A stretch of 64,000 bases of DNA, from the NCBI GenBank assembly GCA_041649155.1, contig JBAZNP010000001.1, positions 173,808-237,807 on the forward strand, written 5' to 3'. Of this stretch, positions 1-64,000 are shown piece after piece; within the stretch, counting starts at the first letter, position 1; each line of letters starts with the position of its first letter. The DNA is from Patescibacteria group bacterium. Its GTDB lineage: Bacteria > Patescibacteriota > UBA1384 > XYA2-FULL-43-10 > 1-14-0-10-43-13. The position numbers and the translations under genes are program-made. The notes under the pieces are model-generated. The model had not been told where the DNA came from. It ran no database searches and saw nothing but the letters and a program-made list of their open reading frames with translations.

Positions 1-225
1 GACATTAGAACCGACAACGTAGAGGGAACTGCTAAAGTGACTCTTGAGATATCAAACAAGATCCAGCCCCTACTTAATCGCCCGAATAAAGGGCGAAGGA
101 CCCTGATTAAGGATTTGGACCATTACGTGGGAATGGGACTGACCAGAATAGAAACCTTAATATTTTTAAACAGTCCTGTACCGCATTTGGCTATGAAAAT
201 AGCCAAGGCCAAAGTCTGCCGCTAA
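1..225 (+). CDS. 3'-partial hypothetical protein (ORF open to the window edge)
   Basis: The reading frame is open from base 1 with no stop until 225. A rho-independent hairpin follows. No recognisable motif. Confidence 0.25.
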   Translation, partial: DIRTDNVEGTAKVTLEISNKIQPLLNRPNKGRRTLIKDLDHYVGMGLTRIETLIFLNSPVPHLAMKIAKAKVCR

Positions 226-243
226 CATGCAGAGCTCAAAAAC

Positions 244-280
244 AGCCGCTCAAGCAAAATGCTTGAGCGGCTTCTCTTTA
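244..280. terminator. bidirectional rho-independent terminator between convergent genes
   Basis: AGCCGCTCAAGC-AAAAT-GCTTGAGCGGCT is a 12-bp stem, followed by TCTCTTT. Confidence 0.5.
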
Positions 281-304
281 TAAAAGAATTGTTTTTTGAT
301 ATTT

Positions 305-1081
305 TTATCTGATTCCTGCTTCTTTAACATATTTCCTCATAGTTTCTCTTGCCTCTTCTAATTCCTCGTCCTCGAATGGATCATATTTTATCTTTTCATC
401 GATTTGTTTAGTTTCGACAAAATTTTGAATATAGTAGCGTTTTGCGCCTTGGATTAATTTTCCGATTTCTTCAAAATCTCCAACTTCATGCAAAGGATGA
501 CAGACAGTTGTACGGAATTCATAATCGATGCCGGAGTTCATGATTAAGCTGATTGATTTTTTGATGTTCTGGATTAAGGTATCTTTATCATCTGTCATCC
601 CGACCGAAGCGGAGGGATCTTTTGGCAAGATTTCTCCAATCGTTCGACAAAGCTCACGGGGTCGAAATGACAAACCAGTAGTTTTTGAATATTTACTTAG
701 TGTTGTTTTAATATCCATTGCGATGTAGTCAACATCGCCGCTCGAAATCAGAGGTGCGAGTCCGGTCGGTCTCGAACCATTTGTATCAAGCTTGACCAAA
801 AAACCCATTTCCTTAACTTTATGAATAAATTCGGCGATGTCAGACTGGATCATTGGCTCTCCGCCGGTGATACAAACTGCTTCCAGTTTGCCAATACGGC
901 TTTCTAAAAACGAAAAGAGCTCTCCTTCGTCAAACAATATCCCGCTAAATTTCTCTGGTATTACCAATTCCGGATTATGACAAAAGCCACAACGAAAAGA
1001 ACAGCCACGAGTGAATATCGTGGCTGCCACTTTTCCAGGGTAATCTACCAGAGTTGTCTTTTGTATTCCAGCGATCTGCAT
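305..1081 (-). CDS. nrdG: anaerobic ribonucleoside-triphosphate reductase activating protein (radical SAM)
   Basis: CxxxCxxC radical-SAM motif (GCSFRCGFCHNPE). N-terminus MQIAGIQKTTLVDYPG. C-terminal YEFRTTV region. Lies immediately downstream of nrdD. Start trimmed to the internal Met at 1081 because the longer ORF would overlap nrdD. Confidence 0.85.
   Translation of the reverse strand: MQIAGIQKTTLVDYPGKVAATIFTRGCSFRCGFCHNPELVIPEKFSGILFDEGELFSFLESRIGKLEAVCITGGEPMIQSDIAEFIHKVKEMGFLVKLDTNGSRPTGLAPLISSGDVDYIAMDIKTTLSKYSKTTGLSFRPRELCRTIGEILPKDPSASVGMTDDKDTLIQNIKKSISLIMNSGIDYEFRTTVCHPLHEVGDFEEIGKLIQGAKRYYIQNFVETKQIDEKIKYDPFEDEELEEARETMRKYVKEAGIR
593..620. repeat. in-frame copy of the TGTCATCC...GGAGGGATCT hairpin-repeat family inside nrdG
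   Basis: TGTCATCCCGACCGAAGCGGAGGGATCT has the same termini as the intergenic copies at 8028, 45191, 54776, 61141 and 63959. It encodes KDPSASVGMTDD in the nrdG linker. Confidence 0.5.
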
Positions 1082-1104
1082 ATATTTTGTTTTCAAATGC
1101 TTAG

Positions 1105-3294
1105 TTAAACCAGTACTGCCTGCTCCACTCCGACTATTGGCGCAACCATTTCTTCCGGAGTTGAACACTCAGCCGCTTTATCAACCTTAACCATTTTTCC
1201 ATTTATCATCTTATAAGTTTTTCTGTCCTCAAATTCAGCGCGCTTGCCTTGGTTCCATTGCTGAACCGGTCGAATATAACCAACAATTCGAGAATATACT
1301 TCGGTAGCAGATCCACATTTCTTGCATGTATCAACCCTACCAGCCATGTAACCATGATTTGGACAAACCGAGAAAGTAGGAGTAATTGTGAAGTAAGGAA
1401 GGTGATATTTTTCGCAAATGGTTCTTATGAGAGATTTAATAGATTCGACATCATTAATCTCTTCGCCAATGAATAAGTGAACTACTGTGCCCCCTGTGTA
1501 TTTGACTTGAAGATTGTCCTGCAAATCAAGTACTTCAAAGACATCATCAGTATAATCAACAGGAAGATGTGAGGAATTGGTGTAGTAAGGAGCAGTCTTT
1601 GTTTCCTGATAATTATCTTCGTTAGCGACCATAATGTCGGGATAAAGTTCTTTGTCCAATTTTGCCAATCGGAAAGATGTTCCTTCAGCCGGAGTCGCTT
1701 CAAGGTTGTAATTATTACCTGTTTCGGTTTGATATCCAGCCATTCTTTCGCGCATGAAGTCCAAAACCTCTCTGGCAAACTGTTGGCCTTCAGCAGTGGT
1801 AATATCGCGACCCAAAAGATTTAATACCGCTTCATTCATGCCAAGAAGGCCGATAGTTGAAAAGTGATTGGACCAATACTGCTTGTCGCGCTTTTTAATA
1901 TTTCTCAAATAAAATTTGGTGTAAGGATAAAGTCCGGCATCGGTCATATTTTCAAGAACTTTTCTCTTCATTTCCAAACTCTCTTTTGCTAAATCCATCA
2001 AATAACCAAGATTGTAGAAAAATTCTCTTCTGTCGCGTGATCTGTAACCAAGACGTGGTAAATTAATGGTCACAACCCCAATAGAACCAGTCAATGGATT
2101 AGCGCCAAAGAGTCCGCCGCCGCGCTTGCGAAGTTCACGGTTGTCCAATCTTAGTCGACAACACATACTTCTTGCATCCTCTGGGTTCATATCGGAATTA
2201 ACAAAGTTTGAAAAATATGGAATTCCGTACTTTGCCGTCATTCTCCAGACTGGTTCCAAATCTTTATTGTCCCAGTCAAAATCCTTGGTAATATTGTAGG
2301 TTGGAATCGGGAAAGTAAAAACACGGCCTTTGGCGTCGCCTTCGGCAATTACTTCAGCAAAGACTTCGTTAAACAAATTCATTTCTTTTTGAAAATCTTT
2401 GTAAGTTTCTTTTTGTGGTTTTCCGCCAATGACAACAGGCTGGTCAGCCAATGTCGAAGGGCAAAGCAAATCTAAAGTTACATTGGTAAACGGAGTCTGA
2501 AAACCAACACGAGTTGGAACGTTCATGCCAAACATGAAAGTCTGAAGTTCCTGCTTTACTTCATCACGAGTTAGTTTGTCATAACGAATAAACGGAGCCA
2601 TCAAGGTGTCAAAACTGGAAATTGCCTGTGCGCCGGCAGATTCTCCCTGAAGGGTATAGAAAAAATTAACAAGCTGGCCAAGAGCTGTGCCAAAATGCTT
2701 GGCTGGCTTGCATTCAATTTTACCGGCCGCTCCGGTGAAACCTTCCTGAAGTAAATCCTGCAAATCCCAACCAACACAATAAGTGGAAAGAATATTCAAA
2801 TCATGAATATGCATGTCGCCCTCAGAGTTTGCCCTGCTGATTTCTTCACTATAAATTTTGTGAAGCCAATAGCTCTTAGAAACTTCAGAAGCAATGTAAT
2901 TATTTAGTCCTTGAAGCGAATAGGCCATGTTGGAATTTTCTTTGACCTGCCAGTCAATATTTTCAAGGTATTGATCCATCAAGTCGACTTTTTGGGCTTC
3001 AGCTAGATCACGAAGTTCAGCATGTTTCTGTCGATAAATGATGTAACTTTTTGCAGTGCTTCTGTATTTTGAAGCAAGCAAAATTTCCTCAACAACATCC
3101 TGTATTTCTTCAACAGTAGGGATTCTTCTTCTGATTTTTTCCGGCGCCTTTTCCAAAACTTTTTCGGCAAGCTTGCGAGCAACTTTATCATCAAATTCGT
3201 CGGTTGCTTTACCGGCCTTACCAATAGCAGTAACTAATTTTTCAAAATCAAAATTGACAAGCTTTCCGTCTCGTTTTCTGATTTTTGTGTACAT
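1105..3294 (-). CDS. nrdD: anaerobic ribonucleoside-triphosphate reductase, class III
   Basis: 729 aa. N-terminal ATP-cone (MYTKIRKRDGKLVNFDFEKLVTAIGKAG). C-terminal Zn-ribbon CPNHGY...CKKCG and glycyl-radical region RIVGYIRPV. AGGAGG ribosome-binding site 6 nt upstream of the ATG. Confidence 0.9.
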   Translation of the reverse strand: MYTKIRKRDGKLVNFDFEKLVTAIGKAGKATDEFDDKVARKLAEKVLEKAPEKIRRRIPTVEEIQDVVEEILLASKYRSTAKSYIIYRQKHAELRDLAEAQKVDLMDQYLENIDWQVKENSNMAYSLQGLNNYIASEVSKSYWLHKIYSEEISRANSEGDMHIHDLNILSTYCVGWDLQDLLQEGFTGAAGKIECKPAKHFGTALGQLVNFFYTLQGESAGAQAISSFDTLMAPFIRYDKLTRDEVKQELQTFMFGMNVPTRVGFQTPFTNVTLDLLCPSTLADQPVVIGGKPQKETYKDFQKEMNLFNEVFAEVIAEGDAKGRVFTFPIPTYNITKDFDWDNKDLEPVWRMTAKYGIPYFSNFVNSDMNPEDARSMCCRLRLDNRELRKRGGGLFGANPLTGSIGVVTINLPRLGYRSRDRREFFYNLGYLMDLAKESLEMKRKVLENMTDAGLYPYTKFYLRNIKKRDKQYWSNHFSTIGLLGMNEAVLNLLGRDITTAEGQQFAREVLDFMRERMAGYQTETGNNYNLEATPAEGTSFRLAKLDKELYPDIMVANEDNYQETKTAPYYTNSSHLPVDYTDDVFEVLDLQDNLQVKYTGGTVVHLFIGEEINDVESIKSLIRTICEKYHLPYFTITPTFSVCPNHGYMAGRVDTCKKCGSATEVYSRIVGYIRPVQQWNQGKRAEFEDRKTYKMINGKMVKVDKAAECSTPEEMVAPIVGVEQAVLV

Positions 3295-3308
3295 AACACC
3301 CTCCTGAA

Positions 3309-3430
3309 TTAAGTAGTAAGTTGTAAGTAATAAGTTGTAAGTAATAAGTTGTAAGTAATAAGTTGTAAGTAATAAGTTGTAAGTAATAAGTTGTAAGTAA
3401 TAAGTTGTAAGTAATAAGTTGTAAGTAATT
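3309..3430. repeat. 14-bp tandem repeat array (GTAAGTAATAAGTT, about 8.5 copies) in the nrdD 5' leader
   Basis: Seven perfect units at 3323..3420, plus a degenerate first unit and a partial last unit. Lies between the NrdR boxes and the nrdD ribosome-binding site. Confidence 0.9.
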
Positions 3431-3545
3431 ATTTAAATAGCTGGTTTATAGCTTATTTACTTAATCCTTACTTGCTTAATTCTTGTTCGGTAGTTTCAAT
3501 TATAGCTTTCGCCTTATGTTCGGTCAAATTTACAAAATGGATTAA

Positions 3546-3561
3546 ACACTATATGTAGTAC
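3546..3561. promoter_or_regulatory. NrdR box 1 upstream of nrdDG
   Basis: ACACTATATGTAGTAC matches the 16-bp NrdR-box palindrome consensus acaCwAtATaTwGtgt. Two copies with 33-bp centre spacing, as is typical for tandem NrdR boxes. Confidence 0.55.
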
Positions 3562-3578
3562 AGATCACACACCTAAAA

Positions 3579-3594
3579 ACACTATATGTAGTAC
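3579..3594. promoter_or_regulatory. NrdR box 2 upstream of nrdDG
   Basis: Second identical 16-mer, ACACTATATGTAGTAC. Confidence 0.55.
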
Positions 3595-3798
3595 TATTGT
3601 TGATAATCTTATCAACAAGTAAAATTAACTAATTCCAGACTAAATATTTTAATTATTTAAAATAATATTATTAAAGGCTTTGTAAAAAAATATTAAAACC
3701 CTCAAGGTATAAACTAGTTATTAGCAGGTTAGTAATTAGTTTTTAGAAAAATTAAAAACTCGCCGAAGACGAGTCAATAAGTTAATAAGGCAATATTT

Positions 3799-5343
3799 TT
3801 ACTGTTTACTGACAGTAATTGTAGCTTCGCTTACGTTTCCTGCTGCATCATAGGCTTTGGCCTTAAAAATGTAATCCCCCGAATGTCCAACGAACCATGC
3901 AATCTTTATCCCGATGTAACCGCTATTCTGAGTCGCCAGAAGTTGAGTTCCTGCATAAAATTCCATCTTAACCACGTTCCTATTATCAGTTGCGCGTGCT
4001 TCAAGAATCAATTCTCCACCCGTCCAAGGATGAGGATTATCTGTTGGGTTAAAAATTGTAACAACTGGATTCTCGGTATCAATTTCGTTATTACTAAAAG
4101 TCACAGAGACAGAACTTTCAGCACTTTGGCTGCTATCATAAGCGACTGCTCTCAATGCATAATTGCCATCACTATACGCCCCCGTATTAACTGTTGTTTC
4201 ATATGGGGCAGCTGCATCCTCAGCAATCAGATCATTATTAACATAAAAACCAACCTTTACAACCCCGACATTATCCGAAGCCGAAGCTTTTAGGGTAACT
4301 GATCCCGTAAGTGAAGATCCAATCGATGGCTGCGTAATAGATACAACAGGCGGAGTGGTATCTGAAATTGGCTCAGCGACACTTCCTCCTGAAGCAGATG
4401 TAGCAAGATTGCTTAACCAAGTTTTAGTTGTAACCGACGGATAACCATGGACTTCGCTCATCGCATGATATCCGTAGCCGGAGTAAAAATAAGAATAATC
4501 TTCAGCGATAATTTCAACTTCGCAATTGCCCCATCCGAGAGAATAATCCGTAGCAGTGGCTGCTTTGGAAAGATGACGAGTAGAGTAATAACTGTCAGGA
4601 AATCTGACGCCGGCCGGCAAGTTCAAATCAACCCATTTGTGGTAAAGAGTATAATGATGACCATATTCGTGGGAAAGAACCAGCTTCATGTAATCATAAA
4701 ATTGCGGAGAATCCTTATGATAGTAAACGTTTAAAACTATGTAGCCAAACGCCGAAACAATATCTCCGCTGGAATTAGTTGAATAAGAAGCTTGATATTG
4801 ACCCTCCCAACCAGTATCACCGGCATTCCTGATAGTGATCTGGTACATGTAGCTTACTTCACTACTCCACTTAAGCTGAGAATTTAAATAATCTTTTAAT
4901 GTTTTTTCAAGTGCTGGATAGCTGCCCGTTTCATCGGAATATCTAATACTATAGGGCGAAGCTCCGGTAGGACCAAGACTTGCGATGCTGCTTAACTCCG
5001 ATGAATTTCCACCACCATCAGAAACTAATGTGGTTTTACTCCCGTCAGAATTGGTTGTTGTGTTTCCTGTAATTTTGCTTGAAGCTGAATGCTTAGGAGG
5101 CTCTTGAGCTATAGTGCTGGTTGTTACAGGAGCACTAATCGTAGCTCCTAATTCCGTTGGCATTTGGGTTGTGTCTGTGACTACCGTTTCCTCAATTTTT
5201 GCTGGTTGTCGTCCAAAAGCAGCTTTTACAGAATTCCAAAGACTGCGATCAAAGTAAAAAGTCGCCGAAACAGCCGTTACAATAAATACAAAGGCTATTA
5301 AAAATATGGCAATTTTTTTATCGAATCGATCGGCCCTCAACAT
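3799..5343 (-). CDS. membrane-anchored or secreted HExxH zinc metalloprotease-like protein with C-terminal Ig-like repeats
   Basis: N-terminal TM helix, Ser/Thr-rich linker, HEYGHHYTLYH (HExxH), and two similar C-terminal repeats (VTLKASASDNVGVVKVGFYVNN and TDNRNVVKMEFYAG). Confidence 0.55.
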   Translation of the reverse strand: MLRADRFDKKIAIFLIAFVFIVTAVSATFYFDRSLWNSVKAAFGRQPAKIEETVVTDTTQMPTELGATISAPVTTSTIAQEPPKHSASSKITGNTTTNSDGSKTTLVSDGGGNSSELSSIASLGPTGASPYSIRYSDETGSYPALEKTLKDYLNSQLKWSSEVSYMYQITIRNAGDTGWEGQYQASYSTNSSGDIVSAFGYIVLNVYYHKDSPQFYDYMKLVLSHEYGHHYTLYHKWVDLNLPAGVRFPDSYYSTRHLSKAATATDYSLGWGNCEVEIIAEDYSYFYSGYGYHAMSEVHGYPSVTTKTWLSNLATSASGGSVAEPISDTTPPVVSITQPSIGSSLTGSVTLKASASDNVGVVKVGFYVNNDLIAEDAAAPYETTVNTGAYSDGNYALRAVAYDSSQSAESSVSVTFSNNEIDTENPVVTIFNPTDNPHPWTGGELILEARATDNRNVVKMEFYAGTQLLATQNSGYIGIKIAWFVGHSGDYIFKAKAYDAAGNVSEATITVSKQ

Positions 5344-5353
5344 TCCCTCCTCG

Positions 5354-5390
5354 CCCCGTTTGATAGCGCAAAGCGGCTATCTAACTGGGG
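5354..5390. repeat. conserved leader hairpin, copy 1 (CCCCGTTTGATAGCGCAAAGCGGCTATCTAACTGGGG)
   Basis: Imperfect long hairpin immediately 5' of the ribosome-binding site of the 3799..5343 gene (minus-strand sense). Related copies at 47577 and 54888. Confidence 0.6.
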
Positions 5391-5394
5391 CATA

Positions 5395-5964
5395 TCAAAT
5401 TACTGATTCAACAATTCTCAGTAATTCCTGTTGCGCTTTTTGCAAATCATCATTTATTATCACGTAATTATACTGACCCTTATAGCTCATTTCTAAATCA
5501 TATCGATTTGCTCTGTCTTGTATCGCATCCTCCGAATCGGTTCCTCTTTTTTTCATTCTCGCTATCGCTTCTTTCCTACTTGGAGGCACAATAAAAAAAG
5601 ATAGGATATTATAATCTTCTTTAAATTTTACCAAGCCTTTAACGTCGATATTCATCACTGGAATTTTTCCAGCTTCTACGATTTTTTCTAAATCAGATTT
5701 TTTTCTGCCATAGCGACATTCATCACGGACCATTTCCCATTCCATAAACTCATCATTTTCTATTGCCTTGGAGAATTCTTCCCGACTAATGAAATGATAA
5801 GTTTCTCCGGGAATATCGTCTTCTCTTTGTAATCGATCGGTGTATGAAACAAAAAAAGAAAATCTGTCCGGATATTTTTTAAAAATCTCCATGACAGAAT
5901 TCTTACCAGCGCCACCAACACCCGATATTGCTATTATCGACTTATTTTTTAGGTCCATCTTCAT
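5395..5964 (-). CDS. gmk: guanylate kinase-like nucleoside monophosphate kinase
   Basis: P-loop ISGVGGAGKNS. An SYTDR motif corresponding to the GMK S(T)TTR motif. About 190 aa. Confidence 0.5.
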   Translation of the reverse strand: MKMDLKNKSIIAISGVGGAGKNSVMEIFKKYPDRFSFFVSYTDRLQREDDIPGETYHFISREEFSKAIENDEFMEWEMVRDECRYGRKKSDLEKIVEAGKIPVMNIDVKGLVKFKEDYNILSFFIVPPSRKEAIARMKKRGTDSEDAIQDRANRYDLEMSYKGQYNYVIINDDLQKAQQELLRIVESVI

Positions 5965-6260
5965 TGTTTTTAGTATAACAATAAAATTAACCTAAATAAA
6001 CAAATTTTTAAGACAATTTAGGTTTTTTTACGCCAAAATAAAAACTTATTTATCATATGTTTAAATTTGGAAACACGATGGAAGGGAAATTTTCCGGCAA
6101 TTTCCTTCTGCTTTTCCGCTCGCTTCGGTTGTTTTTTGGCATCTCTGTTACGCATAATTTTAAATGAATTAATTAATTTAATATTAGCTCTTTTAGAATG
6201 GTTATCAATTTATAAAATTACATTCTATAAATCAGTTAAATATAGTAGAATTAATTTAAT

Positions 6261-6923
6261 ATGAAAAAGCTTTTATTAAAAGAAATTACGCTCATTGCCC
6301 TGTTGTCCGCTTTAGTTTTAATCATCGGCCTTTCTGTCTTGGTTTATTTTCATCCTGTAATGAAATTCGACGTTACTCTTTCCCACGAATTGCAAGCCGA
6401 GGGCGATTCGACTTTAAACAAAACTTTGCTCTCACACGTACTTTCTTTCATCAGTTTTATAGGGAGAACTACTGTCGCCGGATGGATTGTTTTAGGGTTT
6501 GCCACTCTCTTTTTTGCATTAAAATATTATCGCGAAGCGATTTATTGCCTTATCACTCCTTTTGCCGTAATTCTAAGTTCTGCATTTAAAATTTTAATGA
6601 ACAGGCCTCGCCCCGACCAGAGCCTTGTCTATGTATTGGACAATCAGTTAAGTCCAAGCTATCCGAGCGGACATGTTGTATTTTTCACTGTTTTCTTTGG
6701 ATACTTAATCACAACCATGTTTTTTACAAAAAAAATACCCCGATCACTCAGAGTATTAATTATTGCTATATCTTCAATTTTAATTATTCTAGTCTCAGTT
6801 TCCAGAATATATCTGGGTGCTCATTGGCTTACAGACGTTATCGCCGGATATTTATTCGGCATAATTTTTCTTTCGATTTTGCTCTACTTTTACATAAGAA
6901 AATTCGTGGAAGTAGAAAATTAA
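6261..6923 (+). CDS. PAP2-family phosphatase (phosphatidic acid or undecaprenyl-PP phosphatase-like) membrane protein
   Basis: PAP2 signature motifs: KILMNRPRP, PSGH, and SRIYLGAHWLTDV. Multiple TM segments. Confidence 0.8.
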   Translation: MKKLLLKEITLIALLSALVLIIGLSVLVYFHPVMKFDVTLSHELQAEGDSTLNKTLLSHVLSFISFIGRTTVAGWIVLGFATLFFALKYYREAIYCLITPFAVILSSAFKILMNRPRPDQSLVYVLDNQLSPSYPSGHVVFFTVFFGYLITTMFFTKKIPRSLRVLIIAISSILIILVSVSRIYLGAHWLTDVIAGYLFGIIFLSILLYFYIRKFVEVEN

Positions 6924-6932
6924 TACTCTGAT

Positions 6933-7445
6933 CTATTTTTCTGATACGTGAAAAATCAAGGTGTCTTTTAGGACATTGATTAGCTCGCTCTCAATAAATT
7001 CAGGTGTAATCTGCAAAGCATCGTACTCTCCATAAGATCCAATACTTCCTCCTTCTCCCGGAACCATGGTAGAAACCATTACATTGACTTTTTTAGCATA
7101 ATTATTTGATACGAATGAAACATATGGTGCTGATTCTGGTTTGCGAAATTCGGGTGCCATGCTTGAAGGATAAATGCTAAAAGTCATATGAGCTGGATGA
7201 AAACAGGCAGTGGCATCAACAAATTCTTTTTCTTCACTGACATGATAGTCCTGACCATATTTAGTCAACTCATTACCAACTTCTACAAGCACCGGCCAGA
7301 TTATTTCATGTTTTAACTTCTCAAACTCTTCAACAAATTTGGCTTGGGCTTTTTTTTCTTCTTCTTTTTTTGTCACTAATCCAGCCTGATCGTTCTGATA
7401 CAGACTCATTAATTTTCCTAGTTCTTCCTTGTTTTGTTCCAACAT
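6933..7445 (-). CDS. hypothetical protein
   Basis: ORF trimmed to the Met at 7445 (MLEQNKEELGK...) to avoid overlapping the upstream cupin gene. No recognisable domain. Confidence 0.4.
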   Translation of the reverse strand: MLEQNKEELGKLMSLYQNDQAGLVTKKEEEKKAQAKFVEEFEKLKHEIIWPVLVEVGNELTKYGQDYHVSEEKEFVDATACFHPAHMTFSIYPSSMAPEFRKPESAPYVSFVSNNYAKKVNVMVSTMVPGEGGSIGSYGEYDALQITPEFIESELINVLKDTLIFHVSEK

Positions 7446-7497
7446 GATACTCCTTTTGGAATTGTTATATATTACTATATGATGGAATGTAAACTTG

Positions 7498-7932
7498 CTA
7501 TTTCCAACCACGATTTTCCTCTGTGCGCATCTCCCCTGTTTCATCTGAACGATTATTGTCATCTTCTAAACGAATAGTATTGCCGATTTCGGGAGTTGAG
7601 GATTCAACAAAAATAATGTCGGTTACTGCTGAAACACGATGAATTTGGCCTGGCTGCATAAAATAACCTTTATTCAACTCCATCGAAATCTCAATTGTTT
7701 TGCAATTCTTGTCACCCAAAGTTATTTTTGCTTCACCTTTGATTAAACATAATGCTTCTATTTTTTCATCATGATATTGAAGGCTTAATCTTTTTCCGGC
7801 ATTAACATGAATAATTTTTCCGACAACCGGAGCATCTTCCGGCGTAAAGATAATTTCATAGCCCCAAGGCTTATTTATCTTTTCGCAGAAAGGAGATGTG
7901 GCAAATTTTGTTAGATCAAATTGATTTTTCAT
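7498..7932 (-). CDS. cupin-domain protein (mannose-6-phosphate isomerase type II C-terminal-like)
   Basis: Cupin motifs around PWGYEIIF...HVNAGKRLSLQYHDEKIEALCLIKGEA. Confidence 0.6.
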   Translation of the reverse strand: MKNQFDLTKFATSPFCEKINKPWGYEIIFTPEDAPVVGKIIHVNAGKRLSLQYHDEKIEALCLIKGEAKITLGDKNCKTIEISMELNKGYFMQPGQIHRVSAVTDIIFVESSTPEIGNTIRLEDDNNRSDETGEMRTEENRGWK

Positions 7933-8027
7933 TTAATTAATATCCTTACTTTTTACTGCTTTCATAATAAGTAAAAATCAATCACAATACAAATTTTATT
8001 TCCCCCATCATCCTCGCTTCTCTCCTC

Positions 8028-8053
8028 TGTCATCCCCGCGAAGGCGGGGATCC
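8028..8053. repeat. TGTCATCC...GGATCC hairpin element (TGTCATCCCCGCGAAGGCGGGGATCC)
   Basis: Perfect 8-bp stem ATCCCCGC/GCGGGGAT with a GAAG loop. A member of the repeat family. Confidence 0.6.
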
Positions 8054-8137
8054 AGAAAAATACTTGCATTATTTACATATTGAGAGTTTTTTGATAGAAT
8101 TTGACTGTCTTAATTCAAAAGATGTTTTTTAAATTAT

Positions 8138-8213
8138 TCCCCGATAGCTCAATTGGCAGAGCGCTTCGCTGTTAACGAAGATGTTACTGGTTCGAGTCCA
8201 GTTCGGGGAGCCA
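8138..8213 (+). tRNA. tRNA-Asn (anticodon GTT)
   Basis: Cloverleaf by eye: acceptor TCCCCGA/TCGGGGA, anticodon arm CTTCG-CTGTTAA-CGAAG, T-arm ACTGG-TTCGAGT-CCAGT, encoded CCA. An extended -10 element (TGATAGAAT) lies about 40 bp upstream. Confidence 0.85.
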
Positions 8214-9674
8214 ATTCACATTTTTACTACAAAGAGCCATTGCATCAAATGGCTTTTTGTAATTCCAGAGTAGTTTTTTACCTCTCAACCTAAGGTTTGA
8301 AAGTACGAAATTGATAAGCTGTCTCTTTTCATCTAGTTCACAACTATCAAATAGCTCTACGGCTCTCTTTGCTAGTTCTATAATATAAAAACTCGTTATT
8401 AGGAACTCTTTATCAGCAGTAGTATGATTGCTCATTTTGCCATTCAAGAACTCTTGTCTGTCCTTCAATTCTAGGAATATTTTGTCATATTGGCCGTCAG
8501 TAATACGACCCTTCAAGTTATCCAAATAAGCTTTTTGGACCATACCATCAATTTCGTCAAATTCCTTTCTGAATTGGCGTATTGATGACTTGTATACATC
8601 TCGTTCAGAATAAAAGGTTTTTTCCATTTCAGTTTTTAGTTCTTCCACAACATCATCAGGCATTACTAAGCCAACAAACGCTTTTCTGACTTGAGACAAT
8701 AGTTCTTCCTCTGTAACCCTTTCAGCACCGCATTTGCCCTTATATTGGTTGCAGATGCAATAATTGATACCTTTAGTTGGGTCTTTACCAACCATACAAT
8801 CACAATGGTCGCATTTAACTAGTCCTCTAAATGCAAACGGCTTGCTTGCATACTTAATTACAGTATGAGATTTTCCCTCTCTTACAGCTTTGCATTTTTC
8901 AAATAGCCATTTTTCAATAAGTGGTTCATACCTATGAGGATGAAGTTTGCCGTTATAAAGCATAACCCCATAATAAAAAGGGTTCTTTAATATTTGGTCC
9001 AGTTGGCTTTTTATTACTGGCTTTCCTGCTTTAGTGCTATTTCTTAAACCCTCGTCTTTCAAAATTTGAACTATCTGCTTGAGGCCATAGTTTCCAGTTG
9101 AGTAGAGTTCAAATGCTTTTTTAACCAAATAACCCCTATTTTTATCAATAACTACTTCTTTCCTTTCATTGATATCAGCATTAAGGTAGCCGATAGGTGC
9201 TTTCTCTGGCCATTCGCCATTTCTTATTTTTTGCTCAATTGACCTTTTTACATCATCAGATAATCTGTTCAAATATTGCTTAGCAAGAAAGACCTTTGCT
9301 TCCCACATAAACATTTGGTTACCAGTAGCTTCTGCATTTATATAGAAACCCTCTTGAACAAAGTGTATTTCCAAGCCATCATTTCTTCTTAATTCGTCAA
9401 TATCAACAGCGTCTCGGAAATTTCTCGTTGCTCTGTCTACATTTTGGCAAAGCAAAACCCTAACATCCTTATTTTTCTTCAGATAGTCGAGTACTTCTTC
9501 AAATTTTCTTCTTATTTTGTGTCCAGCACTTTCAGAGAAAGAAAATTCTTTATCAATCTTAAAATTATTTTTGAGGGCATATTCTTTTAGTCTTCTTATC
9601 TGTGCAGGGAGCGAATGCCCCATTTCTTCCTGCTCTTTTGTCGAAACTCTTGCCAGAATTATAGCTTTTCGCAT
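8184..9674 (-). CDS. large serine recombinase (integrase)
   Basis: N-terminal resolvase domain (ILARVSTKEQ with the catalytic Ser, and VDRATRNFRD), a recombinase domain, and a Cys-rich Zn ribbon (CDHCDC...CICNQYKGKCG). The last 10 codons are encoded by the complement of the tRNA-Asn 3' half. Confidence 0.85.
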   Translation of the reverse strand: MRKAIILARVSTKEQEEMGHSLPAQIRRLKEYALKNNFKIDKEFSFSESAGHKIRRKFEEVLDYLKKNKDVRVLLCQNVDRATRNFRDAVDIDELRRNDGLEIHFVQEGFYINAEATGNQMFMWEAKVFLAKQYLNRLSDDVKRSIEQKIRNGEWPEKAPIGYLNADINERKEVVIDKNRGYLVKKAFELYSTGNYGLKQIVQILKDEGLRNSTKAGKPVIKSQLDQILKNPFYYGVMLYNGKLHPHRYEPLIEKWLFEKCKAVREGKSHTVIKYASKPFAFRGLVKCDHCDCMVGKDPTKGINYCICNQYKGKCGAERVTEEELLSQVRKAFVGLVMPDDVVEELKTEMEKTFYSERDVYKSSIRQFRKEFDEIDGMVQKAYLDNLKGRITDGQYDKIFLELKDRQEFLNGKMSNHTTADKEFLITSFYIIELAKRAVELFDSCELDEKRQLINFVLSNLRLRGKKLLWNYKKPFDAMALCSKNVNWLPELDSNQ

Positions 9675-9724
9675 AATAACCTTTCTTATTTATAATTATA
9701 CGTTACTTATAGTCAACAATAAAG

Positions 9725-10822
9725 TTATGTCCCGTCTAAATATTCGCTTATTTTAAGCATTTCAAAGCTACTCAACTGGTTTGATACTTGTTCAAATCCT
9801 TGAGCTTTAACGTTTTTAGGCAGATTTAGAGAGAGTATGTCCTTTTTAAGCTTAGTAAAAGTTTTACCAGATGATGCTTTCTCTAGTAGTCTTTTGAATC
9901 TATCCGCACCCTCCTCTTTGATAACCCTAACAGACATCGCTAACGCCAGTGCTGTAATCGGTCTAAATTTACGGCTCTCTAAAATTTTTTCAAGAACAGT
10001 AAAATCATCGCTGTCCTTTATAAGTGCTAATTGCATATTTGAAGTTATCTCTTCCCAATAATGATTTAGCACCTGTTGAGATAGCTTTTTTGAGAACATA
10101 TTTTCTAAGGTCAAATCATTAGTAATGTTGAGAGTTTTGAATAATTGTTTAATCTTTGCCCTTTTCACTAATCTAATTTCAAATCTCAACACTTCCATCG
10201 GTCTCTGTTTCTTCTTAATTTCGTCAAATAAATTAAGCTGAATTGCACTCTCTTTCTCAAAAGCTCTTTTTTCGCTTATCTTGGATTGCTCCATATCCTT
10301 AATCTTGTCGTAAATTGCAATTTCAAATGAATTACAGTGAAAATGCAAAATATAACCAAAATTTCTAAAGCTATTTTGTTGAATATCAAGGCGTTTAGTT
10401 AGGTCAATCTTCTTAAGTTCATTCAGAATCATTGTACTTTTCCAGTAATTGCTTAGAGCTATATTTTTAGAAAAATCTATTTTTGACACATCAGCCGTTC
10501 TCAAAAAAGAAGGAAAAACCCCAATGCCCATAATCTTTAATCTTTCGGCAAGAATTTTGACGAGACTGTCGAAATCAGTTTCATTAAGTTCATCAAAGTT
10601 GTTACCGAACAGCATTTTTGGTGCTGAAAATTCAATCTTTAAGAACAACTTTGAACCGCCCCGCTTATATGGGGTCAATCTTGGCAAATAAACATCGCTT
10701 TTTCTGCTTCCGTTATAGGCGAGTTTGTCAAAGCCATTGTTAGAGGAAATTGGGATGAACTTAGTGTTATCTGTTATCCAAAATTCATTCGGCTTCAAAG
10801 TTATGGCTATTGTATCTATCAT
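9725..10822 (-). CDS. putative replication-initiation protein (Rep_trans-like), or hypothetical
   Basis: About 365 aa with no clear motif. The assignment is only by general resemblance to rolling-circle or phage Rep proteins and by island context. The start is uncertain and overlaps spoVG. Confidence 0.3.
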   Translation of the reverse strand: MIDTIAITLKPNEFWITDNTKFIPISSNNGFDKLAYNGSRKSDVYLPRLTPYKRGGSKLFLKIEFSAPKMLFGNNFDELNETDFDSLVKILAERLKIMGIGVFPSFLRTADVSKIDFSKNIALSNYWKSTMILNELKKIDLTKRLDIQQNSFRNFGYILHFHCNSFEIAIYDKIKDMEQSKISEKRAFEKESAIQLNLFDEIKKKQRPMEVLRFEIRLVKRAKIKQLFKTLNITNDLTLENMFSKKLSQQVLNHYWEEITSNMQLALIKDSDDFTVLEKILESRKFRPITALALAMSVRVIKEEGADRFKRLLEKASSGKTFTKLKKDILSLNLPKNVKAQGFEQVSNQLSSFEMLKISEYLDGT

Positions 10823-11087
10823 TACTTTTTTCAATTACTTCTTTGGCTTTGTTAATTATTGCTTCTTCAATACTCTTGGAAGTTTCTTTATTGATGGGAT
10901 GGAATAAATTTATTTGCCTAATCCCAATTTGCTTTGTGGGGTAGGTTATCCGATAGCCAGAACCATCAGCTTTTACGTGTATCCCAATAGAACTTAAGTA
11001 GATGCTCTGATTAACTACCAAGCTCGCAAACGCAATTAGACCATCTTTTGCCTTAATGGGGATAATTTGTACTTCAGATATTTCCAT
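10785..11087 (-). CDS. spoVG: SpoVG-family nucleic-acid-binding protein
   Basis: MEISEVQIIPIKAKDGLIAFASLVVNQSIYLSSIGIHVKADG...FHPINKETSKSIEEAI aligns to the SpoVG core (MEVTDVRLRRV...AIASITLD...HDIRV...HPIN). Confidence 0.6.
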   Translation of the reverse strand: MEISEVQIIPIKAKDGLIAFASLVVNQSIYLSSIGIHVKADGSGYRITYPTKQIGIRQINLFHPINKETSKSIEEAIINKAKEVIEKSNDRYNSHNFEAE

Positions 11088-11316
11088 CGTTTACTCCTTC
11101 TTTTTCTTTCTGTCTTATTCGGAGGTCTATTTTCATAAGTAATTCAAAGAAGCCGACTAAATTGCTTTTCATATCTGCAATCTCATCAACAGAAAGAGCG
11201 TGGCCGTAAAGTTGTTCAAGGGGTGTAGATTGTTTTTTGGTTTCTTGCATAAAAAATATCCTCGAATAGAGGATACTTCTTAGATTATGGTCGCTACTAT
11301 GCTACTGAATGGTCTC

Positions 11317-11991
11317 TTATGGTCTCAAATGGTCTTTGTCTTTATTATTGACTCTTACCATTAAGCTCAAATTACCGCAGTTATTGACTAATTCGACAGG
11401 TTTTAATTTTGTTCTAGTCCTTATCTTCTTAATCCTGTCGTTTATAATAATATTATTTAGTGTTTTATCATTTGCGTCAGATTCGCTTAAACCGAGTTCG
11501 CTCAATAGCTCCTGCCTTGAAAGGTAACCGTTATTAAGAACTATCTTATTGAATATCTTGTAAAGATTTTTATCTGTTTGAAATTTGAACGGATTGTCCT
11601 TGATATAACCAATCCCAGAACTAGGACTATACCAGTTTGTAGTTTCTGGCTCGGCAATCTGTTCTTTCTTAGTTTTGCCTTTTCTTAATTGTTCAAGGGT
11701 TAGTCTTCGTATTTCCGCTTCCTCTCTCTGTTTTGTAAAATCAGGGGCAATAGCCGTATAAGTTACTGGCTCAGGGAAATTAAATTGGGGCATCTCTATT
11801 TTTCCAAGGCGTTTCAAGTTTTCTGCAGCTGAGGCTGCCGCATCTTTTACGGCAGACAACATAGTTCCAGAAATAATATCTTTTGGGATTATGCTGTTTG
11901 CTTTTACTAATTCGCCAAGACCTGAAAAATTATCCGAGGATTCGGGAAGATTATCTAGGTCTAAATCAAATTTTTTACTATTTTCGCTCAT
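11317..11991 (-). CDS. hypothetical protein
   Basis: 224-aa ORF on the island with no recognisable motif. Confidence 0.4.
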   Translation of the reverse strand: MSENSKKFDLDLDNLPESSDNFSGLGELVKANSIIPKDIISGTMLSAVKDAAASAAENLKRLGKIEMPQFNFPEPVTYTAIAPDFTKQREEAEIRRLTLEQLRKGKTKKEQIAEPETTNWYSPSSGIGYIKDNPFKFQTDKNLYKIFNKIVLNNGYLSRQELLSELGLSESDANDKTLNNIIINDRIKKIRTRTKLKPVELVNNCGNLSLMVRVNNKDKDHLRP

Positions 11992-12016
11992 ATTATTACT
12001 GCTTTAGGTTCGTTTT

Positions 12017-12898
12017 TTAGAACTTCATTTCAGGCACTTTTTTAGTTTTAATTCTATCATCCATAGTATCTATATTTTCTAGTAGTTGCTTATCAGGAAT
12101 TTTTATTGCTATCTCTTTTGATAAATTAAGGTATTTCCTAGCTTCTCGGTATCGGTACATTGTCCTCAGCTGATTGGCATAATTATAAAGAGCTAGTGCT
12201 TTTTCTGGCAAATCGTTATTTTCTTCTGAGATACTAATCGCTTTGAGAAAAAACTTATCAGCTTCTTTGTGTAGTAATTTCAATCCTTTTTTGTCTTTTC
12301 TATTATACAAGAGATGCTCTAATCTTTTCTCAATCAACCAATGTTGTAACCCATTCTTTCCAATTTTATTGTATCGTAATTCCATTGAGCGATAGCCGTA
12401 TGCTTGGCCAATCATTGAATAAACAGTTGACATAAGAGCAGAATCTTTTGTCTTATCTGCTATGCCCTCTGCTTCCTTGAGACTTTGTGTTGCATTTTCT
12501 TCTAGGTCACTTAGCTCTTGCTCAAGCGTTTCATATTCAACTTGTTCTCTTTCAAGCGAAAACTCAAACCATTCAGGCGAGAGTTTTATTCTTTTCATTC
12601 TGTCTATACTTCTTAGTTTCTTGTGAAGTGAGAGCAATCCTTTATAACACAAAGCGATAGCTTTTATATCCTTGTCTACCAATCTGTTGGACAAGCGTAT
12701 TGTTTCGTTGGTTATGACCAAAAGCTGTTCTGTATCTCTCACAGGGTCCAAAGAACGATTAAGCTCCAGACCACAATTTAATCGCATAACCACATTAGAA
12801 GAAGAATTAAAAATATCAAGAAACATCTTTGCTGCTTCCTCTTTATGCCCAACTACGATCATTGCTTCGGCTTGGCTAAATTTATCTTCTTCGGACAT
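12017..12898 (-). CDS. hypothetical protein (helical, possibly TPR-like)
   Basis: 293 aa. Overlaps the upstream gene by 17 nt, which suggests an operon. Confidence 0.45.
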   Translation of the reverse strand: MSEEDKFSQAEAMIVVGHKEEAAKMFLDIFNSSSNVVMRLNCGLELNRSLDPVRDTEQLLVITNETIRLSNRLVDKDIKAIALCYKGLLSLHKKLRSIDRMKRIKLSPEWFEFSLEREQVEYETLEQELSDLEENATQSLKEAEGIADKTKDSALMSTVYSMIGQAYGYRSMELRYNKIGKNGLQHWLIEKRLEHLLYNRKDKKGLKLLHKEADKFFLKAISISEENNDLPEKALALYNYANQLRTMYRYREARKYLNLSKEIAIKIPDKQLLENIDTMDDRIKTKKVPEMKF

Positions 12899-13829
12899 AT
12901 TTGTATCTTATACTTAATAAAAATATTCTAAGTTTATTGGGGATTACCTTTTTTAGAAAAAATTTGATATCCAGAGGGTATTTGCTAAACCAAATTCTTT
13001 TTAAGGCAGAGGAGCTGGACACAAAGTAGTTACGGCACGACCCTCTAATCATTCTGTTATCTTCCTGAACACGTTTATCTGAAATTTCAATGTATCCTCT
13101 TAAATCGTTCCAGCAGAAACAAGCCACAATATCAGTAGATAGCGGTATTGTCAGCTGGATATTCTTTTGACCCAAGCCATACCCATAAAATCTTTGCCAC
13201 TGCAAATCAGGATTAAACAAATGGCAAGGTTCATCAGAAGTTATGAACTTAGCTTTACCTTTTTTTGCTGAGCATAAGAAAGATAAGTTCATATGAACGA
13301 GCATTTCTGTTATATCTGGCAACAGATTTGACAAAGTTAACTTATGAGCGTCTGTCTTATAGCTTCTGAGTTCATTGGATTTCTTCGGAGGTATATTATG
13401 AGCAGCTTCCATCCGCTCTGTCATTTCAATAATCTGGTCTAAGTTCTGTTCAATGTTTTCCTTTTGACCTTTAGTTCTTAGCATCATTGCGGCAACAAAA
13501 GCGCACAATATAATATGTTCTTCATTAGACAAGGGTTTTCTTTTTGCAATCTTATCCTGAAAAATGAGGGCATACTTATCTTCCAGCTCAGAAAGAGAAA
13601 TTTCAATTGAGTAATCATAAACGTTATTGGCACAAGAAGCTTTAGGGGATTTTAACGAGTAAATATGTTTGCTAACAAAAGCTTTCTCAACTTTCTTGAG
13701 TTCTTTTGTCTTGCCGTCTTTGCTAAATATCCATATCCGCGGGTCGTTGCCCGACTGACTTGGGTCTGAAAATTGCTTAAGATAGCATTGAGAAATATAA
13801 TGTTGTCGCTTAGGATTACCCATAAGCAA
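12882..13829 (-). CDS. DUF4238-like protein
   Basis: The N-terminal RQHYISQCYLKQF motif resembles the DUF4238 signature (HYvPqfYLrxF). Confidence 0.4.
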   Translation of the reverse strand: MLMGNPKRQHYISQCYLKQFSDPSQSGNDPRIWIFSKDGKTKELKKVEKAFVSKHIYSLKSPKASCANNVYDYSIEISLSELEDKYALIFQDKIAKRKPLSNEEHIILCAFVAAMMLRTKGQKENIEQNLDQIIEMTERMEAAHNIPPKKSNELRSYKTDAHKLTLSNLLPDITEMLVHMNLSFLCSAKKGKAKFITSDEPCHLFNPDLQWQRFYGYGLGQKNIQLTIPLSTDIVACFCWNDLRGYIEISDKRVQEDNRMIRGSCRNYFVSSSSALKRIWFSKYPLDIKFFLKKVIPNKLRIFLLSIRYKYVRRR

Positions 13830-13883
13830 AATATAGTTCTATATGGGCAATAAATCAAGGAAAAGTGTGTTTAATCTAGGGGA

Positions 13884-14573
13884 TTAAAGGTCCAGTAACT
13901 TTTCACCAAGCGAAGTGCTTAATTGCCATTTCATACTGCCATTTGAGAACATTTCGTTTATCATACCTAGCTCGTGCTGGTCTGCCCATTCTTTTGGAAA
14001 GGGATAAGCATCTTGATTCTTGCTGACCAAGTCAACACAATAAGAAATATCAATACAATCAGTAGCTAATTTTGCTTGACCGTCTTTATCTCTTACTTTC
14101 CCATAATTGATATCCCAGTTCTTAAAATCCTCAATTTTTTCTTTATCATCAAAAAGACTGTAATAAGATTTCTTGTCTTTGGAATGTAACTCAACGGCCG
14201 CTTTTTTCAGCTCTTCATCGGTAGGTTTTTGCGAGAAAACAATTAGTTTCCAAGTCTTCCCAGATTTTTGATAGCTAGTGACTTCACTGTAGGAAATTGT
14301 TGGCGTTGGGTTAGCTTTTGGTGTTTCTGTTGTTTGTTGGGCGGATTGCGCAGGTTGTTCTTTCTTCTCGTTTGTTGAACTTTTATCTGAACTTGAAGAA
14401 GAACCTGCAAGAACAAAGAACACAATAATTACTGCTCCTGTGGCAATCCATTTATTTCTTTTGTTCCAATCTGTTTTTGCCCAAACATACCAAGTAAGAA
14501 AGAACGGCCAGATACATATTGCCAGTATTACTCCCCACCATTTTTTGTACCATACTTGTTTCTCTTCTTTCAT
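13884..14573 (-). CDS. membrane protein, paralog A1 of 22032..22673
   Basis: N-terminal TM segment (WWGVILAICIWPFFLTWYVWAK) followed by a Ser-rich linker. Clear similarity to the protein at 22032..22673. Confidence 0.5.
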   Translation of the reverse strand: MKEEKQVWYKKWWGVILAICIWPFFLTWYVWAKTDWNKRNKWIATGAVIIVFFVLAGSSSSSDKSSTNEKKEQPAQSAQQTTETPKANPTPTISYSEVTSYQKSGKTWKLIVFSQKPTDEELKKAAVELHSKDKKSYYSLFDDKEKIEDFKNWDINYGKVRDKDGQAKLATDCIDISYCVDLVSKNQDAYPFPKEWADQHELGMINEMFSNGSMKWQLSTSLGEKLLDL

Positions 14574-14575
14574 TT

Positions 14576-15163
14576 TTACCCTTTCTTGTTAATATTTTTT
14601 ATGCCCTTAAAATAAAGTTCAGCATCCTTTGAGCTTGGACCAGATATAATAAAATGTTCATCTTTAGCCATTTCGGGATATTTTATAGTTAATGAGTTTT
14701 TTAGCATTCCATTATTAAATAAAATATCAATCGCTTTCTCATATAAAACACTTATCATTGAATTTTGCCCGACAAATATAAATCGTTTGTTGGTCATAAT
14801 CATTTGACCTGCATCTATCCTCTCAACCGCTTCTACTGATTTTTCAGAGGTTTTACTTCCCGCTGTTACAGCTCCGCCTAAAGCACCGAGTGGACCGAGC
14901 AATAATCCTCCGACAACCGCTCTGCCAGCAACACCTTTTTTCTTTTCGGTGCTGATTGTATGACTTACAATTGCCATTCTTTGAGATGAGAAAGTAGCAT
15001 ATGCATTCTCATCTGGTTCAAGGTTAAAATCAGTTTTTATCGGTTGGATATGACCTTCCAATATCTCGTTTTTTCTATGCTCTTCCTCAGCTTTTTTCCT
15101 ACTTTGCTCATCTTGATAATTTTCATAACCTTTTTTGATTTTAGAAATCAGGTCAAAACCCAT
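14576..15163 (-). CDS. glycine-zipper TM plus bacterial-PH-like protein, paralog B1 of 21432..22010
   Basis: KKGVAGRAVVGGLLLGPLGALGGAVTAGSKT is identical in both paralogs. The C-terminus (TNKRFIFVG...) is bPH_2-like. Start set at MGFDLISKIKKGY by homology. Confidence 0.5.
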   Translation of the reverse strand: MGFDLISKIKKGYENYQDEQSRKKAEEEHRKNEILEGHIQPIKTDFNLEPDENAYATFSSQRMAIVSHTISTEKKKGVAGRAVVGGLLLGPLGALGGAVTAGSKTSEKSVEAVERIDAGQMIMTNKRFIFVGQNSMISVLYEKAIDILFNNGMLKNSLTIKYPEMAKDEHFIISGPSSKDAELYFKGIKNINKKG

Positions 15164-15250
15164 AACGAACCTCTTTCTATGATTACTATTTCTGATAGTG
15201 TGACTTATAATCCGTAGACCTATAGTCATAATCTACCACAAAATGGTAGT

Positions 15251-15478
15251 ATGATAAAAGAGCAAGAGCTAAAATCTATCACAAAGAAATTCGGCCAACG
15301 AATTAGAGATGAGCGTACGAAGCAAGGGATATCCCAAGAGGAGCTTGGTTTTAGGACTGGTTTGGATAGAACTTATATTTCAGGTATTGAAAGAGGCGAA
15401 AGAAATCCGTCACTTAAAAACATCGCCAAAATAGCCATTGCTCTAAAAATAAACTTGAACGAGCTCTTTACCCTCTAA
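15251..15478 (+). CDS. XRE-family HTH transcriptional regulator
   Basis: QEELGFRTGLDRTYISGIERGERNPSLKNIAKIAIAL is a classic Cro/C1-type HTH. Confidence 0.7.
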   Translation: MIKEQELKSITKKFGQRIRDERTKQGISQEELGFRTGLDRTYISGIERGERNPSLKNIAKIAIALKINLNELFTL

Positions 15479-15527
15479 CAGTCTTCAAAATTTGGCTTTA
15501 CTAAGCTTTTTTTGGTATACCAAGATT

Positions 15528-16094
15528 ATGATGAATTTCTCAAACAATGTTTTTGGACCGCAACCGCCTAGGTTCTTACCGATAAAACCGCCAAAGCGGA
15601 AAGTTTTTATTAGCTTTCATCACGCCAATGACCAACAAGCTTACAATATATTGAAGAGATTATTTTCTGATAAATACGAGGTGTTCGAGGACCATTCGTT
15701 AAACAACCAGCTAATCAATAGCCAAATAGCCGAAAATATTGACCGAGCAATACGAGAGCGTTTTATAAAAGGGTCTTCAATTACAATTGTTCTGTGCGGT
15801 GAAGAGACCCACAAAAGAAAATATGTTGATTGGGAGATAAACTCAACATTACTACACGAACACGCATTGCTCGGAATTGTTCTACCGACAGCTACAAAGA
15901 ATGTTCAAAACCAGCACATTGTTCCAGACAGATTGGCTGTGAACGCAAATTCTGGCTATGCCCACTGGGAGCTGTGGGATAATTGTGCTGGAAGTGCAGA
16001 CAATATAAATATGGCAATTGAAGTGGCATTGTTAAATAGTAAAAACAAAAAGCTACTAGACAATTCTCTTCCTAAGATGCATAGGAATTTATGA
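15528..16094 (+). CDS. TIR-like domain protein (DUF1863 / ThsB-like)
   Basis: KVFISFHHANDQQ and KYVDWEINS motifs typical of MTH538/TIR-like domains. Overlaps the downstream gene by ATGA. Confidence 0.55.
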   Translation: MMNFSNNVFGPQPPRFLPIKPPKRKVFISFHHANDQQAYNILKRLFSDKYEVFEDHSLNNQLINSQIAENIDRAIRERFIKGSSITIVLCGEETHKRKYVDWEINSTLLHEHALLGIVLPTATKNVQNQHIVPDRLAVNANSGYAHWELWDNCAGSADNINMAIEVALLNSKNKKLLDNSLPKMHRNL

Positions 16095-16516
16095 AGAACG
16101 ATGAAAAAATAAAGCATCTAGAGTTCATTCAAGGCGTCATCAACCGTTTGGCCAATAACTCCTTCTTGATTAAGGGATGGCTAATAACAATTACTTTAGC
16201 TGGACTGAGCTTTTATCTGACTCAAAAGAAGACCACCATTCTACCAATTCTATTGGCAACAGCAATTCTTTTTTGGTTTTTGGATTCTTATTATCTTAGA
16301 CAAGAGCGATTGTTTAGAAGATTGTATGCCGATGTGGTAAAAGGAAAAATAGAGCCAATCTTTGATATGGATGTTTCAAGATATCAAGACAAAATCCAAA
16401 ACTCATTTGCCACAATGTTCTCTTATCCCAATTGCTTTTTATATATTGCGATTATTGCACTAATATTGGTTCAAATTGTGCTGTCTCTCAAAATTGAGAT
16501 AAGCATAAAATTCTAA
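16091..16516 (+). CDS. small multi-TM protein, SLATT-like putative membrane effector
   Basis: 141 aa. An N-terminal helix followed by 2 to 3 hydrophobic TM segments. Translationally coupled to the TIR-like gene. Confidence 0.35.
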   Translation: MKNDEKIKHLEFIQGVINRLANNSFLIKGWLITITLAGLSFYLTQKKTTILPILLATAILFWFLDSYYLRQERLFRRLYADVVKGKIEPIFDMDVSRYQDKIQNSFATMFSYPNCFLYIAIIALILVQIVLSLKIEISIKF

Positions 16517-18159
16517 CGAGTTAAAGTTAATTCGGGTATTCTCTTGAGAAAAGCATACTCGGACAGAACTTTAATTTCGTTATTTAATTGCAGAATTGAA
16601 TCATAGTATTCAGTTCTGAACTTATACACCAAGGGGAGCCATAGTTGCGATTTTATAAAATGAGCTTGTGATTCACCTTGTTGAGTCTCAACTTGTGGTA
16701 AAGAAAGCAGTGTTTCAAACAATTCAGTTGGCACTGCTTTTTTGATTTTCCTATTTTCGACTATTATCTCGTTCCAAAATAGGTCAATATACGCTCTTTT
16801 TCTTTTTGGACTTGCCGTCAAATATGCCTTGAATACATCCTCTGCTAAAAACATTAGCTCTTCAAACACCCGTGTGTTATCAGCTCTATTTACTTGAAGC
16901 TTGCCTAGTTTCTTTTCTACAACTTTCAGCTCGTTCTTTATTCTTGTGGTTTGTCGGATATAAGTTTCACTACCAATTACTCTGTTGCCAAGGTCTTCTT
17001 CATAGTTAGATCTCTGCTTTTCTAGCTTGTTTTGCTCGGACAACAAGTTGTTTCTAGCAATATCAATATGATTATGATTTTGCGATAGATATTTTTTTGC
17101 CTGAAAGACTATTTTTCCAATCAGCCGTTTGGGTAATTGAAGATTTTTGAATAACTCTTCTACCATTTTCTCCAAGTCCTTAGTGCTTATGTTCTGTAAT
17201 TTATTTGAGTGAACAGAGCTACTTGCGGGACAATGATAATACGCTTTTTCTTTAGCGCCGTGATGCTCAGCGGTGTAATGCCGACCACATTTCCCACATT
17301 TTATATAACCGCTTAAAAGAAATTGATGTTTTCTTTTTCTGTCGACATATTTGTTGTGTTGCTCTAAAATTTCATTGCAAGTTTCAAAAGTTGTTTGATT
17401 TATGATTGGCTCGTGCTTTCCTGGATAAATTTCACCTTTGAATTCAATTTTTCCAGTATAAAAAACTTCTTTAAGAATGTTGATCATCGCTTGCTTCCCA
17501 ATTTTGTTGCCAGTTCGTGATCTTAAGCCTTCCTCAAACATAATGTCGCACAGATTTTCAACAGAATATGATCCGGTAGCAAATAGCTTAAATGCTTTTT
17601 CAAGTAATGGTGCGACTACCTTATCTAGTGCTATAATATTTCTCTCAAAACCACTCGTTACTGTTTCATTAACCACATTCTTATAACCTATTCGTGCAGG
17701 ACCAGCCCACCAACCTGCTTGAATCTTCTCCATCATTGAAATACTAGTTTTTCTGCCTGTTATCTTTGGGGTTAGTGCATTAACTGCAGCCAAAATTGAA
17801 TCCATAAATCTACCCTCGGGTGAGTCATCTAACATAGGCTGATTTATTGATCTGATCTTCGTTCCAGATTTTAGTAGCATTGATTTAACCGCGAAATGTA
17901 GAGACTCATCTCTAGCCAATCGGTCAGTATCAATAACGTAAACGTAATCAACAGAGTTATTCTTACAATAAGCAATCATTTCTTGCAGTCCTGGGCGGTT
18001 CGGATTGCTTCCAGATAAACCTTCATCTTGAAAAACTTCAAGCAAGTTGCCTCCGTCTTCGGCAATAGCTATCTTTCCTTTGCTCATTTGCGTTGGGATA
18101 GAGCAATCCTTTTTGGCCTGTTCGTCAGTGCTTACACGTCCATAAATTACACAATTCAT
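16513..18159 (-). CDS. large serine recombinase (second copy)
   Basis: IYGRVSTDEQ with the catalytic Ser, VIDTDRLARDE, a recombinase domain, and a Zn-ribbon Cys cluster (CGKCGRHY...HCPA). Confidence 0.85.
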   Translation of the reverse strand: MNCVIYGRVSTDEQAKKDCSIPTQMSKGKIAIAEDGGNLLEVFQDEGLSGSNPNRPGLQEMIAYCKNNSVDYVYVIDTDRLARDESLHFAVKSMLLKSGTKIRSINQPMLDDSPEGRFMDSILAAVNALTPKITGRKTSISMMEKIQAGWWAGPARIGYKNVVNETVTSGFERNIIALDKVVAPLLEKAFKLFATGSYSVENLCDIMFEEGLRSRTGNKIGKQAMINILKEVFYTGKIEFKGEIYPGKHEPIINQTTFETCNEILEQHNKYVDRKRKHQFLLSGYIKCGKCGRHYTAEHHGAKEKAYYHCPASSSVHSNKLQNISTKDLEKMVEELFKNLQLPKRLIGKIVFQAKKYLSQNHNHIDIARNNLLSEQNKLEKQRSNYEEDLGNRVIGSETYIRQTTRIKNELKVVEKKLGKLQVNRADNTRVFEELMFLAEDVFKAYLTASPKRKRAYIDLFWNEIIVENRKIKKAVPTELFETLLSLPQVETQQGESQAHFIKSQLWLPLVYKFRTEYYDSILQLNNEIKVLSEYAFLKRIPELTLTR

Positions 18160-18178
18160 ATTTATCCTTTACTTAAAA

Positions 18179-18276
18179 GTGAGGTAACAGCATAGAAGTT
18201 TCTAGTTACGACACAAGAAACGGCTGTTACCTCACCATTATAAAAAACTCCCATATCGCTATCTTGTGTCGTAACT
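18179..18276. repeat. interleaved pair of inverted repeats (A-B-A'-B') just upstream of the recombinase start
   Basis: A is GTGAGGTAACAGC at 18179 and A' at 18223. B is AGTTACGACACAAG at 18204 and B' at 18263. Both stems are perfect, 13 and 14 bp. Confidence 0.6.
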
Positions 18277-18310
18277 TTATTATAATTTTTTTGGCTGAAA
18301 AAGACAAATT

Positions 18311-18601
18311 TCATATCATTTTGTGATAACGAGATTTCAGGTACGTTAGATTGTTACACTTTCTACACGATAACTTGTTTGCTACCGGAGGCAAATACAA
18401 GGTTCCGACCCTCCTTCCGCAAGAAGGACAAATGAACCAAAGTCGCTCGCCTCCAAAATTACAAGCTGATGATGTCAAAGATATCTTGAGTCCCATCGCT
18501 TCAATCTTTGATTTTAGTCTGAGTGCAATAAGCTCTCTTTTTGATTCCCGGCATAGTTCGTTAATGTTTATTTTTTGACATTGTTCTGTTAAAAATTTCA
18601 T
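18311..18601 (-). CDS. small Zn-ribbon protein
   Basis: CPSCGRR...CRKCNN is a four-Cys ribbon. Confidence 0.4.
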   Translation of the reverse strand: MKFLTEQCQKININELCRESKRELIALRLKSKIEAMGLKISLTSSACNFGGERLWFICPSCGRRVGTLYLPPVANKLSCRKCNNLTYLKSRYHKMI

Positions 18602-18627
18602 AAAAAATTCTCCGAAATCATTTGGCC

Positions 18628-19266
18628 TTAATTATTTTCACTTTGGTTATCGTTGCCATCGTAATTATTTATTACTTGCTGGTTGTTCGCCAGAAAAGCA
18701 TTTTTAGTAGATATCTTTACATTTAGTTTTGGTTGCTTGAGCTCTTTTAGTAAAATAATACTTGCGTTAAGCTGCCTCTCTGCTTTTTCTTTGTTTTTGC
18801 TTAATTCTTTCATATAATTTATCTTTAATTGGTCCATCGTAAAGGAACCGTCTTTTTTTACAAGACATCGGTTGTATACCATATCACACCTCATCGTCTG
18901 CCAATAATTAGCCACTATTCTATCAACTAACATTAGCTCTATCCCGGTTTTACAATCAAATTCTTTGGCTAGATCATTTCTCATTTTCTTTAACGAATCA
19001 TCGTATTCTTCAAAATCTATGTGTCCAACCCAATGTCCATTTTGTAGACCATTAAGCTTAATGATCTGCACTCCTAAGTCACTCATTCTTTTTTCTTCTG
19101 CTGAGGTCCTTTTGGGTTTTTCTAATAGTGAGAAGAATTCTTTTTGTCGAGAATCATTGTGAGAGCTAACGCCCTCCGTTAAAAACTGCACCACTATATC
19201 TCTGCGCTCTGCCTTTTGGCCCTCGGTTAATTCTGATGGTTTTTTATTTTTCATTTTTATCCTCAC
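18628..19266 (-). CDS. hypothetical protein
   Basis: 212-aa ORF on the island. Confidence 0.4.
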   Translation of the reverse strand: MRIKMKNKKPSELTEGQKAERRDIVVQFLTEGVSSHNDSRQKEFFSLLEKPKRTSAEEKRMSDLGVQIIKLNGLQNGHWVGHIDFEEYDDSLKKMRNDLAKEFDCKTGIELMLVDRIVANYWQTMRCDMVYNRCLVKKDGSFTMDQLKINYMKELSKNKEKAERQLNASIILLKELKQPKLNVKISTKNAFLANNQQVINNYDGNDNQSENN

Positions 19267-19399
19267 AATTTTTATTAGATAAATTTATATTCTCAAAAAT
19301 TTGATCAACAAAAATCTTTGCTAGTCGAGCAGCAAACAAATCTTCAATTTGCTCTGCAGTAAGATTTTTAATTTGTTGATTTTTTGATTTCATTATTAT

Positions 19400-19903
19400 T
19401 TACTTAACATTCTTATTAGCCCACTTGCTCATTTCTTCCGCTTCGTGTTTATCCATTCCTTGCTTCTTCTTTGTTTTCAGAGTTTTGTTTTCTTGTTTTA
19501 TCTTTTCTATTTCCTGTTTCTGGCTAGTGTATACATCGGTCCCTACACCGGTGTTAAAATAGCTTCTAATGCCATCGCCAACCTTGGACCATTCTTCTTC
19601 CCAGGCTTTCCAATTAGACTCACTCTTCCAGACTTTACAGTTTTTGAAAGCGTTTACGACAAAAACCCATCCTCGGCAAAACAGCACTTTTTTGTTTTGC
19701 GAGAGTTCTTCTTTTGCAATTTCAAAGTCCCCATCTGATAGCCCAGTTTCAAAAATGATTTTCTTGTCAGTTAGCTGAAAAACACCTGTCATATTCATCG
19801 GCAGACAGGTCATAAGATAGATAAAGACATATCTTGATTGCCAAGTTGCATTTTGAACGAAGTCATCATCCCAGACCCTTGCTTGTATTTGTCTTGCTTT
19901 CAT
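19400..19903 (-). CDS. hypothetical protein
   Basis: 167-aa ORF. Confidence 0.4.
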   Translation of the reverse strand: MKARQIQARVWDDDFVQNATWQSRYVFIYLMTCLPMNMTGVFQLTDKKIIFETGLSDGDFEIAKEELSQNKKVLFCRGWVFVVNAFKNCKVWKSESNWKAWEEEWSKVGDGIRSYFNTGVGTDVYTSQKQEIEKIKQENKTLKTKKKQGMDKHEAEEMSKWANKNVK

Positions 19904-19938
19904 CTTTCGCCTTAATCTTAATATTCATATTTTTGTGG

Positions 19939-20187
19939 CTAGCTGTTATGCAGCCTTGATTTCAAAGTTCGCTGAGCGGAATAATATTGAGTCGTTATAA
20001 GTTTTAATCGTCCAGAAAAATGAGCCTCTGCAGCTGTCTCAATTCCGTTTTTTCTCTGAAAAACAAACGCTACCCGACCATCGCCAGAAGTTCGGTCAAG
20101 AGATAAGAGATTATAGCCGAGAGCCATTAGAGCGGAGGCATTCGCAAAGTCACAAGTTTGATAAAAGTCGCTTTCAGAAATGTTCAT
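19939..20187 (-). CDS. small hypothetical protein
   Basis: 82-aa ORF. Weak evidence. Confidence 0.25.
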   Translation of the reverse strand: MNISESDFYQTCDFANASALMALGYNLLSLDRTSGDGRVAFVFQRKNGIETAAEAHFSGRLKLITTQYYSAQRTLKSRLHNS

Positions 20188-20276
20188 CTTAATCCTTTCA
20201 ATAAATAAAAAACGAGGTTAATTACTATACCTCGATTTTATAGAAAGGATTGTTGAGTCAATTTTGAAAAAGTTGA

Positions 20277-21110
20277 CTAAAAGTTACGAATTACTGATTT
20301 GCTTCTCCAACTAAATAGTTCGTCGTTAGTATTTAATTTCTTTTTAATTTGATTATTTATATCATTCATTGAATCATACACTTTGCGCCACTGGTTCTTT
20401 TCGGGCTCGGAATTACCAGACATTTCCGTGTAGATTTCATCCCAACAAATAGCTTTTCCTGCTGGCTGATTAAACATCATACGACAGAGATAGTGGTTGT
20501 TTTTGTGAAGCGGCATTGCACATTTGGTTTCGCCAATAATTACTTCTGCCGAATCGTCGTTATAATCAATTTGAAAATTAGAAAGTGATATTTTCTTAGG
20601 TTTCATACGTTTTTCTCGTTCTTGTATAGTCTTATCAACGTTTTCTTCCATCTTTGCAAAACCTTGTTTGCAAATCTTTGAATGCTCGTAACAAAGTTCT
20701 TGGATTGAATCGGCAATTTCTTGTTCTTCAGGTAAAATTCCTACTGTGTATCCATTGATAATAAATTCTTTATCTACTAGTCCAAGAAATGATAATAAAT
20801 TTGTTTGCTCCGTTTCCCAATAGCATTCATATTCTAGAACATCGCCAAACAGCGACTCTGGTAATTGCGGGCAATCCTTGGCCAATTCCTTAAAGTCTTC
20901 TCTTGAGAGAAAATTATCCAACCCTAGCTTTAGATTGGCATATGCATAATTTAATGCTCCGTCAGGATAATAGACCATTTCGCCACAAACACTCTCTAAG
21001 ATCTGGTAAATAAGTGAGATATAAAAACGGAAATGCCTAATAGCGAATTTATATTCTACTGCCTGTAGAAATGCAAGTTTATCTTTTATGTCAAAATCTT
21101 CAATATTCAT
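20277..21110 (-). CDS. hypothetical protein
   Basis: 277-aa ORF. Confidence 0.45.
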   Translation of the reverse strand: MNIEDFDIKDKLAFLQAVEYKFAIRHFRFYISLIYQILESVCGEMVYYPDGALNYAYANLKLGLDNFLSREDFKELAKDCPQLPESLFGDVLEYECYWETEQTNLLSFLGLVDKEFIINGYTVGILPEEQEIADSIQELCYEHSKICKQGFAKMEENVDKTIQEREKRMKPKKISLSNFQIDYNDDSAEVIIGETKCAMPLHKNNHYLCRMMFNQPAGKAICWDEIYTEMSGNSEPEKNQWRKVYDSMNDINNQIKKKLNTNDELFSWRSKSVIRNF

Positions 21111-21286
21111 CTTTATCTTTATACTTATACTTACTTAAACCAACGTAACAAATTAGAACTGATTACTCAATTGTCCATTGTGTTTTTGATAATTTTGAGG
21201 CATAATTCAAATTGTCAGAGCGATCTGATAAACACAATCTAGTTGCACCTAACCCTTACCAGCAATGATAAGGTATGGTGCCAAAT

Positions 21287-21400
21287 CCTCGGTTAAAAAC
21301 AATGACGGTCTAGCGACCGCACTTTTTAACCGAGGTCTGTGCTCGAAAGGGCGCAGGATAGTCCCGAAAGGGGCTGTCGTGGTTCGCTAGGCCATTTTTG
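21287..21400. other. structured intergenic element: 13-bp-stem hairpin plus two GAAA-tetraloop hairpins
   Basis: CCTCGGTTAAAAA..(23 nt)..TTTTTAACCGAGG, then GCTC-GAAA-GGGC and GTCCC-GAAA-GGGGC. Lies about 30 bp upstream of the paralog B2 start. Confidence 0.3.
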
Positions 21401-21431
21401 TATTTTATTAAATATTAACCAAGGACTAAGA

Positions 21432-22010
21432 ATGGGAATGCTTGCAAATATCAAAAAATCTTATGGGGATTATCAGGACAAAAAAGCAAAGGAAAAAGCT
21501 GAGGAGGAAGCAAGACAGAAATCTATTTCACAGGGAGAGATTGAGCCCATTAAAACTGATCTGAATCTTGAAGATAGAGAAATCGCCTATGCAGCGTTCT
21601 CTGCCAACAGGATGGCGCTGGTGGCTAAAACTGCCAGTAAAACGCAAAAGAAAGGTGTTGCAGGCAGAGCAGTAGTCGGAGGTCTGTTGCTGGGACCATT
21701 GGGGGCCTTGGGAGGTGCTGTAACCGCCGGAAGTAAGACAACCGAAAAAACATTTGAAGTTGAAGAAAAAATTGACAACGGTACTATAACTTTCACAAAT
21801 AAACGCTTTGTATTTATAGGGCGCGATATTATGGCAAATATCCCTTACGACAAAGTGGTTGATATGAAATTTGAGCAAAAGATTTTTGGTACCGATCTTC
21901 ACGTTAGATATCCCGAAATGTTAAAGGGAGAATATTTTCATTTATCAGGAGAAGATTCAAAAATTGCTGAACTATGGTTTAAGGGCATACAAAAAATAAG
22001 CAAGCGGTAG
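21432..22010 (+). CDS. glycine-zipper TM plus bPH-like protein, paralog B2
   Basis: Start at MGMLANIKK with an AAGGA ribosome-binding site. Paralog of 14576..15163. Confidence 0.5.
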   Translation: MGMLANIKKSYGDYQDKKAKEKAEEEARQKSISQGEIEPIKTDLNLEDREIAYAAFSANRMALVAKTASKTQKKGVAGRAVVGGLLLGPLGALGGAVTAGSKTTEKTFEVEEKIDNGTITFTNKRFVFIGRDIMANIPYDKVVDMKFEQKIFGTDLHVRYPEMLKGEYFHLSGEDSKIAELWFKGIQKISKR

Positions 22011-22031
22011 TTATTAAAAGAAAGGAAAATT

Positions 22032-22673
22032 ATGGTCCAATTTGGAGAATCGGAAACTAAAAAAACAGAAACCAGCACAAGTGAATGGTATAAACACGGT
22101 CTAGGATTAGTTGTGGCTATTTTGTTTTTGCCGTTTTTTGCTATTTGGTATATCTGGGCAAAAAGTGGATGGAACAGTGTGACAAAATGGAGCTTAACTG
22201 CAGTTGTTGCAGTTTTGTTTATTATCATTGCATCTTCTGGCAATAATTCACCCCAACAAGCATCAAACAGCAACAGCACGAGTAACACGACAGCAAATAC
22301 AACCACGACTACCGCTCCGCAACAGTCTCAGGTAAAACCAGCTTACGAGATAGTAACCGATGGTAGCCAAAATGCACTAGCAAAACTAGTGGTTTACACC
22401 CCAGAAAAAGATGATCAAAAGCTGATTGCAATAAATGATGAGCTTCTAAACAAATACAAAGCAAATCACTCAAATATTTATTTTGATTACTTTGACGACA
22501 AAGAGATTGCTAAAACTTATTTTGATAAACAACTTGATGATATTGTTAGTGAATCAGAAAAAGACGCTATGTTCACTCATTACGTCGCAAATATGAAATA
22601 CAATCTATCAAGTGGTCTCAAAACATTTTCTAAAAATGTGAATGGTGACTGGCAATCCATAAAAAGTTACTAA
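22032..22673 (+). CDS. membrane protein, paralog A2
   Basis: The N-terminal TM segment (LGLVVAILFLPFFAIWYIWAK) matches paralog A1. Contains an S/N/T-rich linker. Confidence 0.5.
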   Translation: MVQFGESETKKTETSTSEWYKHGLGLVVAILFLPFFAIWYIWAKSGWNSVTKWSLTAVVAVLFIIIASSGNNSPQQASNSNSTSNTTANTTTTTAPQQSQVKPAYEIVTDGSQNALAKLVVYTPEKDDQKLIAINDELLNKYKANHSNIYFDYFDDKEIAKTYFDKQLDDIVSESEKDAMFTHYVANMKYNLSSGLKTFSKNVNGDWQSIKSY

Positions 22674-22681
22674 CGATACAA

Positions 22682-23740
22682 TCAATATTTCTTAATTGCT
22701 CTTTTAACATACTCATCCACTGATATTTTTTTGGCTTGAAATCCAGTCCAAGCGCTTTCCAAATCTTCGTTTTTAATAAAGATATCCTCTTTCAACCCCA
22801 ATCGTATCGGTGATTTGAATCCATTCCTTTTTCTTATTTCTTCAAGAATTTGGGTATTGAACTGCTCTATTAAATAATTTCTAATATCATTTAAGAATTT
22901 TGAATAACGATTACAAATATAAATATCATAATAGTTAGTAACGCTTCCTTCTTGATACAAATGGTTAAATTTCTTTCGTATTCTGCCTCTTGATATGTCT
23001 TGTCTTCTTTTTACTTCTTGAAAAGTTATGTGACGAGCTCTCTCGACTCCCAGTGAATGATTGTCCGGCTCTGCCCAGCCTAATGACTGATTCACACTAA
23101 ACTGTAAAAATTCAGTAGCGACAGAAAGCTCTCTTGAAGATTGTTGCGTAGGCGACTCTTTGGAAAAAGGGTATTCCACAAGAAAAATATCTTCGCTACC
23201 TACGATCGTCGTCTTTGGTCGGGCTTCTTTGTTCGCCAAGTAGGTCCAAAGGCTATAAGAATGCTTCACAGATCGCAATCTGTCTGCTTTTTTTCTGATC
23301 TTGATCGTTGCTCCGTCGAGGTGGTGGAAGGTAGGCAAAATATAAAACGAATTATTCACCTTCTGTTGTTTCCATTCAATAAAATATGCCGAGAAGTGAT
23401 CAACCAGAATCCCAAAAAAAGAAAATTCAAAAAATTGAGCAAGATCATTCGCGCCTGAATAAATCCGGGATTCATTTTCTAAAAAATATTCCATCAAATT
23501 GCTTCTAAGTACGGCATTCTTGTTTTCTAAATCAAAATAGTCTGAATTATATGTTACATATCCAGGACGGCCAGCGGGTTTTGTGAGCGGAGGATAAAGC
23601 TCGTCCTTAAATCGGTTTGTTTCTATGAATAATTGAGTTCCATCCCTAGTTGCTTTTTCTCTTGCATCAAAACCTTTTACGAAACGAAGAAATTCGTCTC
23701 GTTGGCCTCGCCTTAATTGATCTTTATTTCCGTTTCTCAT
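22682..23740 (-). CDS. hypothetical protein (partner of the 838-aa membrane protein)
   Basis: 352 aa. Overlaps the upstream gene by 17 nt. Confidence 0.45.
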   Translation of the reverse strand: MRNGNKDQLRRGQRDEFLRFVKGFDAREKATRDGTQLFIETNRFKDELYPPLTKPAGRPGYVTYNSDYFDLENKNAVLRSNLMEYFLENESRIYSGANDLAQFFEFSFFGILVDHFSAYFIEWKQQKVNNSFYILPTFHHLDGATIKIRKKADRLRSVKHSYSLWTYLANKEARPKTTIVGSEDIFLVEYPFSKESPTQQSSRELSVATEFLQFSVNQSLGWAEPDNHSLGVERARHITFQEVKRRQDISRGRIRKKFNHLYQEGSVTNYYDIYICNRYSKFLNDIRNYLIEQFNTQILEEIRKRNGFKSPIRLGLKEDIFIKNEDLESAWTGFQAKKISVDEYVKRAIKKY

Positions 23741-26240
23741 TGACTCCTTTCAGAATCTTGATGATTTTCGCAACTTGTTCTCGCTTTTCCAACCACTCAA
23801 CAAAATCGTCAAGTACAAATTCGAGATCATAGTAGAACATCTCGTCAGATCCAATTTTTTTGACTAGACTGCTTGGGTGTTCTACAGTTTCCGTGTAATA
23901 GCCTCCGCCATTCCCATCCCAAACTTTAGGTAATCTGCTAATTTCCTGAGTAATGTTTTGATAATGCCTATTAAATCTTTGCATTTCGTCTTCTATCAAC
24001 CCAAAAGTACTATTAAACCCTAGAGCGCTTTTGACTTTATTTGCAGATGCTAGTGCTTGATACATAAAGCCTTCTTGATAAAATTTACCATCAATATTTT
24101 CTAAGAATTCCTTAATGTAAAACCGGTCATTATCAAGTTCTGAAACTAACCACGTGAATGCTCCAATAATGAGCGGAAGCCTGAATAGATGCAGGATCTC
24201 TTGTTGATCAGTAATCTTGTCTCGCAAAACAATTAGTGTATATAAATAAGACTTAATTAAAAATCTGAAAAGTTTTTTGTCACGATGAACTAAGGCTGTC
24301 AGCAGTCCCTTCTCTAAAACCTCTCGCAACTCCACTTCTTTGACTAGGGATTGTGGTACTAATAAAATTATTTTTAAGGACAGATTGATGGAGTCAATAA
24401 AATGGTCCGCCAAATCCCACTTCTCTAGATAGATCAATCTGCCGAGCCAGGTATATTGTATTTTTAGTATATCAGCGACATTTCTCCAATTTTGCGACCC
24501 GACATCAGCTCTCAGCATTTTGTTGGATTGCTGCAATATTTCTTCAATTTTTTTCTCTACGACGGGGTTTGTTTTTTTGAGGTATTCTTTTATTACCTCA
24601 TCAACAAGCCATTCTAAGGGCGTAATTACCTTGCCCTCGACTAGTTGCTCCGTCTCAATTCGCTCCCTGTAATCCAAAAGAATATCTCTAGCCGTTACTG
24701 GCAAGTCAAAAGCTGATAACTCCTTCATAGAGATGGCTTTATTTTTTTTGACTAGAAGCCTTGTCGTTTTCTGAATCACGTCGACGGGATACCCATCAAG
24801 CACTACTTGACCGTAAGCAAAAAGAATATTCATATACACAGCAGAAAGTTTTTCATCGGATTTAACCAGATTATACAAATCACAAAATAACTGCCATATT
24901 TTATCGTTAATGTAATATTCTTGATGCTCAAAGGCGCTCGGCTCAACCTTTTCGTTGAACCCTAGTTTATTTTTGGCATACTCACCGCATAAAATCTTTT
25001 CATAGGCGCTTAATAGCCCTGATAGAATCTCCTTGTTAGAATTAGTCTCTGTGTCATTTTGGAGCTCTGTAAAAAAATAACAAGCCGTGTCCTCTAGCCA
25101 ATTAAAATCTGGCGCTGTAGTTAGTAGTGGCCCAGTGTTTTTAGATTCATATGAGGACTTAATAGGATACATCAATCTATTCGAGGCGCTTACGGGTTCA
25201 AATCTTTGTGGAAATGCCCAGGGGCGATTTCTATCAATGTACCTTTTTGCTCTCAAGTACTTCTGTAACACGCTAGAAAAGAAAATCGGACCAGAGGAAG
25301 CATCCTCATAGTTTTTATTCCGTGTTAAATCATAAAATAGAGCACTTCCCAAACTCAGCAAGCGAGAAATGCTTTTTTGTGAAGCTAACACGATTGTCCA
25401 ACTGGTAAAAAAGTTTGAATACAAACGAAAACTTTTAACCCTTTTGTCTTTATATAGGCGAAAACTGGATACAAAAGGATTGTCGGATGCATTTACAATT
25501 CGTATGCTTTGGTAAGCCTCCTGGTACATTCTTCTGAACAGACTCAAAGGTTTAAGAGAAATCACATAATGGTCTTTGAAGATTATGACCCCGCACAATG
25601 ACATTGTAAATAAGAAAATTGATATTCCGAATGATATTACAGGAAGGCTCTTCGTAATTCCCAAGAAAAGAAGTGAAAATAATGAAAAAAGGATAGTCAC
25701 AACCAAAAGTCGCATAAAATGATTGCCAACTTTTTCTTTATTTACATACTCAGTTATCTTGTCAGAATATTTTTCCGTTGAAAGTTGAAATCCAACAGCA
25801 TATAACGCAAATATTAAACCAAGTAATGCTCCTGTGGCACCGACAATTATCTCCAATGTTAATTTTGCAATATTGCTAAAATCAGCAAGATCAAAAGTGT
25901 CTGCAATAAAATTGTGTCTAAAAAAACCTCCGTGACTTATAAATGCCAAATCTAATAGGAAGAGAAAACAAGAAATAATAAGAAAGTAGATGATAAGTTT
26001 GGATGAATTCTTTAGAATCTCATAATCAATCAATATACTTTTCAATTCTTCTAGTCTATTGAATTTCCAGACTCGCCAGTGCTCTTCTTCTTTTTTGTAA
26101 AAATAATAAAGAAAACCGGCAACCAGATCAAAAGTCCTAGCCAAAAAATTCCTTCGTTCTTCCCCAAAGTTCGGAAGGACCCTATCTTTAGATTTTCTAG
26201 CTTTGCGATAGAAAAATCTGATTGTATTTATGATAATCAT
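23724..26240 (-). CDS. large multi-TM protein of unknown function
   Basis: 838 aa. Several N-terminal hydrophobic helices, then a cytoplasmic domain of about 600 aa with no known motifs. Confidence 0.5.
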   Translation of the reverse strand: MIIINTIRFFYRKARKSKDRVLPNFGEERRNFLARTFDLVAGFLYYFYKKEEEHWRVWKFNRLEELKSILIDYEILKNSSKLIIYFLIISCFLFLLDLAFISHGGFFRHNFIADTFDLADFSNIAKLTLEIIVGATGALLGLIFALYAVGFQLSTEKYSDKITEYVNKEKVGNHFMRLLVVTILFSLFSLLFLGITKSLPVISFGISIFLFTMSLCGVIIFKDHYVISLKPLSLFRRMYQEAYQSIRIVNASDNPFVSSFRLYKDKRVKSFRLYSNFFTSWTIVLASQKSISRLLSLGSALFYDLTRNKNYEDASSGPIFFSSVLQKYLRAKRYIDRNRPWAFPQRFEPVSASNRLMYPIKSSYESKNTGPLLTTAPDFNWLEDTACYFFTELQNDTETNSNKEILSGLLSAYEKILCGEYAKNKLGFNEKVEPSAFEHQEYYINDKIWQLFCDLYNLVKSDEKLSAVYMNILFAYGQVVLDGYPVDVIQKTTRLLVKKNKAISMKELSAFDLPVTARDILLDYRERIETEQLVEGKVITPLEWLVDEVIKEYLKKTNPVVEKKIEEILQQSNKMLRADVGSQNWRNVADILKIQYTWLGRLIYLEKWDLADHFIDSINLSLKIILLVPQSLVKEVELREVLEKGLLTALVHRDKKLFRFLIKSYLYTLIVLRDKITDQQEILHLFRLPLIIGAFTWLVSELDNDRFYIKEFLENIDGKFYQEGFMYQALASANKVKSALGFNSTFGLIEDEMQRFNRHYQNITQEISRLPKVWDGNGGGYYTETVEHPSSLVKKIGSDEMFYYDLEFVLDDFVEWLEKREQVAKIIKILKGVNEKRK

Positions 26241-26353
26241 TACTCTTGTTTTAGCACTTCCAGATCAGCTAAACAAGACAAAACGCTAGGCATAACTCCT
26301 TTTCCAGATTTTTTGATATGATCTAATTAAGGAGTAAAGAATGAAAGAGGCAA

Positions 26354-27211
26354 TTGATGGAGAGATCATTAAAAAAGAAAACGAAAAATGGGCCAGATTT
26401 CTTTATAAGGTCTACAAAAGAAAAAGGGACAAGCAGAACAAAACCCATAATCAGCATAATGATGGAATCTATGAATCCTGAATATGAAAAATCGAGAAAA
26501 AGAATAATTGAGATTGTTGACCAACAATGCAAAATGTTAGGGAATGACATTTCCACTTTTCAATTTGTAAGAGAATCAGGTCAGCTATCAAAAATTCCTG
26601 AACTCGGAGGCGGAAATATTCTAAGTCTTAACGGACTTTTTGCGGTAGTGAATTTAATCGCTAAAATTCACTATGCCAAAATGCACACGAAATCAATTTT
26701 GTCTCCCAAGGAGATAGCTATAATCAGAGAAGAGATAAAGACGTTAAAAAAACAAAATCCAAAAATCAAGCAATATATAATGATGCCAAAGAATATCAAT
26801 ATCAATGAATCGGTCGCTTTTCGTGAGCTCATTACCGATTCCGATATTGACTTGGGTATCGAGCATAAAGATCTTCAGAATGTTTGGGATAAATACAGAA
26901 ATGGCTTAGCTCATTATGCTTGTCAAAAAGGTCAATCTTCAGCCGTGGCTTGTGATGCCGAAATGCACAAGATTACAACAGTAAAAGTAACTCCTGCACT
27001 CATCAATGAATTTTTTAATGCTAGAAATGATAAATCGTTTGTCGAAAAAGATGGCTGGTATTTTTGTCTTTTTGATTTCTTTAAGAGGGACGTGCTTTTT
27101 GGACTGAAAGAATTTATCTTAAAAGAGATTGAGGCCGCGACTTATGAAGAGTTGGATAGAATTTGCTACATAATGTGTGCAAGTTTAGATATCAAAATAC
27201 TGGCTGATTAA
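26354..27211 (+). CDS. hypothetical protein
   Basis: 285-aa ORF. Confidence 0.4.
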   Translation: MMERSLKKKTKNGPDFFIRSTKEKGTSRTKPIISIMMESMNPEYEKSRKRIIEIVDQQCKMLGNDISTFQFVRESGQLSKIPELGGGNILSLNGLFAVVNLIAKIHYAKMHTKSILSPKEIAIIREEIKTLKKQNPKIKQYIMMPKNININESVAFRELITDSDIDLGIEHKDLQNVWDKYRNGLAHYACQKGQSSAVACDAEMHKITTVKVTPALINEFFNARNDKSFVEKDGWYFCLFDFFKRDVLFGLKEFILKEIEAATYEELDRICYIMCASLDIKILAD

Positions 27212-27278
27212 ATAAGGGATTGAATTATTGATATTTGATATAATAAGACAAACTTAACTAATTATAAATGAGTAAAAT

Positions 27279-27908
27279 ATGACTATCTGGGATCAAATTT
27301 ATAAAAACCATCAAAAGGGTGGCGATGCTTGGGCAACTTTATCAGAAGGGATTGACCCAAGATTTATTGACCTCGTCGACAAAGCAGAACTCAAATTGAG
27401 AAGTGCTTTTGATATTGGTTGCGGTACAGGTAAGTATTTAAGATATTTGCAATCTAGGGACTTTCAAGTAGCCGGCATTGATAGCAGCGAAACTGCAGTT
27501 GAAATGTCAAAGAAAAGCCTTGGAGATTCTGCTGATATTGTTCTTGCTGATATGTACGACTTCAAAATACCAAAGAATAAATATGACCTAATCTTATCCG
27601 TTTCCACTCTTCATCACGGGACGAAGGAACAAATTCAAGGCTTGATCAGCCAGATATGTGATAATCTGTCTATTGACGGGAAAATCTTCATAACTTTGCC
27701 AGACATTGAGTGCAATAAAAAATGGAATACTTTCAAAGACGATAAAGAAATTGCTCCGGGAACATATTCGCCTCTTTCTGGACCAGAAAAGGGTTTGCCG
27801 CATAGTTTCTTTTCTAAAAAGGAAATTGAATCGTTATTCTTAGGTTTTAGAGACGTTAGCCTTAGTATTGATAAAATAGGGCGATGGTTTGTGGTCGGGA
27901 CAAAATAG
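27279..27908 (+). CDS. class I SAM-dependent methyltransferase (TehB-like)
   Basis: Motif I is DIGCGTGKYLRYL. About 210 aa. Confidence 0.7.
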   Translation: MTIWDQIYKNHQKGGDAWATLSEGIDPRFIDLVDKAELKLRSAFDIGCGTGKYLRYLQSRDFQVAGIDSSETAVEMSKKSLGDSADIVLADMYDFKIPKNKYDLILSVSTLHHGTKEQIQGLISQICDNLSIDGKIFITLPDIECNKKWNTFKDDKEIAPGTYSPLSGPEKGLPHSFFSKKEIESLFLGFRDVSLSIDKIGRWFVVGTK

Positions 27909-28004
27909 GTTGGCTATTTAGCTACAAGTACTCAAGGCAGCAATTTTAACACTTATTCTTTGCCAGTAGTCATAATTTGTAAGTAATTTTATAAAATTTG
28001 AATT

Positions 28005-28016
28005 CTCGGGGAGCCA
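28005..28016. repeat. direct repeat of the tRNA-Asn 3' terminus (putative attR)
   Basis: TCGGGGAGCCA is identical to tRNA positions 8203..8213. Confidence 0.4.
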
Positions 28017-28166
28017 TAAAAAAATGATCGACTTCAGTTGGTCTTTTTCTTTTATTAAAAATAAAATTTCGCATTATAACTAAAACGGTATTCAAAATAG
28101 AACTTTACACAGCTATCGTCAATGATTAATATTTGGTTAGTAATGTGGTCGACTTTGTTGGAAGCA

Positions 28167-28200
28167 CGAAAAGCGCCCTGATCATCAGGGCGCTTTTCGT
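28167..28200. terminator. hairpin terminator candidate
   Basis: ACGAAAAGCGCCCTGAT-CAT-CAGGGCGCTTTTCGT is a long perfect stem. Confidence 0.45.
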
Positions 28201-28227
28201 TATTTAAACAAGAGCAATTTTTATTGA

Positions 28228-28683
28228 TTATTGACTTACTTCGGCGGGTTGAATCATTATAGTTTTGCCGGTCACGCTATTATCTGAATTTGTTGTGCCG
28301 CTAACCATAATGTCCGTACCAACTGATAAGTCCGAGCTAGCTCCAGTTGTATTCTTGGAAATTGTGGTTGAGTCACTGAAGTAGACCGTTTTTGTGCTTC
28401 CGTCCGATGTCTTTATCGTTAAACTTGTATCTGTCTTCGATATGATTTCTCCGGAAACTCCACCACCGGGCCCGCCATTACCGCTACCCTTTGTGCCAGA
28501 AGGAGGTGTACCACCTTGTCTGCCTGTAGCACTTTGACCATCACCAGACATTGTTGGAGGCATACCATTTGCAGTTGTCGATGTAGCAGCATGCTTTTTT
28601 TGATAAAACACACCACTTCCAAAGCCAAGACCAAAAACAATCGCTCCTCCAATGATCACAGTTAATAATTTTTTTGATTTCAT
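28228..28683 (-). CDS. secreted Gly/Thr-rich protein (DUF5666-like)
   Basis: N-terminal signal or TM segment (MKSKKLLTVIIGGAIVFGLGFG), a G-rich region, and a small beta-rich C-terminus. Confidence 0.5.
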   Translation of the reverse strand: MKSKKLLTVIIGGAIVFGLGFGSGVFYQKKHAATSTTANGMPPTMSGDGQSATGRQGGTPPSGTKGSGNGGPGGGVSGEIISKTDTSLTIKTSDGSTKTVYFSDSTTISKNTTGASSDLSVGTDIMVSGTTNSDNSVTGKTIMIQPAEVSQ

Positions 28684-28707
28684 CTTATTCCTTTCTTTTT
28701 AAGATTA

Positions 28708-29931
28708 TTATTCATATTTCAATGCATCAATCGGTTTTAATTTAGCTGCTTTATTGGCAGGATACATACCAAAGGTTATTCCAATGAAAGCACAAATACC
28801 GAATGACAAAGCTACTGACTGCCAAGTAACAACCGAGGTAATTACCCCAAGGGCAGTCAGGGTTATCGCAATTCCCAGACCAAGAGTCGTGCCAATTATG
28901 CCGCTGAGAAAAGTCAAAGTAACAGACTCAGATAAAAACTGAATGCTAATGTCTTTTCTTTTTGCTCCGATCGCCTTTCTTAAGCCAATTTCTCTGGTTC
29001 GTTCTGTTACAGTAGTTAACATCATATTCATGATGCCAATTCCGCCAACCAGCAATGAAATACCGGCAATTGCTCCTAGAAGAATAGTGAGGGTTTGAGA
29101 GACTGAAGACAAACTAGACATTAGATCGGCTTGAGTTGATACTGTAAAATCAGCGCTGGAAGAGTCGGCAATGTTGTGACGAGATAATAGCAGGTTAGTA
29201 ATCTCTGTTTGAGTCAATTCTACACTATTTTCATCAGCAGCTTTTACGTTAATACTGCTGATTGAAGAGGAACTTTTGCCAGTTAAATAACGCTGTGCAG
29301 TCGAAATTGGAACATAGACAGCATAATCGCTGCTGTCGGTGGTTGATCCACCTTTGGCTTCCGTTATGCCTACAACTTTAAACTGAATCTTATTAATTTT
29401 TATGGTTTTTCCTACCGGATCAACGTCTTCACCAAACAAAGTTTCGCTTGTACTTGGACCAATTACAGCAACTTTTGAAACTGATTTTTCATCCTGAGCT
29501 GTAATAAAATCACCGGAACTGACAACAATATTTCTGATATCAGCATAACTAGATTCAGTACCAATAATTTGAGCATTGGTATTATTGCTTTTGTAGGTAA
29601 TCTGTTTTCGTGATTCCACCATTGATGCAATTTCCGAAACAGAAGAAACTTCATTAGCAATCGCATCAGCGTCATCTTGTGTTAATGTAGTAGCATTTCC
29701 CATAGCTGATCGAACACCGCTAGTACTGGTAGAGCCAGGAGAAATCATGATTAAATTTGAACCTAAGTCAGAAATACTGGATGTTACCGAAGCAGTAGCC
29801 CCTTGCCCAATACCAACTAAAACAATAACTGAGCTAATACCGATAACGACACCTAGCATAGTAAGTCCAGATCTGACCTTGTTAGCAGAAAGAGCTGAGT
29901 ATGTTTCTATTAAAATGTCTTTGAATTTCAT
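28708..29931 (-). CDS. ABC transporter permease, MacB/FtsX family
   Basis: N-terminal TM, a large periplasmic domain, and three C-terminal TM helices (FtsX-like). Confidence 0.8.
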   Translation of the reverse strand: MKFKDILIETYSALSANKVRSGLTMLGVVIGISSVIVLVGIGQGATASVTSSISDLGSNLIMISPGSTSTSGVRSAMGNATTLTQDDADAIANEVSSVSEIASMVESRKQITYKSNNTNAQIIGTESSYADIRNIVVSSGDFITAQDEKSVSKVAVIGPSTSETLFGEDVDPVGKTIKINKIQFKVVGITEAKGGSTTDSSDYAVYVPISTAQRYLTGKSSSSISSINVKAADENSVELTQTEITNLLLSRHNIADSSSADFTVSTQADLMSSLSSVSQTLTILLGAIAGISLLVGGIGIMNMMLTTVTERTREIGLRKAIGAKRKDISIQFLSESVTLTFLSGIIGTTLGLGIAITLTALGVITSVVTWQSVALSFGICAFIGITFGMYPANKAAKLKPIDALKYE

Positions 29932-30626
29932 TTTATTTTATTATTTAATTTATCGTCGCTGGTTATTTCGCCGTCAATAATTTTGATAACTCTGGCAGCA
30001 TGGTTTGCAACGTATTGATCATGTGTGATTAAAATTATGGTTTTGCCTTTATCGCTAAGTTCTTGAAAAGTGTCCAGCACCGCTTTACCCGTTTTTTGAT
30101 CCAAATTTCCCGTTGGCTCATCAGCCAAAATAATTTCAGGATCATTAACCAAAGCTCGGGCGATAGCCACTCTTTGCATCTGTCCGCCAGAAAGTTGATT
30201 TGAAAGATTATAAAATTTTGATTTTTCTATCTGCGCATTTGTTAAAGCATTAACAACTAAACGATTACGATTGCTAGCCAAAACATCAGTATAGATTAAG
30301 GGAAGATTAACATTGCGCCAAACTGTTGCCCTGGAAAGAAGATTAAATGCCTGAAAAACAAAGCCTATTTTTTTACTTCGAATGTCAGCCAATGCATCTT
30401 CGGATAACTTTGAGACATCCTGGCCGTCAAGGAAAAACTGACCGGAAGTAGGCGTATCAAGGGCACCGATAATATTCATCATTGTCGATTTTCCCGAACC
30501 AGATGGTCCTGTAATGGCCACAAACTCACCCTTATTGATTGAAAACGATACTCCCTTTAAGACAGTCGTGCTATTACCACCATTCACATAAGTCTTATTT
30601 AGATTTTTACATTCTATTATTTTCAT
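29928..30626 (-). CDS. ABC transporter ATP-binding protein (MacB/LolD-like)
   Basis: Walker [10 protein letters not shown], signature [15 protein letters not shown], and Walker [12 protein letters not shown]. Confidence 0.9.
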
Positions 30627-30631
30627 AAATC

Positions 30632-31909
30632 CTACATTCCCATTCCGCCAGGTCCGCCGGAAGGTGGTGTACCGCCACCACTGCTACCTGTTAATCCATT
30701 GAAGCTGGATTGAGATGATTTTTGGCTGCTGGAACTTGAGTTGCTGCTACTAGTTCCCCCACTGGTAATGGTTTGAGTTACAATAGTATCATTTTCGTTC
30801 AAACCGGAGGTAACTTCAGTATAAGAATCATTGGCGATACCCACCACAATTGTTTGCTTTATTGGCGAACCGTCTTTCATAAGAAGAACATAACTTTCAG
30901 TACCACTAGTTTTTATGGCTGAATTTACCACCATTAAAACATCTTGTTTTACTTCAGTTGTAATTGTTGCTGTTACACTCATTTGAGATTTGATTCTATC
31001 ATCAAGCGAATCAAACGAAATAGTAATAGGATAAGTCACAACTCCAGAAGATTCAGTTCCGGTTGTACCAGCTGTAAGCACTTTGCCGGTCAATGTTAAA
31101 TCATCAATTGCGTCAAAAGTCATACTAACAGTCTGTCCAACTTCGACGCTTGAAGCATCAACCTCATTTAGAGAAATAGAAGCGTTGAGACTGCTCATAT
31201 CATTAATTACAATTGGAGTTGAAGACGAGCTGCTTGATGATGTATTTGTCGATGCACTGCTAGCGCTGCTTGATTGCGAAGAACTACTACCAAGTGTATC
31301 GCCATCAGCAATATTGACTTCTGTAACAGTGCCATCAATTGAAGCAGTCACCGTTCTTTCACTGGCCGTTTTCTTAGCAGAATTATACGATGACTGCGCT
31401 GATTGAACATTAATTTTTGCAACTTCAACTGCCGTTGTAGATGATAATACTTTTTGTGCAGCTTCAGTCTTTTGAGTATCAGTTGAGTTAGAATCATTAT
31501 TAATTGTCGTTTGGTTATTCTGAGCCGTAGTTAATTGGTTTTCACTATCAGTTAAAGATTGATTTGCCTGCAATAAACTTGCATATGCTTTTGAAACACT
31601 AATATCTAAATCATCGTTAGTGATCTTAAATAATGTTTGGCCTTTCGTAACCTTGTCACCCACTTTTACTGAGAGATTCTTAACATCGCCACTTATGCTA
31701 GGATTTACATTGGAACTCTTGGTAACAATAACATTTCCAGTTCCCGAAACTGAAGCGGTCAAAGTTCCTTTGGTTACTGTAGCAGTTTTATATGTAGTCG
31801 TTACTTTTTTGGCCTTGACTATTCTGTACGTTCCATATCCACCCCCAACTAATACAAGCACCAATGTTATCAAAACCCAAGGCTTTAATAAAAATTTTGG
31901 TAATTTCAT
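30632..31909 (-). CDS. efflux periplasmic adaptor (HlyD/MacA family) with an S/T-rich insert
   Basis: N-terminal TM, a coiled-coil/lipoyl-like architecture, and an operon with the MacB-like pair. Confidence 0.7.
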   Translation of the reverse strand: MKLPKFLLKPWVLITLVLVLVGGGYGTYRIVKAKKVTTTYKTATVTKGTLTASVSGTGNVIVTKSSNVNPSISGDVKNLSVKVGDKVTKGQTLFKITNDDLDISVSKAYASLLQANQSLTDSENQLTTAQNNQTTINNDSNSTDTQKTEAAQKVLSSTTAVEVAKINVQSAQSSYNSAKKTASERTVTASIDGTVTEVNIADGDTLGSSSSQSSSASSASTNTSSSSSSSTPIVINDMSSLNASISLNEVDASSVEVGQTVSMTFDAIDDLTLTGKVLTAGTTGTESSGVVTYPITISFDSLDDRIKSQMSVTATITTEVKQDVLMVVNSAIKTSGTESYVLLMKDGSPIKQTIVVGIANDSYTEVTSGLNENDTIVTQTITSGGTSSSNSSSSSQKSSQSSFNGLTGSSGGGTPPSGGPGGMGM

Positions 31910-32089
31910 CGTGACTCCAATTTAATTTGTTCTATAAACTTATTTTTCCTTATTTACGTTTACTGTACTGGCTCTTTCTGAGAAAAGGCTTAGAAATAAC
32001 ATGAAACAAAATTAATTTAACGTTACCTATCAGCGATAATTTTAAGATTGTAACTATTCACAAAGATTTTTTTCATAATTTAATACAGG

Positions 32090-32458
32090 ATGAACACATC
32101 AGAAGCCTATGGAGGAATACCAGTGAATCAGAGCATTACCAAAGAAAAAAATAAAAAATGCGAAACAAAACTAGAAGGGGGAACCATCATCATCACAGGG
32201 GTAATCAATCATGGATATTTACGGTCAGTAATTCATAAAACGCATCTTGACCTTGCTATCGCCGAGCCAGAGATAAAAATTGACGTAACCAAAGCAGAAA
32301 CCATAGAAGCAACCCTTTTTGAAGTTATTTTTGACTATCTCCGGAGAGCTTTTGTGTATGAGAAAGAGGTAAAGATAATAACTTGCCATGGCAGTATTAT
32401 CGATAAAAAAATAAGGAGTCTTATAGACGGATTTCAATATGAGTTAGTACTTGTATAA
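32090..32458 (+). CDS. hypothetical protein
   Basis: 122-aa ORF. Confidence 0.35.
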   Translation: MNTSEAYGGIPVNQSITKEKNKKCETKLEGGTIIITGVINHGYLRSVIHKTHLDLAIAEPEIKIDVTKAETIEATLFEVIFDYLRRAFVYEKEVKIITCHGSIIDKKIRSLIDGFQYELVLV

Positions 32459-32717
32459 CAATCACTCTTTATAGTCACTCCCTCACTAATCGCCCTCAAG
32501 CCCAAAAGCTTGGGGGACTTTTTTAGACATCTTTTTAATAAAATCGGATATTATTCCATTTTTGATCTAAGCTAAAACGCTTTATTTAAATCAACCTTTA
32601 TGGAGTTTGGAAACACGTTTTATTATCTTTTGATGCCCCCACAATAAGTGTGAACTACAAATATCATTTTCATGTTTTTACAATGAAATTGGATTTTAAT
32701 CCGTTTATAGTTTAGCT

Positions 32718-33239
32718 ATGGAAAATTCAATATTTCAAAAATGGTGGTTACTATTCCTTGAAGGTTTCTTTCTCGCCCTGTTGGGCGTGCTCGTACTTGC
32801 ATGGCCGATGGCAACATTGCAGATAATTGTCACTCTTGTTGGCGTCTATGCTTTCGTCGTGGGAGTTATTAACATAATAAAAGGCGTCCGCCTAATTGGA
32901 AAATCGTGGGAAAGCTTGGCCCTCTTCATTATCGGCATTTTAGCAATATTACTTGGCATATTAATTTTCGAATATCCTGGGCTATATCTCGCAACCAGTA
33001 TAATATTAGTCGGAATATGGTTTATTATTAGAGGCGTATACGATATTGTCGCATATTCGCCGTTTAAAGCCATCTCGGTAATTAGCGGAATTTTAGGAAT
33101 TATTGTCGGAGTATTACTCTTGAACAAGCCTATTATTAACGGAACTGCACTTTTCTGGGTTCTTGGACTTTATGCTCTTATTGTTGGAGCAATTTACATG
33201 GGACTGTCTTTAAAGATAAGATCGTTAATCAACGAATAA
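32718..33239 (+). CDS. HdeD/DUF308-family membrane protein
   Basis: Repeated Gly-rich TM hairpins typical of DUF308. Confidence 0.65.
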   Translation: MENSIFQKWWLLFLEGFFLALLGVLVLAWPMATLQIIVTLVGVYAFVVGVINIIKGVRLIGKSWESLALFIIGILAILLGILIFEYPGLYLATSIILVGIWFIIRGVYDIVAYSPFKAISVISGILGIIVGVLLLNKPIINGTALFWVLGLYALIVGAIYMGLSLKIRSLINE

Positions 33240-33254
33240 GGCATGATATTCAAT

Positions 33255-33282
33255 AAAAAAGAACACTTAAGTGTTCTTTTTT
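33255..33282. terminator. bidirectional rho-independent terminator
   Basis: AAAAAAGAACACTTAAGTGTTCTTTTTT. Confidence 0.65.
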
Positions 33283-33306
33283 ATTGGCAGTCCATCTTTC
33301 TACTTA

Positions 33307-35334
33307 TTACGAGATCTCTGGAACCAGAAACTGGCTGTTGTATAGAGAGCAGTAAAAACCTTTTTTAGAAAGCAACTCTTTATGATTACCCTGCTCGACG
33401 ATATTTCCATCTTTCATAACCAGGATCAAATCAGCCTCACGAATAGTGGAAAGCCGGTGAGCAATAACAAAACTGGTCTTCCCTTTCATCAAGTTCTCCA
33501 TTGCCTTTTGAATTAAAATTTCAGTTCTGGTATCAACCGAGCTGGTAGCCTCGTCCAAAATTAATATCGGTGTTTTGGCAAGCATGGCTCTCGCAATAGT
33601 TAAAAGCTGCTTTTCGCCCTGAGAAATGTTGTCAGCCTCTTCATTCAATTCCATATTGTAGCCGTTTGGCAAAGCATGAATAAAATGATTGGCATGAGCC
33701 GCTTCAGCTGCAACTTCAATTTCCGCCATAGTCGCTTTTGGATTAGCATAGCTAATATTTTCTTTGATCGTTCCATTAAATAGCCACGTATCCTGTAAAA
33801 CCATTCCGAACATTTTACGTAAATCGGCCCGTCTCATATCCCTAACATCAACACCATCAACTTTAATTGCGCCTTTATTGACATCGTAAAAGCGCATCAA
33901 AAGATTAACCATGGTTGTTTTGCCAGCTCCAGTAGGACCGACGATGGCAATCTTTTGGCCTGGTTTAATCTTGGCGTTAAAACCTTTTATAATGGTTTTA
34001 TCGGGATCGTAGCCGAAGATAACATTATCAAACTCAACAACACCTTTCACTTGATCGATTTTAACAGGATCAGCCGTTTCAGCGATTTCCTCTTTTTCGT
34101 CCAAAAACTCAAAAACTCTTTCAGCCGCAGCCGCAGTTGACTGCATCACATTAGCAATCTGGGCAGTCTGGGCAATCGGCTGATTAAACTGATTAACATA
34201 TTGAATAAAAGCCTGAATGTCGCCAATTTGCAATTTACCGTTTATAGCAAGCCAGCCGCCCAAAACAGAAACTCCAACAAAACCGAGATTTCCAACAAAA
34301 GTCGTGATCGGCATCAAGAGACCAGATAGGAATTGAGACTTCCATGCACTGGTGTACATTTCATTATTAATCTTCTGAAACTTGGCAACAGAACGCTTTT
34401 CGCCATTAAATACGCGCATCACATTGTGACCAGCGTACATTTCTTCTATGTGACCATTTATCTTGCCCAAAGAATCCTGCTGCTCTTTGAAAAAGTGCTG
34501 GGATTTTTTAACAATAAATGAGATTAAAATGATTGAAACCGGAAGAAGAACTATCGAAACAAGTGTTAAGAGCCAGCTGATCGAAAACATCATAGCCAGA
34601 ATACCAACGACCATTGTAATTGAAGTTACAATTTGAGAAAGACTCTGGTTTAAAGTCTGGCCGACAGTATCGACGTCATTGGTAACTCTGCTTAAAACTT
34701 CACCATAAGTCCTGCCATCAAAATATTTAAGCGGCATTCGGTTAATTTTTTCTGAAATATTCCGACGGAATTGGTAAGTGATTTTTTGTGAGATATTGGT
34801 CATAACCCACCCCTGAATGTAGGAAAAAAGAGCACTCAATAAATATAAGCCGACTAGAAGAAAGGCAATTTGTTCGACCTTATGATAATTTATGCTGGGA
34901 CGGCTAGATAGATCGAGGGCTTTAATTTTATCTAAATTACCCGAAGGAATTTTTGAAACCATTTCCGCAGGCATTTTTTTGATAAGATCCTCGCCGGTTG
35001 TGCCAGCCGGAATAACAGTTCCTTTTGGCAAATTTGATGTGATTTGATCATACGCTTTGATATTAATATAATCGGAAACAACCTGATTGGTGGCATTACC
35101 AAGAATTTTCGGGCTCATGATAGCGAAAACTGTACTGGCAATAGCAAACACAAAAACTATAGCGATGGATATCCAGAACGGACGAAGATATTTAATCAAA
35201 GTCATCATTGTGCGCTTAAAATTCTTGGGTTTTTCAACAGCACCTATCATTCCCCCCATCGGTCCTTGACCACCACCCATAGGTTTTGATCGTGTTACTG
35301 GTTTTTGAATATTTTGTTCATTATTTTTACTCAT
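33307..35334 (-). CDS. ABC exporter, fused permease and ATPase (MsbA-like), subunit 2
   Basis: Six TM helices followed by a nucleotide-binding domain (GPTGAGKTT, LSQGEKQLLTIARAM, LILDEATSSVD). Confidence 0.85.
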   Translation of the reverse strand: MSKNNEQNIQKPVTRSKPMGGGQGPMGGMIGAVEKPKNFKRTMMTLIKYLRPFWISIAIVFVFAIASTVFAIMSPKILGNATNQVVSDYINIKAYDQITSNLPKGTVIPAGTTGEDLIKKMPAEMVSKIPSGNLDKIKALDLSSRPSINYHKVEQIAFLLVGLYLLSALFSYIQGWVMTNISQKITYQFRRNISEKINRMPLKYFDGRTYGEVLSRVTNDVDTVGQTLNQSLSQIVTSITMVVGILAMMFSISWLLTLVSIVLLPVSIILISFIVKKSQHFFKEQQDSLGKINGHIEEMYAGHNVMRVFNGEKRSVAKFQKINNEMYTSAWKSQFLSGLLMPITTFVGNLGFVGVSVLGGWLAINGKLQIGDIQAFIQYVNQFNQPIAQTAQIANVMQSTAAAAERVFEFLDEKEEIAETADPVKIDQVKGVVEFDNVIFGYDPDKTIIKGFNAKIKPGQKIAIVGPTGAGKTTMVNLLMRFYDVNKGAIKVDGVDVRDMRRADLRKMFGMVLQDTWLFNGTIKENISYANPKATMAEIEVAAEAAHANHFIHALPNGYNMELNEEADNISQGEKQLLTIARAMLAKTPILILDEATSSVDTRTEILIQKAMENLMKGKTSFVIAHRLSTIREADLILVMKDGNIVEQGNHKELLSKKGFYCSLYNSQFLVPEIS

Positions 35335-37124
35335 ACTGCACCTCCCACAAAAGTCTTTGCTGGTATAACCTCTTTCCCATCAACACTAGTTTGATAACTT
35401 TTTAGTTCATCTTCAGAAAGTTGAGAATAAGCGATTTCTTTATAAACATCACACTTTTTCATCAATTCTTTATGCGTACCTTGGCCAACAATTTTGCCTT
35501 CATCAAGAACAATAATCTTGTCAGCAGAAAGGATAGTGCTAATTCTCTGAGCTACAATCAAAACCGTTTTTTGATTAATTTCTTTGCTCAATGCTAGACG
35601 AAGTGCTGCATCAGTTCTAAAATCAAGAGCAGAAAAACTATCATCGAAGATGTAAATCTCTGGTTTTCTAACAATCGCTCTGGCAATCGAAAGTCTCTGC
35701 TTCTGTCCACCGGAAACGTTGGTACCGCCCTGAGCAATCGGATGTTTGTAGGTGTTTTCGAGTCCTTTAATGAATTCTTCAGACTGAGAAGTTTTTGCCG
35801 CTTTTTCAACATCTTTCAAAGAAGCTTTCGGTGCGCCATATTTTATATTACTATCAACTGTTCCAGAAAAAAGCATACCTTTTTGCGGCACATAGCCAAT
35901 TTTTGAATATAAGTCTTCCAGACCATAATTACGAACATCAATTCCATCAATCAAAACCTGCCCTTCAGTTACATCATAAAAACGAGGAATCAAATTGATC
36001 AAAGTGCTTTTACCGCTGCCGGTCGAACCAATAAAAGCAGTTGTTTCCCCTGGTTTGGCTTGAAAAGAAATTTTATTCAATACAGGCACATCAGCCTTAG
36101 GGTATGAAAAAGTCACATCTTTAAATTCAACTAATCCGATTGACTCCCCAGCCTTTTCCGGTTTCTTTGGATTTTTAATAATTGGATCCGTTTTAATCAC
36201 TTCCATCACACGATTAGCTGAAACGGCAGCACGGGGAACCATAATGAAGACGATCGAAACCATTAAGAACGCCATTATCACCTGCATTGCGTATTGCATA
36301 AAAGCGATCATGCTGCCAACCTGAAGATCACCAGTACCAATTAAATGGGCGCCAACCCAGATTATGCCAAGTGCTGTGAAGTTAAAAATCAACATAATTA
36401 TCGGCTGCATAATAACCATTAGACGATTGACGAAAAGGTTGGCATTGGTCAAATCAATATTGGCTTTTTCAAACTTTTCCTCTTCGATCTTTTCATTGTT
36501 AAACGCCCGAATTACACGAAGACCAGTTAAGTTCTGTCTTGTAACCAAATTTAATTTATCAACCAGTTTTTGAAGAAGCTGGAACTTTGGCAATGCGATC
36601 GAGAAAATAATAATAATAATACCCATCATCACAGCTACAGCCAAAACAATGATCCAGCTCATCGAAGGGGCAGTATGATAAGCCTTGAAAATCGCGCCAA
36701 TGCCCATAATCGGAGCCTGCAATACCATTCTTAAAATCAAAATGAGCACCATTTGAATTTGTTGAATATCGTTTGTTGAACGAGTTATTAAAGAAGCGGT
36801 GGAAAATTTATTAAACTCAGCCAGAGAAAAACTTTCTACCTTGGAAAAAACTTCCTCTCTAATATTTTTAGAAAATCCAGTACCAATCCGAGAAGACAGA
36901 AAACCAATGCCAACAGTAGCAACAGCACCAAGCAAAGCGACCAGAAGCATCAACATCCCCGTATGAAGAACGACCCCGTTATCTCCAGCGACTATGCCAT
37001 CGTTAATAATTTTGGACATATAGTCAGGTAATTGCAGAGTAGTCTCGACTGAAATAAAAATTAAGACTACCAATGCAACCAGTTGAGATATATACGGCTT
37101 TAAGTATTTTAAAATTTTTATCAC
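35331..37124 (-). CDS. ABC exporter, fused permease and ATPase, subunit 1
   Basis: TM domain followed by a nucleotide-binding domain (GSTGSGKST, VSGGQKQRLSIARAI). Overlaps the partner gene by 4 nt. Confidence 0.85.
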   Translation of the reverse strand: MIKILKYLKPYISQLVALVVLIFISVETTLQLPDYMSKIINDGIVAGDNGVVLHTGMLMLLVALLGAVATVGIGFLSSRIGTGFSKNIREEVFSKVESFSLAEFNKFSTASLITRSTNDIQQIQMVLILILRMVLQAPIMGIGAIFKAYHTAPSMSWIIVLAVAVMMGIIIIIFSIALPKFQLLQKLVDKLNLVTRQNLTGLRVIRAFNNEKIEEEKFEKANIDLTNANLFVNRLMVIMQPIIMLIFNFTALGIIWVGAHLIGTGDLQVGSMIAFMQYAMQVIMAFLMVSIVFIMVPRAAVSANRVMEVIKTDPIIKNPKKPEKAGESIGLVEFKDVTFSYPKADVPVLNKISFQAKPGETTAFIGSTGSGKSTLINLIPRFYDVTEGQVLIDGIDVRNYGLEDLYSKIGYVPQKGMLFSGTVDSNIKYGAPKASLKDVEKAAKTSQSEEFIKGLENTYKHPIAQGGTNVSGGQKQRLSIARAIVRKPEIYIFDDSFSALDFRTDAALRLALSKEINQKTVLIVAQRISTILSADKIIVLDEGKIVGQGTHKELMKKCDVYKEIAYSQLSEDELKSYQTSVDGKEVIPAKTFVGGAV

Positions 37125-37154
37125 AAATTCCTTCTTTGTTTATTAATAATTAAA

Positions 37155-37415
37155 CTATTTAAGATTATCTGAAGATTTTTTAATTTTTTCTTTCATTCCG
37201 GAAATGTCTTCTGTAAATTTTTTTGTTATTTTGTCTAGCACACTATTAATTTCATTTGCCTTAATAATATGTATAATCGGACCATCGCCGAAGAATATAA
37301 AATCATCACCCGGTTTTATATCTAATTTTTCCCTGGCCTTAGCCGGAATTACAATCTGGCCTTTTTCGCCGATAGTACTGGCTCCGTAAAAATTTATGCT
37401 TTTTTGATGAAACAT
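37155..37415 (-). CDS. AbrB/SpoVT-family DNA-binding protein
   Basis: TIGEKGQIVIPAKAREKLDIKPGDDF is a swapped-hairpin AbrB-type domain. Start at MFHQK. Confidence 0.6.
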   Translation of the reverse strand: MFHQKSINFYGASTIGEKGQIVIPAKAREKLDIKPGDDFIFFGDGPIIHIIKANEINSVLDKITKKFTEDISGMKEKIKKSSDNLK

Positions 37416-37862
37416 TTTTCTCCCTTTTTTATTCCTACATTTCCTACATATCATACCTATGTCGTCTGAATATGTCAATATAGGTAAATTTTAAAATTCT
37501 TATTTATAATAAAGGAAAATTGGATATCCCTTATCAATTCTCTATTGGCCGCAAACGCTTGAGAGAACTATCCTACCCCCTTAAAGAGTATTATGAATAA
37601 AATATTAAATTAGCTTATTATTTACAATAAAAAAGTATTTTTTATGTAGTCCTTATACGATAAATTCGTATGTATAAAACAGTCTTAATTTAGTAACTCC
37701 TCCATAAAACTCTGCCTTGTCACTCGTAGTTTTGTTTGTTTATAACAAAAAACTTGTCCATTTTAGAGAAAATCATTTAGATAGACCACAATGATTTCAA
37801 CGAAAGAGATGGTATTTTGAATGTGGATTTAAAATTAATCTCTCGCAAGGAGGTGAAATAAA

Positions 37863-38222
37863 ATGAAAACTTTAAAATTAGGTTTAGTAATGGCTCTTAT
37901 CATTCCAATGCTTGCTGGTATAATGGCTGTCGCAAAAGCTGACCCTGCAAAAGCTCAGGGATTTTCTAATACGAATAACCTAGGAAGTCTTATTGTATCC
38001 AACGGGCTATTTACAGGTTATAATGCTGTAGATTTAGCAGGCTTGATTGCAACTGATGCAGTTACTAGTGGCGGTTCTTTTTCTAGCGGAACATCCAACC
38101 TTAACGATCTACTTGTTCTTGGCGGATTGTTTGGCACTGGTGGTGGCTGGGGCTGGAATAACGGCGCGCAAAACCTTGCAGGTTTAATCGCAGTTGACAA
38201 CTTGTACAACGGCGGAATATAG
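37863..38222 (+). CDS. small secreted Gly-rich protein (bacteriocin-like candidate)
   Basis: GGAGG ribosome-binding site. Sec signal peptide ending AVAKA. Mature region of about 90 aa rich in G/N/L with LAGLIA(T/V)D repeats and a GGGWGWNNG motif. Confidence 0.5.
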   Translation: MKTLKLGLVMALIIPMLAGIMAVAKADPAKAQGFSNTNNLGSLIVSNGLFTGYNAVDLAGLIATDAVTSGGSFSSGTSNLNDLLVLGGLFGTGGGWGWNNGAQNLAGLIAVDNLYNGGI

Positions 38223-38288
38223 GTAATTTTAATACAGATCAATTTAGTGCAACCAATGCATGGGCCAAGGACTCATGCATTGGCGTAC

Positions 38289-38316
38289 AAAAAAAACGGC
38301 CGTAGCCGTTTTTTAA
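38289..38316. terminator. bidirectional terminator
   Basis: AAAAAAAACGGCCGTAGCCGTTTTTTAAA. Confidence 0.6.
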
Positions 38317-38346
38317 ATTAAGTTCAGTGTTTATTATTAATCTGTG

Positions 38347-38443
38347 TTTGTCAGCCTGCCTGCCGGCAGGCAGGTGTGAAAGATCTGTGTAGTTACGATG
38401 TTCCTGTAGTCATCCGTGCCATATCTATGTGAAAGATCTGTGT
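38347..38443. repeat. palindrome-rich intergenic element
   Basis: Contains the perfect 20-bp palindrome CCTGCCTGCCGGCAGGCAGG (also at 61096) and two direct copies of GTGAAAGATCTGTG. Confidence 0.6.
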
Positions 38444-38447
38444 TGTT

Positions 38448-39560
38448 CTATTCGTATAAATATTCTTCCAAGTCCTTTGATTTCTCGCCTTTTTTCAATT
38501 TAGAAAGAGCTTTGGCCTCAATTTGTCTAATTCGTTCACGGGTTACGCCAAATTCCTGACCGACTTCCTCTAAAGTATGAGTTCTACCATCTTCCAAGCC
38601 AAAACGCATCTTTAATATTTTTTGTTCACGGGGAGCAAGCTCTCCTAAAAATTCTTTGATTTTATCGCGGAGCAATTGTTGTGCTGTTGATTCCTCTGGG
38701 GAAACATGTTTGGTATCCTCAATAAAATCTCCCAATTTTGAGTCTTCTTCTTCGCCGACTGGAGCTTCAAGTGAAACTGTTTCCTGTGAAATTTTGATGA
38801 TATGTTCAACTTTTTCAACATCCAATCCCAATTCCTGAGCAATTTCTTCAGGCGTAGGTTCTCGTCCCAAATCCTGCACCAGCTGTCTTTCAACACGGAT
38901 TAATTTGTTAATAGTTTCAATCATGTGAACTGGAATTCGGATTGTTCTGGCTTGATCTGCTATAGCGCGAGTTATTGCTTGACGAATCCACCATGTAGCA
39001 TAGGTTGAAAATTTGAAACCTTTTTTGTAGTCAAATTTTTCTACCGCCCGCATTAGGCCGGTATTTCCCTCTTGAATTAAATCGAGAAGAGAAAGGCCGC
39101 GGCCAATATATTTTTTAGTAATAGAGACAACAAGTCTTAGGTTTGCCTCGGCTAACTGTTTTTTAGCTAAAATGTCGCCCTTTTCAATTCTTTTTGCTAG
39201 CTTTATTTCGTCTTCAGTCTTTAAAAGAGGGATTTTTCCAATTTCTCTTAAATACATTCGGACTGAATCATCGGCGATTTCAGATAGATCCTGCTCTTCT
39301 TTTTTCTTGCCCATTCCCAATGTCTGAGCCAAAATTCCTTTTGGTTTATCGTCTTCACTCTTGAATTCAATACCATTTCTAAGCATGTAATCAAAAATTT
39401 CGTCAACCTCTGAGACATTTTCTTCCGGCTCCGGTACTGATTGCAAAAGCTCGCTCATTGAAATAAATCCATGAGCACGACCTTTTAAAAGAACATTGTT
39501 TATTTCAGAAGAAAAATTTAATGGTTCTTCTTTTTTTGGAACAAAAACTTTTTTAGCCAC
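38448..39560 (-). CDS. rpoD: RNA polymerase sigma-70 factor RpoD
   Basis: Regions 1.2 to 4 are present ([48 protein letters not shown], and the region-4 HTH). Probable GTG start with an AGGAG ribosome-binding site. Confidence 0.85.
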
Positions 39561-39696
39561 TAGGCTCCTTTCAGTCGCAATTATCAAAAAACAAGTGACA
39601 AATTCCAAATAAATCTCAAAAGTCAATCAAACAATAACCAAATATTTGAATTTTGTTTCTTGTATCTTGTTACTTGTAAAAAGTACCACTTTTTAC

Positions 39697-41427
39697 TCAT
39701 TTTATCAAGTTAGAGAACTCGGTTAAAAGTTTCCTAACTTTTTCTTTGTCGCCGCTCTGTTCTGCTTCCTGAATTTTTTTGGCAAAATCAGATTTCAAGT
39801 CTTCTTTTTCTTCTGAATGCAACCTTGATAATAAATATTCTAGTTCGCTCTGGATCATGTCCGTATCTTTAGTATCAATTTCTTTCAAGGCAACCATGGA
39901 GTATTGGCTTAAAATGGATGCCATTTCTGAGTTGATTTTTTCTTTATCAATCTTACCATCGTTAACCATTGAAATAAAATCTTTAACATCGTGATTATCC
40001 AACTTAATATCAGGAACATTTTTACACTTGAAAATCAACTCTGGATCATTCCAAATAATTCCCAAAATTTTCTCTACTATACCCAGTTTTGGAGCAGGCT
40101 TTGTATGATCTTTTATGAAATTTTGATCTTCAATCTTCTTAGTTTTTTCCAATGCACCTATTATTGTTTTTTCAGCAACCGATAGCTTGTTAGCTAAGTA
40201 TTTTATATAATATTCTTTCTCTATATCGGAGAATATTGTTTTAATGACTGGTAAAATCTCTTTCGCGATGCTTTTTTTTGTCAGAACTGACAAATCGGGG
40301 GTTTTTCTAATCAAAAGATCGATCCAATATTCAAGCGACGGCTTCGAATGCAGAATTGCCCTATCCCAATTTTTGGGATCAGCTTTAATTGCTTCATCGG
40401 GATCCTTATATGGACCCTCGATAGAAATAATTTTTGTATTAATGTCATTTTGGAGAGCAATTTTGATCGCCCTCTTCATCGCAGTTTCCCCTGCTCCGTC
40501 ATGGTCAAAGGAAAGAGCGATCACATTGGCATAACGGTTTAATATTGTTAACTGTTCCGGCGTAATTGCAGTACCGGAAGTAGCTACGACATTTTTAAAT
40601 CCTGCCTGATGACAAGCAATCACATCCATATTTCCTTCAACAAAAACAGCTAGATCGTTTTCTTTTATGGACATTTTTGCCTTATCTAAACCGTAAATTG
40701 TCTTTCCTTTGGTATAAACGGGCGATTCTGAAGAATTGATATATTTGGCTTGTTCTGAATTGTTTTCTAATATTCTCGAGGTGAAAGCTACAGTTAAACC
40801 CATCACATTATTTATCGGAAAAATTATTCTGCCTCTAAATCGATCATAAACTTTGCCCTTTTCACTTTTAATAGCCACTCCAGCATGGACTATTTCACTT
40901 TCTTCGTAACCCTTTCCCTTTAGAAATTTAACCAATAAGTCCCAGGAATCAGGCGCATAGCCGATTTCGAATTCTTTGACTGTCTCTTCTTTTAAACTAC
41001 GATTTTTTATGTATTTTCTGGCCTTTTCCGCCTTAGGATGTTCGACTAAAATTTTATGGTAAAGTTTTTTTGTCCAGTCATTTATTTCATAAATTCTGGT
41101 TTTTTTATCTGATTTAAATTCACGTTCGCCATATTTTACAGATCCTGATTTTAAGGCCACGCCCGCTCTTTCAGCCAAAATCTTCAAAGCATTATAAAAA
41201 TCAACACCTTCCATTTTTTCAATGAATGTGAAAATGTCTCCGCCTTCATTACAGCCAAAACAGCGAAAAGTCTGGCGTTCAGGCGACACCATGAAAGAAG
41301 GAGATTTTTCATTATGAAAAGGACAGTTCGCCTTTAAATTGGTGCCTGCTTTTTTTAGGGTTAGATAGTTCGAAACAACATCAACAATATCCAACCGGTC
41401 TTTAATTTGTTCAACTTCATCATTCAT
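39697..41427 (-). CDS. dnaG: DNA primase DnaG
   Basis: CHC2 zinc finger (CPFHNEKSPSFMV...CFGC) and a TOPRIM domain. Confidence 0.9.
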   Translation of the reverse strand: MNDEVEQIKDRLDIVDVVSNYLTLKKAGTNLKANCPFHNEKSPSFMVSPERQTFRCFGCNEGGDIFTFIEKMEGVDFYNALKILAERAGVALKSGSVKYGEREFKSDKKTRIYEINDWTKKLYHKILVEHPKAEKARKYIKNRSLKEETVKEFEIGYAPDSWDLLVKFLKGKGYEESEIVHAGVAIKSEKGKVYDRFRGRIIFPINNVMGLTVAFTSRILENNSEQAKYINSSESPVYTKGKTIYGLDKAKMSIKENDLAVFVEGNMDVIACHQAGFKNVVATSGTAITPEQLTILNRYANVIALSFDHDGAGETAMKRAIKIALQNDINTKIISIEGPYKDPDEAIKADPKNWDRAILHSKPSLEYWIDLLIRKTPDLSVLTKKSIAKEILPVIKTIFSDIEKEYYIKYLANKLSVAEKTIIGALEKTKKIEDQNFIKDHTKPAPKLGIVEKILGIIWNDPELIFKCKNVPDIKLDNHDVKDFISMVNDGKIDKEKINSEMASILSQYSMVALKEIDTKDTDMIQSELEYLLSRLHSEEKEDLKSDFAKKIQEAEQSGDKEKVRKLLTEFSNLIK

Positions 41428-42596
41428 TAACTATGTATTCGTTTGATTAATGGATTTATTTGTGTGATTATTTCATACCAAGAAGTATCTGCCAGCAAAG
41501 CTAATTCATACGCGGTTACTTCTTCTTTTCCATCCTTGCCCAATAGTACAACTTCATCACAGATCTTTATATTTTTAACGTCAGTAACGTCAATAACAAT
41601 CATGTCCATTGAAATCCGTCCCAGTATTTTCGCTCTTTTGCCTTTAATTAGCACATGACCAATGCTTGATAAGTCTCTTTTATAGCCATGCCAGTATCCA
41701 ATAGGTAAAATGGCAACCTTAGAGTCTCTATCTAGATTTTCCGTGAAATCGTAACCAATACTTTCACCTTTTTTGATGTATTTTATCTCGGAAACAATCG
41801 TTTTCCAACATAATGCGGTTTTTAGTTTGATTTTTTCTTCATAACAGGCTTTCGTTTCGTATGATGGCCAAAGCCCCATCATTCCGATTCCAATTCTAAC
41901 CATATCGAAATGCGCTTTTGGAAAAACAATTGTTCCGGACGTTGCAGCAGCATGCTTAATTGGTTTAGAACCAAAAGACTTTATAGTCTCTACTGCTTTT
42001 TCAAACTGCTCAATCTGCTTGTTTGTATCTGCTGGAAATGATGGATTTTTTGCAGCTGCAAAATGGGTATATATTCCTTCGAATTTAATTTGGGGCAAAT
42101 TCTTTTTGATAAATAAAGCAACTTTCTTAACTTCATCTAACTGGAATCCCTGCCGATGCATACCTGTATCGATCTTTATATGAATATTTAGTTCGTTGCC
42201 TTTCCCCTTTTTGTCATTTCGAGCGATATCACCAGAGGCGAAGAGTCGAGAAATCTTTTCCAATTGCTCGAAACTTGAAATTGTAATACTAATGCCGTTT
42301 TTTCTTGCTTCATCAAAATTCTCAGCCATTGTATAGCCCAAAACCAGTATTGGCTTTTTTATTCCGTTTTTTCTAAGTGTCAGCGCTTCTGTAATAGAAT
42401 CAACGCCAAAAAAATCAACGCCAAACTTTTGCATTAGTAATGGATAACCAGCAAACCCATGACCGTAGGCGTTTGATTTGACAACCGCCATCAACCGACA
42501 TTTTTTCGAAATCAAACCACGAAAAGCATCGTAATTATTTTTCAATGCTTTCTTATCAACCTCAACCCAAGTTCTAAGACTAATGTTTTTGTTCAT
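41427..42596 (-). CDS. alr: alanine racemase
   Basis: PLP-binding AVVKSNAYGHG motif. About 390 aa. Confidence 0.85.
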   Translation of the reverse strand: MNKNISLRTWVEVDKKALKNNYDAFRGLISKKCRLMAVVKSNAYGHGFAGYPLLMQKFGVDFFGVDSITEALTLRKNGIKKPILVLGYTMAENFDEARKNGISITISSFEQLEKISRLFASGDIARNDKKGKGNELNIHIKIDTGMHRQGFQLDEVKKVALFIKKNLPQIKFEGIYTHFAAAKNPSFPADTNKQIEQFEKAVETIKSFGSKPIKHAAATSGTIVFPKAHFDMVRIGIGMMGLWPSYETKACYEEKIKLKTALCWKTIVSEIKYIKKGESIGYDFTENLDRDSKVAILPIGYWHGYKRDLSSIGHVLIKGKRAKILGRISMDMIVIDVTDVKNIKICDEVVLLGKDGKEEVTAYELALLADTSWYEIITQINPLIKRIHS

Positions 42597-42608
42597 TTGA
42601 GATTTTAT

Positions 42609-43049
42609 TTAACTTACCGCTTGAGTATATATCGTTTCAATTTTACCATAGTCACCATAAGTCCAGTTGTGTTTTATTGGTGTGCCTTTTTCGTAGTCAT
42701 TGCTGATAGCTAGGTTATCGCCAATATAGAAACCGATGTGACGATGACCAGCATTGGTACCACAATCTTTTGCTTCCCAAATTAAAATATCACCAGGACT
42801 TGGCTCATCAACTCTTATCCATCCAGATTTCTCTAAATCTAAAATAGTACCTTTAATAGTTCCGTGAATCGATTCAATTAAGCCAAACATGGTTAATATG
42901 CCTGACACAAAAAAGGCACATGATAATTTACCATTTTGCATCGCATCAATTTCTTTATCATCTTCTTCGATAAAGAAATTTTTAAACACATTACAATCCA
43001 CACTGTTTTTTATAGTTTTAAGGTATGTTTTTCTTGTTAATCTTTTCAT
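42609..43049 (-). CDS. hypothetical protein with a possible Cys/His (NlpC/P60- or CHAP-like) fold
   Basis: Conserved-looking Cys (SCAFFVSG) and His (GHRHIGFYIG). A weak assignment. Confidence 0.3.
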   Translation of the reverse strand: MKRLTRKTYLKTIKNSVDCNVFKNFFIEEDDKEIDAMQNGKLSCAFFVSGILTMFGLIESIHGTIKGTILDLEKSGWIRVDEPSPGDILIWEAKDCGTNAGHRHIGFYIGDNLAISNDYEKGTPIKHNWTYGDYGKIETIYTQAVS

Positions 43050-43101
43050 TTTACAACCTTATAATTTGACGGGGCGTTCCAGCTCAAAACTCTATCTTTT
43101 T

Positions 43102-43482
43102 TTACTTATTTTCAGTTATTACTTTGTCATTTTTGAGAACTTCAGATTTATTAACACCTACAAGAACTTGCTTTATAATGAGGAATTTTACCACTTTATT
43201 AGTTTTGTTTTCAAAAACATGATCAGAATTTTCTGTTTCGGCAATATCGCCAGCTTTTAAGATATGGCTTTTTATTTCTGGTCCTTCCTTCCAAGAAGCC
43301 TCTAATTCACCTTCGATCAAGAATAATGTTTCGTGTACTTTGTTATGCAAATGCCAAACTTGTTTTGTGTTTGGGGCTTGCTCATCATAGTGAATTTCAT
43401 ACTCATCAAAAAGATAATGCCAAACCTCTAATCCTTCGAGCTTATGAGCATGAAGTGCTTTGTCTTTTGAAACAATTTTCAT
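43102..43482 (-). CDS. cupin-domain protein
   Basis: VWHLHNKVHETLFLIEGELE is a cupin motif. Confidence 0.55.
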   Translation of the reverse strand: MKIVSKDKALHAHKLEGLEVWHYLFDEYEIHYDEQAPNTKQVWHLHNKVHETLFLIEGELEASWKEGPEIKSHILKAGDIAETENSDHVFENKTNKVVKFLIIKQVLVGVNKSEVLKNDKVITENK

Positions 43483-43598
43483 AAATTACTCCTTATTCAA
43501 AGGAACATTCTGACCCAACACTTAGCAGGTTAATTCTCTTAAATATTTTTTGCTCAGATTGAATAATACGCTCAAAGATGATACAATTCAACCAGTTT

Positions 43599-43687
43599 GG
43601 AGAGGTCGCATAGTTGGTCTAGTGCGCACGCTTGGAAAGCGTGTATACCGCAAGGTATCAAGGGTTCGAATCCCTTCCTCTCCGCCA
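43599..43687 (+). tRNA. tRNA-Ser (anticodon GGA)
   Basis: Acceptor GGAGAGG/CCTCTCC, anticodon loop TTGGAAA, long variable arm ATACC-GCAA-GGTAT, T-loop GGTTCGAATCC, encoded CCA. Confidence 0.8.
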
Positions 43688-43717
43688 TTAATATAAACAA
43701 CAAGATGAGACATAAAT

Positions 43718-44179
43718 ATGAGCATTGAAAATAATTCTGGACAAGCAGAAACTTTTAGTTCAGAAAAAAAATCTCAACCAATAAGTATGTTTAATTTCGA
43801 CGGTGTCGAAGAGCCGGTTTCTTTTGTTGAAACCATGCAAGTTATCGATGGAGTCGAATGCGATATTTATAGTTTTACTGAAGATGAAAGAAAGGATCTT
43901 GGAATTATCAGGGTAGAACCAGGCAAGAAAACTCCCTTACAAAGAGTGCTTCAAGGCGAAAAGACGATAGAACAGTATATTTCTGGAAAAGGTAAATTAA
44001 CGATTACCAGGCAAGACGGGACACAAGATGTATTTCTTGCCGATGGATCAAATCATGTCTCAAGAATAGTAAATATTGGCGAAATGATGCAGTGGGAAGC
44101 AGCTCCCGATTCTGATTTGATAGCTGCTGAAATTTGCTATCCACCTTACCAAGATGGGCGCTTTGAAAACATCAATTAA
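43718..44179 (+). CDS. hypothetical protein
   Basis: 153-aa ORF. Confidence 0.4.
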   Translation: MSIENNSGQAETFSSEKKSQPISMFNFDGVEEPVSFVETMQVIDGVECDIYSFTEDERKDLGIIRVEPGKKTPLQRVLQGEKTIEQYISGKGKLTITRQDGTQDVFLADGSNHVSRIVNIGEMMQWEAAPDSDLIAAEICYPPYQDGRFENIN

Positions 44180-44275
44180 GATCTAGACCGGAATGTCCCG
44201 CCATTAAAAAATAGCCCTTGTGGTTATTTTTTAGTATTATTAAAATAATGATAATAAAATATTATAAGGAGTTTT

Positions 44276-44611
44276 ATGGAATTTGAAAAGGATACTAAAG
44301 AATGCAAAGGTATTAAATTTTCTCTAAAAAAAGACGGTAAGGAAATTGCCAGAGCTACTTTATATGTAATGAGCAATGACTTGCATGAAGAGCCATTTGG
44401 ACTAATGGAAGATGTAATGGTAGATGAAGAACTTCGAGGCCAAGGCATTGGTACTGAACTAGTAAAAAAAATAATTGAAGAGGCTAAAGAACAAAAGTGT
44501 TATAAGTTGATTGCGACAAGTCGACATTCCAGAGAAAAAGTACATGAGCTATACGAACGCTTGGGATTTGAAAATCACGGATTAGAATTTAGAATGGATT
44601 TCCAGATATAA
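44276..44611 (+). CDS. GNAT-family N-acetyltransferase
   Basis: VDEELRGQGIGTELV (acetyl-CoA-binding motif A) and the C-terminal LYERLGF. Confidence 0.65.
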   Translation: MEFEKDTKECKGIKFSLKKDGKEIARATLYVMSNDLHEEPFGLMEDVMVDEELRGQGIGTELVKKIIEEAKEQKCYKLIATSRHSREKVHELYERLGFENHGLEFRMDFQI

Positions 44612-44658
44612 TACTTGCTAAACGTTCTATAAATTGCCCCACTATTAATAAAAAACCA

Positions 44659-45144
44659 ATGAATAATAATCAATTTTCGCAAAATAATTCCGAATTAACG
44701 GTTGATGCAACCATTCCAAGATCCGAGCAATACTCCATGGGTCAGGATTATGGAAGAAAAAGAAAAAATATTCTGCCGATTATTATAATAATTTTGATCA
44801 TAATAATTGCAGTGATAACGATTTTAATAAATCAATTTAAAACAAAGACAGTTTCAGAAGAAGCAAAGACAAGAGATACACAAAGAGCACAGGATGTCGG
44901 GAAAATTGCCGGTTATACTTTAGCTTTTAAACAAAAAAACGGTCGTTGTCCAAGTACTCCTGACGAGCTGAAAACATCATACATTGATTCCATACCCGTC
45001 GACCCTCTTACAAAAAAGTCATACAAAATAACTTCGTCGGGAAGCAGCTGTATAGTCTCGGCAGAAATGGAAGACAAAGATAATCTACTCTTAAAATTTG
45101 ATAGCACACCTAATGATTCCGTGTATACTATGTCAGTCAACTAA
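44659..45144 (+). CDS. pilin-like membrane-anchored protein
   Basis: Hydrophobic helix LPIIIIILIIIIAVITILI followed by RDTQRAQDVGKIAGYTLAFKQKNGRCPST, which resembles the type IV pilin or pseudopilin post-helix region. No canonical G/FTLIE prepilin site. Confidence 0.45.
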   Translation: MNNNQFSQNNSELTVDATIPRSEQYSMGQDYGRKRKNILPIIIIILIIIIAVITILINQFKTKTVSEEAKTRDTQRAQDVGKIAGYTLAFKQKNGRCPSTPDELKTSYIDSIPVDPLTKKSYKITSSGSSCIVSAEMEDKDNLLLKFDSTPNDSVYTMSVN

Positions 45145-45147
45145 AAA

Positions 45148-45186
45148 AAATAGGAGTAGCTTCCAAATGAGCTAACTCCTATTTTT
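45148..45186. terminator. bidirectional terminator
   Basis: AAAAAAAATAGGAGTAGC..GAGCTAACTCCTATTTTTT. Confidence 0.55.
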
Positions 45187-45190
45187 TAGT

Positions 45191-45216
45191 AGATCTCCGT
45201 CTTCACGAGGATGACA
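45191..45216. repeat. TGTCATCC-family hairpin element, inverted orientation
   Basis: The reverse complement TGTCATCCTCGTGAAGACGGAGATCT matches the family termini. Confidence 0.5.
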
Positions 45217-45234
45217 CAATAAAATATTATCGAT

Positions 45235-47562
45235 TTATCTATCAATGATATTAGCAAGCATCAATCTTTTTTCTACTGATGCGATTACTTTTCTGGTCGG
45301 CAAAATCATATCCGGTGTAACCGAAACAGAAGTCGTGCCGGTCTTGACCATCATCTCAGTAATTTCGGGATAAACACTTGGGGCCTGACCACAAATTGAA
45401 ACCGTCACATTATGTTTCCGACAGGTTTTAATCACATATTGAATTGAAAGCACGACAGCTTCGTCTCTCTCGTCAAATGTCTGCGCCAAAGTCTGGTTGT
45501 CCCTGTCGACACCCAAAGTAAGTTGGGTTAAGTCGTTTGAACCGATTGAGATACCGTCTATGCCAAGTTCAAGAAATCTTTCCAGCAAGATCACATTGGA
45601 TGGAACTTCACACATCATCCAGATCTTAAAGTCCGGTCCCTGTTTTAAGCCACTTTGTTCAACTAATTTCATAACTGCCTGCATTTCGCTAACAGTTCGA
45701 ACAAAAGGTATCATTATCCAAAGATTTTTTAAGTCATATGTTTCTCTGACAGTTTTTATGGCTTCCAATTCAAGAGCGAACATTTCCGGTTCAGCAATAT
45801 AGCGCGAAGCACCTCTGTAACCGATCATTGGGTTGTCTTCTTCAGGTTCAAATTTTTCACCGCCTTTTAACCCTTTATATTCATTCGTCTTAAAATCAGA
45901 TGCTCTATAAACAACCGGACGTGGAGAAAATGCACTTGCGATGGTTCTCATTCCTTCGGTCAAAGCTTTAACGTAATCTTTTCCTCTTCCATCCTCGACC
46001 ATTGCTTTTGGATGCTCTCCCATTTCAGCAATCATAAACTCCGCGCGTAAAAGTCCGACACCATCAACCGGTAATTTAGCAACTTCTTCGGCCAAATGCG
46101 GTTCTCCCAAATTTACATAAACTTTAGTTCCAGTGATAGGAACTTCCTGAGAAATTTGTGAACCTGAAATGCCATTACCAGCAGGATGAATTTCTTCCGG
46201 AGTTGCCTTTGATTCAACTTTGCCTTTAAAAACCAAACCCTTTGATCCATCAACCGTAACAATTTGTCCTGTTTTTAGCATGCTTGTAGCAGTTCCTGTT
46301 CCGACGACACAAGGAATACCGAGCTCTCTGGAAACGATGGCAGCATGACAGGTTCGTCCGCCCACATCAGTAATAATGGCGGATGCCCTCTTCATCGCAG
46401 GTACAAAATCCGGAGTAGTCATCTCCGTAACCAAAACATCGCCTTTAACTATTTTGTCTATTTCTGACGGTTTATGAATTATTTTAACAGCACCGAAAGA
46501 AACTCCAAGAGAAGCAGCCGCACCCTTTAGGATTACTTCCGCCTTGCTTTCATCAACTTCTCCGCCTTCAGCTTCTGTTTTTGTGGCAGCAGCTTCTTTT
46601 TTACCCAGTGTTGTTATTGGCCTCGATTGAACAAAATATACCTTACCGTTTTCAATAGCCCACTCTGTATCTTGGGGTTTGCCGTAATGTTCTTCAATCT
46701 TAGCCCCGATTTTTGCCAGATCAAGAATTTCTTCGTCTGTTATTTTTTGCAATTTTTGTTTGTCTTTTGAGATATCAATATGTTTGTCTCCTCCGTGCAG
46801 TTTTTTAACAATTGCCCATTTCTGTTCATTTACTTCCTTACTGACAATTTGCATGGACTTTTTATCTACGACATATTTATCAGGTGTAATGGCTCCCAAA
46901 ACCACAGTTTCACCCAAACCATAACCAGCTTCAATTACCATCTGCTCCTGATTTTCACTAACAGGATCAACCGTAAACAGAATTCCTGCCTTTTCGGAAT
47001 CAACAAGATTTTGAACTGGAACAGAAAGACCGACTTTCATGTGATCATATTTTTGAACAATTCTATAATAGATTGCCCTTGCCTCAAACAAGGAGGCATA
47101 ACATTTTTGCACAGCAATGACTACATTTTCCGGACCCTGAATGTTTAAAAATGTTGCTTGCTGACCAGCAAAAGAAGCTTCCGGCAGGTCTTCTGCTGTC
47201 GCTGAAGATCTGACAGCAACCGGCAACCCGCCAAGTTTCACATAAGATTCTCTTATTTGCGTCGCCAAATCATCCGGCATTTTGGCAGCAATAATTGATT
47301 TCTTAATTTCTTTTGATACCGCATTTAACTTTTTTGTATCCTCGGGATCAAGATTTTTAAGAAGTTTTTGAAATTTCTTTTTAAGGCCGGATTTTTCAAA
47401 AAAGTAATAATAAGCTTGAGCTGTAACACAAAAACCATTCGGCACAGGAATGCCGGCTTTAGTTAGCTCGCCAAGATTTGCCCCTTTTCCTCCTACAAGT
47501 GCTATATCTCCTTTTCCTATTTCAGAAAACCAAAGAATTGCCGGCGCCTTTTTGCTTCCCAT
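45235..47562 (-). CDS. ppsA: phosphoenolpyruvate synthase (pyruvate, water dikinase)
   Basis: 775 aa. ATP-grasp N-terminus, phosphohistidine domain GGRTCHAAIVSRELGIPCVVG, and a C-terminal PEP-utilising TIM barrel. Confidence 0.85.
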   Translation of the reverse strand: MGSKKAPAILWFSEIGKGDIALVGGKGANLGELTKAGIPVPNGFCVTAQAYYYFFEKSGLKKKFQKLLKNLDPEDTKKLNAVSKEIKKSIIAAKMPDDLATQIRESYVKLGGLPVAVRSSATAEDLPEASFAGQQATFLNIQGPENVVIAVQKCYASLFEARAIYYRIVQKYDHMKVGLSVPVQNLVDSEKAGILFTVDPVSENQEQMVIEAGYGLGETVVLGAITPDKYVVDKKSMQIVSKEVNEQKWAIVKKLHGGDKHIDISKDKQKLQKITDEEILDLAKIGAKIEEHYGKPQDTEWAIENGKVYFVQSRPITTLGKKEAAATKTEAEGGEVDESKAEVILKGAAASLGVSFGAVKIIHKPSEIDKIVKGDVLVTEMTTPDFVPAMKRASAIITDVGGRTCHAAIVSRELGIPCVVGTGTATSMLKTGQIVTVDGSKGLVFKGKVESKATPEEIHPAGNGISGSQISQEVPITGTKVYVNLGEPHLAEEVAKLPVDGVGLLRAEFMIAEMGEHPKAMVEDGRGKDYVKALTEGMRTIASAFSPRPVVYRASDFKTNEYKGLKGGEKFEPEEDNPMIGYRGASRYIAEPEMFALELEAIKTVRETYDLKNLWIMIPFVRTVSEMQAVMKLVEQSGLKQGPDFKIWMMCEVPSNVILLERFLELGIDGISIGSNDLTQLTLGVDRDNQTLAQTFDERDEAVVLSIQYVIKTCRKHNVTVSICGQAPSVYPEITEMMVKTGTTSVSVTPDMILPTRKVIASVEKRLMLANIIDR

Positions 47563-47576
47563 TTTTTCCCTCCTTG

Positions 47577-47637
47577 CCCCGTTTGATGCCCTGTTTGATA
47601 TTGCAAAGCAATTATCTAACAGGGGCTATCTAACTGG
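47577..47637. repeat. conserved leader hairpin, copy 2 (internally duplicated)
   Basis: CCCCGTTTGATG-CCCTGTTTGATATTGCAAAGCAATTATCTAACAGGGG-CTATCTAACTGG. Immediately 5' of the pps GGAGGG ribosome-binding site. Confidence 0.6.
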
Positions 47638-47644
47638 ACATATT

Positions 47645-48112
47645 TTAGTGTTCTATTTTAGTTAGAACCTCTTTTATGATATCGTAGCTAAACCCTCTGC
47701 CCATTAAATGTCTTAATAATTTTTCTCTAGCCTTTTTATCTTCTGTTATCTGTATACTGTTATCTGTATGCTTTCTTAGCCATCTTTTCGCCAACTCTTT
47801 AGCGCTGTTCCGCTCTTCATTAATGTCAATTTTTCCCAAAACATCTTTTATGATTTTTTCATCAACATAAAGTTGTTTTAGTCTTTGCTCAAGTTTGTAT
47901 TTCCCTTGCGGTTTTATACTAAGTTGATTTCTGACAAAATTAGCAGCAAATTTTTCGTCATCCAGGAATTTTTTATCGTTAAGAAAAAGTATTACCTCGT
48001 CAATTTCCTCTTTGGAACACTTTCTGACTAACATTTTGTTTTTTATCTCACCGACGCTGCGGTCTCTTATTTTTAGTAGATACAGGGCATATTCAAGCGG
48101 TTTCAATTTCAT
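47645..48112 (-). CDS. recX: RecX regulatory protein
   Basis: Lies downstream of recA. Helical repeat protein of 155 aa (YALYLLKIRDRSVGEIKNKM...). Confidence 0.7.
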   Translation of the reverse strand: MKLKPLEYALYLLKIRDRSVGEIKNKMLVRKCSKEEIDEVILFLNDKKFLDDEKFAANFVRNQLSIKPQGKYKLEQRLKQLYVDEKIIKDVLGKIDINEERNSAKELAKRWLRKHTDNSIQITEDKKAREKLLRHLMGRGFSYDIIKEVLTKIEH

Positions 48113-48115
48113 AAA

Positions 48116-49150
48116 TTACTCAGCGTTTTCTACTTTTTCGTAGATTTCAGTTTTTATTTTCTTTGTGATTTCCGGATTAGCTTTCAGAAAAGCCCTTCCT
48201 CCCTCTTTGCCCTGACCAAGCTTTTCGTCATTGTAAGACAACCATGATCCTGCCTTATCAACAACCCCATATTTAACACCTAGATCAATTATTTCCCCTT
48301 CGTAATCAATACCTGTGCCAAACATAATATCGAATTCTGCAACTTTAAAAGGAGGAGCAACTTTGTTTTTCACCACTTTAACCGCCACATGATTACCGAC
48401 ATTATCCTCTCCCTGTTTTAATGCTGCTTTTCGTCTTATATCAAGCCTGACAGACGAATAAAATTTCAGAGCATTTCCACCGGTAGTTGTTTCGGGATTG
48501 CCGAACATTACACCAATTTTCATACGGATCTGGTTAATGAATATTAATATCGTTTTAGACTTAGATACAACTCCGGTTAATTTTCGTAGGGCCTGGCTCA
48601 TCAATCTGGCCTGAACACCCATCATTGAATCGCCCATTTCTCCTTCGATTTCAGCTCTTGGCACAAGCGCAGCCACCGAGTCAACTACTATAACATCCAA
48701 AGCATTTGAACGAACTAAAGTTTCAGTGATTTCCAGTGCTTGTTCTCCATTATCCGGCTGTGAAATTAATAAATCGTCAAGTTTCACCCCTAATTTTTGT
48801 GCATATTCAGGATCCAGTGCATGTTCAGCATCAATAAAAGCACATGATCCACCACTTTTTTGCGCCTCCGCGATAGTGGTTAATGCCAATGTAGTTTTGC
48901 CGGATGATTCCGGACCATAGATTTCAATCACTCTACCACGAGGCAATCCGCCAACTCCCAATGCCAAATCAAGCGACAAAGAACCGGTTGATATTGTCTC
49001 AACTTTTAATTTGGCACCGTCGCCCAAACTCATTATTGCACCCTTGCCGAACTGTTTTTCTATAGAGCTAAGTGCTGCCTCAAGCGCTTGGCTTTTTCCT
49101 TCATTTTCTTTATTGTTCTTCCCCTCCATATCAGATGTTTTTTTCGCCAT
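48116..49150 (-). CDS. recA: recombinase RecA
   Basis: Walker [10 protein letters not shown], and the canonical RecA core ([14 protein letters not shown]...). Confidence 0.95.
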
Positions 49151-49159
49151 TATGTTCCC

Positions 49160-49867
49160 TTATTGATTTAAATTATTTTCGATTGCTGCTGTCTTTGGTT
49201 TATATTCAACGGTATAAATTTGTGAACTTTCCTTCTTCGCTTTATTAACTGCCATGACTTTAATCATGTTGACTCCCTGATGGAGCTTTAATTTCAAAAT
49301 AAACCGTCCGTCTCCGCTAACAGGAACATTTTCACCATTGACGGAAATGAACGCATCAACATCTGTTATGCCGGATAAGTCCATTGAATCATTATCCAAA
49401 ACAATATTGTTGTCAGGTGAAACTATTTTTAAATTTGGATTGCCGGCAAAATTTAACAACTGAAAAACAATGTATGAAAACATTCCTAATATTGAAATAG
49501 CCAGAGCAGTATATGCAATCAGTTTGGGAGTAATCAAGACCTTTTTATCTTTAATCGACTGGTTATATGAAATTTTATGATTTTCTTTTTTGGAACGGAA
49601 TAAAGTTTCCTGTTCATAATCCTGCACCAATAAGTCTGAATTTAAACCAAGAAATTTAGAGTAAGCCAAAACAAATCCCCGAGTGTAAACATTCTGAGGT
49701 AGTTCGCTCCATTTTCCTTCTTCAATAGCAGCCAGATATTTCGCTCTGACTTTTGTACCAACTTCCGCCTCACTTAAAGAAATCTTTTTTCGGAGACGAA
49801 TATTCTTCAACCGTTCCCCTACGGTTTTGTGAGATTTTATTTTTTTTGTAGAAAAACCGGAAATCAT
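49160..49867 (-). CDS. RodZ-like HTH membrane protein
   Basis: N-terminal XRE-type HTH (VGERLKNIRLRKKISLSEAEVGTKVRAKYLAAIEEG), then a TM helix, then a C-terminal beta domain. Confidence 0.55.
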   Translation of the reverse strand: MISGFSTKKIKSHKTVGERLKNIRLRKKISLSEAEVGTKVRAKYLAAIEEGKWSELPQNVYTRGFVLAYSKFLGLNSDLLVQDYEQETLFRSKKENHKISYNQSIKDKKVLITPKLIAYTALAISILGMFSYIVFQLLNFAGNPNLKIVSPDNNIVLDNDSMDLSGITDVDAFISVNGENVPVSGDGRFILKLKLHQGVNMIKVMAVNKAKKESSQIYTVEYKPKTAAIENNLNQ

Positions 49868-49924
49868 GATAATTTATAATTTAATAATTTTTTAATGTTT
49901 AAACATTTAGATTTTTAAATTTCT

Positions 49925-52156
49925 TTAGTATCTGTCGTTATTATTATTCTCAGGATAATCACTAAAATCATTACCGTTGTTCTGAAAAGCTTGTGAGCCA
50001 GTATCGCTTATCAGAACATCCCTTGGTTTTGCTCCATCTGCCGGCCCGATGACACCTTGCTGCTCTAGAATATCCAAGAGACGAGCAGCTCTAGCATAGC
50101 CTACTCGAAGCCTTCGTTGCAACAAGGAAGCTGAAGCCTTGCCGGCATTAATAACTGTTTCAACGGCATCATTATATAAATCATCCTCGCCAGAACCATC
50201 GCCGCTAAGTGTTCCACCGGATTGAGGAGACCTGAATGACAAGATTGCATCATCATACTCCACCTCACCTTTCTCGCGAAGAAATTTATTTAGCTCTTCT
50301 ATTTCTCCGTCAGAAACAAAACAACCCTGAATACGCTTGGGCTTGTTCACCCCGTTTCCGATAAACAGCATATCACCGTTTCCAAGAAGTTTTTCTGCTC
50401 CGGATAAATCCAAAATTGTTCTGGAGTCCACCTGAGAAGCAGTCGCAAATGCAATTCTTGAAGTAATATTTGCTTTGATCAATCCTGTTAATACGTCCAC
50501 AGATGGTCTTTGGGTGGCGATCACAAGATGCATACCAGTTGCACGAGCCATCTGAGCAAGTCTTACAATTGAACCTTCAACTTCTTTGGCCGATGTTGCC
50601 ATTAAATCAGCTAACTCATCGATGATAATTACAATGTAAGGCAACTTGCCTTCTTCTCCTGGGCTTGAATTATAAGCAACGATATTTCTTTTTCCCTGTT
50701 CAGAGAACATCCTATACCTGCGTTCCATCTCCCAAACCGCCCATTTTAAGGCTGAAACTGTTTTGTCGACTTCAGTTATAACCGGAGTTAAAAGATGTGG
50801 TATTCCGTTATAGTTTGTTAATTCCACCCGTTTTGGATCGACTAAAAGTATTTTTAAGTCGTTTGGTGAGTCGCTAAATAGTAAGGAGCAGATTAGTGAA
50901 TTTATGCATACCGATTTACCAGATCCGGTAGAACCAGCAATTAATAAGTGGGGCATCTTTTCTAAATCAATGGACATCGGGTCGCCGGAAACATCTCTTC
51001 CTAACGCAACAGCTAGTTTACTTTTTAATGCTTTAAATTCTTTTTCCTTCAATATTTCCTTAAGAGTTACTTTGGCTGGTATTTTGTTTGGTATTTCCAC
51101 ACCGACCGAACTCTTTCCCGGAATTGGAGCTTCTAGTCTCAAACTTTTAGCTGATAGAGCCAAAGCTAAATCAGTTTGTCTTGCAATTATCTGGTTTAGT
51201 TTTACGCCTTCCTCCGGTTTGAAAGTATATTGACTGACCGTTGGACCGACATTTACATCACTCATTGAGATTTCGACACCAAAAGTCTTTAAACATTTCT
51301 GGATTATTTCAACATTCTTACTGATATTGCCAGGATTGGGTGCTTCGTCTGAATCTTTTAAAATATCAAGAGAAGGATATTCCCATGTCGTATCCCTTCT
51401 TACATTGGCAAAACTATTTGTATCAACTTCAATTACCTCTGCTTTGGTTTCGTTTTCTCTATCCTTATGTTTTAACCCGTTCATTTTTCTCTTTAATGAC
51501 TCAAAAACAGATACTCTTGCTCCGTTAATATTAACCTTTTCCTTACTGTCTTCGTCTTCATCTGAATGAACAAAACCAAGATATTGAAGCAAAGAAAAAT
51601 CAAATATCATAAGTAGCGCTATGACAATCAAGAATATTGAAAATAGGAATGAAGGAAAAAGCCCTATGCCATTTCTAAGCAGATTTGAAAGATGATAGCC
51701 AACTAGTCCGCCGCCTTTTCCATAATTGGCAAATTCCTGAGCGTTTTCCTGAGCAATAAATAAATGTGCCAGAGCAGGAACCGCAATCACAAACAGAAAT
51801 AACCCGATAAATTTAGAGATCCTATAACTAGACGCTTCTCCTTTTTTAGATTTAGGAGGAAGTATTAGAAGTATGCTGAGATATAAAATGCTAACAGAAA
51901 AGATAGATGATCCAAGAGAGCCGAATAATTTCTTAGCCAAGTCAGTAGTAACTTCTCCCAATACTCCGGCTGAACTAAAAAAACCCAAAATAATAATGAT
52001 TGATAAAAGCAGAATAAGAACACCAGATATGATTCTGCGTGTCTCTCCAGAGAGCCCAAAAGTCCAGTCAAATACAAAGTCGCCCCACTGGTTTTCCCTT
52101 TGATACCAATTTGGCTTTTTTTGTCTGTGCTTTGGAAATTTTCTTTTTCGCCCCAT
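49925..52156 (-). CDS. ftsK: DNA translocase FtsK/SpoIIIE
   Basis: N-terminal TM helices, Walker A GSTGSGKSV, and a C-terminal gamma-domain winged helix. Confidence 0.9.
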   Translation of the reverse strand: MGRKRKFPKHRQKKPNWYQRENQWGDFVFDWTFGLSGETRRIISGVLILLLSIIIILGFFSSAGVLGEVTTDLAKKLFGSLGSSIFSVSILYLSILLILPPKSKKGEASSYRISKFIGLFLFVIAVPALAHLFIAQENAQEFANYGKGGGLVGYHLSNLLRNGIGLFPSFLFSIFLIVIALLMIFDFSLLQYLGFVHSDEDEDSKEKVNINGARVSVFESLKRKMNGLKHKDRENETKAEVIEVDTNSFANVRRDTTWEYPSLDILKDSDEAPNPGNISKNVEIIQKCLKTFGVEISMSDVNVGPTVSQYTFKPEEGVKLNQIIARQTDLALALSAKSLRLEAPIPGKSSVGVEIPNKIPAKVTLKEILKEKEFKALKSKLAVALGRDVSGDPMSIDLEKMPHLLIAGSTGSGKSVCINSLICSLLFSDSPNDLKILLVDPKRVELTNYNGIPHLLTPVITEVDKTVSALKWAVWEMERRYRMFSEQGKRNIVAYNSSPGEEGKLPYIVIIIDELADLMATSAKEVEGSIVRLAQMARATGMHLVIATQRPSVDVLTGLIKANITSRIAFATASQVDSRTILDLSGAEKLLGNGDMLFIGNGVNKPKRIQGCFVSDGEIEELNKFLREKGEVEYDDAILSFRSPQSGGTLSGDGSGEDDLYNDAVETVINAGKASASLLQRRLRVGYARAARLLDILEQQGVIGPADGAKPRDVLISDTGSQAFQNNGNDFSDYPENNNNDRY

Positions 52157-52167
52157 ATCCCTCCGTT

Positions 52168-52527
52168 TTATACTCCTACACTCAACCTTTTTTCGATTTT
52201 AACAATTCGATGTTCGTGATTGTCAAATCTGTCCAAATGACCAACATTCATTTCCGCCAAATCTGAAACTTCTCGGTCTATCTTATCACTCAATTTTCCA
52301 ACTATTTTCTCCTCTGATTCCCTAACAGCGCCAACGATCTCTTTCTTCATTCTTATTTCAGATTTTTCGATCAAAAACTCAATCTTATCCGACATTTTCG
52401 TTTCAGATTTTTCGATCGCAGAATCAATCCGTGCAGACATCTTTGTCTCGGATCTTTCAACAGCAAAATTAATTGATCCATCTACAATCTTTTTAATTTC
52501 TTTTAAATCTTCTCTATCGAGTGCCAT
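52168..52527 (-). CDS. hypothetical coiled-coil repeat protein
   Basis: Tandem EKSETKMS(A/D)(R/K)I(D/E) heptad-like repeats. Confidence 0.4.
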   Translation of the reverse strand: MALDREDLKEIKKIVDGSINFAVERSETKMSARIDSAIEKSETKMSDKIEFLIEKSEIRMKKEIVGAVRESEEKIVGKLSDKIDREVSDLAEMNVGHLDRFDNHEHRIVKIEKRLSVGV

Positions 52528-52613
52528 TTTATCCCTATTCTTTTATCAACGCCACAAAAATTCCTTTTTGAAAGTTACTTTCATTATACTATTACTAAAA
52601 CCTCTCTGCAACA

Positions 52614-52644
52614 AAATCGCTCCGATGTTACATCGGAGCGATTT
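52614..52644. terminator. 14-bp perfect hairpin (AAATCGCTCCGATG-TTA-CATCGGAGCGATTT), likely the RNase J terminator
   Basis: Perfect stem. On the minus strand it is followed by TTTTGTTG. Confidence 0.45.
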
Positions 52645-52661
52645 GCATAATACTTTATACT

Positions 52662-52760
52662 TAATACTAATTTAGACTTCAATAATCACAGGAATAACCA
52701 TCCCACGTAAAACTTTTCGTTCCCGAGGTTTACAGCCTCGCGTCACAATGGCGTTTATGC
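52662..52760 (-). pseudogene. diverged duplicate of the RNase J 3' end
   Basis: Translates to ...KVLRGMVIPVIIEV-stop. The genuine RNase J C-terminus is RRPMVIPVIIEV-stop. The differences between the two copies are synonymous. Confidence 0.3.
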
Positions 52761-52809
52761 GGGACGAGACTCAATAAGAAGTAGTAAGCACTTCAGATAA
52801 TATTTGAGA

Positions 52810-54762
52810 TTACACTTCAATAATTACTGGTATTACCATTGGTCTGCGCTCGGTTTCACGAAAAAGGAATTCGCCCATGTCATCGCGAAGCTTTTGTTTT
52901 GCCAAGCTCCAGTCAGTCTTTGGACCCCTTCGATCAGCGCCGTGCTTTGCGAAGATTTTCTTTATTTCAGCTCTGGACTTATGAACGAGCTGCTCATTTT
53001 CGCGCATGTAAATGAAGCCGCGCGAAATAATATCCGGAGAAGTAGCAACTTCCCCTGTTTCATGATCAACCGTAACGATAATGACAAATATACCGTCCTG
53101 AGCCATTGCTTTTCGATCACGCAGAACGATGTTTCCAACATCGCCAACGCCAAGACCATCAACCATAACATATGAGGCAGGAACTCTTTTATTTGTTACT
53201 TCTCCTCTTCCTTTACCGAATTCAATTACCTGACCATCATCGGCAACAAGACAATGGTCTTCATCAACTATTCCCATATCCTGAGCAATCTGGCAATGCA
53301 GCATCAATCTGTGTCTTTCACCGTGGACCGGCATCAAATACTGAGGTTTAATCAAAGCAAGCATCAACTTAATGTCTTCCTGATTAGCGTGACCGGAAGT
53401 ATGAACATCCATCAATTTTTGATAAACAACTTTTGCTCCAGCTCTAAATAGGTTGTCCATTAAGCTCGAGACACTTCTCTCGTTACCTGGAATTGGCGAA
53501 GATGAAAGAATAACTAGATCGCCTCTCTTAATTTTGATCTGACGATGTTCTCCAAGAGCAATTCTTGTTAAAGCAGCATTATCCTCCCCCTGTGATCCAG
53601 TACATACTATGACCACTTTGTTGTCGGGATATTTACCAATATCTTTAACATCGATAATTGTATCTTTTGGCACAATCAATGCTTCAAGGGAGATAGAAAT
53701 ATCAACCGTTGAAAGCATGCTTCTTCCAACAAAAGCAACTTTTCGATGTAGTTTTTCTGCCGTATTTAGAACCTGCTGAATTCTGGAAATCAAAGTTGAG
53801 AAAGTTGAGATGATTAATCTGTTGTTTGCTCTTTCCATAATTTTGAAAAGAGAGTCTTCGATTTCTTTTTCTGAGATTGAGTTTCCCGGTCGTTCGATAT
53901 TTGTAGAATCGGAAAGCAGAAGCAATGGCTTTCTTGATCCCAGCATTGCTAATGCCGAAAAATCAGCTGGTCTTCCATCGGCTGGTGTATGATCGAACTT
54001 CCAGTCCCCTGTTGCAACTAATAATCCTTCTGGTGTTTCGATGGCAAAACCCATTGTTTGAGGAATACTGTGAGTCAGACGAAAAGAGGTAACTTTAAAG
54101 CAACCCAATTGAAGAGTGGTCTCGCCGGGGTTTATTACTTCCAACCGAGCACCTCTGTCCAAGCCAAACTCCTCAAGTTTACCTTTAATTAACCCCAATG
54201 ATAGAGGCGATGAGTATATGATCGGAGAACCGATTTTCTCAAAAACGTAAGGTATGGCACCAATGTGATCAAGGTGACCATGTGTAATTAAAAGACCTTT
54301 AATTTTTCTTTTATTTTGTTCCAGATATGAAACGTCAGGGATTACATAATCCACCCCTGGCATACTTTCGTCCGGAAACATAAAGCCCATATCTATTACA
54401 ATGATGTCATCTTTATATTCAATGACTGTACAGTTTTTTCCACCAGTTTCTTCAACACCGCCCAAAGGGATGATGCGAAGCTTTGGCTCATGAAACATCT
54501 TCGATGTATTATTTGTATCAATTTGTTGCGCAGTATAGCGAGGCTCTTCATGCCTCGTTGGCTGCTGTTTAAAAGGCTGACTTCGATATTTGTTATAATT
54601 CGAGGTTTTCTTTTCGCCTTTATCTTTAGACACTGAATCTAAAAACTTATTCCCGACAAGACTAGTCTTAGTTGGTGATTTTCGATTCTGTGTATTTATT
54701 TCTTTTTTTTCTAAATTATTTTTTTCTTCTCCGCCAGAGGCGGACTTTATTTCATTTTGCAT
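52810..54762 (-). CDS. rnj: ribonuclease J (metallo-beta-lactamase / beta-CASP)
   Basis: LLITHGHLDHIGAIPY motif, beta-CASP domain, and a long low-complexity N-terminal extension. Confidence 0.85.
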   Translation of the reverse strand: MQNEIKSASGGEEKNNLEKKEINTQNRKSPTKTSLVGNKFLDSVSKDKGEKKTSNYNKYRSQPFKQQPTRHEEPRYTAQQIDTNNTSKMFHEPKLRIIPLGGVEETGGKNCTVIEYKDDIIVIDMGFMFPDESMPGVDYVIPDVSYLEQNKRKIKGLLITHGHLDHIGAIPYVFEKIGSPIIYSSPLSLGLIKGKLEEFGLDRGARLEVINPGETTLQLGCFKVTSFRLTHSIPQTMGFAIETPEGLLVATGDWKFDHTPADGRPADFSALAMLGSRKPLLLLSDSTNIERPGNSISEKEIEDSLFKIMERANNRLIISTFSTLISRIQQVLNTAEKLHRKVAFVGRSMLSTVDISISLEALIVPKDTIIDVKDIGKYPDNKVVIVCTGSQGEDNAALTRIALGEHRQIKIKRGDLVILSSSPIPGNERSVSSLMDNLFRAGAKVVYQKLMDVHTSGHANQEDIKLMLALIKPQYLMPVHGERHRLMLHCQIAQDMGIVDEDHCLVADDGQVIEFGKGRGEVTNKRVPASYVMVDGLGVGDVGNIVLRDRKAMAQDGIFVIIVTVDHETGEVATSPDIISRGFIYMRENEQLVHKSRAEIKKIFAKHGADRRGPKTDWSLAKQKLRDDMGEFLFRETERRPMVIPVIIEV

Positions 54763-54775
54763 TTTTTTCCTTGTT

Positions 54776-54845
54776 TGTCATTCCAGACTTGATCTGGAAT
54801 CTATATAAATAGTAACTGGATCCCGTATCAAGTACAGGATGACAG
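54776..54845. repeat. pair of TGTCATYCC hairpin elements in inverted orientation
   Basis: TGTCATTCCAGACTTGATCTGGAATC has a perfect 8-bp stem. The reverse complement of the second copy is CTGTCATCCTGTACTTGATACGGGATCC. Confidence 0.6.
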
Positions 54846-54887
54846 ACTATGCTGTCAAATTAATTTTTGTTGAGAAATTTTATTTAT

Positions 54888-54922
54888 CCTGTTTGATGCT
54901 GCAAAGCAGTTATCTAATCAGG
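54888..54922. repeat. conserved leader hairpin, copy 3
   Basis: CCTGTTTGATGCTGCAAAGCAGTTATCTAATCAGG. Confidence 0.6.
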
Positions 54923-54931
54923 ATTCTTTCT

Positions 54932-55594
54932 CTATATTAGTTTCTGTTGCTCAAATTCCCTTTTATTAGAATCCGAGGCGTCTTTTTCTTTAATTTTCTT
55001 AATTATTATTGGTATCTTTTTAAAATCGGTTATTAATGTTTCCCGAAGGGCTCCATTGTGAAGTGCTGCTGCTGGATGATAAAGTGGCAAGTAAACTCTT
55101 CCGTCCGGTCTTTTTAACGCTTTTCCATGCAATTTACTGATCCCTCCCGCTCCAGGTAAGTAAGTAGCAGTTGAATGGCGGCCCAAACAAACTATTAACT
55201 TTGGATTTAGCGCTTTAAATTGTCTTTCTAAATATGGTCTGCAGGCTGACTTTTCCGCATCTTCCGGATCTCTGTTTCCAGGTGGACGGCATTTTACTGT
55301 ATTTGTAATGAATATGTCGCCACGGCTCAGGCCAATTACTCCCAGCATTTCATCTAAGAATTTTCCTGCTTGTCCGCAAAAAGGAATTCCTTTTTGATCT
55401 TCCGTTGCGCCAGGTGCCTCGCCGATAAACATAATTTCAGCAGAAGAGCTTCCTTCACCAGGAACTGCAGTTATCCTGCTTTTTGAAAGAGGACATTTTG
55501 TACATACTAAAACTTCTTCCCTGACTTTACCAAGTTCTGTTATAGTTTTATCATTTTTTTCATCAGTAGAAATTCTACTCTCATCCAAATCCAT
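54932..55594 (-). CDS. udg: uracil-DNA glycosylase, family 4
   Basis: Family-4 motifs: CxxC Fe-S cluster ligands, GEAPG and GKFL. Confidence 0.85.
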   Translation of the reverse strand: MDLDESRISTDEKNDKTITELGKVREEVLVCTKCPLSKSRITAVPGEGSSSAEIMFIGEAPGATEDQKGIPFCGQAGKFLDEMLGVIGLSRGDIFITNTVKCRPPGNRDPEDAEKSACRPYLERQFKALNPKLIVCLGRHSTATYLPGAGGISKLHGKALKRPDGRVYLPLYHPAAALHNGALRETLITDFKKIPIIIKKIKEKDASDSNKREFEQQKLI

Positions 55595-55729
55595 AGAAAA
55601 ACACCTTTAGAACAAAAAACATTAAACTCTATCCCCAAGAGAACAGAAACGTTAGAACTTTATGCACAAAATACCTTATTATATTATCACAGAGAAATAA
55701 AATGTCAAGTAGGGAAAACTACAAAGGGC

Positions 55730-56680
55730 TTATTTTAGATGTTTTTTAGAATTAAACTTTGCGATTTCTTTCTGCACAATTTTTTCCATTTCTTTGTGAG
55801 ATACTCTACCCTTGCTTGGTAATATCTCCAGTTTATTTGCCTTAAGCATGTTATCAAGATAGGAAACCCAATCTTTCATATACATTACATTCTTGCGTTC
55901 AATTTGAAACTCGGCATAAGAAAGAAACTGTTCAACAAGCAAGTAAAGTTGGCGAAGCTCCGTTTCAAGCATGTAATTCTTGGCAACCTCCGCTTCCTTT
56001 CTTGTTACGATGGATTTTTGTTGATTGGTCATGCCGATGTTTTCTTTTCTGCTGTCAATTCGGCTGGCAACTAGCTCGGCGGCGGTTTGTCCGGTTATGG
56101 CAAAGTGAAATTTGTTCTGCATTGCAGCATAAAACTCTTTTGTATAATCAGCTTTTGTATCATAATCCGCACTGGTGGAAAATATATCCTTAACCTTTTC
56201 ATATAAATTTCTCTCCGAAGAACGAATTTTTCGAACGCGTTCTAACATCTCGCCAAAATATCCGTGCTTGTAGCCTCCATTCTCCAGCCGCTCGTCATCC
56301 ATTACAAACCCCTTGGCGATATATTCCCGCAAGGTCTTCGTCGCCCAAATACGAAACTGCGTAGCCTGTATTGAGTTTACTCGATAACCGACAGAAATAA
56401 TTGCATCGAGATTGTATTGCTCGATTTCCCGAATTACCTCTCTCTGACCTTCTTTTTGAACTATCCGGAATTTCCGGATAGTTGGATCCTTGCCAAGTTC
56501 GCCCGTATTGAAAATATTTTTTAAATGCTCATTTACCGTTCTAACATCAACGCTGAAAACCTCGGCCATCTGCTTCTGGGATAGCCAAACGGTCTCGCCA
56601 GTCATTTTGACTTCAACCTGAGTTAAGCCGTCTTCTGTTTTGTAAATAATAATCTGATTTTTCCCATCAGCATCTTTCAT
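55730..56680 (-). CDS. RhuM-family protein
   Basis: The N-terminus (IIIYKTEDGLTQVEVKMTGETVWLSQKQMAEVF) is typical of the RhuM family. Confidence 0.65.
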   Translation of the reverse strand: MKDADGKNQIIIYKTEDGLTQVEVKMTGETVWLSQKQMAEVFSVDVRTVNEHLKNIFNTGELGKDPTIRKFRIVQKEGQREVIREIEQYNLDAIISVGYRVNSIQATQFRIWATKTLREYIAKGFVMDDERLENGGYKHGYFGEMLERVRKIRSSERNLYEKVKDIFSTSADYDTKADYTKEFYAAMQNKFHFAITGQTAAELVASRIDSRKENIGMTNQQKSIVTRKEAEVAKNYMLETELRQLYLLVEQFLSYAEFQIERKNVMYMKDWVSYLDNMLKANKLEILPSKGRVSHKEMEKIVQKEIAKFNSKKHLK

Positions 56681-57012
56681 CCGCCCCTCCTTAATTGATT
56701 TTTATGTTTCTAATAGTGCTTTTTAACTAGTTACTACCATAATACCGAACATAAACCAAACAGGTCAAGTGCCTAGATATTTTTTTCTTAAATTTTAATA
56801 ATGCCACAATCAAAAGCATCCCAATTAGTAAGCTATAGCTTCTTAATCGGTACGTTTTAGATAGCATAGCAGAGAAAGACGATCTTCAACGGCTCATCCA
56901 CCCGCTTCTTGACTAATAAAAGATTGTTTCTTATACTGAGGGCGCCGATTTCGTTGAACGAAATCGAGTACATTCAAAATGTCTCTTGAAGAGGCAAGGA
57001 AGAGTGATCAAA

Positions 57013-58095
57013 ATGGCTAAAGAACAAGATGAACTAGTGAGAGAATTAGAAGGAATGTCGCCATTAGAGATATCGGATCAATGCCGCAATGTCATTAACC
57101 ACCCTTTTACTCGCAAAATAATTGAGTGGGCCAAGACCGGTTCGGAAGCTGACCGATATTTAACTCAAGATCTAGGATGGAGTAACGAAATTGGCAAGAT
57201 GGCTCGCCGTGTCATTTACCTGCGCGAACAGCTACCTCCTGATGCTTGGAATGCATTCTGGAAGGAACCGAAGAACAGAAATGAGGAAGATTTCATCGAG
57301 TTCGGTTGCACTGGTCCGATTAGCGGAGTCGAAATCCAATCTGCTCGGAAAATGGGTAAGGAAAAGTTCTCTGTGCCACTTCCACTCTTATTGCTAGAAC
57401 TCAAAGATACTTCATCTGGAGTCTCTACGTTTGCACAAAATCGTTTAGGTAATGACATCGAAATGACTAACTGGGCAGATCTTCTGTACAAAACAGGAGC
57501 ATTTAACTTTGCTGATCAGATTAGTTATGAAAAAGATACATGGAAACTAAACGGTTCCACCGAAAATGACTCGGAAATAATTGATATAGTCTCTTGTGTC
57601 TTTTCACCAGATCGACTACCGCCTCAATTCTGGAGATTGACCAGCATATGGCAAACCACCAAAAATGCCATCAACCATATACGCGCTGGTATTAGGTCTG
57701 ATACCGGACCTCGATTCAAAGGAAATGAGGGGTTTATTCTATTTGAGAAGAAAGCTCATCTGTCTGGAGATTTTGGTAAATATTTTTTCGGGCAGATTGT
57801 ACTAAGAGCACATTATGACATACGTCGACTCAATATGAAAGATGCCAGTCTTGGTGTCTATTTATCTCATGATCCAGAAAAACAGGTTAATATATCTATT
57901 ATAGGCAATGGAGAAAGCGAACCAATAAGCCTTAAAAGAGTTAACCAGAAAATGGAAATTGAGGAAGTAGCAAAGTTGTTCTCAACATTCTCGATGCAGC
58001 AATCTAACTGCCTTGATCCCAACAAGATTCTAGGGTCTAGTTTATTCAAAGGAGATAAACTGCCAAACCTTGAAAAACTTCTTTTGAGCGCCTAG
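57013..58095 (+). CDS. hypothetical protein
   Basis: ATG at 57013. The six-frame track started this ORF at a TTG at 56986. No motifs found. Local GC is visibly higher than in the surrounding sequence. Confidence 0.45.
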   Translation: MAKEQDELVRELEGMSPLEISDQCRNVINHPFTRKIIEWAKTGSEADRYLTQDLGWSNEIGKMARRVIYLREQLPPDAWNAFWKEPKNRNEEDFIEFGCTGPISGVEIQSARKMGKEKFSVPLPLLLLELKDTSSGVSTFAQNRLGNDIEMTNWADLLYKTGAFNFADQISYEKDTWKLNGSTENDSEIIDIVSCVFSPDRLPPQFWRLTSIWQTTKNAINHIRAGIRSDTGPRFKGNEGFILFEKKAHLSGDFGKYFFGQIVLRAHYDIRRLNMKDASLGVYLSHDPEKQVNISIIGNGESEPISLKRVNQKMEIEEVAKLFSTFSMQQSNCLDPNKILGSSLFKGDKLPNLEKLLLSA

Positions 58096-58112
58096 ATAAC
58101 AATACTTAAGCG

Positions 58113-58140
58113 CCGCCGAATATTCGGCGGCGCTTCTTCT
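58113..58140. terminator. bidirectional terminator
   Basis: AAGCGCCGCCGAATATTCGGCGGCGCTT is a perfect 12-bp stem. Confidence 0.7.
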
Positions 58141-58182
58141 AAGCAAAAGATCTGTCCAACTGTATTCTGTAGACTTAAATAA

Positions 58183-60315
58183 TTATTTCTGAACCATGTC
58201 TTTCATTGAGAGCGAAATTCTGCCTTTCATCGCATCGACTTCAACCACTTTCACAGTGACGATATCGCCGACTTTTAGAACGTCTGATACTTTTTCAATT
58301 CTCTTATCGCTGATTTGAGAAATGTGGATCATGCCATCCTGCTTTGGAGTAATGGCCATAATAGCGCCAATTTCTTTTCCTGACATTCTATCTTTTTTAA
58401 TGTCGATAATTGCACCAGTTAAAATTTCACCGGGAACAATTTCTCTTGTCATTGCTTTAACCATCGAGATGGCCTTTTCACCCATAGCCGGATCAATTGA
58501 GGCAATCATAACCGTGCCGTCATCTTCAATATCAATAGAGGTCATTTCTTTACCACCGCACTCTTCAATCATTTTTTTGATATTTTTTCCGCCCGGTCCA
58601 ATAATATCGCCGATTTTATCAGGATTGATCTTAATCGCTTCAATCTTTGGCGCATATTTAGAAAGACTTTCTTTCGGAGCTGGAATTATCTCCAACATTG
58701 CTTCAAGAATTTCTGCTCTTCCTTTTTTAGCCTGTGCCAAAGTCGCTTTGACAATTTCCATGGTCAAACCGGAAATTTTTGTATCCATTTGAATTGCAGT
58801 AATGCCATCGGCCGTTCCGGCTACTTTGAAGTCCATGTCACCGGCAAAATCTTCCAAACCTTGAAGGTCAGAGAGAATTTTATATACTGAGGAGTCTTCG
58901 TTTGTTACAAGACCCATAGCAATGCCTGAAACAGGTTTCTTAATTGGAACACCGGCATCCATCAAGGCAAGCGTTGAGCCACAGGTAGCTGCCATTGACG
59001 AGGAACCATTTGAAGATAAAATTTCTGAAACAAGTCGGATTGTGTAAGGGAAAGCGTCAGAATCAGGAATCATTGGTTTCAAAGCTTTTTCAGCCAGATA
59101 ACCATGACCGATTTCACGTCGACCGGCACCTCTCATTGGTCTTACTTCACCAGTTGAGTAAGGTGGGAAGTTGTAGTGATGCATAAATCGCTTTGTGGAC
59201 TCACCTTCCATTGTATCAATAAGCTGTTCCATTCCAGGAGAAGCAAGAGTGGCTACTGTCAAAGCCTGAGTTTGTCCTCTTGTAAAAAGGGCTGAACCGT
59301 GAGGTCTTGGCAAAACACCGACAGCAATATTTAGAGGACGAATTTCTTCCATTCCTCTGCCGTCCGGTCTAACACCGTCTTCCAAAATTGCTTTTCTGAT
59401 TTCTTTTTCAACTAGTTTCGCGAATGCACCTTTAATCTCAACCTGTTTGTAGTTTCCTTCAAGTGTCTGAAGCACTTCATTTTCATAAATTTTCAATTTG
59501 GCTTCTCTAGCCTCTTTGTCCATTTCCAAAACAGCTTCTTTCAACTTATGAGCGACCAGATTGTGAACCTCAGCATGAACGCCTATTTCAGCAGTTTCAG
59601 CCTGAATAACTTCGCGCTGATGATCTTCAGCAATCTGATGTTGAATAGCAATCAACGGTTGCATTGCTTTCATGGCCAATTCAATTGCATCATAAGCGAT
59701 ATCTTCCGAGACTTCATTTGCCTCAGTCTCAAGCATCATTACTTTGTCTTTTGTCGCAGCAATAGTTAGATTTAAGTCAGACTTTTCAATTTCTTCTTCG
59801 GTTGGGTTTAGGACAAAATTATCTTCAATTCTGCCAACTCTCATAGCTGCAATCGGCTCTTTGAATGGAGCATTGGTTTGCATTAAAGCAGCAGAAGCTG
59901 CGACTGTTGCCATAACATCCGGATCTACAGAACCATCGTAAGATAATACTGTAATCACAACCTGAACATCGTTTCTGTATGTTTTTGGAAAAAGAGGTCT
60001 TAGAGGGCGATCAATTTTTCGGGCTGCTAAAACAGCAGTATCGGACGGACGTCCTTCTCTTTTAATAAAACGGCTACCGGAAATCTTACCTGCAGCATAA
60101 AATCTCTCTTCATAATCAACTAGAAGAGGAAAAAAATCCACGCCTTCACGAGGCTCAGCGCCAACAACGGCAGTAGCCAAAATTACTGTTTCATTACATG
60201 TTGCAGTAATAGACCCGTCCGCGAAACCGGCAAGTTTGCCAGATTCTAGAACCAGTTTCTTCCCCGCGAAATCCACCTCATAAGAATGGGTTTGGAAGTC
60301 CAATTTCTTAATCAT
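58183..60315 (-). CDS. pnp: polynucleotide phosphorylase
   Basis: Two RNase PH domains, a KH domain and an S1 domain. 710 aa. Confidence 0.95.
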   Translation of the reverse strand: MIKKLDFQTHSYEVDFAGKKLVLESGKLAGFADGSITATCNETVILATAVVGAEPREGVDFFPLLVDYEERFYAAGKISGSRFIKREGRPSDTAVLAARKIDRPLRPLFPKTYRNDVQVVITVLSYDGSVDPDVMATVAASAALMQTNAPFKEPIAAMRVGRIEDNFVLNPTEEEIEKSDLNLTIAATKDKVMMLETEANEVSEDIAYDAIELAMKAMQPLIAIQHQIAEDHQREVIQAETAEIGVHAEVHNLVAHKLKEAVLEMDKEAREAKLKIYENEVLQTLEGNYKQVEIKGAFAKLVEKEIRKAILEDGVRPDGRGMEEIRPLNIAVGVLPRPHGSALFTRGQTQALTVATLASPGMEQLIDTMEGESTKRFMHHYNFPPYSTGEVRPMRGAGRREIGHGYLAEKALKPMIPDSDAFPYTIRLVSEILSSNGSSSMAATCGSTLALMDAGVPIKKPVSGIAMGLVTNEDSSVYKILSDLQGLEDFAGDMDFKVAGTADGITAIQMDTKISGLTMEIVKATLAQAKKGRAEILEAMLEIIPAPKESLSKYAPKIEAIKINPDKIGDIIGPGGKNIKKMIEECGGKEMTSIDIEDDGTVMIASIDPAMGEKAISMVKAMTREIVPGEILTGAIIDIKKDRMSGKEIGAIMAITPKQDGMIHISQISDKRIEKVSDVLKVGDIVTVKVVEVDAMKGRISLSMKDMVQK

Positions 60316-60590
60316 AAAAAAACCTTTCTGGAGAAAGACTCTTCTGACCCCGATATATCAGGGCTGGTGAGGGTTAAGAAGCGGAAAGAGTTTTCAATAG
60401 CCAAGATACAAGTGACAATAACCAAACAATTTTTTAATAACCAATTATCCAATAATCAAATATTTGAAATTTTTAATTTGGATATTGGAGCTTGTTTGTG
60501 ATTTGTTTTTTGTTTCTTGGAGATTTGAATGCTCTTCTCACCTCTTGCAAAATCAGTCTCCACCGCTTCTATAAATTGTTAATAATTTAC

Positions 60591-60622
60591 AAATTGTAGG
60601 CCACTTTATGGCCTACAAATTC
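60591..60622. terminator. hairpin downstream of rpsO
   Basis: AAATTGTAGGCC-ACTTTAT-GGCCTACAAATT. Confidence 0.4.
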
Positions 60623-60627
60623 ATAAC

Positions 60628-60936
60628 CTATTTTCGAAGTCCTAAATCTGAGATCAATTTAGTATACTTTTCTTCTTCAATTTTCTTAAGATAATTTAAA
60701 AGTCTTCTTCTTTTACCAACCATCATCAGAAGGCCTCTTCGGGAATCAAAATCCTTTTTGTGAGCCTGTAAATGTTTGGTCAAATCTGACACTTTTTTGG
60801 TCAAAATTGCAATTTGAACCTCGGTCGAACCAGTATCGTCCTTGTGGGATTGATACTTTTTAATAAGATCAACTTTTCCATCAGCAGGTTTTTTTGTTGC
60901 TGGAGTTTTTTTCACTGTTTTCTTTTCTTCTGTCAT
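60628..60936 (-). CDS. rpsO: 30S ribosomal protein S15 with a Lys-rich N-terminal extension
   Basis: [14 protein letters not shown]...[25 protein letters not shown] matches the S15 core. Confidence 0.85.
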
Positions 60937-61058
60937 TTTTCATCGGCCAGTAAGCAAAGTAATTAGCCTTGCGCTGGTCTCCCTAATTAATTATTTCTTA
61001 TTTAGTATACAATATTTTAGCCCAAATAACAATAGTTATGCGCCAATACTCGCTGCTT

Positions 61059-61184
61059 TGTCATTTCGACCCCGTGAGCTTTGTCGAACGGTGGACCTGC
61101 CTGCCGGCAGGCAGGGAAATCTTATGATTAGATAATTTAAAGATCCCTCCACTCCTGCCAGCAGGCAGATCGGTCGGGATGACA
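61059..61184. repeat. composite palindromic repeat region
   Basis: A TGTCATTTCGACC-type element, the perfect 20-bp palindrome CCTGCCTGCCGGCAGGCAGG at 61096..61115, and an inverted TGTCATCCCGACC...GGAGGGATCT element at 61141..61184. Confidence 0.6.
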
Positions 61185-61199
61185 ACTAGAAATAGAAGT

Positions 61200-62366
61200 T
61201 TAGACAGCGATAGTAGAATTAATTCTTTCCTTTTGAAAAGATTTAATTTTTTCAATAATCATGCCAGAACTTTCCAGCAAGCTAGTTCCTTTGATCTGGA
61301 AAGCTGCTGCCATAGAATGACCGCCGCCATCAAAAAGTTTTGCGATCTCTGAAACGTCTTTAGCTCTGTTGGTTGAGCGAAGTGATCCGTGAACATCGCC
61401 ATTTTTTTCAGATAAAAGTAAAGCAAAATCAACGCCTGCGGCCGTTTTCAATAATTCATCAATAAGACCACTGGATTGCTCTTCTGAGGCTCCGACTTCA
61501 AGATAATCTTTTTTGTAAATTTGGGACCAGACAAATTTGTAATCACACTCATCGTGCAAATTAGAAAGCGCCCGTCCCCACAATCGCAAAGTAGAAAGCG
61601 GTTTAGTTTTATAAATATTTTTTATAATCTCCTGTTGCTGCGCTCCGGCTGCAACCAGCTGAGCCGCTACTGTTAAAGATTTAGGAGTTGTGTTTGTATT
61701 TTGAAAAGAATTTGTGTCGGTAATTATGCCGGTCAAAAGTGCAGTAGCAATTTTTTCGTCAAAAAACTTAGGATCGCCCGTCAAGGCTTCAATAGCAGAA
61801 ACTAAAATTTCCGAAGTGGAAGTTGCAGTTAAGTCAACTAAGTTAATTTTTCCGAAATGATCGTTACCGGCATGGTGATCGATATTTACAACCGGCACTT
61901 CATAAAATATTTCCGGATGATTATCATATATCGGACCCAATCTTTCGAGATCAGTTGAGTCAAGAACGATTATGGCGTCAAAATTGAATTGACCTTTGGA
62001 AAAAGAAACCATTTTTTCCTCGAACAGGCCTTCTTTCGGAGTGATAATAATGTCCAACTTGTTATCTTGGACCTTATACATTATTTTGTCGGCTTTTGTA
62101 TTTTTTGTATCAACTGAAATAACAAAAGATCTGGAACCATTAAAAGTATTATCGATTGATTTTAGTTCAGGTAAATAGCTAAAAACACCAGGAATAGCAT
62201 CTCCTGAATACGCAACAACCTCTTTCCCTAATCTTTTAAGAGATAAATACAAAGCCAACATGCTGCCGATTGCATCACCATCGGCATTTTTGTGCGTCAA
62301 TATGAGAAATCTTTTCTGATTTCTTAGTATGTCAACAACTTGTTGTTTGGGAGTTAATTCAGCCAT
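61200..62366 (-). CDS. nrnA: DHH/DHHA1 phosphoesterase (NrnA-like nanoRNase / pAp phosphatase)
   Basis: DGDAIGS, NIDHHAGN and GGGHSMAAAF motifs. Confidence 0.75.
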   Translation of the reverse strand: MAELTPKQQVVDILRNQKRFLILTHKNADGDAIGSMLALYLSLKRLGKEVVAYSGDAIPGVFSYLPELKSIDNTFNGSRSFVISVDTKNTKADKIMYKVQDNKLDIIITPKEGLFEEKMVSFSKGQFNFDAIIVLDSTDLERLGPIYDNHPEIFYEVPVVNIDHHAGNDHFGKINLVDLTATSTSEILVSAIEALTGDPKFFDEKIATALLTGIITDTNSFQNTNTTPKSLTVAAQLVAAGAQQQEIIKNIYKTKPLSTLRLWGRALSNLHDECDYKFVWSQIYKKDYLEVGASEEQSSGLIDELLKTAAGVDFALLLSEKNGDVHGSLRSTNRAKDVSEIAKLFDGGGHSMAAAFQIKGTSLLESSGMIIEKIKSFQKERINSTIAV

Positions 62367-62567
62367 TAAGCAATTACTTAGATATTAAACTCCAAAGTAT
62401 AACCAACGGTACCCATAATGTCAAGATAAATTTCCACTTTTTGGCCTTTGTGTCTTTCTTATATTTAAATACTTTCGTAACTGTGGTATTTATTAAATAG
62501 ACAATAAATATTAATAACCCCAGCAAAATAAGTGATTTCATCACATTTCACGGGGTAAAGGAGTGCC

Positions 62568-63014
62568 ATGAAAGAAAAGGTGCTTTATCGTTCTTGCAAA
62601 AATCGTGTTTTAGGCGGAGTTGCCGGCGGATTAGGAGAATATTTTGACATTGATCCCTCTTTGATAAGATTGATTTTTCTCCTTTCTTTAATTCCAGGGG
62701 GTATCGGTGTAATTGTATATCTCGCCTCTTGGCTCATCATCCCAAATGATCCAAAATGCGTCACCGAAAAAAAGCCAGAGGAAGAAATTAAAGAGGCCGC
62801 CAATGATTTTGCTAAACAAGCGAAAGAAAATTTCAAAGATGCTAAACATGGCGACGGAAAAGCAATCGTTGGATCAATCATTGTTGTAATTGGTGCCCTG
62901 CTTTTGATACGCAATATCACCGGCATAAACGTATGGGAAAACTTCTGGCCAGTTGCATTGGTTATTATTGGTTTCGTAATTATATGGAAAGGAACCAAAG
63001 GGGAGGATAAATGA
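62568..63014 (+). CDS. PspC-domain membrane protein
   Basis: LYRSCKNRVLGGVAGGLGEYFDIDPSLIRLIF is the PspC domain. Contains TM helices. Confidence 0.7.
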   Translation: MKEKVLYRSCKNRVLGGVAGGLGEYFDIDPSLIRLIFLLSLIPGGIGVIVYLASWLIIPNDPKCVTEKKPEEEIKEAANDFAKQAKENFKDAKHGDGKAIVGSIIVVIGALLLIRNITGINVWENFWPVALVIIGFVIIWKGTKGEDK

Positions 63015-63931
63015 AGCCAACGAGAACATTTTTTGGTCTAGTTATCATCGCCATAGGCATCATATTCTTACTAATCAATTTGGGATCAATAAACGCTGAT
63101 GATTTAAGCAATTTTGTTTTGTTCTGGCCGGCGCTGCTTGTTCTTTTCGGTCTAGCAATGATGTTCACAAGCAACTGGCTCTACTCTGTCACCGCTATCC
63201 TGTCTATTTTACTAATTGCTTTCTTGGCTTTGGCTGATCCATATGACTGGCAAAAAAAGGAAGGTACAGAAAGAAAAGAGATCATACATCCTAATATTGT
63301 AGCTGTTTATGATAAAACGATTGAGAATTTCAAATTCACACTTGATCTTGGAGCAGCCATTATCAATGTAAATAATTTTGACGACTCAAATTCAGATACC
63401 TTGATAAAAGGTAATTACGGCGAAGGAATACTCGGCCTTGAAGAGAATAGAACAAATGAAAATCATACGGCTGATTTGCATATCAAGGAAAAAACTACCG
63501 ATCAAAGTCTGAGCACAATTGTTAATCCAAACAAAAAACGTTTTATGGATTTGGAAATTTCCGACCGGATACCAACTGAATTTACTATTAATTCCGGCGC
63601 AAGTAAGCTTGATTTGGATTTCTCTAACATTGATCTTAGAAAACTTACCGTTAATTCTGGCGCAAGCGCCATAAAAGTTAAGTTAGGAAATAAATCGGAC
63701 AATTTGGAATCTGAAATTAACTGCGGTGCTTCCGACATTAGCATTATGATTCCGAAAGATTTTGGAATTAAAATTGAATCCAATTCAGTCTTGTTGGGCA
63801 AAGATCTTACTGATTTAGATTTAGAACAGAATAAAAATTCATACTCTTCAAGAGATTACGACAGTAAAACAAAGAAACTAAGTATTAAACTAAGCTCCGG
63901 CGTCTCTAAACTGTCGGTTAAACAGTACTAG
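63011..63931 (+). CDS. membrane protein with a C-terminal DUF4097/LiaF-like beta-repeat domain
   Basis: N-terminal TM helices. Repeated INSGASKLDLDF and VNSGASAIKVKL strands. Coupled to the PspC gene by a 4-nt overlap. Confidence 0.45.
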   Translation: MKPTRTFFGLVIIAIGIIFLLINLGSINADDLSNFVLFWPALLVLFGLAMMFTSNWLYSVTAILSILLIAFLALADPYDWQKKEGTERKEIIHPNIVAVYDKTIENFKFTLDLGAAIINVNNFDDSNSDTLIKGNYGEGILGLEENRTNENHTADLHIKEKTTDQSLSTIVNPNKKRFMDLEISDRIPTEFTINSGASKLDLDFSNIDLRKLTVNSGASAIKVKLGNKSDNLESEINCGASDISIMIPKDFGIKIESNSVLLGKDLTDLDLEQNKNSYSSRDYDSKTKKLSIKLSSGVSKLSVKQY

Positions 63932-63958
63932 TTCAATGCAAATACTCACTCGTCCCTG

Positions 63959-63986
63959 TGTCATCCCGACCAACGTGGAGGGATCT
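63959..63986. repeat. TGTCATCCCGACC...GGAGGGATCT hairpin element
   Basis: TGTCATCCCGACCAACGTGGAGGGATCT. Confidence 0.6.
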
Positions 63987-64000
63987 CCTAATAGAAATAA

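Follow-up and report, generated by a model that had tools for sequence, protein, structure and literature searches.

The nrdG gene of this Patescibacteria genome carries a TGTC/CGTC-tagged, REPIN-like pair of inverted hairpins, a heterodimer with its tags outward, at a position that corresponds to a predicted surface loop of the protein. We give a probability of about 0.8 to the reading that the insert is a translated and probably disordered passenger of 27 residues, which is tolerated without having been recruited for a function. The hypervariability of the loop, the predicted disorder of the segment and the conservation of the insert at the nucleotide level together point to such a tolerated passenger. 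The insert was studied in a 64-kb stretch of DNA (the window), which makes up about 8% of a contig of 799 kb.

Identification of a repeat pair in nrdG

The host gene (positions 305-1081, minus strand) encodes an anaerobic ribonucleoside-triphosphate reductase activating protein of 258 amino acids, a radical SAM protein that is 100% identical to P0001. P0001 matched the Pfam families PF04055 and PF13353, and its homologues are named NrdG activase in their sources. The radical-SAM CxxxCxxC core is present as CSFRCGFC at residues 27-34, and the best Foldseek matches of the NrdG model were radical-SAM enzymes. The gene nrdD for class III ribonucleotide reductase (1105-3294, minus strand) is located directly upstream in the same orientation, and the orthologous loci gave ATP-cone and NRDD Pfam matches.

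The initial annotation had described a palindromic 28-mer at positions 593-620 (plus strand), which was recovered exactly as quoted and is referred to here as element A (TGTCATCCCGACCGAAGCGGAGGGATCT). It consists of a TGTC tag (593-596), a bulged hairpin (597-618; ATCCC-GA-CCG-AAG-CGG-A-GGGAT) and the tail CT. The stem has 8 pairs, broken by a 2/1-nt internal loop, and is closed by a loop of 3 nt. On the minus strand element A reads DPSASVGMT without a stop, and it thus lies within the nrdG frame without disrupting it, as had been stated. The exact 26-nt core of this element was also present in a phage-like contig with a GC content of 61.6%, inside a tags-outward dimer.

A second and longer family member on the opposite strand, 7 nt from element A, had been overlooked. 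This element B (TGTCATTTCGACCCCGTGAGCTTTGTCGAACGATTGGAGAAATCT; 628-672, minus strand) has the tag and termini of element A and an expanded interior of 39 nt, and is read as (L)SFRPRELCRTIGEI. It was identical at 37 of 38 nt (97%) to an intergenic copy at 61053-61090, which has the opposite (complementary) orientation. The two arms are separated by the 7-nt spacer TTTGGCA (621-627); a short spacer was also found in the nrdG copies of loci L001 and L005 (TTATCAGA and TTATCAAA, gene sense). With this second member the insert is not a single 28-mer contributing about 10 residues, as had been assumed, but a pair of 80 or 81 nt encoding 27 residues. The 80-nt heterodimer plus one base forms an in-frame, stop-free block of 81 nt (593-673, minus strand) with the boundaries TTGTCAT...ATGACA. 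According to a codon alignment with orthologues it encodes NrdG residues 137-163 (LSFRPRELCRTIGEILPKDPSASVGMT). In the peptide formerly attributed to the 28-mer (KDPSASVGMTDD), D, D and K come from flanking or spacer codons and not from the element.

Position of the insert in the predicted NrdG structure

As a PDB sequence search revealed no close solved homologue of NrdG, the position of the insert was taken from the AlphaFold model. This model had a mean pLDDT of 85.6, and values below 50 occurred only at residues 141-153 and 155-159, in a stretch flanked by the helices 128-135 and 166-181. In the model the repeat block forms part of a surface loop that follows the short helix behind strand beta-4 and leads to the next long helix, and residues 137-163 are probably disordered.

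Distribution of the hairpin family in the window

A dispersed hairpin family is present in the window, as the initial annotation had stated; we count about 10 units, which fall into 7 loci. The structural pattern [CT]GTCAT + 3 nt ... complementary 3 nt + ATC gave 9 matches, of which the one at 58448 is probably due to chance, while 0.7 were expected from second-order Markov simulations. The termini TGTCAT...ATC(T/C) were common to all sites named before (8028, 45191, 54776/54818, 61141 and 63959). Element A differed from the A-type copy at 63959-63986 by 3 mismatches, and dinucleotide shuffles yielded 0.00 matches at ≤3 mismatches. Two of these 3 differences compensate each other in the inner stem, which reads CCA/TGG in place of CCG/CGG. 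Double changes were also seen at 5 of 8 stem pairs in a larger set, with 98-100% of the cells paired, a circular figure in that the set was chosen for its stems. The pair 593/63959, which came from a mismatch search, is an independent case.

The family units had a mean GC content of 54%, compared to 37% for the window. Only 2 of the 7 family loci are inside ORFs, which take up 85% of the window (binomial P = 0.001). All 10 units in the window start with TGTC, and CGTC variants occurred in related loci, for example in L001 (14125), L005 (13738) and L067. The AT...AT start of the stem was invariant in every unit, which is partly circular as AT belongs to the search pattern; it was also present in the original 28-mer and its mismatch-search match. 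A canonical stem of 8-9 bp with a loop of 4-5 nt was found in 22 short units from the window and related loci, including those at 8028, 54776 and 54844. The tail has the form C(C/T)N, with CCA in 9 of the 22 short units and at 8028 and 54817; the nrdG arms and the majority of the other units have CT(N).

The intergenic copies comprise singletons and dimers. The singleton at 8028-8054 (plus strand) has the structure TGTC / ATCCCCGC / GAAG / GCGGGGAT / CCA with a canonical 8-bp stem and a 4-nt loop, and a slightly degenerate singleton (TGTCATCCTCGTGAAGACGGAGATCT) is located at 45191-45216 (minus strand). Tags-outward dimers occur at 593-672 in nrdG, at 54776-54844 (TGTCATTCCAGACTTGATCTGGAATCT ... 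GGATCCCGTATCAAGTACAGGATGACA; 8-bp stems, 5-nt loops) and at 61059-61184. The last combines the B and A types as in nrdG, with a longer spacer and an extra nested GC-rich palindrome in each arm (CCTGCCTGCCGGCAGGCAGG; CTGCCTGCTGGCAGG). The A-type copy at 63959-63986 (plus strand) lies at the edge of the window, so that any partner would fall outside. Many more tags-outward dimers were found in L001, L005, L023, L024, L032, L039, L046, L062, L066, L067, L070 and L090, and the family as a whole is known from at least 120 viral contigs and from dozens of loci and genomes that are unrelated. Rfam has no family at the element; its sole matches were two tRNAs and one LOOT RNA.

A second coding copy, also overlooked in the initial annotation, lies in frame in the alanine racemase gene alr (41427-42596, minus strand) at 42212-42256 (plus strand) and is read as ISRLFASGDIARND. 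The segment was missing in the closest Alr orthologues P0123 and P0125-P0127 (73-79% identity) and present in P0124. In the alignment to solved Alr structures there were gaps at this segment. A relaxed hairpin scan of the window for more coding copies gave 10 matches versus 4.25 expected, and nothing new among them was convincing.

Comparison of NrdG orthologues

The alignment of NrdG orthologues indicates that the repeat block is a derived insertion and that the ancestral protein was without the segment, which is missing in close and distant orthologues. The distance from DIK to YEFRTT was exactly 32 residues in 61 of 81 species-representative loci, from Patescibacteria to Deltaproteobacteria and archaea. 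The proteins P0004, P0006 and P0008 (67-69% identity, 228-229 amino acids) read GVKVIVENV without insert, and P0003 (72% identity) has another canonical singleton at the loop (TGTCATTCCCGCGAAGGCGGGAATCT). The peptide of the window occurred only in orthologues on contigs that carry the repeat family (L001 and L005; the flanks of L089 were left out), so that the finding which the initial annotation had named as refuting, the same peptide in genomes without the family, was not made.

The same loop was expanded in 90 of the 119 nearest NrdG homologues, by up to 72 residues. Close relatives differ freely in its length (0 to +72 amino acids) and in its content, and some of them have no insert. Independent family members were verified at the DNA level in nrdG of L010, L013, L088 and L089. 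By this sequence comparison the loop is a recurrent insertion hotspot across many genomes. All hotspot inserts examined were in frame and stop-free, and nrdG was intact in all 80 orthologous loci. Many of the inserts, for example those of the KLNENWKL type, are not REP-like, and permissiveness of the loop may therefore account for the hotspot without targeting. Expansion of the loop did not correlate with family members in the flanks of ±10 kb (Fisher p = 1); this comparison covered short flanks and used a strict detector, which bulged members escape.

The complete dimer was kept at this loop in the window, in L001 (84% amino acid identity) and in L005 (58%), and arm A was kept in L089 (59%) as well. 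Between the window and L005 the dimer was identical at 74 of 81 nt, compared to 62-64% for the flanking nrdG DNA. In a codon comparison 6 of the 7 differences were non-synonymous and nearly all third positions were identical. Between these two genomes the dimer is conserved at the nucleotide level and not at the amino acid level.

Possible functions of the insert

Conservation of this kind could mean that the insert is a functional nucleic acid structure, such as a stabiliser of the nrdDG mRNA, an RNase barrier, a translational pause or a protein-binding site. The sense-strand RNA of the block (593-673) folds into one long hairpin, whose arms pair via G.U wobbles, with -34.8 kcal/mol (z = -4.25); 0 of 200 shuffles were as stable. 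REPs elsewhere in bacteria have also been reported as RNA elements (PMC3733652). However, the same types occur intergenically, in either orientation to the flanking genes, and in the phage-like contig mentioned above, and close orthologues manage without the insert. The 61059-61184 dimer, if transcribed at all, would be transcribed from the strand on which the arms cannot wobble-pair, and folded as DNA the nrdG region was not unusually stable (z = -1.84). We therefore regard a role as nucleic acid as improbable.

The initial annotation had proposed that the element was exapted into coding sequence. In that case the encoded peptide would be functional in NrdG, for example as a flexible linker or as a docking loop for NrdD, and would be kept by selection on the protein. 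The retention of the dimer in three loci and of arm A in a fourth would fit this, as would the fact that most relatives have some extension at the loop. The proposal found no support in the details, since 6 of 7 differences between the window and L005 alter the amino acid, which is the opposite of purifying selection at the protein level, while the segment is predicted to be disordered and close relatives vary freely in the length and content of the loop, some having no insert. Exaptation is considered to be slightly less probable still than a role as nucleic acid.

Far less probable is that the insert remains untranslated, either skipped by programmed translational bypass or cut from the RNA. 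A stable hairpin within a coding sequence would suit such a process. Bypass occurs in T4 gene 60 and at the mitochondrial 'byp' hairpins, and the mobile GC-rich hairpins of yeast mitochondria, which are bypassed by ribosomes, offer a precedent. Against this, the frame and the absence of stops were maintained in all hotspot inserts examined and in the 80 intact loci, as predicted for selection on read-through translation; bypass would not need either. The codons at the block (GGT before, GAT after) do not match as take-off and landing sites, and the 81 nt have no intron or intein features.

Chance resemblance, or an origin of the intergenic copies as decayed nrdG fragments, might be suspected given the small size of the elements and the A/T-rich chance matches that turn up with loose patterns, but it is refuted already by the counts (0 shuffle matches; 9 matches versus 0.7), by the 37/38 identity between coding and intergenic copies, by the same family in so many unrelated loci, genomes and viral contigs, and by the ancestral NrdG without the segment.

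The reading as a tolerated passenger is the one preferred here. The dimer would not be removed and would be read through as an excursion of 27 residues. To judge from the frame, the block is probably just translated, because it is stop-free and its 81 nt are divisible by three.

Inferred mobility of the elements

By analogy with GTAG-REP/RAYT and IS200/IS605 systems, the elements may spread as single-stranded DNA hairpins by means of an enzyme that recognises hairpin and tag. They would preferentially land in or beside existing hairpins, which would give rise to nesting. Selection would then purge coding insertions except for in-frame, stop-free ones in permissive loops, so that hotspots would result.

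Pfam scans of 40 ORFs of the window revealed no HUH transposase and only two large serine recombinases, both in an island. A tblastn search of the window and all loci with IS200 TnpA (a weak probe) returned only noise (E ≥ 0.27), and neither the 64-kb window nor the related loci, about 1.2 Mb in all, yielded a RAYT/IS200-like gene or Y1 HUH transposase. Since these searches brought up neither a transposase nor any other gene that might mobilise the elements, we infer mobility solely from the distribution of the copies. A metagenome scan for the short-spacer junction, in a collection of limited coverage apparently without the window's own contig, detected it only in nrdG contigs of the P0002 lineage, and movement of the exact nrdG dimer as a unit is therefore not demonstrated. 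Small GIY-YIG nucleases, which we presumed might associate with these hairpins, were rejected as candidates: a regex six-frame search of the window was negative, the GIY-YIG ORFs of L001 and L003 were located away from repeats, and L003 has the gene yet no repeats.

A more speculative reading, to which we give about one chance in five in favour, is that the NrdG alpha-4 and Alr loops are true landing pads and that the CGTC/TGTC-hairpin machinery targets hairpins that are already present or some local feature of the DNA. In many Patescibacteria the elements would then build up, one nested in another, at identical codon positions, and a conserved, possibly virus-borne enzyme would keep a few sequence types uniform. 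Identical sequence types were in fact shared between the 37% GC CPR genome and the 62% GC phage-like contig. If the landing-pad reading is true, CPR bacteria, with about 800 genes per genome, would be the best place to identify the enzyme by presence/absence profiling.

The occurrence of exact element sequences in very distant genomes and in viral contigs sharpens the question of what mobilises CGTC-type REPs. The hotspot lies in an essential radical-SAM activase and holds inserts of up to 72 residues with clustered and nested hairpins, so that the NrdG loop serves as a natural experiment on the amount of foreign sequence that one protein loop can absorb. Alignments of CPR proteins are lengthened and garbled by such inserts, which also give rise to spurious 'hypothetical' peptides, and annotators should therefore learn to recognise them.

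Comparison with known repeat systems

Neither a prior description of the element sequences nor one of CPR bacteria together with REPs or MITEs was found in the searchable literature. The basic phenomenon is not new, because in-frame palindromic repeats are known from the Rickettsia RPEs and a catalogue of the CGTC-tagged REP superfamily exists. What appears to be new is the presence of this superfamily, in an active-looking state, in Patescibacteria, for which no report was found in the searchable literature. The NrdG loop hotspot is also new, as is the second in-frame copy in alr of the same window.

Like MITEs, the 80-nt nrdG dimer has imperfect terminal inverted repeats of 13 nt (TGTCATYYCGACC) and no coding capacity. 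In contrast to MITEs, no target-site duplication was visible at any junction examined, nor was a conserved target motif; single arms occur alone, and the conserved feature is the hairpin of each arm plus its tag.

REPINs and GTAG REPs are mobilised by RAYT (TnpA-REP) tyrosine HUH transposases. The elements resemble REPINs in several ways: short hairpins are arranged in inverted pairs, such a pair can fold into a single long hairpin, the copies are dispersed and mainly intergenic, and a conserved tetranucleotide tag adjoins the stem; a mechanism via single-stranded DNA would be plausible by analogy. They differ in the tag, which is (C/T)GTC and not GTAG, and in the absence of a RAYT/IS200-like gene from the sequences searched.

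The palindromic RPE-1 repeats of Rickettsia, reportedly described by Ogata and coworkers in 2000, are said to lie in frame in genes, at surface regions and compatible with the protein fold. They are reportedly about 100-150 bp long and restricted to Rickettsia. The nrdG repeats are likewise palindromic, in frame and in a predicted surface loop, whereas the unit is a hairpin of 24-45 nt or a pair of 80 nt from a cross-phylum family.

The family fits best into the CGTC-tagged REP superfamily, which includes RPE-4 and RPE-6 of Rickettsia conorii and dRS3 of Neisseria (Di Nocera, De Gregorio & Rocco 2013, BMC Genomics 14:522, PMC3733652). Its members are defined by an unpaired (C/T)GTC tag, an AT-initiated stem of 8-9 bp, a loop of 4-5 nt, longer in some families, and a tail that is mostly CCA (PMC3733652). 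They form mainly tags-outside (HH) dimers, often heterodimers, with stems kept by compensatory changes, and they prefer intergenic sites, with occasional in-frame intragenic copies and dimers encoding 20-30 amino acids (PMC3733652). They have no dedicated transposase, and the CGTC group is without a known mobilising enzyme (PMC3733652). The elements studied here share the tag, the AT start, the tags-outside dimers, the compensatory changes, the intergenic bias and the occasional in-frame copies. The short members also have 8-bp stems and 4-5-nt loops, from which the two nrdG arms deviate; the tail is short but CCA in part of the units only, and no associated transposase was found in the window and the related loci. 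The encoded peptide classes CHSRExGN(P/L), VIP..., SF(P/R)..., ...GMT and ...(R/G)ND also match the peptides CHSRESGNP, VIPAKAGI, SFPRKRES, DSRFRGND, IPAFAGMT and RHPGLDPGS of Additional file 3 (PMC3733652). The elements differ from the published superfamily in the prevalence of TGTC as tag and of CT(N) as tail, and in the bulged stems, or interiors expanded by nested palindromes, that are seen in many copies, both nrdG arms among them. The host is also different, as Patescibacteria (CPR) are not among the five phyla listed (PMC3733652). Finally, insertion at the same site was reported there only for recB of Xanthomonas (PMC3733652), whereas here a single loop in a single protein family acts as a recurrent hotspot in many genomes.

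Hairpin repeats in the window

The 28-mer TGTCATCCCGACCGAAGCGGAGGGATCT was located at 593-620 on the plus strand, where the initial annotation had placed it. A search of the window with up to three mismatches returned one further copy (63959-63986), and dinucleotide-preserving shuffles gave no matches at this threshold. The two copies differed at three positions; two of these differences compensate each other within the inner stem (CCG/CGG to CCA/TGG). The family was then defined by the pattern [CT]GTCAT followed by three bases, an interior that varies, the complements of those three bases and ATC. This pattern matched nine times, compared with 0.7 matches expected from second-order Markov simulations, and a looser version matched 13 times (2.65 expected). 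The match at 58448 is probably due to chance. Pattern matches and two slightly imperfect copies together gave about 10 units at seven loci: a pair in nrdG (593-620 and 628-672), a singleton at 8028-8054 just before the tRNA gene at 8138-8210, a unit in frame in the alanine racemase gene (42212-42256), units at 45191-45216 and 63959-63986, an intergenic pair (61059-61122 and 61141-61184) and a third tags-outward pair (54776-54802 and 54817-54844). The units had a mean GC content of 54%, compared with 37% for the window. Only two of the seven loci lay inside long ORFs, although these make up 85% of the window (binomial P = 0.001). The hairpin family is real, dispersed and for the most part intergenic.

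Across the window and related loci, 22 short members had an 8-bp stem, starting with AT in all of them, a loop of 4 or 5 nt and a C(C/T)N tail. Double changes occurred at five of the eight stem pairs, a count that is descriptive only because the sets were chosen for stems; the unselected evidence for the stem is the compensatory pair between the copies at 593 and 63959. The intergenic pair at 61059-61184 had the same B+A composition and layout as the nrdG insert (arms described below), with a longer spacer and with each arm enlarged by a nested GC-rich palindrome. This palindrome, CCTGCCTGCCGGCAGGCAGG (61096-61115 and 61154-61169), was also present alone at 38355-38374 (region 38350-38390), where it followed a TGTCAG tag and preceded the duplicated motif TGTGAAAGATCTGTG. 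Loops of other elements seem to be sites at which small palindromes insert. In the related nrdG locus L089 (5001-5900) an 18-nt duplication, GCTCGTCATTCCGGACTT, stood on both sides of a REP nested in another REP; either slippage or the insertion mechanism itself could have left it.

Several other features were recorded in the window. After the tRNA gene at 8138-8210 came two large serine recombinases (8184-9674 and 16513-18159), with a DUF4238 protein and a ThsB-like TIR protein (15492-16094) encoded between them; the region 8138-18159 probably represents an integrated island that carries defence genes. A LOOT RNA motif (Rfam RF03000) at 21246-21378 on the plus strand scored 69.2 bits (gathering score 46.4). 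A separate hairpin family, CCTGTTTGATAnnGCAAAGCnnTATCTAA, had three copies (5355-5384, 47590-47619 and 54888-54917), each in a short intergenic gap; these are possibly terminators or another class of repeat. RNase J (52810-54762, minus strand) had 650 amino acids, and its first Pfam domain began only near residue 107. Direct repeats lay around its 5' end and upstream (52337-52426 and 52672-52839), one of 45 nt in two copies and one of 30 nt with a spacing of 138 nt.

The insertion in nrdG

The gene at 305-1081 (minus strand) encodes NrdG, the anaerobic ribonucleotide reductase activase, with the radical-SAM motif CxxxCxxC, and adjoins nrdD. About eight tandem copies of the 14-nt unit TAAGTAATAAGTTG (3296-3449) immediately precede the start codon of nrdD (3294).

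Inverted-repeat detection paired 641-678 with 61053-61090 over 38 nt at 97% complementarity (pair I2). On the minus strand, the segment 628-672 (TGTCATTTCGACCCCGTGAGCTTTGTCGAACGATTGGAGAAATCT, arm B) had the same TGTCAT...ATCT frame as 593-620 (arm A) and a larger interior. The insert therefore consists of two inverted elements with the TGTC tags outside and a 7-nt gap between them (593-672). The initial annotation had equated the element with the 28-mer; 593-620 is indeed a unit, but the insert is a dimer which, with base 673, forms a block of 81 nt. In gene sense the block reads TTGTCAT...ATGACA, and it encodes the 27 NrdG residues 137-163 (LSFRPRELCRTIGEILPKDPSASVGMT). The presence of an in-frame member of a palindromic family in nrdG was confirmed, and the block is free of stops. 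The element contains TGA in one of its six frames, and that frame is not used. As nrdG-sense RNA the block folded into a single long hairpin (-34.8 kcal/mol, z = -4.25), the outer stem of which was formed by pairing of arm A with arm B via G.U wobbles. As plus-strand DNA its fold was unremarkable (z = -1.84).

Alignment with the 120 best homologues showed that proteins of 227-229 amino acids had a short link (e.g. TAGVKVIVENVRKSI) in place of the 27 extra residues. The codon alignment showed an empty site in locus L003 (69% protein identity). L001 (84%) carried the dimer at the identical place, with an extra 12-nt palindrome nested in arm B, and L005 (58%) carried it five codons further in, surrounded by other inserted sequence. 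Among 81 species-representative loci, the interval DIK-YEFRTT was exactly 32 residues in 61, Deltaproteobacteria and archaea among them, and expanded in 16. As orthologues lack the segment and most loci have the 32-residue interval, the insert is derived; the orthologue alignment proposed in the initial annotation thus identified the segment as an insertion. The nrdG gene was intact in every orthologous gene examined.

An AlphaFold2 model from a 32-sequence alignment had a mean pLDDT of 85.6, with values below 50 only at residues 141-153 and 155-159. These residues lie within the insert, between helices 128-135 and 166-181, and the insert follows strand beta-4 (YIAMDIK) and precedes beta-5 (DYEFRTTV). 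Foldseek placed the model among radical-SAM enzymes; no close solved homologue of NrdG was found by sequence search. From this model the insert is best interpreted as a disordered loop that projects from the protein surface on the helical side of the partial barrel.

Insertion hotspots

The NrdG loop exceeded the baseline in 90 of the 119 nearest homologues, by at least 10 residues in 77 and by 72 at most. Peptide signatures of the repeat family were recognised in about 40 of these 90 with a rough motif match. Independent members were confirmed at the DNA level in several genomes. Locus L088 contained the canonical TGTCATTCCCGCGAAGGCGGGAATCT in its nrdG DNA, read as CHSREGGNL, and two further loci (L010 and L013) contained other long members, read as VIS.... 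Four or five clustered, nested elements were present in nrdG of L089, including an exact copy of arm A with an identical right-hand junction. Other inserts at this loop stem from A/T-rich low-complexity sequence (KLNENWKL type), and the loop is clearly tolerant of inserts generally. Intergenic regions 39578-39677 and 60395-60495 had A/T-rich repeats in common (CAATnAnCAA...ATATTTGAA), and sequence of this kind is translated in the NrdG hotspot elsewhere (KLNENWKL type in L005, the homologues P0023 and P0025, and others). Existing hairpins may be targets of the elements, an idea suggested by the nesting, and the hotspot may partly reflect such targeting. Repeat matches in the flanks showed no correlation with loop expansion.

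The unit at 42212-42256 encodes ISRLFASGDIARND in the alanine racemase gene (41427-42596, minus strand). This segment was absent from the closest orthologues and present in one. More distant CPR alanine racemases had other REP-like peptides at that loop, e.g. RFFAGTQNDK and CHSCESRNLDSGSQ, which makes it a second hotspot.

Conservation, origin and spread

The 81-nt blocks of the window and L005 were identical at 74 of 81 positions without gaps; the flanking nrdG coding DNA was 62-64% identical. Codon comparison showed that six of the seven differences were non-synonymous, so the force keeping the block uniform acts on the nucleic acid and not on the protein. With these differences and a segment predicted to be disordered, the proposal that the element had been exapted into coding sequence is unsupported.

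Sequence identity does not measure age in this family. An identical copy of the 26-nt core of arm A was found within the region 4680-4840 of a phage-like IMG/VR contig (L090, 61.6% GC), just after a phage tail-fibre-like gene, where it forms one half of a tags-outward pair. At least 120 viral contigs contained the canonical CGTC-type core GTCATTCCCGCGAANGCGGGAATC, and viruses may carry the elements between hosts. The dimers in nrdG of the window, L001, L005 and L089 may thus go back either to a single old insertion and intervening precise losses or to repeated insertion. In a scan for this specific junction, the short-spacer dimer turned up only in nrdG of the lineage of the L001 protein (P0002); the collection scanned did not yield the contig of the window itself.

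In nrdG, then, a tags-outward dimer of a dispersed hairpin family is inserted in frame and without stops in a loop predicted to be disordered; insertions recur at the same loops, and palindromes are nested inside elements. On the model of RAYT/GTAG REPs and IS200/IS605, spread would proceed via single-stranded hairpin intermediates whose tag and stem are recognised. No mobilising gene of the RAYT/IS200 type was found within the window, which covers about 8% of the 798,787-bp contig. Selection would eliminate insertions into genes that are out of frame, contain stops or lie outside tolerant loops, and leave the pattern observed.

Comparison with known repeats

The CGTC-tagged REP superfamily was defined by Di Nocera, De Gregorio and Rocco in 2013 (PMC3733652). 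Its members have loops of 4-5 nt and mostly CCA tails, form mainly tags-outside dimers and have no dedicated transposase (PMC3733652). They occur in Proteobacteria, Chlorobi, Bacteroidetes, Spirochaetes and Thermotogae, and include Rickettsia RPE-4/RPE-6 and Neisseria dRS3 (PMC3733652). Intragenic copies exist, and dimers encode 20-30 residues; the peptides in Additional file 3 include CHSRESGNP, VIPAKAGI, SFPRKRES, DSRFRGND, IPAFAGMT and RHPGLDPGS (PMC3733652). The peptide classes found here are the same, namely CHSREGGNL, VIP/VIS..., LSFRPRE..., ...ARND and ...SVGMT. The short members at 8028, 54776 and 54844 had all the hairpin features of these REPs. The nrdG arms shared the tag, the AT-stem and the dimer arrangement, but their stem was bulged or their interior enlarged. 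These features place the hairpin family in the CGTC-tagged superfamily. No report of this superfamily in Patescibacteria was found in the searchable literature. The element is of a known kind; what is new is the phylum and a notable hotspot.

Follow-up and report, generated by a model that had tools for sequence, protein, structure and literature searches.

A conserved NrdR operator and a probably slippage-derived tandem repeat in the predicted nrdD leader of a Patescibacteria bacterium

Introduction

Does a perfect tandem repeat placed between an operator and a ribosome-binding site control the gene behind it, or is it a by-product of DNA replication? The question is raised by the region upstream of nrdD in a genome of the Patescibacteria group, analysed here within a window of 64 kb, i.e. 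the whole stretch of DNA under study, to which all positions refer. The initial annotation recorded two NrdR-box-like palindromes followed by an array of 14-bp units, and considered for the array a role as a contingency element or spacer of variable copy number, or as a binding array for an RNA- or DNA-binding factor. An NrdR operator is expected upstream of nrdDG. The array is the unexpected part: should its unit number tune nrdD expression, dNTP supply would be subject to a mutational rheostat, and this in a genome of episymbiont type that has very few regulators. The main yield of the present analysis is that the array is best read as a young simple-sequence repeat, which tidies up the finding.

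Results

Architecture of the region upstream of nrdD

The features described below lie on the minus strand, apart from a palindrome to which no strand is assigned. The nrdD gene (1105-3294) encodes a class III (anaerobic) ribonucleoside-triphosphate reductase of 729 amino acids with an N-terminal ATP-cone (Pfam NRDD E = 1.2e-199, ATP-cone E = 2e-21), in agreement with the NCBI annotation as ribonucleoside triphosphate reductase of a Patescibacteria group bacterium, and is the only RNR gene seen in the window. Downstream follows a gene for an nrdG-like radical-SAM activase (305-1081; Pfam Radical_SAM and Fer4_12), whose longest open reading frame starts at 1168 and for which the gene call of 258 amino acids was taken from L001, a 603-kb public ENA contig of the same strain. 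In the species-level genome collection, the best matches to NrdD come from CPR MAGs, with identities of 91%, 88%, 80% and lower.

The intergenic region upstream of nrdD measures 504 bp and contains, in the order of transcription, a terminator-like hairpin, an AT-rich stretch, a palindrome, NrdR boxes 1 and 2, a promoter, a purine-rich segment, a short linker, the array, the Shine-Dalgarno sequence AGGAGGG and the ATG. The hairpin (3757-3775), an 8-pair stem followed by a T-run (0.1 expected in shuffles), resembles an intrinsic terminator of the upstream Big_7 (Ig-domain) gene and would insulate the nrdD promoter region from read-through.

The predicted sigma-70-type promoter, TTGACC-17-TATAAT (3499-3527), agrees with the consensus at 11/12 positions and places the transcription start near 3492, giving a leader of about 198 nt. 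It is the only strong promoter match and is located upstream of the array; a promoter scan returned no promoter-like site within or after the array. Conservation in L003-L005, L007-L009, L012 and L013 covers both hexamers, a large part of the spacer (TTGACCGAACA...CGAA...TAnAAT) and the initial bases of the predicted transcript. At the other end of the leader, the Shine-Dalgarno sequence (3299-3305) lies 4 nt upstream of the ATG and 4 nt after the end of the array, and its GGAGGG is invariant across the alignment of relatives. The array had been placed between the boxes and an AGGAGG ribosome-binding site, which is correct (3310-3429 versus 3305-3299). Its further assignment to the 5' UTR is a prediction that the sequence supports well, since the sole strong, conserved promoter sits upstream of the array and none occurs within or after it; with a predicted promoter at 3527-3499 that is conserved in at least eight relatives, the array would be transcribed as part of the nrdD leader.

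The paired boxes form a conserved predicted NrdR operator

The 16-bp palindrome ACACTATATGTAGTAC (as read on the plus strand) has exactly two exact matches in the 64-kb window, the distal box 1 (3579-3594) and its exact duplicate, the proximal box 2 (3546-3561), and a third box is absent from the window even when 3 mismatches are allowed (0.23 expected). The boxes are situated 252-300 bp upstream of the nrdD ATG, box 2 ending 18 bp upstream of the -35 hexamer, and their starts are 33 bp apart. The description in the initial annotation, two identical boxes 33 bp apart at about 250 bp upstream of nrdD, is thus accurate and needs to be completed only by the strand. Both boxes match the published NrdR consensus acaCwAtATaTwGtgt (Rodionov and Gelfand; Rozman Grinberg et al., PMC9110341, PMC12051234) at 13/16 positions, all core positions included, with box 1 fitting the core at C4, A6, A8, T9, T11 and G13.

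Each 16-mer upstream of nrdD in related loci was scored against the same consensus. A 33-bp box pair is present upstream of nrdD in 11 close relatives (L003, L004, L006-L013 and L015), the distal box being conserved in L003-L015, and more distant Patescibacteria possess 33-bp pairs upstream of nrdR-nrdD operons (12 NrdR-encoding loci). This spacing accounts for 24 of the 36 box pairs found among the related loci; in loci from other phyla the boxes are 31-32 bp apart. NrdR operators follow a rule of two boxes separated by a spacer of 14-17 bp or 24-27 bp, the former class being bound best by four different NrdR proteins (PMC12051234), and the 33 bp from start to start correspond to a spacer of 17 bp, inside the 14-17 bp class. 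The match to the consensus core together with the conservation of the pair upstream of nrdD in the 11 close relatives supports the earlier NrdR reading, and the paired boxes are well supported, on sequence grounds, as a conserved and ordinary predicted NrdR operator. No gene for NrdR itself was detected by a regular-expression scan of all six frames of the window, and the additional flank provided by L001 likewise lacks an NrdR-like open reading frame. In the phylum nrdR is common, and at more than 20 other Patescibacteria loci it immediately precedes nrdD.

As in known NrdR operators, two partially palindromic 16-bp boxes with the consensus core occupy the promoter region of an nrd operon. 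Both promoter hexamers are downstream of box 2, as in S. pneumoniae nrdHEF, and the leader is long, as in L. monocytogenes nrdAB (PMC12051234). The commonest spacer of known operators is 15-16 bp, whereas the 17 bp observed here are the usual value in the Patescibacteria loci examined. The data extend the operator to Patescibacteria, where a spacer of 17 bp is typical of the clade. A perfect palindrome, TTGTTGATAA-ga-TTATCAACAA (3597-3618), adjoins box 1, and a half-site, TGTTGATAA, begins 21-25 bp upstream of box 1 in 11/11 close relatives with the box pair.

A single G-free array of paired heptads

The array (3310-3429) is by far the strongest tandem repeat in the window according to Tandem Repeats Finder (8.6 copies, 99% matches, score 233). 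In the register used by the initial annotation, GTAAGTAATAAGTT, seven exact copies are present at 3323-3420 (0.04 expected by chance), confirming the perfect 14-bp periodicity that had been described, and in mRNA sense the unit TTACTTACAACTTA occurs in eight exact copies. This unit is composed of two heptads, TTACTTA and CAACTTA, with the common core ACTTA. The mRNA lacks any G from 3440 to 3306, that is for 135 nt directly 5' of the Shine-Dalgarno sequence. Without G, the array provides no ATG, GTG or TTG start codon in mRNA sense, which dismisses an upstream open reading frame or an N-terminal extension; NrdD begins with the usual ATP-cone start, and the array is free of stop codons as well.

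Several further candidates were rejected. A riboswitch or other known leader RNA found no Rfam match at E <= 1 in 3200-3800, and at gathering score Rfam reported only LOOT and tRNAs in the whole window. A Rho-utilisation site was considered in view of the C-containing, G-free RNA, but every cytosine follows an A and there are no YC dimers. A classical phase-variation locus is not compatible with the position of the array, which falls between the -10 hexamer and the Shine-Dalgarno sequence rather than in the -35/-10 spacer or in a reading frame.

The array is the only one of its kind in the 64 kb. A scan for runs of nnACTTA heptads detected no other such array in the rest of the window, the sole match outside the array with one mismatch is a lone unit at 27973, and matches with three mismatches number nine, compared with about 12 expected in the window, one of them being an opposite-sense segment of the leader (3457-3470). 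These observations bear on the proposal that the repeats act at the DNA level, as iterons or as a binding array for a nucleoid or regulator protein that affects replication or transcription, a proposal which is suggested by the regular direct repeats and by a DnaA-box-like palindrome about 170 bp away. We consider it extremely improbable, as a period of 14 bp (7 bp) does not keep phase with the DNA helix and the array lies downstream of the promoter, is absent from relatives and is without a second array in the window. The more specific reading as a replication origin with iterons was rejected on gene context and GC skew, there being no replication gene nearby and the cumulative skew being monotonic across the window.

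The array is lineage-specific and appears young

When the leaders are aligned, the operator, the promoter and the purine-rich segment can be matched to those of L003, L004 and L005, but the array cannot. In L003, the relative whose NrdD is 91% identical, the position of the array is taken by a single unit-like sequence, CTACTTACTATTTA, immediately before the Shine-Dalgarno sequence, and no ACTTA-heptad array was detected in the 80 related nrdD loci scanned. The array displays two hallmarks of long simple-sequence repeats or VNTRs, namely near-identical copies arranged head to tail and lineage-specific presence, the orthologous site of close relatives being without it. The sequence comparison suggests a recent, lineage-specific expansion, the young age being indicated by eight exact copies and 99% overall identity, and the array would have grown in place, by replication slippage, from one pre-existing unit.

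A length comparison within the strain is offered by L001, in which 9.3 kb contain one substitution relative to the window. Its array comprises 2.6 copies compared to 8.6 in the window, a difference of exactly six units (84 bp), and the period-14 run spans 29 nt in L001 versus 113 nt in the window. Taken at face value, the short same-strain array would suggest that the copy number in the window is inflated, or that the array has been misreconstructed by the assembler. Against such an artefact, the length found in L001 is itself that of an assembly collapse: a 113-nt repeat assembled without reuse of k-mers can yield runs of 1, 15, 29, 43 nt and so on, 29 nt being the shortest feasible for k = 16-29. 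Because 29 nt is the outcome of an iterative small-k de Bruijn assembler collapsing the loop, the short allele of L001 looks like a product of collapse and not like a true short allele. In general, the collapse of a tandem repeat is a far commoner assembly error than its expansion. In addition, the same strain is represented in an independent run, SRR8542065, by two Logan contigs that break off within the array, approaching it from opposite sides and with periodic tails of 30 nt (k-1, k = 31). Such ends presuppose periodic runs of about 45 nt or more among the reads, so that the array in that sample is longer than in L001. An artefactual copy number in the window is thus very improbable. As for natural variation, NrdD is alone in its 90% cluster, and searches with the exact protein sequences of NrdD and of Big_7, encoded upstream, retrieved one strain on record.

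Pairing of the array with a purine-rich leader segment

Between promoter and array, the leader contains the purine-rich segment CAAGAATTAAGCAAGTAAGGATTAAGTAAATAAGC (3451-3485), a degenerate repeat of 7-8 nt in opposite sense to the array (Tandem Repeats Finder: 15-bp unit, 2.2 copies, 3452-3484), which agrees with L003 at 33/35 bases. Its complement is found in the last units of the array, at the 3' end, and the duplex of -18.3 kcal/mol (z = -4.6) is specific: 0 of 1000 shuffled arms were as good, and five control segments from the same intergenic region remained at z of about 0.

This complementarity raises an alternative with a precedent in H. influenzae. The 5' UTR of hmw1A contains (ATCTTTC)n repeats, which form one side of a hairpin opposite a purine-rich arm; the hairpin undergoes RNase III processing, and hmw expression falls as the 5'-UTR repeat lengthens (PMC12721329). 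By analogy, the array would pair with the purine-rich segment into a long hairpin beside the ribosome-binding site, mRNA stability or translation would be governed either by the double-strand-specific RNase III or by the hairpin as such, and slippage in unit number would give heritable, graded levels of the class III reductase. Were this true, a reduced-genome CPR bacterium would possess a heritable expression rheostat on a core DNA-precursor enzyme and not on a surface antigen. Besides the specific pairing, this model is in agreement with the heptamer-based nature of the repeat, its location in the predicted 5' UTR, the conservation of the 5' arm in L003 and an ensemble in which, from the first unit onwards, about 72% of the arm nucleotides pair with the array. 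The likeness to hmw1A/hmw2A extends to the long 5' UTR (predicted here), to the purine-rich character of the other arm and to the additional repeats that reach beyond the paired part (PMC12721329). In hmw, however, the repeats constitute the 5' arm, whereas they are the 3' arm here, with a heptad pair (14 bp) as the unit, and the stem of the present leader is AU-rich, interrupted and much weaker (about -18 to -22 kcal/mol).

Folding of leaders rebuilt in silico with 0-16 units argues against a dependence on copy number. At zero units, the paired fraction of the arm is 0.33; the first unit raises its pairing with the array to about 0.7, a level that stays flat as more units are added, and the Shine-Dalgarno sequence keeps an unpaired probability of 0.65 and an opening energy of 4.99 kcal/mol from 1 to 16 units. 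The model predicts that extra units only enlarge the loop, with hairpin stability and Shine-Dalgarno accessibility being independent of their number, within the bounds of equilibrium folding, which cannot capture RNase processing, protein binding or kinetic effects. The leader with 8 units does not fold better than its shuffles (z = -1.15), while that with 2.6 units is moderately better (z about -2.8). Nor does the structure recur in relatives: the arm of L003, which has no array, lacks a significant partner (z = -1.0), and no common structure emerged from nine orthologous leaders, among which only the window-type leader and that of L008 reach z of about -2.6 to -2.7. Furthermore, nrdD is a housekeeping gene and not a surface or contingency gene, and the sole shorter allele, that of L001, has the length of an assembly collapse. 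Overall, we regard an hmw-like rheostat as unlikely. The arm-array complementarity and the fold of the short-array leader, in an architecture that resembles hmw, nevertheless speak against strict neutrality of the array.

Recurrence of the unit at unrelated loci

The same unit was sought elsewhere by scanning a metagenome collection for two exact copies (28 nt). The 28-mer is present in 34 metagenome contigs, so that the 14-mer, for which the initial annotation had proposed such a search, is not confined to this locus; viral contigs gave no match to the 28-mer. None of the 34 contigs represents an nrdD locus, their flanks are unrelated to nrdD, and nearly all of the flanks differ from each other, with three contig pairs sharing theirs. 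GC contents range from 31 to 50%, starts are not preceded by a Shine-Dalgarno sequence, and several contigs have TIGR02436 four-helix-bundle genes beside the arrays. One contig was verified taxonomically: L085 encodes an RNase Y that is 97% identical to that of Daejeonella (Sphingobacteriaceae, Bacteroidota). The remaining contigs presumably also belong to Bacteroidota, judged by the absence of Shine-Dalgarno sequences and the TIGR02436 genes.

The arrays of these contigs are mixtures of heptads (TTACTTA, CAACTTA, TAACTTA, CTACTTA and similar), often fill the whole gap between two genes, in many cases begin at the stop codon of the preceding gene, and occur in both orientations. An ACTTA-sense array directly precedes a start codon in L084, L089, L090, L091, L103, L110 and L113, and a TAAGT-sense array does so in L087, L088, L094, L098, L114 and L115. 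Nothing points to the dedicated binding factor envisaged in the initial annotation, given the lack of another array in the window and the two orientations at unrelated loci. Instead, the pattern of recurrence points to a generic slippage-prone class of repeats rather than to a specific regulator site, as far as can be judged from sequence. Since the CPR array would have grown from a resident unit, we infer that the unit shared by this locus and the other contigs reflects convergence within a slippage-prone sequence class and not transfer.

Such a class has been described. According to the summary in PMC4679880, no unit is commoner among the long simple-sequence repeats of prokaryotes than the heptanucleotide, and a heptamer array found in one strain can be missing from the corresponding intergenic region of its close relatives (PMC4679880). 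The long simple-sequence repeats or VNTRs of Mrazek et al. 2007, as summarised in PMC4679880, likewise consist of near-perfect, heptanucleotide-based copies in non-coding DNA with a patchy phylogenetic distribution, with slippage as the accepted origin, and no difference of substance separates them from the present array. The array thereby finds its place as a member of the known heptamer-based class of long simple-sequence repeats, and what sets it apart is that an essential gene of a reduced CPR genome carries it in the predicted leader.

The closest parallel in sequence is formed by the TAACTGA repeats of Beggiatoaceae, Cyanobacteria and some Bacteroidetes (MacGregor 2015, PMC4679880), which are likewise intergenic heptamers in forward orientation near the start, are likewise missing from the equivalent intergenic region of close relatives and often break assemblies (PMC4679880). 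They differ by 1-2 bases from the heptads TTACTTA and CAACTTA (and from TAACTTA of the other contigs); moreover, a Shine-Dalgarno sequence follows the array here, the phylum is a different one, and dozens to hundreds of sets per genome (PMC4679880) contrast with one locus in 64 kb. With a unit other than TAACTGA and one array instead of many sets, assignment to the TAACTGA type was rejected.

For the TAACTGA repeats upstream of start codons, a function as a platform has been proposed (PMC4679880), and the G-free ACUUA heptads could similarly serve as a single-stranded RNA platform, i.e. as a ribosome standby or enhancer site or as a landing pad for S1, a cold-shock protein or an RRM-type protein. 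The G-free stretch of 135 nt that leads up to the Shine-Dalgarno sequence is compatible with such a function, as are the distance of 1-2 bases from TAACTGA in the forward orientation next to the start seen in Beggiatoaceae and Flexibacter (PMC4679880), the ACTTA-sense arrays that abut start codons in the seven contigs named above, and an RRM-domain gene about 3.4 kb beyond nrdG on L001. However, one array in 64 kb does not amount to a regulon-like set, nrdD is already equipped with a strong Shine-Dalgarno sequence and its close relatives do without the array, and about as many arrays elsewhere are in opposite sense before starts or directly after stop codons. These mixed orientations argue against a strand-specific RNA site and make a strand-specific protein platform less likely than an hmw-like role; we judge the platform to be quite improbable.

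Discussion

Based on the anatomy of the locus, the comparison with relatives and the recurrence of the unit, we propose that the region upstream of nrdD consists of two layers, a conserved NrdR operator and a young, slippage-derived leader repeat that is nearly neutral, an account which we hold to be likely on balance. The ancestral layer would be the tandem operator just upstream of the strong sigma-70-type promoter, where, as in characterised NrdR systems, a dATP/ATP-loaded NrdR tetramer would bind and repress nrdDG. The young layer would have arisen when a single resident unit, as preserved in CTACTTACTATTTA of the 91% relative, was amplified to about 8.6 copies by replication slippage, adding some 110 nt of presumably unstructured spacer to the leader. 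In the proposed arrangement the repeat lies outside the promoter, the operator and the Shine-Dalgarno sequence, and it would be tolerated because of this position and because the transcribed strand contains no G, start codon or stop codon. The effect on nrdD expression would most likely be none or small, and the array is expected to be unstable in length. Near-neutrality is favoured because the array is without conservation, without a predicted effect of copy number and without a conserved RNA element. The array is probably a by-product of slippage and not a dedicated control element.

A wider proposal combines the hmw-like model with the recurrence of the unit. Opposite-sense heptads, a loop and an ACTTA array follow each other in about one third of the unrelated contigs, and the window has the same layout, which hints that such repeats may not be purely neutral. 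On this proposal, the array and the conserved purine-rich segment would form a slippage-tunable, hmw-like hairpin that sets the level of the class III RNR and would exemplify a wider class of '(TAAGTnn)n - loop - (nnACTTA)n' hairpin repeats, as yet undescribed and shared with Bacteroidota. We consider this combination decidedly unlikely; the preferred reading remains that of a nearly neutral repeat.

As an observation in its own right, the heptad pair recurs in intergenic regions of verified or presumed Bacteroidota, where it supplies the arms of long hairpins and in many places occupies exactly the space from one gene to the next. In the unrelated contigs, the TAAGT core is ten-fold enriched in the 100 nt 5' of ACTTA arrays, with 1.32 occurrences per 100 nt on the 5' side compared to 0.10 on the 3' side and 0.12 in the background. 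Long significant hairpins are found at the unrelated loci L092 (z = -8.4), L091 (z = -7.3), L086 (z = -4.7) and L100 (z = -3.9), the last of which directly follows a tRNA gene.

Conserved elements upstream of nrdD

Conservation of the promoter of nrdD, the class III ribonucleotide reductase gene, extends past the promoter hexamers and takes the form TTGACCGAACA-n5-CGAA-n3-TAnAAT (positions 3485-3527 of the window), shared with the related nrdD loci L003-L005, L007-L009, L012 and L013. In the same loci and in the window, the conserved TAnAAT is followed downstream by TTACCGAA at the predicted nrdD start. The window also contains two copies of ACCGAACA, 33 bp apart. These features suggest either that a further site overlaps the promoter or that the first part of the transcript is under sequence constraint.

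Among the related nrdD loci compared (L003-L082), 24 of the 36 NrdR box pairs in Patescibacteria have a start-to-start distance of 33 bp, i.e. a 17-bp spacer; box pairs in the Smithellaceae and Chlamydiae loci are spaced at 31 bp. In more than 20 Patescibacteria loci of this set, nrdR itself lies directly upstream of nrdD.

Immediately upstream of the distal NrdR box (box 1, 3579-3594), a perfect palindrome, TTGTTGATAA-ga-TTATCAACAA, is located at 3597-3618. In all close relatives that have the box pair (11/11), box 1 is preceded by the half-site TGTTGATAA, whose first base lies 21-25 bp upstream of it; the half-site was not found before box 1 in the distant Patescibacteria among the related nrdD loci compared. 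The palindrome does not have canonical -35/-10 geometry, but could represent a second regulator site. Its half-site agrees at 8 of 9 positions with the DnaA box, TTATCCACA.

Tandem repeats in nrdD leaders and in unrelated contigs

Short, low-copy tandem repeats, with units that differ between loci, are present in the nrdD leaders of L003, L007, L008, L010, L012 and L014, 100-140 nt before nrdD, as exemplified by AGTAAATA in 4.5 copies in L008 and TACGAAAA in 4 copies in L014. The leader region 3' of the conserved nrdD promoter seems to be generally repeat-prone across related CPR genomes.

The mRNA-sense repeat class of the 14-bp array in the window (3310-3429), (nnACTTA)n, was also followed in 34 metagenome contigs (L083-L116) with flanks unrelated to nrdD. 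Here, such arrays commonly span an intergenic gap from end to end, in one orientation or the other. On the 5' side they are often accompanied by an opposite-sense (TAAGTnn)n partner, the two together yielding long predicted hairpins with z down to -8.4. In four of the 34 contigs (L084, L098/L104 and L114), genes of the TIGR02436 four-helix-bundle family ('23S rRNA intervening sequence') lie 0-15 nt from the heptad arrays, and small cassette-like genes of this family may be associated with heptad repeats. A tRNA 3' end directly precedes the array hairpin in L100, the (nnACTTA)n array of L110 has beside it another heptad array with a different unit, (AAAGCTG)n, and the arrays of L089 and L091 shade into CTACTAA-type heptads.

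Other features of the window and its neighborhood

A large serine recombinase ORF with Resolvase and Recombinase domains (8184-9674, minus strand) extends with its 3' end into a tRNA-Asn gene (8138-8213, plus strand), and an integrated element may have its boundary here. The tRNA gene separates the nrdDG genes from the recombinase ORF. A LOOT RNA motif was detected at 21246-21378 on the plus strand (69.2 bits versus a gathering score of 46.4), with an ORF starting at 21339 just downstream. A 45-bp unit is repeated 2.3 times at 52356-52458 (75% matches, score 108), within a 650-bp gap between an ORF ending at 52156 and another starting at 52810. RRM_1-type single-strand RNA-binding proteins are uncommon in bacteria; a gene for a 104-aa RRM_1-domain protein is found outside the window, at 11583-11897 of the same-strain ENA contig L001, approximately 3.4 kb beyond nrdG.

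Follow-up and report, generated by a model that had tools for sequence, protein, structure and literature searches.

Hairpin copies in the window

The window, i.e., the whole 64,000-nucleotide stretch of Patescibacteria group bacterium DNA analysed here, has a GC content of 37% and carries hairpins in three spacers between minus-strand genes, in the orders gmk-hairpin-Big_7 gene, recA-recX-hairpin-ppsA, and UDG-hairpin-rnj (Table 1). A reading made from the letters of this DNA before our analysis (hereafter the sequence-only reading) had placed imperfect hairpins at these sites and quoted a consensus for them; both the three sites and the consensus were found to be correct. All three copies fold, c1 and c3 with minimum free energies (MFE) of -22.2 and -12.3 kcal/mol (z -2.8 and -3.2), and c2 as a two-tier hairpin. 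The fold energies of other short co-directional spacers in the window range from 0 to -5 kcal/mol, versus -22 and -28 for c1 and c2. When a 28-nt degenerate core pattern was searched with up to 3 mismatches, it matched the window three times, at the sites of c1-c3, and 0 times in 100 shuffles. The window copies c1-c3 are thus far beyond chance.

Table 1 Hairpin copies and adjoining Shine-Dalgarno (SD) sequences. Positions are those of the window unless another sequence is named; R1 is the covariance model described below.
Feature	Position	Strand	Sequence	Score or fold
Copy c1 (type I)	5353..5391	-	GCCCC-A-GTT-A-GATAGCCGCTTTGCGCTATC-A-AAC-GGGGC	R1 61.7 bits
SD of Big_7 gene	5345..5350	-	GGAGGG	
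Copy c2, two-tier hairpin	47576..47639	-		-28.3 kcal/mol, z -4.3
Outer type-I arms of c2	47627-47639 (5') and 47576-47587 (3')	-		
Inner copy c2i (type II)	47588..47626	-	GCCCCTGTTAGATAATTGCTTTGCAATATCAAACAGGGC	R1 61.3 bits; family D3
SD of ppsA	47568..47575	-	AAGGAGGG	
Copy c3 (type II)	54886..54924	-	ATCCTGATTAGATAACTGCTTTGCAGCATCAAACAGGAT	R1 57.1 bits
Diverged copy c5	62517..62556	+	ACCCC-A-GCAAAAT-AAGTGATTTCATCAC-ATTTCAC-GGGGT	
Degenerate copy in L010, about 3.4 kb left of the window	L010 19331-19366			R1 match

The copies fill the narrow space between a stop codon and the next ribosome-binding site (RBS). Copy c1 starts 3 nt past the gmk stop codon (5397-5395) and ends 2 nt before the SD GGAGGG (5350-5345) of the Big_7-domain gene, and c2 starts 5 nt past the recX stop codon and ends 0 nt from the ppsA SD, so the earlier statement that the 3' arm of two copies runs into the SD holds. 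Copy c3 starts 7 nt past the UDG stop codon, and its 3' end now lies 123 nt upstream of the rnj ATG (54762), because a separate 69-nt palindromic element (54776-54844) has been inserted between the two. A position immediately 5' of the RBS, which had been claimed for all three, therefore applies to c1 and c2 but not to c3, although the c3 orthologue in a relative (L023) does lie 6 nt from the ATG. The ppsA copy had been described as internally duplicated. Two copies are indeed present there, but not in tandem: c2 is a type II copy (c2i) nested complete inside a type I copy. The outer arms are identical to c1 at 14/14 and 12/12 nt, and the nearest kin of c2i is c3 (90% over 30 nt).

As a side observation, the Big_7 gene probably starts at the TTG at 5340 rather than at the ATG at 5343 (window 5338-5343); relatives have AGG or AAA at the position of the ATG and retain the TTG at the right distance from GGAGGG.

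Common structure of the copies

Twelve aligned copies fit a single helix, with 86.9% of cells paired, compared with 68.7% for shuffles and 35-44% for slid partners. Both sides change in 12 of the 16 pairs among these copies, a degree of covariation to be read with the caveat that several copies were found using a model of the same structure. The basal stem is GC-rich and variable, with a 1-nt 5' bulge above it. Above the bulge comes the core, in which conserved GTT/AAC, an A.A mismatch, and conserved GAT/ATC together make up GTTAGAT/ATC(A/T)AAC, and the top of the hairpin is formed by a variable apical stem and a U-rich loop. The A.A mismatch is usual, being replaced by a Watson-Crick A-U pair in one copy. 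Outside the hairpins, the 7- and 8-mers of the core occur at chance frequency without enrichment.

Further copies in the source genome and elsewhere

A covariance model (R1), built from four copies and run with filters off, added two copies in the source genome, c5 and one to the left of the window. Copy c5 lies in the 5' untranslated region (UTR) of a PspC-domain gene, 3 nt from the SD GGAG and 11 nt from the ATG at 62568. It scores weakly with R1 and reaches 37.7 bits with R2, a 12-sequence covariance model whose training set includes c5. Its architecture matches that of the other copies, and its core resembles the 'B' subfamily of another metagenome-assembled genome (MAG), described below. 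The degenerate L010 copy lies 8 nt before the ATG of a 49-aa ORF, with a promoter-like TTGACA-N17-TATACT site upstream. Such a model search had been proposed as a check on whether copies always precede an RBS; both new copies lie just before a start codon, and c3 does not. A further R1 match, at 42099-42147(-) within the alanine racemase gene, was rejected as chance (E 0.07, without the internal stem).

No copy was found in the 10 kb to the right of the window, and R2 added none in the window plus L010 (84.5 kb). The source genome thus has five loci in ~79 kb of contiguous sequence, with copies of 34-42 nt; by extrapolation, ~30-40 copies would be expected per genome of 600-800 kb. Among relatives, R1 gave no match at E<=1 in 66.6 kb, and R2 found nothing in 89 kb beyond the UDG|rnj orthologue in L023 and the copies of the other MAG.

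We also searched public collections with the exact pattern TTAGATA-N4-CTTTG-N4-ATCAAAC, a strict form that probably misses length variants. Nine matches were obtained in public genome contigs, and complementary flanks were present only in the Patescibacteria MAG contig JADFPI010000003.1 (L008/L027). None of the 11 matches in metagenome contigs has a stem, and the single match in viral contigs lies at the same position, in a contig of the same length, as one of these stemless matches (L021). With two exact-pattern scans of large public collections, the hairpin family was found in one other genome only, which is a small sample.

In this other MAG (L027), there are six hairpins within 16.7 kb, arranged as three inverted pairs, [A+][B-], whose members abut. 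Each pair is sense to its downstream gene, and the hairpin adjacent to the SD is the inverted B form. No inverted pairs were found in the source genome, where the copies are single or nested.

Comparison with related genomes

At gmk|Big_7, the window reads ATTTGATAT, a 39-nt hairpin plus GA, and GGAGGGAATGTTGAGG, whereas the closest relative (L031, with a gmk 83% identical to that of the window) reads ATTTGATAT, TATT, and GGAGGGAAGGTTGAGG, and is a clean empty site. The GGAGGG of the Big_7 gene is already present in this empty site; therefore, the SD lies outside the inserted element. No target-site duplication was seen in this comparison of empty and filled sites. The hairpin is also absent from the same junction in L032 and L033, and in L034 and L035 the junction carries a different palindromic element.

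At recX|ppsA, the hairpin is absent in L023, L024, L038, and L039, and the ppsA SD is conserved in these hairpin-free relatives; the 3' ends of recX are too diverged for the insertion boundaries of c2 to be defined. The recX|ppsA spacer of L039 (1053-1142) is filled with reiterated (C/A)GTTAAC / AATTAAC words, which is yet another kind of spacer filler at that junction.

At UDG|rnj, L023 has a degenerate orthologue of c3 (3744-3780). About one third of its positions differ from c3, as counted from the alignment, and the core is lost; the stems are retained by two compensatory changes, T-A to C-G and C-G to U-A.

Close relatives thus lack the hairpin where their gmk|Big_7 and recX|ppsA junctions correspond to those of the window, and a conserved cis-regulatory role at the genes it flanks is not supported.

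Placement and orientation of the copies

The four window copies are all intergenic, none lying inside coding sequence, and intergenic DNA makes up ~10% of the window. In all five of five co-directional spacers the hairpin is sense to the genes. Two copies sit in long spacers between divergent genes, that of L010 (266 nt) and c5 (201 nt), where they are 8 and 11 nt from the ATG of the gene to which they are sense. Overall, 7 of 9 hairpins or hairpin pairs end 6-14 nt from a start codon, two of them in 5' UTRs of 200-266 nt, and most copies end 0-3 nt before a free SD. A structured hairpin family, in sense orientation within transcribed spacers, also agrees with the earlier statement that the copies are not promoter sequence.

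The GC skew is monotonic over the window, as for a single replichore, yet copies occur on both strands; the orientation bias therefore follows transcription and not replication. For the same reason, replication-strand-specific insertion of the IS200/IS605 type is disfavoured as its source. The bias argues for selection or insertion bias at the level of RNA or translation initiation.

The genes downstream of the copies have no common functional theme. In the source genome they encode a Big_7 surface protein, PpsA, RNase J, a 49-aa peptide, and a PspC-domain protein, and in the other MAG an unknown protein, a 58-aa peptide, and AhpC.

A probable REP-like origin of the hairpins

Presence in some relatives but not in others, nesting, inverted pairing, and a patchy distribution lead us to somewhat favour the view that a small (~34-42 nt) non-autonomous palindromic repeat of the REP/BIME/REPIN kind has spread in the source genome and at least one other, and that the hairpins are its copies. 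The comparisons show the copies to be insertions into short transcribed spacers, not something inherited with the neighbouring genes. A trans-acting enzyme may recognise the conserved core of the folded hairpin and copy the element, and the insertions that persist would be those in sense orientation to the transcript and with the SD left free, unless insertion itself is so biased. In the transcript, a copy would fold into a stable hairpin that separates the stop codon of one gene from the SD of the next. Such a hairpin could incidentally shield the first cistron at its 3' end and the second at its 5' end, and could also insulate the RBS; it would not be a gene-specific switch.

REPs are extragenic imperfect palindromes of 20-40 bp with an unpaired GTAG or CGTC tag at one end (PMC3733652). 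REPs and BIMEs follow stop codons, are transcribed, form inverted dimers, and are species-specific (PMC3733652, PMC2817692), and the RAYT gene is flanked by two inverted REPs (PMC2817692). The present hairpins share with the REP/BIME/REPIN elements of Proteobacteria the size range, the imperfect palindrome with bulges or mismatches, the extragenic multi-copy and species-specific occurrence, the frequent position just past stop codons of co-directional genes, transcription, and patchiness between relatives; the inverted dimers typical of BIMEs and REPINs have their counterpart in L027 only.

They differ from REPs in several respects. The flanks of all copies were read, and none has a GTAG or CGTC tag beside the stem. 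Their apparent copy number is low, whereas REP copies usually exceed 100 per genome. They are strictly sense and flush with the SD, and this includes copies in the 5' UTRs of divergent genes, a location in which few REPs occur. Their stems covary about a fixed core, whereas REP copies are near-identical, and their host is a Patescibacteria (CPR) genome. Finally, no RAYT tyrosine transposase, the enzyme that mobilises REPs, was found in the ~95 kb examined, which amounts to ~12-16% of a genome of 600-800 kb. Within this scope, no Y1/HUH transposase or GIY-YIG nuclease appears among the 50 of 62 window ORFs scanned against Pfam, or in the precomputed Pfam matches for called genes of the flanking and overlapping loci; those of the L010 called genes cover the left 16 kb of the window.

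A GIY-YIG nuclease was considered as a 'REPtron-like' mobiliser and rejected. In L027 (6198-6780), an 86-aa GIY-YIG gene lies between two hairpin pairs that are mutually inverted repeats, with its TAG stop codon within a hairpin arm, an arrangement that resembles a REPtron. The third hairpin pair lies between unrelated genes, and, given this pair elsewhere, the link looks coincidental. In addition, the window and L010 encode no GIY-YIG protein, tblastn with the GIY-YIG protein gave no more than a chance-level match in the window, R2 has no match in L032, which has a GIY-YIG gene, and R1 has none at E<=2 in L029.

Against a mobile element stands the low copy density of five loci in ~79 kb. The copies also differ by many compensatory changes, which long-term selection on structure fits better than a recent burst, and a sense bias that follows transcription is not predicted for a purely selfish DNA element.

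Two other known systems are comparable. Like MITEs such as Correia and the Rickettsia palindromic elements, which can be co-transcribed and can alter mRNA processing, the hairpins are short non-autonomous insertions present in some relatives and absent from others. They differ from MITEs in being much shorter, the whole element being a single hairpin, and in showing no target-site duplication at the one resolvable empty site. The malE-malF REP stabiliser and the RNase III sites of phage T7 are intercistronic hairpins conserved in specific operons. They too are stable hairpins that leave the downstream SD free, whereas the copies studied here are insertions missing from orthologous operons.

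The kind of element is a known one. The variant, the host phylum, and the placement bias are new as far as we could find, and our search of the literature on small dispersed repeats in CPR/Patescibacteria returned no linking paper. CPR genomes are very small, with little room between genes. In the window, at least two palindromic families occupy the short gaps that separate stop codons from ribosome-binding sites, and one of these families also has a copy in-frame within an essential gene. If the sense-only, SD-flush placement holds genome-wide, it would be a natural experiment on how much structure the translation-initiation regions of bacteria tolerate or exploit, as well as a handle toward a new mobilising enzyme. 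In practice, hairpin repeats of this sort are likely to fragment CPR assemblies and can be taken in error for conserved riboregulators.

Alternative explanations

The sequence-only reading had proposed a shared control of translation or mRNA stability. In one version, a trans-acting RNA-binding protein would read the bulged-A / A.A core near the SD and co-regulate the downstream genes, the element having perhaps spread by insertion and then been co-opted. We consider such an operator unlikely, and nothing in the observations calls for one. That every copy is sense, that so many end close to a start codon, and that the core is conserved while both stems covary and the SD stays free would all be expected of it. 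On the other hand, the downstream genes share no theme, the hairpin is missing at the same genes in close relatives, and in the other MAG the inverted B form lies beside the SD, so that the A core does not abut it. The A.A mismatch, moreover, is Watson-Crick paired in one copy, and no candidate protein was found. The regulatory reading is thus partly supported: a structured sense hairpin, mostly flush with the SD, makes an RNA-level effect plausible, but the lack of a common theme and the empty junctions of relatives speak against shared control. The RNA thermometer suggested with it fails, as the SD is never sequestered in the folds. A riboregulator that sequesters the SD was rejected likewise, since for c1 and c2 both the MFE fold and the centroid fold leave the SD unpaired. 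A scan of the window at Rfam gathering thresholds returned only a LOOT RNA and two tRNAs, and a permissive scan of 47520-47680 gave chance-level matches of at most 17 bits, far under the gathering scores.

A combination of mobility and function is a rather doubtful prospect. It would be a previously undescribed class of mobile hairpin in CPR, moved by a non-RAYT mobiliser, with insertion or survival coupled to the direction of transcription and to a site 5' of the SD, and the host would use it as a movable module beside the RBS, serving as an operator for a protein or as a barrier to RNase J. If this were true, a mobile element would be wiring translation-initiation regions.

The hairpins might instead be pure RNA structures without mobility, acting as RBS insulators or as barriers to 5' or 3' exonucleases in a processed polycistronic mRNA, and arising or spreading by gene conversion. 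We regard this as improbable. Stable hairpins between stop codon and SD would serve such a purpose, the source genome encodes both RNase J and PNPase, and compensatory changes keep the stems, even between orthologues. A conserved 15-nt core, however, is more than a generic barrier would require; the majority of comparable spacers lack a hairpin, and relatives manage without one at the same junctions. Neither the nesting nor the inverted pairs are accounted for.

A site acting at the DNA level, such as an attC-like or other recombinase site, a transcription-factor operator, or a DNA-uptake signal in the form of inverted repeats, seems very improbable. The core does fit the integron core-site words GTTRRRY and RYYYAAC. 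In attC, RYYYAAC (R'') stands 5' and GTTRRRY (R') 3', whereas the hairpins have the opposite polarity, 5'-GTTAGAT...ATCWAAC-3', and no integron integrase was found; integron attC is rejected on both counts. The recombinases seen in the window are two of the large serine type, not of the tyrosine-recombinase type. Their presence favours a recombinase site, but att sites of large serine recombinases were rejected, since the hairpins occur in many copies, lie between genes, and show stem covariation. CPR bacteria probably rely on DNA uptake, which would speak for an uptake signal; this too was rejected, because the core 7- and 8-mers outside the hairpins occur only at chance frequency. For an operator read in duplex DNA, the covariation of spacer and flanks as stems would be needless.

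Least probable of all is a U-tract-independent transcription terminator or attenuator: GC-clamped hairpins starting 3-7 nt past stop codons might suggest one, but no copy is followed by a T-tract (as the sequence-only reading had noted in excluding terminators), a terminator scan of 44000-63900 calls neither copy 2 nor copy 3, canonical hairpin plus T-tract terminators occur elsewhere (e.g., the palindrome at 28155-28211 and 58135-58108), and two copies lie in 5' UTRs before start codons, with others in tight operons directly before an SD.

Second palindromic family and other features of the window

The source genome has also been invaded by a second family of dispersed palindromes, which are bounded by TGTCAT...ATGACA, measure 69-126 nt, and contain two hairpins each. 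Its copies lie in the window at 593-672, 54776-54844(-), and 61059-61184, and in relatives at L024 ~4325-4405 and L034 ~8940-9010, where they sit at other junctions (recA|recX and gmk|Big_7). The copy at 593-672 lies in-frame within nrdG (anaerobic RNR activase) and adds ~25-29 residues, LSFRPRELCRTIGEILPKDPSASVGMTD, that are missing in three relatives; in this in-frame insertion into a gene, the family is like the Rickettsia palindromic elements. The 69-nt copy upstream of rnj appears to have given this gene a new upstream region (54760-54862), and through the same insertion the rnj start at ATG 54762 appears to be ~12 codons further upstream than the start in L023.

Several other features of the window were observed. 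A tandem array of ~10 copies of a 14-nt unit, TAAGTAATAAGTTG, lies at 3296-3449, within the 504 nt that separate nrdD from the Big_7 gene at its 3' end. The region 8138-18159 has the look of an integrated island that carries defence genes. Its tRNA gene (8138-8210) adjoins the gene of a large serine recombinase (8184-9674), and nearby are a Thoeris ThsB-TIR gene (15492-16094) and a second large serine recombinase (16513-18159). The LOOT RNA (RF03000) match at 21246-21378 (+) scores 69.2 bits against a gathering score of 46.4 and overlaps the start of the ORF at 21339. Finally, a direct repeat of ~100 nt with ~74% identity is found in the leaders upstream of rpoD and pnp (39578-39677 and 60395-60495), and may be a shared 5' leader element.

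What the first reader, a model, noticed from the sequence alone, without database searches (positions are those of the whole stretch)
8138..28016. Roughly 19.8-kb integrated element at tRNA-Asn with its integrase gene overlapping the tRNA 3' end
The large serine recombinase gene at 8184..9674 ends inside tRNA-Asn, so its last 10 codons are the complement of the tRNA 3' half. An 11-bp copy of the tRNA terminus (TCGGGGAGCCA) recurs at 28005..28016. That point is exactly where the accessory genes give way to the ABC transporter and housekeeping block. The cargo includes a Rep-like gene, a SpoVG homolog, a second large serine recombinase, the TIR module, a methyltransferase and unknown membrane proteins. 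It is unusual for a serine recombinase to target a tRNA 3' end and to share an 11-bp identity between attachment sites.
Basis: partly seen in the sequence, partly recalled or inferred. Interest (0 to 1): 0.7.

Follow-up and report, generated by a model that had tools for sequence, protein, structure and literature searches.

The report
Tandem serine-integrase elements in tRNA-Asn
The 19.8-kb insert at tRNA-Asn is two separate mobile elements stacked head to tail, each driven by a large serine recombinase whose own gene contains the attachment site, so that integration into the tRNA end rewrites the enzyme's last amino acids; this layout is shared by hundreds of relatives and was not found described in the literature searched.

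Summary
tRNA-Asn lies at 8138..8213. A large serine recombinase gene (LSR1, 8184..9674) stops 30 nt inside it.

The "one 19.8-kb element" reading is only partly right. A third core copy, GGGGAGCCA, lies at 16633..16641 inside the second recombinase gene (LSR2). The region is a tandem array:
- E1, 8214..16641
- E2, 16642..28016

Supporting evidence from related contigs:
- A related genome carries E2 alone at the same tRNA.
- Another organism carries an E1-like element alone, in tRNA-Gln.
- A closer relative has the empty site.

The gene/tRNA overlap is family-wide. In 57 of 73 genome loci with a complete ORF, the relative's stop codon lies inside an antisense tRNA. The attP core lies in frame (codons W-L-P) near the gene's 3' end, so integration swaps a native tail of about 30-40 residues for a tRNA-antisense tail.

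The attP arm carries a T-loop-like TTCGAAC motif 5 bp further out than in the tRNA. That is the known zinc-ribbon-domain spacing rule of serine integrases.

Verdict: new variant of a known kind, of real interest to specialists. No circular form was detected, and whether the tail swap has a function is unknown.

The parts
8138..8213 (+). tRNA-Asn(GTT), intact. It is the integration target (the B arm of attB plus the core).
   Evidence: ARAGORN. An identical tRNA is present in L081, L082 and L084.
8203..8213 (+). attL core, TCGGGGAGCCA. The last 9 nt (8205..8213) are shared by all three core copies.
8184..9674 (-). LSR1, the large serine recombinase of E1. In the integrated form it is 496 aa and ends ...NWLPELDSNQ*, with the last 30 nt antisense to the tRNA.
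   Evidence: Pfam. Homologues. Sequence.
8235..8254 (.). 7-bp-stem hairpin inside LSR1 codons KKPFDAMAL. On the tRNA strand it is followed by TTTTGT, so it is a possible replacement terminator for the tRNA.
   Evidence: Sequence. Terminator scan, which reported it on the - strand.
8214..16641 (-). Element E1 (about 8.4 kb), with genes in this order:
- LSR1
- 369-aa conserved protein (9725..10834)
- SpoVG-like protein (10785..11087)
- 58-aa ORF (11074..11250)
- 224-aa protein
- TPR protein
- DUF4238 protein
- TM protein
- PH/gly-zipper protein
- HTH protein (15251..15478, +)
- PDC-M50B TIR (15492..16094, +)
- PDC-M50A (16091..16516, +)
   Evidence: An E1-like element occurs alone in L083. The module of small ORF, SpoVG, ~370-aa protein and LSR recurs in L083, L090 and the P0082 contig.
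16513..16632 (-). Native C-terminal tail of LSR1 (LVYKFRTEYYDSILQLNNEIKVLSEYAFLKRIPELTLTR*) and P arm of attP1. At present it is read in frame behind LSR2. It contains the T-loop-like motif TCAGAAC 22-28 nt from the T of the TGG codon.
   Evidence: Its homologue lies at the far end of the E1-like element, at L083:4805. Similar tails occur in P0011, P0032 and P0111. Motif positions.
16633..16641 (+). Middle core, GGGGAGCCA. It is the hybrid junction P1-O-P'2 between E1 and E2.
   Evidence: Homology with the E2-only locus L082 stops exactly at 16633. All LSR2 homologues stop aligning here.
16513..18159 (-). LSR2, the large serine recombinase of E2. Here it is a 548-aa chimera of the LSR2 body (to W-L-P, residues 507-509) plus the LSR1 tail.
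   Evidence: Pfam. The 95%-identical P0121 ends ...SQLWLPELDSNQ* at tRNA-Asn.
16642..28016 (-). Element E2 (about 11.4 kb), containing:
- LSR2
- small proteins, including a DnaD-like N-terminal domain (19400..19903)
- a PH/gly-zipper plus TM pair (21339..22673, +)
- 352-aa protein
- 838-aa DUF2254 membrane protein
- 285-aa protein
- SAM methyltransferase (27279..27908, +)
   Evidence: Window 16633..22669 is 87-92% identical to L081/L082, where E2 lies alone at tRNA-Asn.
27918..28005 (-). Native C-terminal tail of LSR2 (ENSNFIKLLTNYDYWQRISVKIAALSTCS*) and P arm of attP2.
   Evidence: The same tail, of the same length, lies at the attR of the E2-only element in L082. dN/dS is 0.17 over 28 codons.
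28006..28016 (+). attR core, TCGGGGAGCCA (the displaced copy of the tRNA 3' end).
28017..28050 (+). Host flank (B' arm): a terminator-like stretch, homologous to the sequence that directly follows tRNA-Asn in the empty site of L084.

Best explanation
The region is a tandem array of two small integrative elements, E1 (8214..16641) and E2 (16642..28016). Each was inserted by its own large serine recombinase into the 3' end of tRNA-Asn.

How the sites are laid out:
- In both elements the attP core is the complement of the tRNA acceptor 3' strand, discriminator and CCA. It lies in frame inside the recombinase gene as codons W-L-P, about 30-40 codons before the native stop.
- Recombination with the tRNA rebuilds an intact tRNA. 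It joins the body of the recombinase gene to antisense tRNA sequence, so the protein now ends ...WLPELDSNQ*. The native tail is left at the far end of the element, next to attR.
- With two elements sharing the core and the reading frame, the array is B-O-P'1 ... P1-O-P'2 ... P2-O-B'. LSR2 therefore currently carries LSR1's tail, and LSR2's own tail lies at 27918..28005.

Target recognition (inferred):
- The zinc-ribbon domain reads the T-loop complement TTCGAAC, at +17..+23 from the CCA complement in the tRNA.
- It reads a mimic of that motif at +22..+28 in the attP arm. This 5-bp offset is the rule that distinguishes attB from attP for serine integrases.
- That places the crossover at about tRNA positions 70-71.

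What is shown directly: the three cores, the chimeric ORFs, the single-element and empty-site relatives, and the family-wide overlap. What is inferred: the crossover position, the ZD/T-loop recognition, present-day activity, and any function of the tail swap.
For: **Three cores and open frames**
-.

**E2 exists alone**
- L082 and L081 come from a related host with the same left-flank synteny and an identical tRNA-Asn.
- They carry only an E2-type element. Its recombinase is 95% identical to LSR2, ends WLPELDSNQ*, and the element is flanked by an 11-bp repeat 10.07 kb apart.
- Its attR encodes WLPENSNFIKLLTNQDYWQKINVKMAALGACA*, matching the window tail at 28016..27918.
- Element DNA is 87-92% identical while host flanks are 70-83% identical. 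Homology ends exactly at 16633.

**E1-like exists alone**
- L083 carries an E1-like element in tRNA-Gln. Its far end encodes WLPLVDVFRSEYYQIILRL..., homologous to the tail now attached to LSR2.

**LSR2 homologues**
- They align only up to the core, 93% of the query.

**Empty site**
- L084 has tRNA-Asn followed directly by a hairpin homologous to window 28017..28050.

**The overlap is family-wide**
- In 57 of 73 complete ORFs from 79 genome loci the stop lies inside an antisense tRNA: Asn 34, Gln 10, Trp 3, Leu 3, Lys 2, Glu 2, and Arg, Gly and His one each. The overlap is 10-129 nt, median 40.
- 59 of the 120 best homologues have D-S-N type tails. Most of the rest stop a few codons into the tRNA.
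- The residues at the core follow the tRNA: WLP for Asn, WLG for Gln, WRP for Glu, WCP for Leu, WSG for Gly.

**Far-end sites in other loci**
- In-frame native tails of 30-37 codons were recovered at the attR of L019, L023, L035 and L038.
- L038 is another tandem array.

**Motif spacing**
- TT(C/A)GAAC lies at +22..+28 in attP arms of E1, L019, L023, L038, L056, L064, L068 and L090, with L083 a near match (CAGAAG). In tRNAs it lies at +17..+23.
- The 5-bp rule is documented in Rutherford 2013, PMC3783163.

**Protein fold**
- An AlphaFold model of a native-tail relative shows the fold ending at about residue 486, just before the core. The tail has low confidence. The swap therefore should not break the enzyme.
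Against: - No excised circle or attP junction was found. Two scans of JGI metagenomes were empty. No reads were available to look for split reads.
- The empty-site contig L084 extends only 137 nt past the tRNA, and its host is not the same species (cupin 80% identical).
- The second half-site of attP and attB shows no clear symmetric motif by my manual inspection of the sequences. The ZD/T-loop reading therefore rests on one arm only.
- The 'R-T' amino-acid motif and the DNA motif are confounded.
- attP examples are homologous, not independent.
- E2's attP arm lacks an obvious GAAC motif at +25..+28.
- Tail constraint (dN/dS 0.17) comes from only 28 codons.
Confidence: 0.82

Rival explanations
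1. A single composite 19.8-kb element. LSR1 would integrate and excise the whole block using the outer 11-bp repeats, and LSR2 would be cargo or a relic.
For: The outer repeats are the longest, at 11 bp. A tandem array can in principle excise as one unit through attL x attR. The paralogous PH/gly-zipper plus TM gene pairs in both halves (I1) show that the halves are related.
Against: - There is an internal core at 16633..16641, in frame in LSR2.
- E2 occurs alone in L082/L081 and an E1-like element occurs alone in L083, each with its own repeat and tail.
- Homology breaks exactly at 16633.
- Tail-to-recombinase matching shows that the tails are exchanged as a tandem array predicts.
Confidence: 0.08
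2. Both elements are immobile fossils. They integrated long ago, the recombinases are decaying, and the overlap with the tRNA is only what was left behind.
For: No circular junction was found. LSR2 currently carries a foreign tail. No recombination directionality factor was identified.
Against: - All ORFs are intact and the catalytic and Zn-binding residues are conserved.
- The LSR2 body has dN/dS 0.046 against its L082 orthologue.
- E2 is 87-92% identical between hosts whose flanks are 70-83% identical, which implies recent horizontal movement.
- Cargo differs between copies, and an empty site exists.
Confidence: 0.1
3. The tail swap is an integration-state switch rather than a passive by-product. 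The native tail (free form) and the tRNA-encoded tail (integrated form) would give the recombinase different stability, expression or directionality.
For: - In-frame native tails of 30-40 codons are kept open in more than 10 independent attP sites across phyla.
- Tail dN/dS is 0.17, with the same length in two E2 copies.
- In the integrated state the gene runs head-on into a tRNA gene and loses its own 3' end.
Against: - The tail is predicted with low confidence and lies outside the fold.
- The first 8-9 tail codons double as the attP arm, so their conservation may be at the DNA level.
- tRNA-encoded tails vary from 2 to about 40 residues with no common property.
- There is no experiment.
Confidence: 0.25
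4. The 11-mer repeat is a chance match, and the real boundary of the insert lies elsewhere.
For: 3 of 100 shuffles gave two or more matches at up to one mismatch.
Against: - The same 11-mer bounds the E2-only element in L082.
- The flank after it matches the empty site.
- The sequence before it encodes the conserved LSR2 tail.
Confidence: 0.01

Closest known systems
Phage and MGE large serine integrases (phiC31, Bxb1, Listeria A118/LI, SPbeta SprA, CcrAB, XisF)
   Same: - Domain order: resolvase catalytic domain, recombinase domain, then zinc ribbon with a long coiled coil.
- Short att sites with a small common core.
- A candidate zinc-ribbon motif lies 5 bp further out in attP than in attB, as in Rutherford 2013.
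   Different: - The target is the 3' end of tRNA genes, whereas the known integrases mostly use protein-coding genes.
- The attP core lies in frame inside the integrase's own gene, so the protein's C-terminus changes on integration.
- NCBIfam scores are far below every equivalog cut-off, so these proteins belong to none of the named subfamilies.
tRNA-targeting islands and prophages with tyrosine integrases (P4-type islands; phage mv4 at the tRNA-Ser 3' end)
   Same: - They insert at a tRNA 3' end and restore the tRNA.
- The integrase gene lies next to the tRNA.
- A displaced partial tRNA copy lies at the far end.
- Tandem arrays occur.
- They carry defence cargo.
   Different: - The enzyme family and chemistry are unrelated.
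- The identity block here is only 9-13 bp.
- The integrase gene overlaps the tRNA itself.
SSV1-type archaeal integrases (attP inside the int gene; recalled from established literature, not tested here)
   Same: attP lies inside the integrase ORF, the target is a tRNA gene, and integration changes the int gene.
   Different: They are tyrosine recombinases. Integration splits the gene into two inactive parts, whereas here only a C-terminal tail beyond the folded domains is exchanged and the enzyme should stay intact.
Integration-dependent immunity of mycobacteriophages BPs and Brujita (Broussard et al. 2013; recalled, not tested here)
   Same: attP lies inside a coding region near its 3' end, so the integrated and free states encode proteins with different C-termini.
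   Different: There the affected gene is the repressor and the functional consequence (loss of a degradation tag) is demonstrated. Here the affected gene is the integrase itself and no consequence is known.
The 14 serine-integrase elements at t(m)RNA genes flagged by TIGER (Mageeney et al. 2020, PMC7192596)
   Same: A computational observation that some serine integrases use tRNA genes.
   Different: That paper gives only a count and says proof is needed. It does not describe a family, the gene/tRNA overlap, the in-ORF attP or the motif spacing.

Membership tests
Large serine recombinase (serine integrase) | N-terminal resolvase catalytic domain with the catalytic serine and conserved Arg/Asp residues | tested here: met
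   PF00239: E 1.5e-20 for LSR1 and 4.5e-24 for LSR2. R9, S11, D80, R81 and R84 are invariant in 23 relatives.
Large serine recombinase (serine integrase) | Recombinase domain (PF07508), followed by a zinc ribbon with Cys ligands and an inserted coiled coil | tested here: met
   PF07508 matches in both proteins. PF13408 is above its cut-off in LSR2 and below it in LSR1 (18.4 bits against a cut-off of 25.3). C288 is invariant and C291, C293 and C308 are nearly invariant. The model of P0111 has long paired helices at 342-446.
Large serine recombinase (serine integrase) | attP and attB half-sites with the zinc-ribbon motif 5 bp closer to the centre in attB | tested here: inconclusive
   The rule is met on the tRNA-side arm in 8-9 reconstructed or intact attP sites of the LSR1 family. 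No clear motif was seen on the other arm or in E2's attP. There are no binding data.
Large serine recombinase (serine integrase) | 2-bp staggered crossover at a central dinucleotide, and directionality set by an RDF | not testable with these tools
   Only the identity blocks (9-13 bp) bound the crossover. No RDF candidate was identified.
tRNA-integrated genomic island | An intact tRNA at one end and a displaced copy of its 3' end at the other | tested here: met
tRNA-integrated genomic island | Absent from the same locus in a related genome (empty site) | tested here: met
   L084 has the same synteny and an identical tRNA followed by a homologous terminator, with no recombinase. Caveat: only 137 nt of flank are available.
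Tandem array of integrative elements | An internal att copy between two integrase-bearing units, each unit being found alone elsewhere | tested here: met
   The core is at 16633..16641. E2 occurs alone in L081/L082 and an E1-like element occurs alone in L083. A second array is seen in L038.
Temperate phage (prophage) | Capsid, terminase, tail or lysis genes | tested here: not met
   No structural or packaging family was found in Pfam or PHROGs for the ORFs scanned from either element. IMG/VR holds only relatives of 36% identity or less.
Thoeris defence system (for the TIR cargo) | ThsB TIR protein together with a ThsA (SIR2/Macro-SLOG) effector | tested here: not met
   A ThsB-like TIR is present, but its partner is a 141-aa membrane protein that matches PDC-M50A (E 8e-39). 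The TIR protein's best match is PDC-M50B. No ThsA was found.

The most novel reading that the evidence does not exclude
A large, mostly uncultivated-bacteria clade of serine integrases has evolved to use the universal tRNA T-loop and acceptor end as attB, and keeps attP inside its own reading frame. In this reading, the resulting exchange of the C-terminal tail, together with head-on placement against a tRNA gene, acts as a built-in sensor of integration state. It would tune integrase level or directionality, making it a serine-integrase counterpart of integration-dependent immunity.
Probability: 0.2. Interest if true: 0.85.

Novelty: new variant of a known kind. Interest (0 to 1): 0.68.

Why it matters
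- **Target choice.** Serine integrases are the workhorses of large-DNA genome engineering and are generally regarded as not using tRNA genes. Here a whole family does, with at least 1743 relatives at E<=1e-20 among the 8000 candidates scored, across Patescibacteria, Proteobacteria, Chloroflexi and others.
- **Readable specificity.** The target tRNA can be read from three residues of the protein (WLP, WLG, WRP and so on). The candidate recognition motif is the nearly universal T-loop. Together these give a natural series of integrases with predictable, conserved landing sites, and a clean test of the zinc-ribbon spacing model.
- **Genome biology.** The elements appear to be a major vehicle for defence genes in the tiny genomes of candidate-phyla bacteria, where mobile elements are poorly known.
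- **Annotation.** These genes' C-termini are artefacts of the integration state. Element finders that look for long tRNA repeats will miss the 9-13-bp cores and the tandem arrays.

Tried and rejected
- **Longer tRNA fragment inside the island.** I searched for a 25-mer with 3 mismatches and found only the tRNA itself. The middle core was found only by translating LSR2.
- **Generic repeat search.** It gave nothing useful for the boundaries.
- **Base composition.** The island has GC 0.34-0.37 against 0.37-0.41 in the flanks, too weak to define ends.
- **Excised circles in JGI metagenomes.** Degenerate junction patterns for attP2 and attP1 gave 0 hits each.
- **A free circular relative.**
  - L090 (P0111) has an intact attP and no tRNA, but the contig is not demonstrably circular.
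  - The P0082 contig had no DNA available.
- **Further empty sites.** L085-L089 and L124 end at or before the tRNA, so they are uninformative, apart from suggesting that assemblies break at this site.
- **Symmetric second half-site motif.** My manual inspection of the sequences, in attP and attB, was not convincing.
- **'Rep-like' label for the 369-aa protein.** No profile match was found. Structure prediction was not attempted, because only a single sequence could be submitted.
- **Thoeris.** Rejected for the TIR pair, because there is no ThsA and the best match is PDC-M50.
- **Literature.** Eight searches found no description of serine-integrase genes overlapping a tRNA or carrying attP within their own ORF. 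The library lacks most subscription journals, so absence is not proof.

Full report
**1. The observation**

ARAGORN places tRNA-Asn(GTT) at 8138..8213 on the + strand. The 496-aa ORF 8184..9674 on the - strand is a large serine recombinase, here called LSR1. It matches Resolvase, Recombinase and, weakly, the zinc ribbon. Its TAA stop is at 8184..8186. The last nine sense codons (W L P E L D S N Q) and the stop are therefore the reverse complement of the tRNA's T-arm, acceptor 3' strand, discriminator and CCA.

TCGGGGAGCCA occurs at 8203..8213 and at 28006..28016. No other copy exists in the window, even with one mismatch allowed. The gene content changes at that point to an ABC/MacB export block. 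The source is a 603-kb metagenomic contig that NCBI names 'Patescibacteria group bacterium'.

**2. The overlap with the tRNA is a family trait**

LSR1 has at least 1743 relatives at E<=1e-20 among the 8000 candidates scored. The C-termini of the best 120 are striking:
- 59 end in strings such as WLPELDSNQ, WLGREDSNLR, GLRGQDSNL or WRPLRDSNPC. The D-S-N is the antisense reading of the T-loop (GGTTCGAnTCC).
- Most of the others stop two to four codons after a W/L-L/R pair.

I fetched 79 genome loci that encode relatives. The hosts include Patescibacteria, Alpha- and Gammaproteobacteria, Chloroflexi, Babeliales and others. Running ARAGORN on them gave the following:
- Of 73 ORFs with a stop inside the locus, 57 stop inside a tRNA gene on the opposite strand.
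- The partners are Asn 34, Gln 10, Trp 3, Leu 3, Lys 2, Glu 2, and Arg, Gly and His one each.
- The overlap is 10-129 nt, median 40.
- Several of the remaining loci still have D-S-N tails where ARAGORN called no tRNA.

The residues at the junction follow the tRNA: WLP for Asn, WLG for Gln, WRP for Glu, WCP for Leu and WSG for Gly.

The second recombinase in the window (LSR2, 16513..18159) is only 27% identical to LSR1. Its family shows the same tails.

**3. A third core copy, and exchanged tails**

About one relative in ten has a non-tRNA 'native' tail. I saw two types:
- (a) WLxxVDxFRTxxYDSIL...IPEL, in LSR1 relatives.
- (b) WLPSSPLIITLLKDxxY...L.ERL, in LSR2 relatives.

LSR2 in the window reads ...SQLWLPLVYKFRTEYYDSILQL...RIPELTLTR*. 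Its W-L-P codons are TGGCTCCCC, which puts GGGGAGCCA on the + strand at 16633..16641, the last 9 nt of the tRNA. Every LSR2 homologue stops aligning at exactly this point, 93% of the query. The 95%-identical P0121 continues ...WLPELDSNQ*.

Reading the - strand from 28016 gives WLPENSNFIKLLTNYDYWQRISVKIAALSTCS*, a type (b) tail. This is the pattern expected if two elements that share core and frame lie in tandem: B-O-P'1 ... P1-O-P'2 ... P2-O-B'. LSR2 would carry LSR1's tail, and LSR2's own tail would lie at the outer attR.

**4. Each element exists alone elsewhere, and the site can be empty**

*E2 alone.* P0121 is encoded on L081 (GCA_023484645.1) and L082.
- The host has the same left-flank synteny as the window (cupin, PAP2, guanylate kinase, Big_7, NrdD) and an identical tRNA-Asn.
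- Only an E2-type element is present. It is bounded by the same 11-mer, 10.07 kb apart.
- Its attR encodes WLPENSNFIKLLTNQDYWQKINVKMAALGACA*, clearly the counterpart of the window's outer tail and of the same length.
- Element DNA is 87-92% identical to window 16633..22669, while host flanks are 70-83% identical. The alignment ends exactly at 16633.

*E1-like alone.* P0002 is 79% identical to LSR1. It lies on L083, from the same sample but another organism, in an E1-like element inserted in tRNA-Gln(TTG).
- The element has the same ~370-aa protein, SpoVG-like protein, TPR, DUF4238 and HTH genes.
- Its far end at L083:4805 encodes WLPLVDVFRSEYYQIILRLKSEFELL..., homologous to the tail now behind LSR2 in the window.

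*Empty site.* L084 comes from the closest relative found (cupin 80% identical, same synteny). There the identical tRNA-Asn is followed directly by a hairpin and T-run that aligns with window 28017..28050, with no recombinase. Only 137 nt of that flank are available.

*Other observations.*
- Contigs L085-L087 break at or inside the tRNA 3' end. This would be consistent with heterogeneity at this site.
- A Babeliales MAG (L038) shows a second tandem array. Another recombinase C-terminus there is fused through the core to a native tail.

**5. Anatomy of the sites and likely recognition**

I reconstructed attP and attB for E1, E2, L082, L083, L019, L023, L035 and L038. Identity blocks were 9-12 bp in the output.
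- E1 shares TGGCTCCCC (9 bp) with the tRNA.
- For E2, comparing its attP with the true host attB (both sequences listed) gives TATGGCTCCCCGA, 13 bp. This count is my own reading of those sequences.
- The block common to all sites is TGGCTCC.

In the LSR1 family, the attP arm that encodes the native tail carries TT(C/A)GAAC at +22..+28 from the T of TGG. This holds in E1, L019, L023, L038, L056, L064, L068 and L090, and L083 is a near match. In the tRNA, the T-loop complement TTCGAAC lies at +17..+23. The constant 5-bp outward shift is what Rutherford et al. 2013 showed for the zinc-ribbon-domain motif in attP versus attB.

From this I infer three things:
- The zinc-ribbon domain reads the T-loop.
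- The attP arm mimics the T-loop.
- The crossover lies at about +5/+6, that is, tRNA positions 70-71.

This also explains the 'F/I-R-T' amino-acid motif of type (a) tails as, at least partly, a DNA constraint.

Weak points: I saw no convincing motif on the other arm, and none in E2's attP. The examples are homologous rather than independent.

**6. Consequence for the protein**

The predicted forms are:

| Protein | Form | Length |
|---|---|---|
| LSR1 | free (native tail) | 529 aa |
| LSR1 | integrated | 496 aa |
| LSR2 | free (native tail) | 538 aa |
| LSR2 | integrated alone | 515 aa |
| LSR2 | here, chimeric | 548 aa |

An AlphaFold model of the native-tail relative P0111 has mean pLDDT 82. 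Its last well-predicted element ends at residue 486, just before the core at 490. The tail has pLDDT 33-54. The swap should therefore leave the catalytic, recombinase, zinc-ribbon and coiled-coil parts intact, as an integrated element needs for excision.

Between the two E2 copies, dN/dS is 0.046 for the recombinase body and 0.17 for the 28 tail codons. The tail length is preserved. This suggests that the tail is translated and constrained, but the sample is tiny. Whether the swap regulates anything is open.

**7. What the elements are**

Neither element has phage structural or packaging genes. IMG/VR holds only distant relatives (36% identity or less), some of which also end in tRNA-Gln or tRNA-Pro.

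E1-type elements share a module made of a small ORF, a SpoVG-like protein, a ~370-aa protein and the recombinase. The ~370-aa protein has no profile match, so 'Rep-like' is unsupported.

Cargo is variable and rich in defence genes:
- in the window, a PDC-M50 pair (TIR plus membrane protein), a DUF4238 protein and a methyltransferase;
- in relatives, a KAP NTPase, or an R-M/Z1 cluster.

I call them small integrative elements with an unknown means of transfer.

**8. Comparison with what is known, and novelty**

The proteins meet the defining domain features of large serine recombinases, but they fall far below every named NCBIfam subfamily cut-off.

In the literature I could search, serine integrases are described as not known for targeting tRNA genes. 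Mageeney et al. 2020 found 14 of 297 at t(m)RNA genes, stated that this had not been reported, and said it needs proof. I found no paper describing a serine-integrase gene that overlaps its tRNA target or contains attP in frame. The library is incomplete, so this is not proof of absence.

The nearest analogies are functional ones. I recall both from established literature and did not test them:
- SSV1-type archaeal tyrosine integrases, where attP lies inside int and the gene is split.
- Integration-dependent immunity of mycobacteriophages, where attP lies inside the repressor gene.

I rate the finding a new variant of a known kind.

**9. What led nowhere**

- Junction searches for excised circles in JGI metagenomes were empty.
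- Base composition is uninformative.
- The generic repeat finder missed the cores.
- Further empty-site look-ups ended at contig ends.

**10. Verdict**

My confidence in the tandem, in-ORF-attP architecture is about 0.8. My confidence in T-loop recognition by the zinc-ribbon domain is about 0.55. A regulatory role for the tail swap is speculative, at about 0.2-0.25.

Noticed in passing
window 15492..16516 (+): The TIR protein's best PADLOC match is PDC-M50B, with ThsB models weaker. Its overlapping 141-aa membrane partner matches PDC-M50A at E 8e-39. This is a candidate two-gene defence system, not Thoeris (there is no ThsA). It lies at the far end of E1, convergent with the recombinase tail.
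   Followed up: partly
window 13884..15229 (-) and 21339..22673 (+): E1 and E2 each carry a paralogous pair: a PH/glycine-zipper protein plus a Ser/Thr-rich membrane protein. The pairs are in opposite orientation and share a 97-nt stretch at 72% identity. The same pair is present in the E2-only loci L081 and L082. Function unknown.
   Followed up: no
window 8235..8254: A 7-bp-stem hairpin (AGCCATT/AATGGCT) lies inside LSR1 codons KKPFDAMAL. On the tRNA strand it is followed by TTTTGT, 22 nt after the CCA. It may replace the host terminator that integration displaces to 28017..28050. E2's recombinase end shows no such hairpin.
   Followed up: partly
L083:4805 and L083:11462: The E1-like element in L083 has an Asn-type attP core (TGGCTCCCCC) but lies in tRNA-Gln(TTG), with only 9 bp of identity (ATTGGCTCC). 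This suggests relaxed or secondary-site targeting among tRNAs ending GGAGCCA. A tRNA-Arg(TCT) lies just outside its far end (4364..4438).
   Followed up: partly
L038:1..270: A Babeliales MAG has a second recombinase of the same family whose C-terminus (…QKPFDMLLNCADRQDWLP) is fused through the core to a native tail. This is another tandem array at tRNA-Asn, in an unrelated phylum.
   Followed up: partly
L049:10001..11686: This relative's ORF contains 16 nt identical to the tRNA-Asn 3' end (TGGCTCCCCGAACTGG) and then continues into unrelated coding sequence with no tRNA. It may be a decayed attL or a deletion that removed the tRNA.
   Followed up: no
L085:1, L086:1, L087:1: Three independent assemblies of a related organism break exactly at, or inside, the 3' end of tRNA-Asn. 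This would be expected if the population is heterogeneous for what is inserted there.
   Followed up: no
window 19400..19903 (-): This E2 protein matches the N-terminal ~55 residues of DnaD-like helicase-loader and replisome-organizer PHROGs (E 1.5e-9). It is the only hint of a replication function in either element.
   Followed up: no
window 6933..7562 and 7498..7932 (-): The mechanical ORF 6933..7562 (209 aa) overlaps the cupin gene. The gene callers use a 170-aa version instead. This is ordinary ORF-start ambiguity in the host flank.
   Followed up: no
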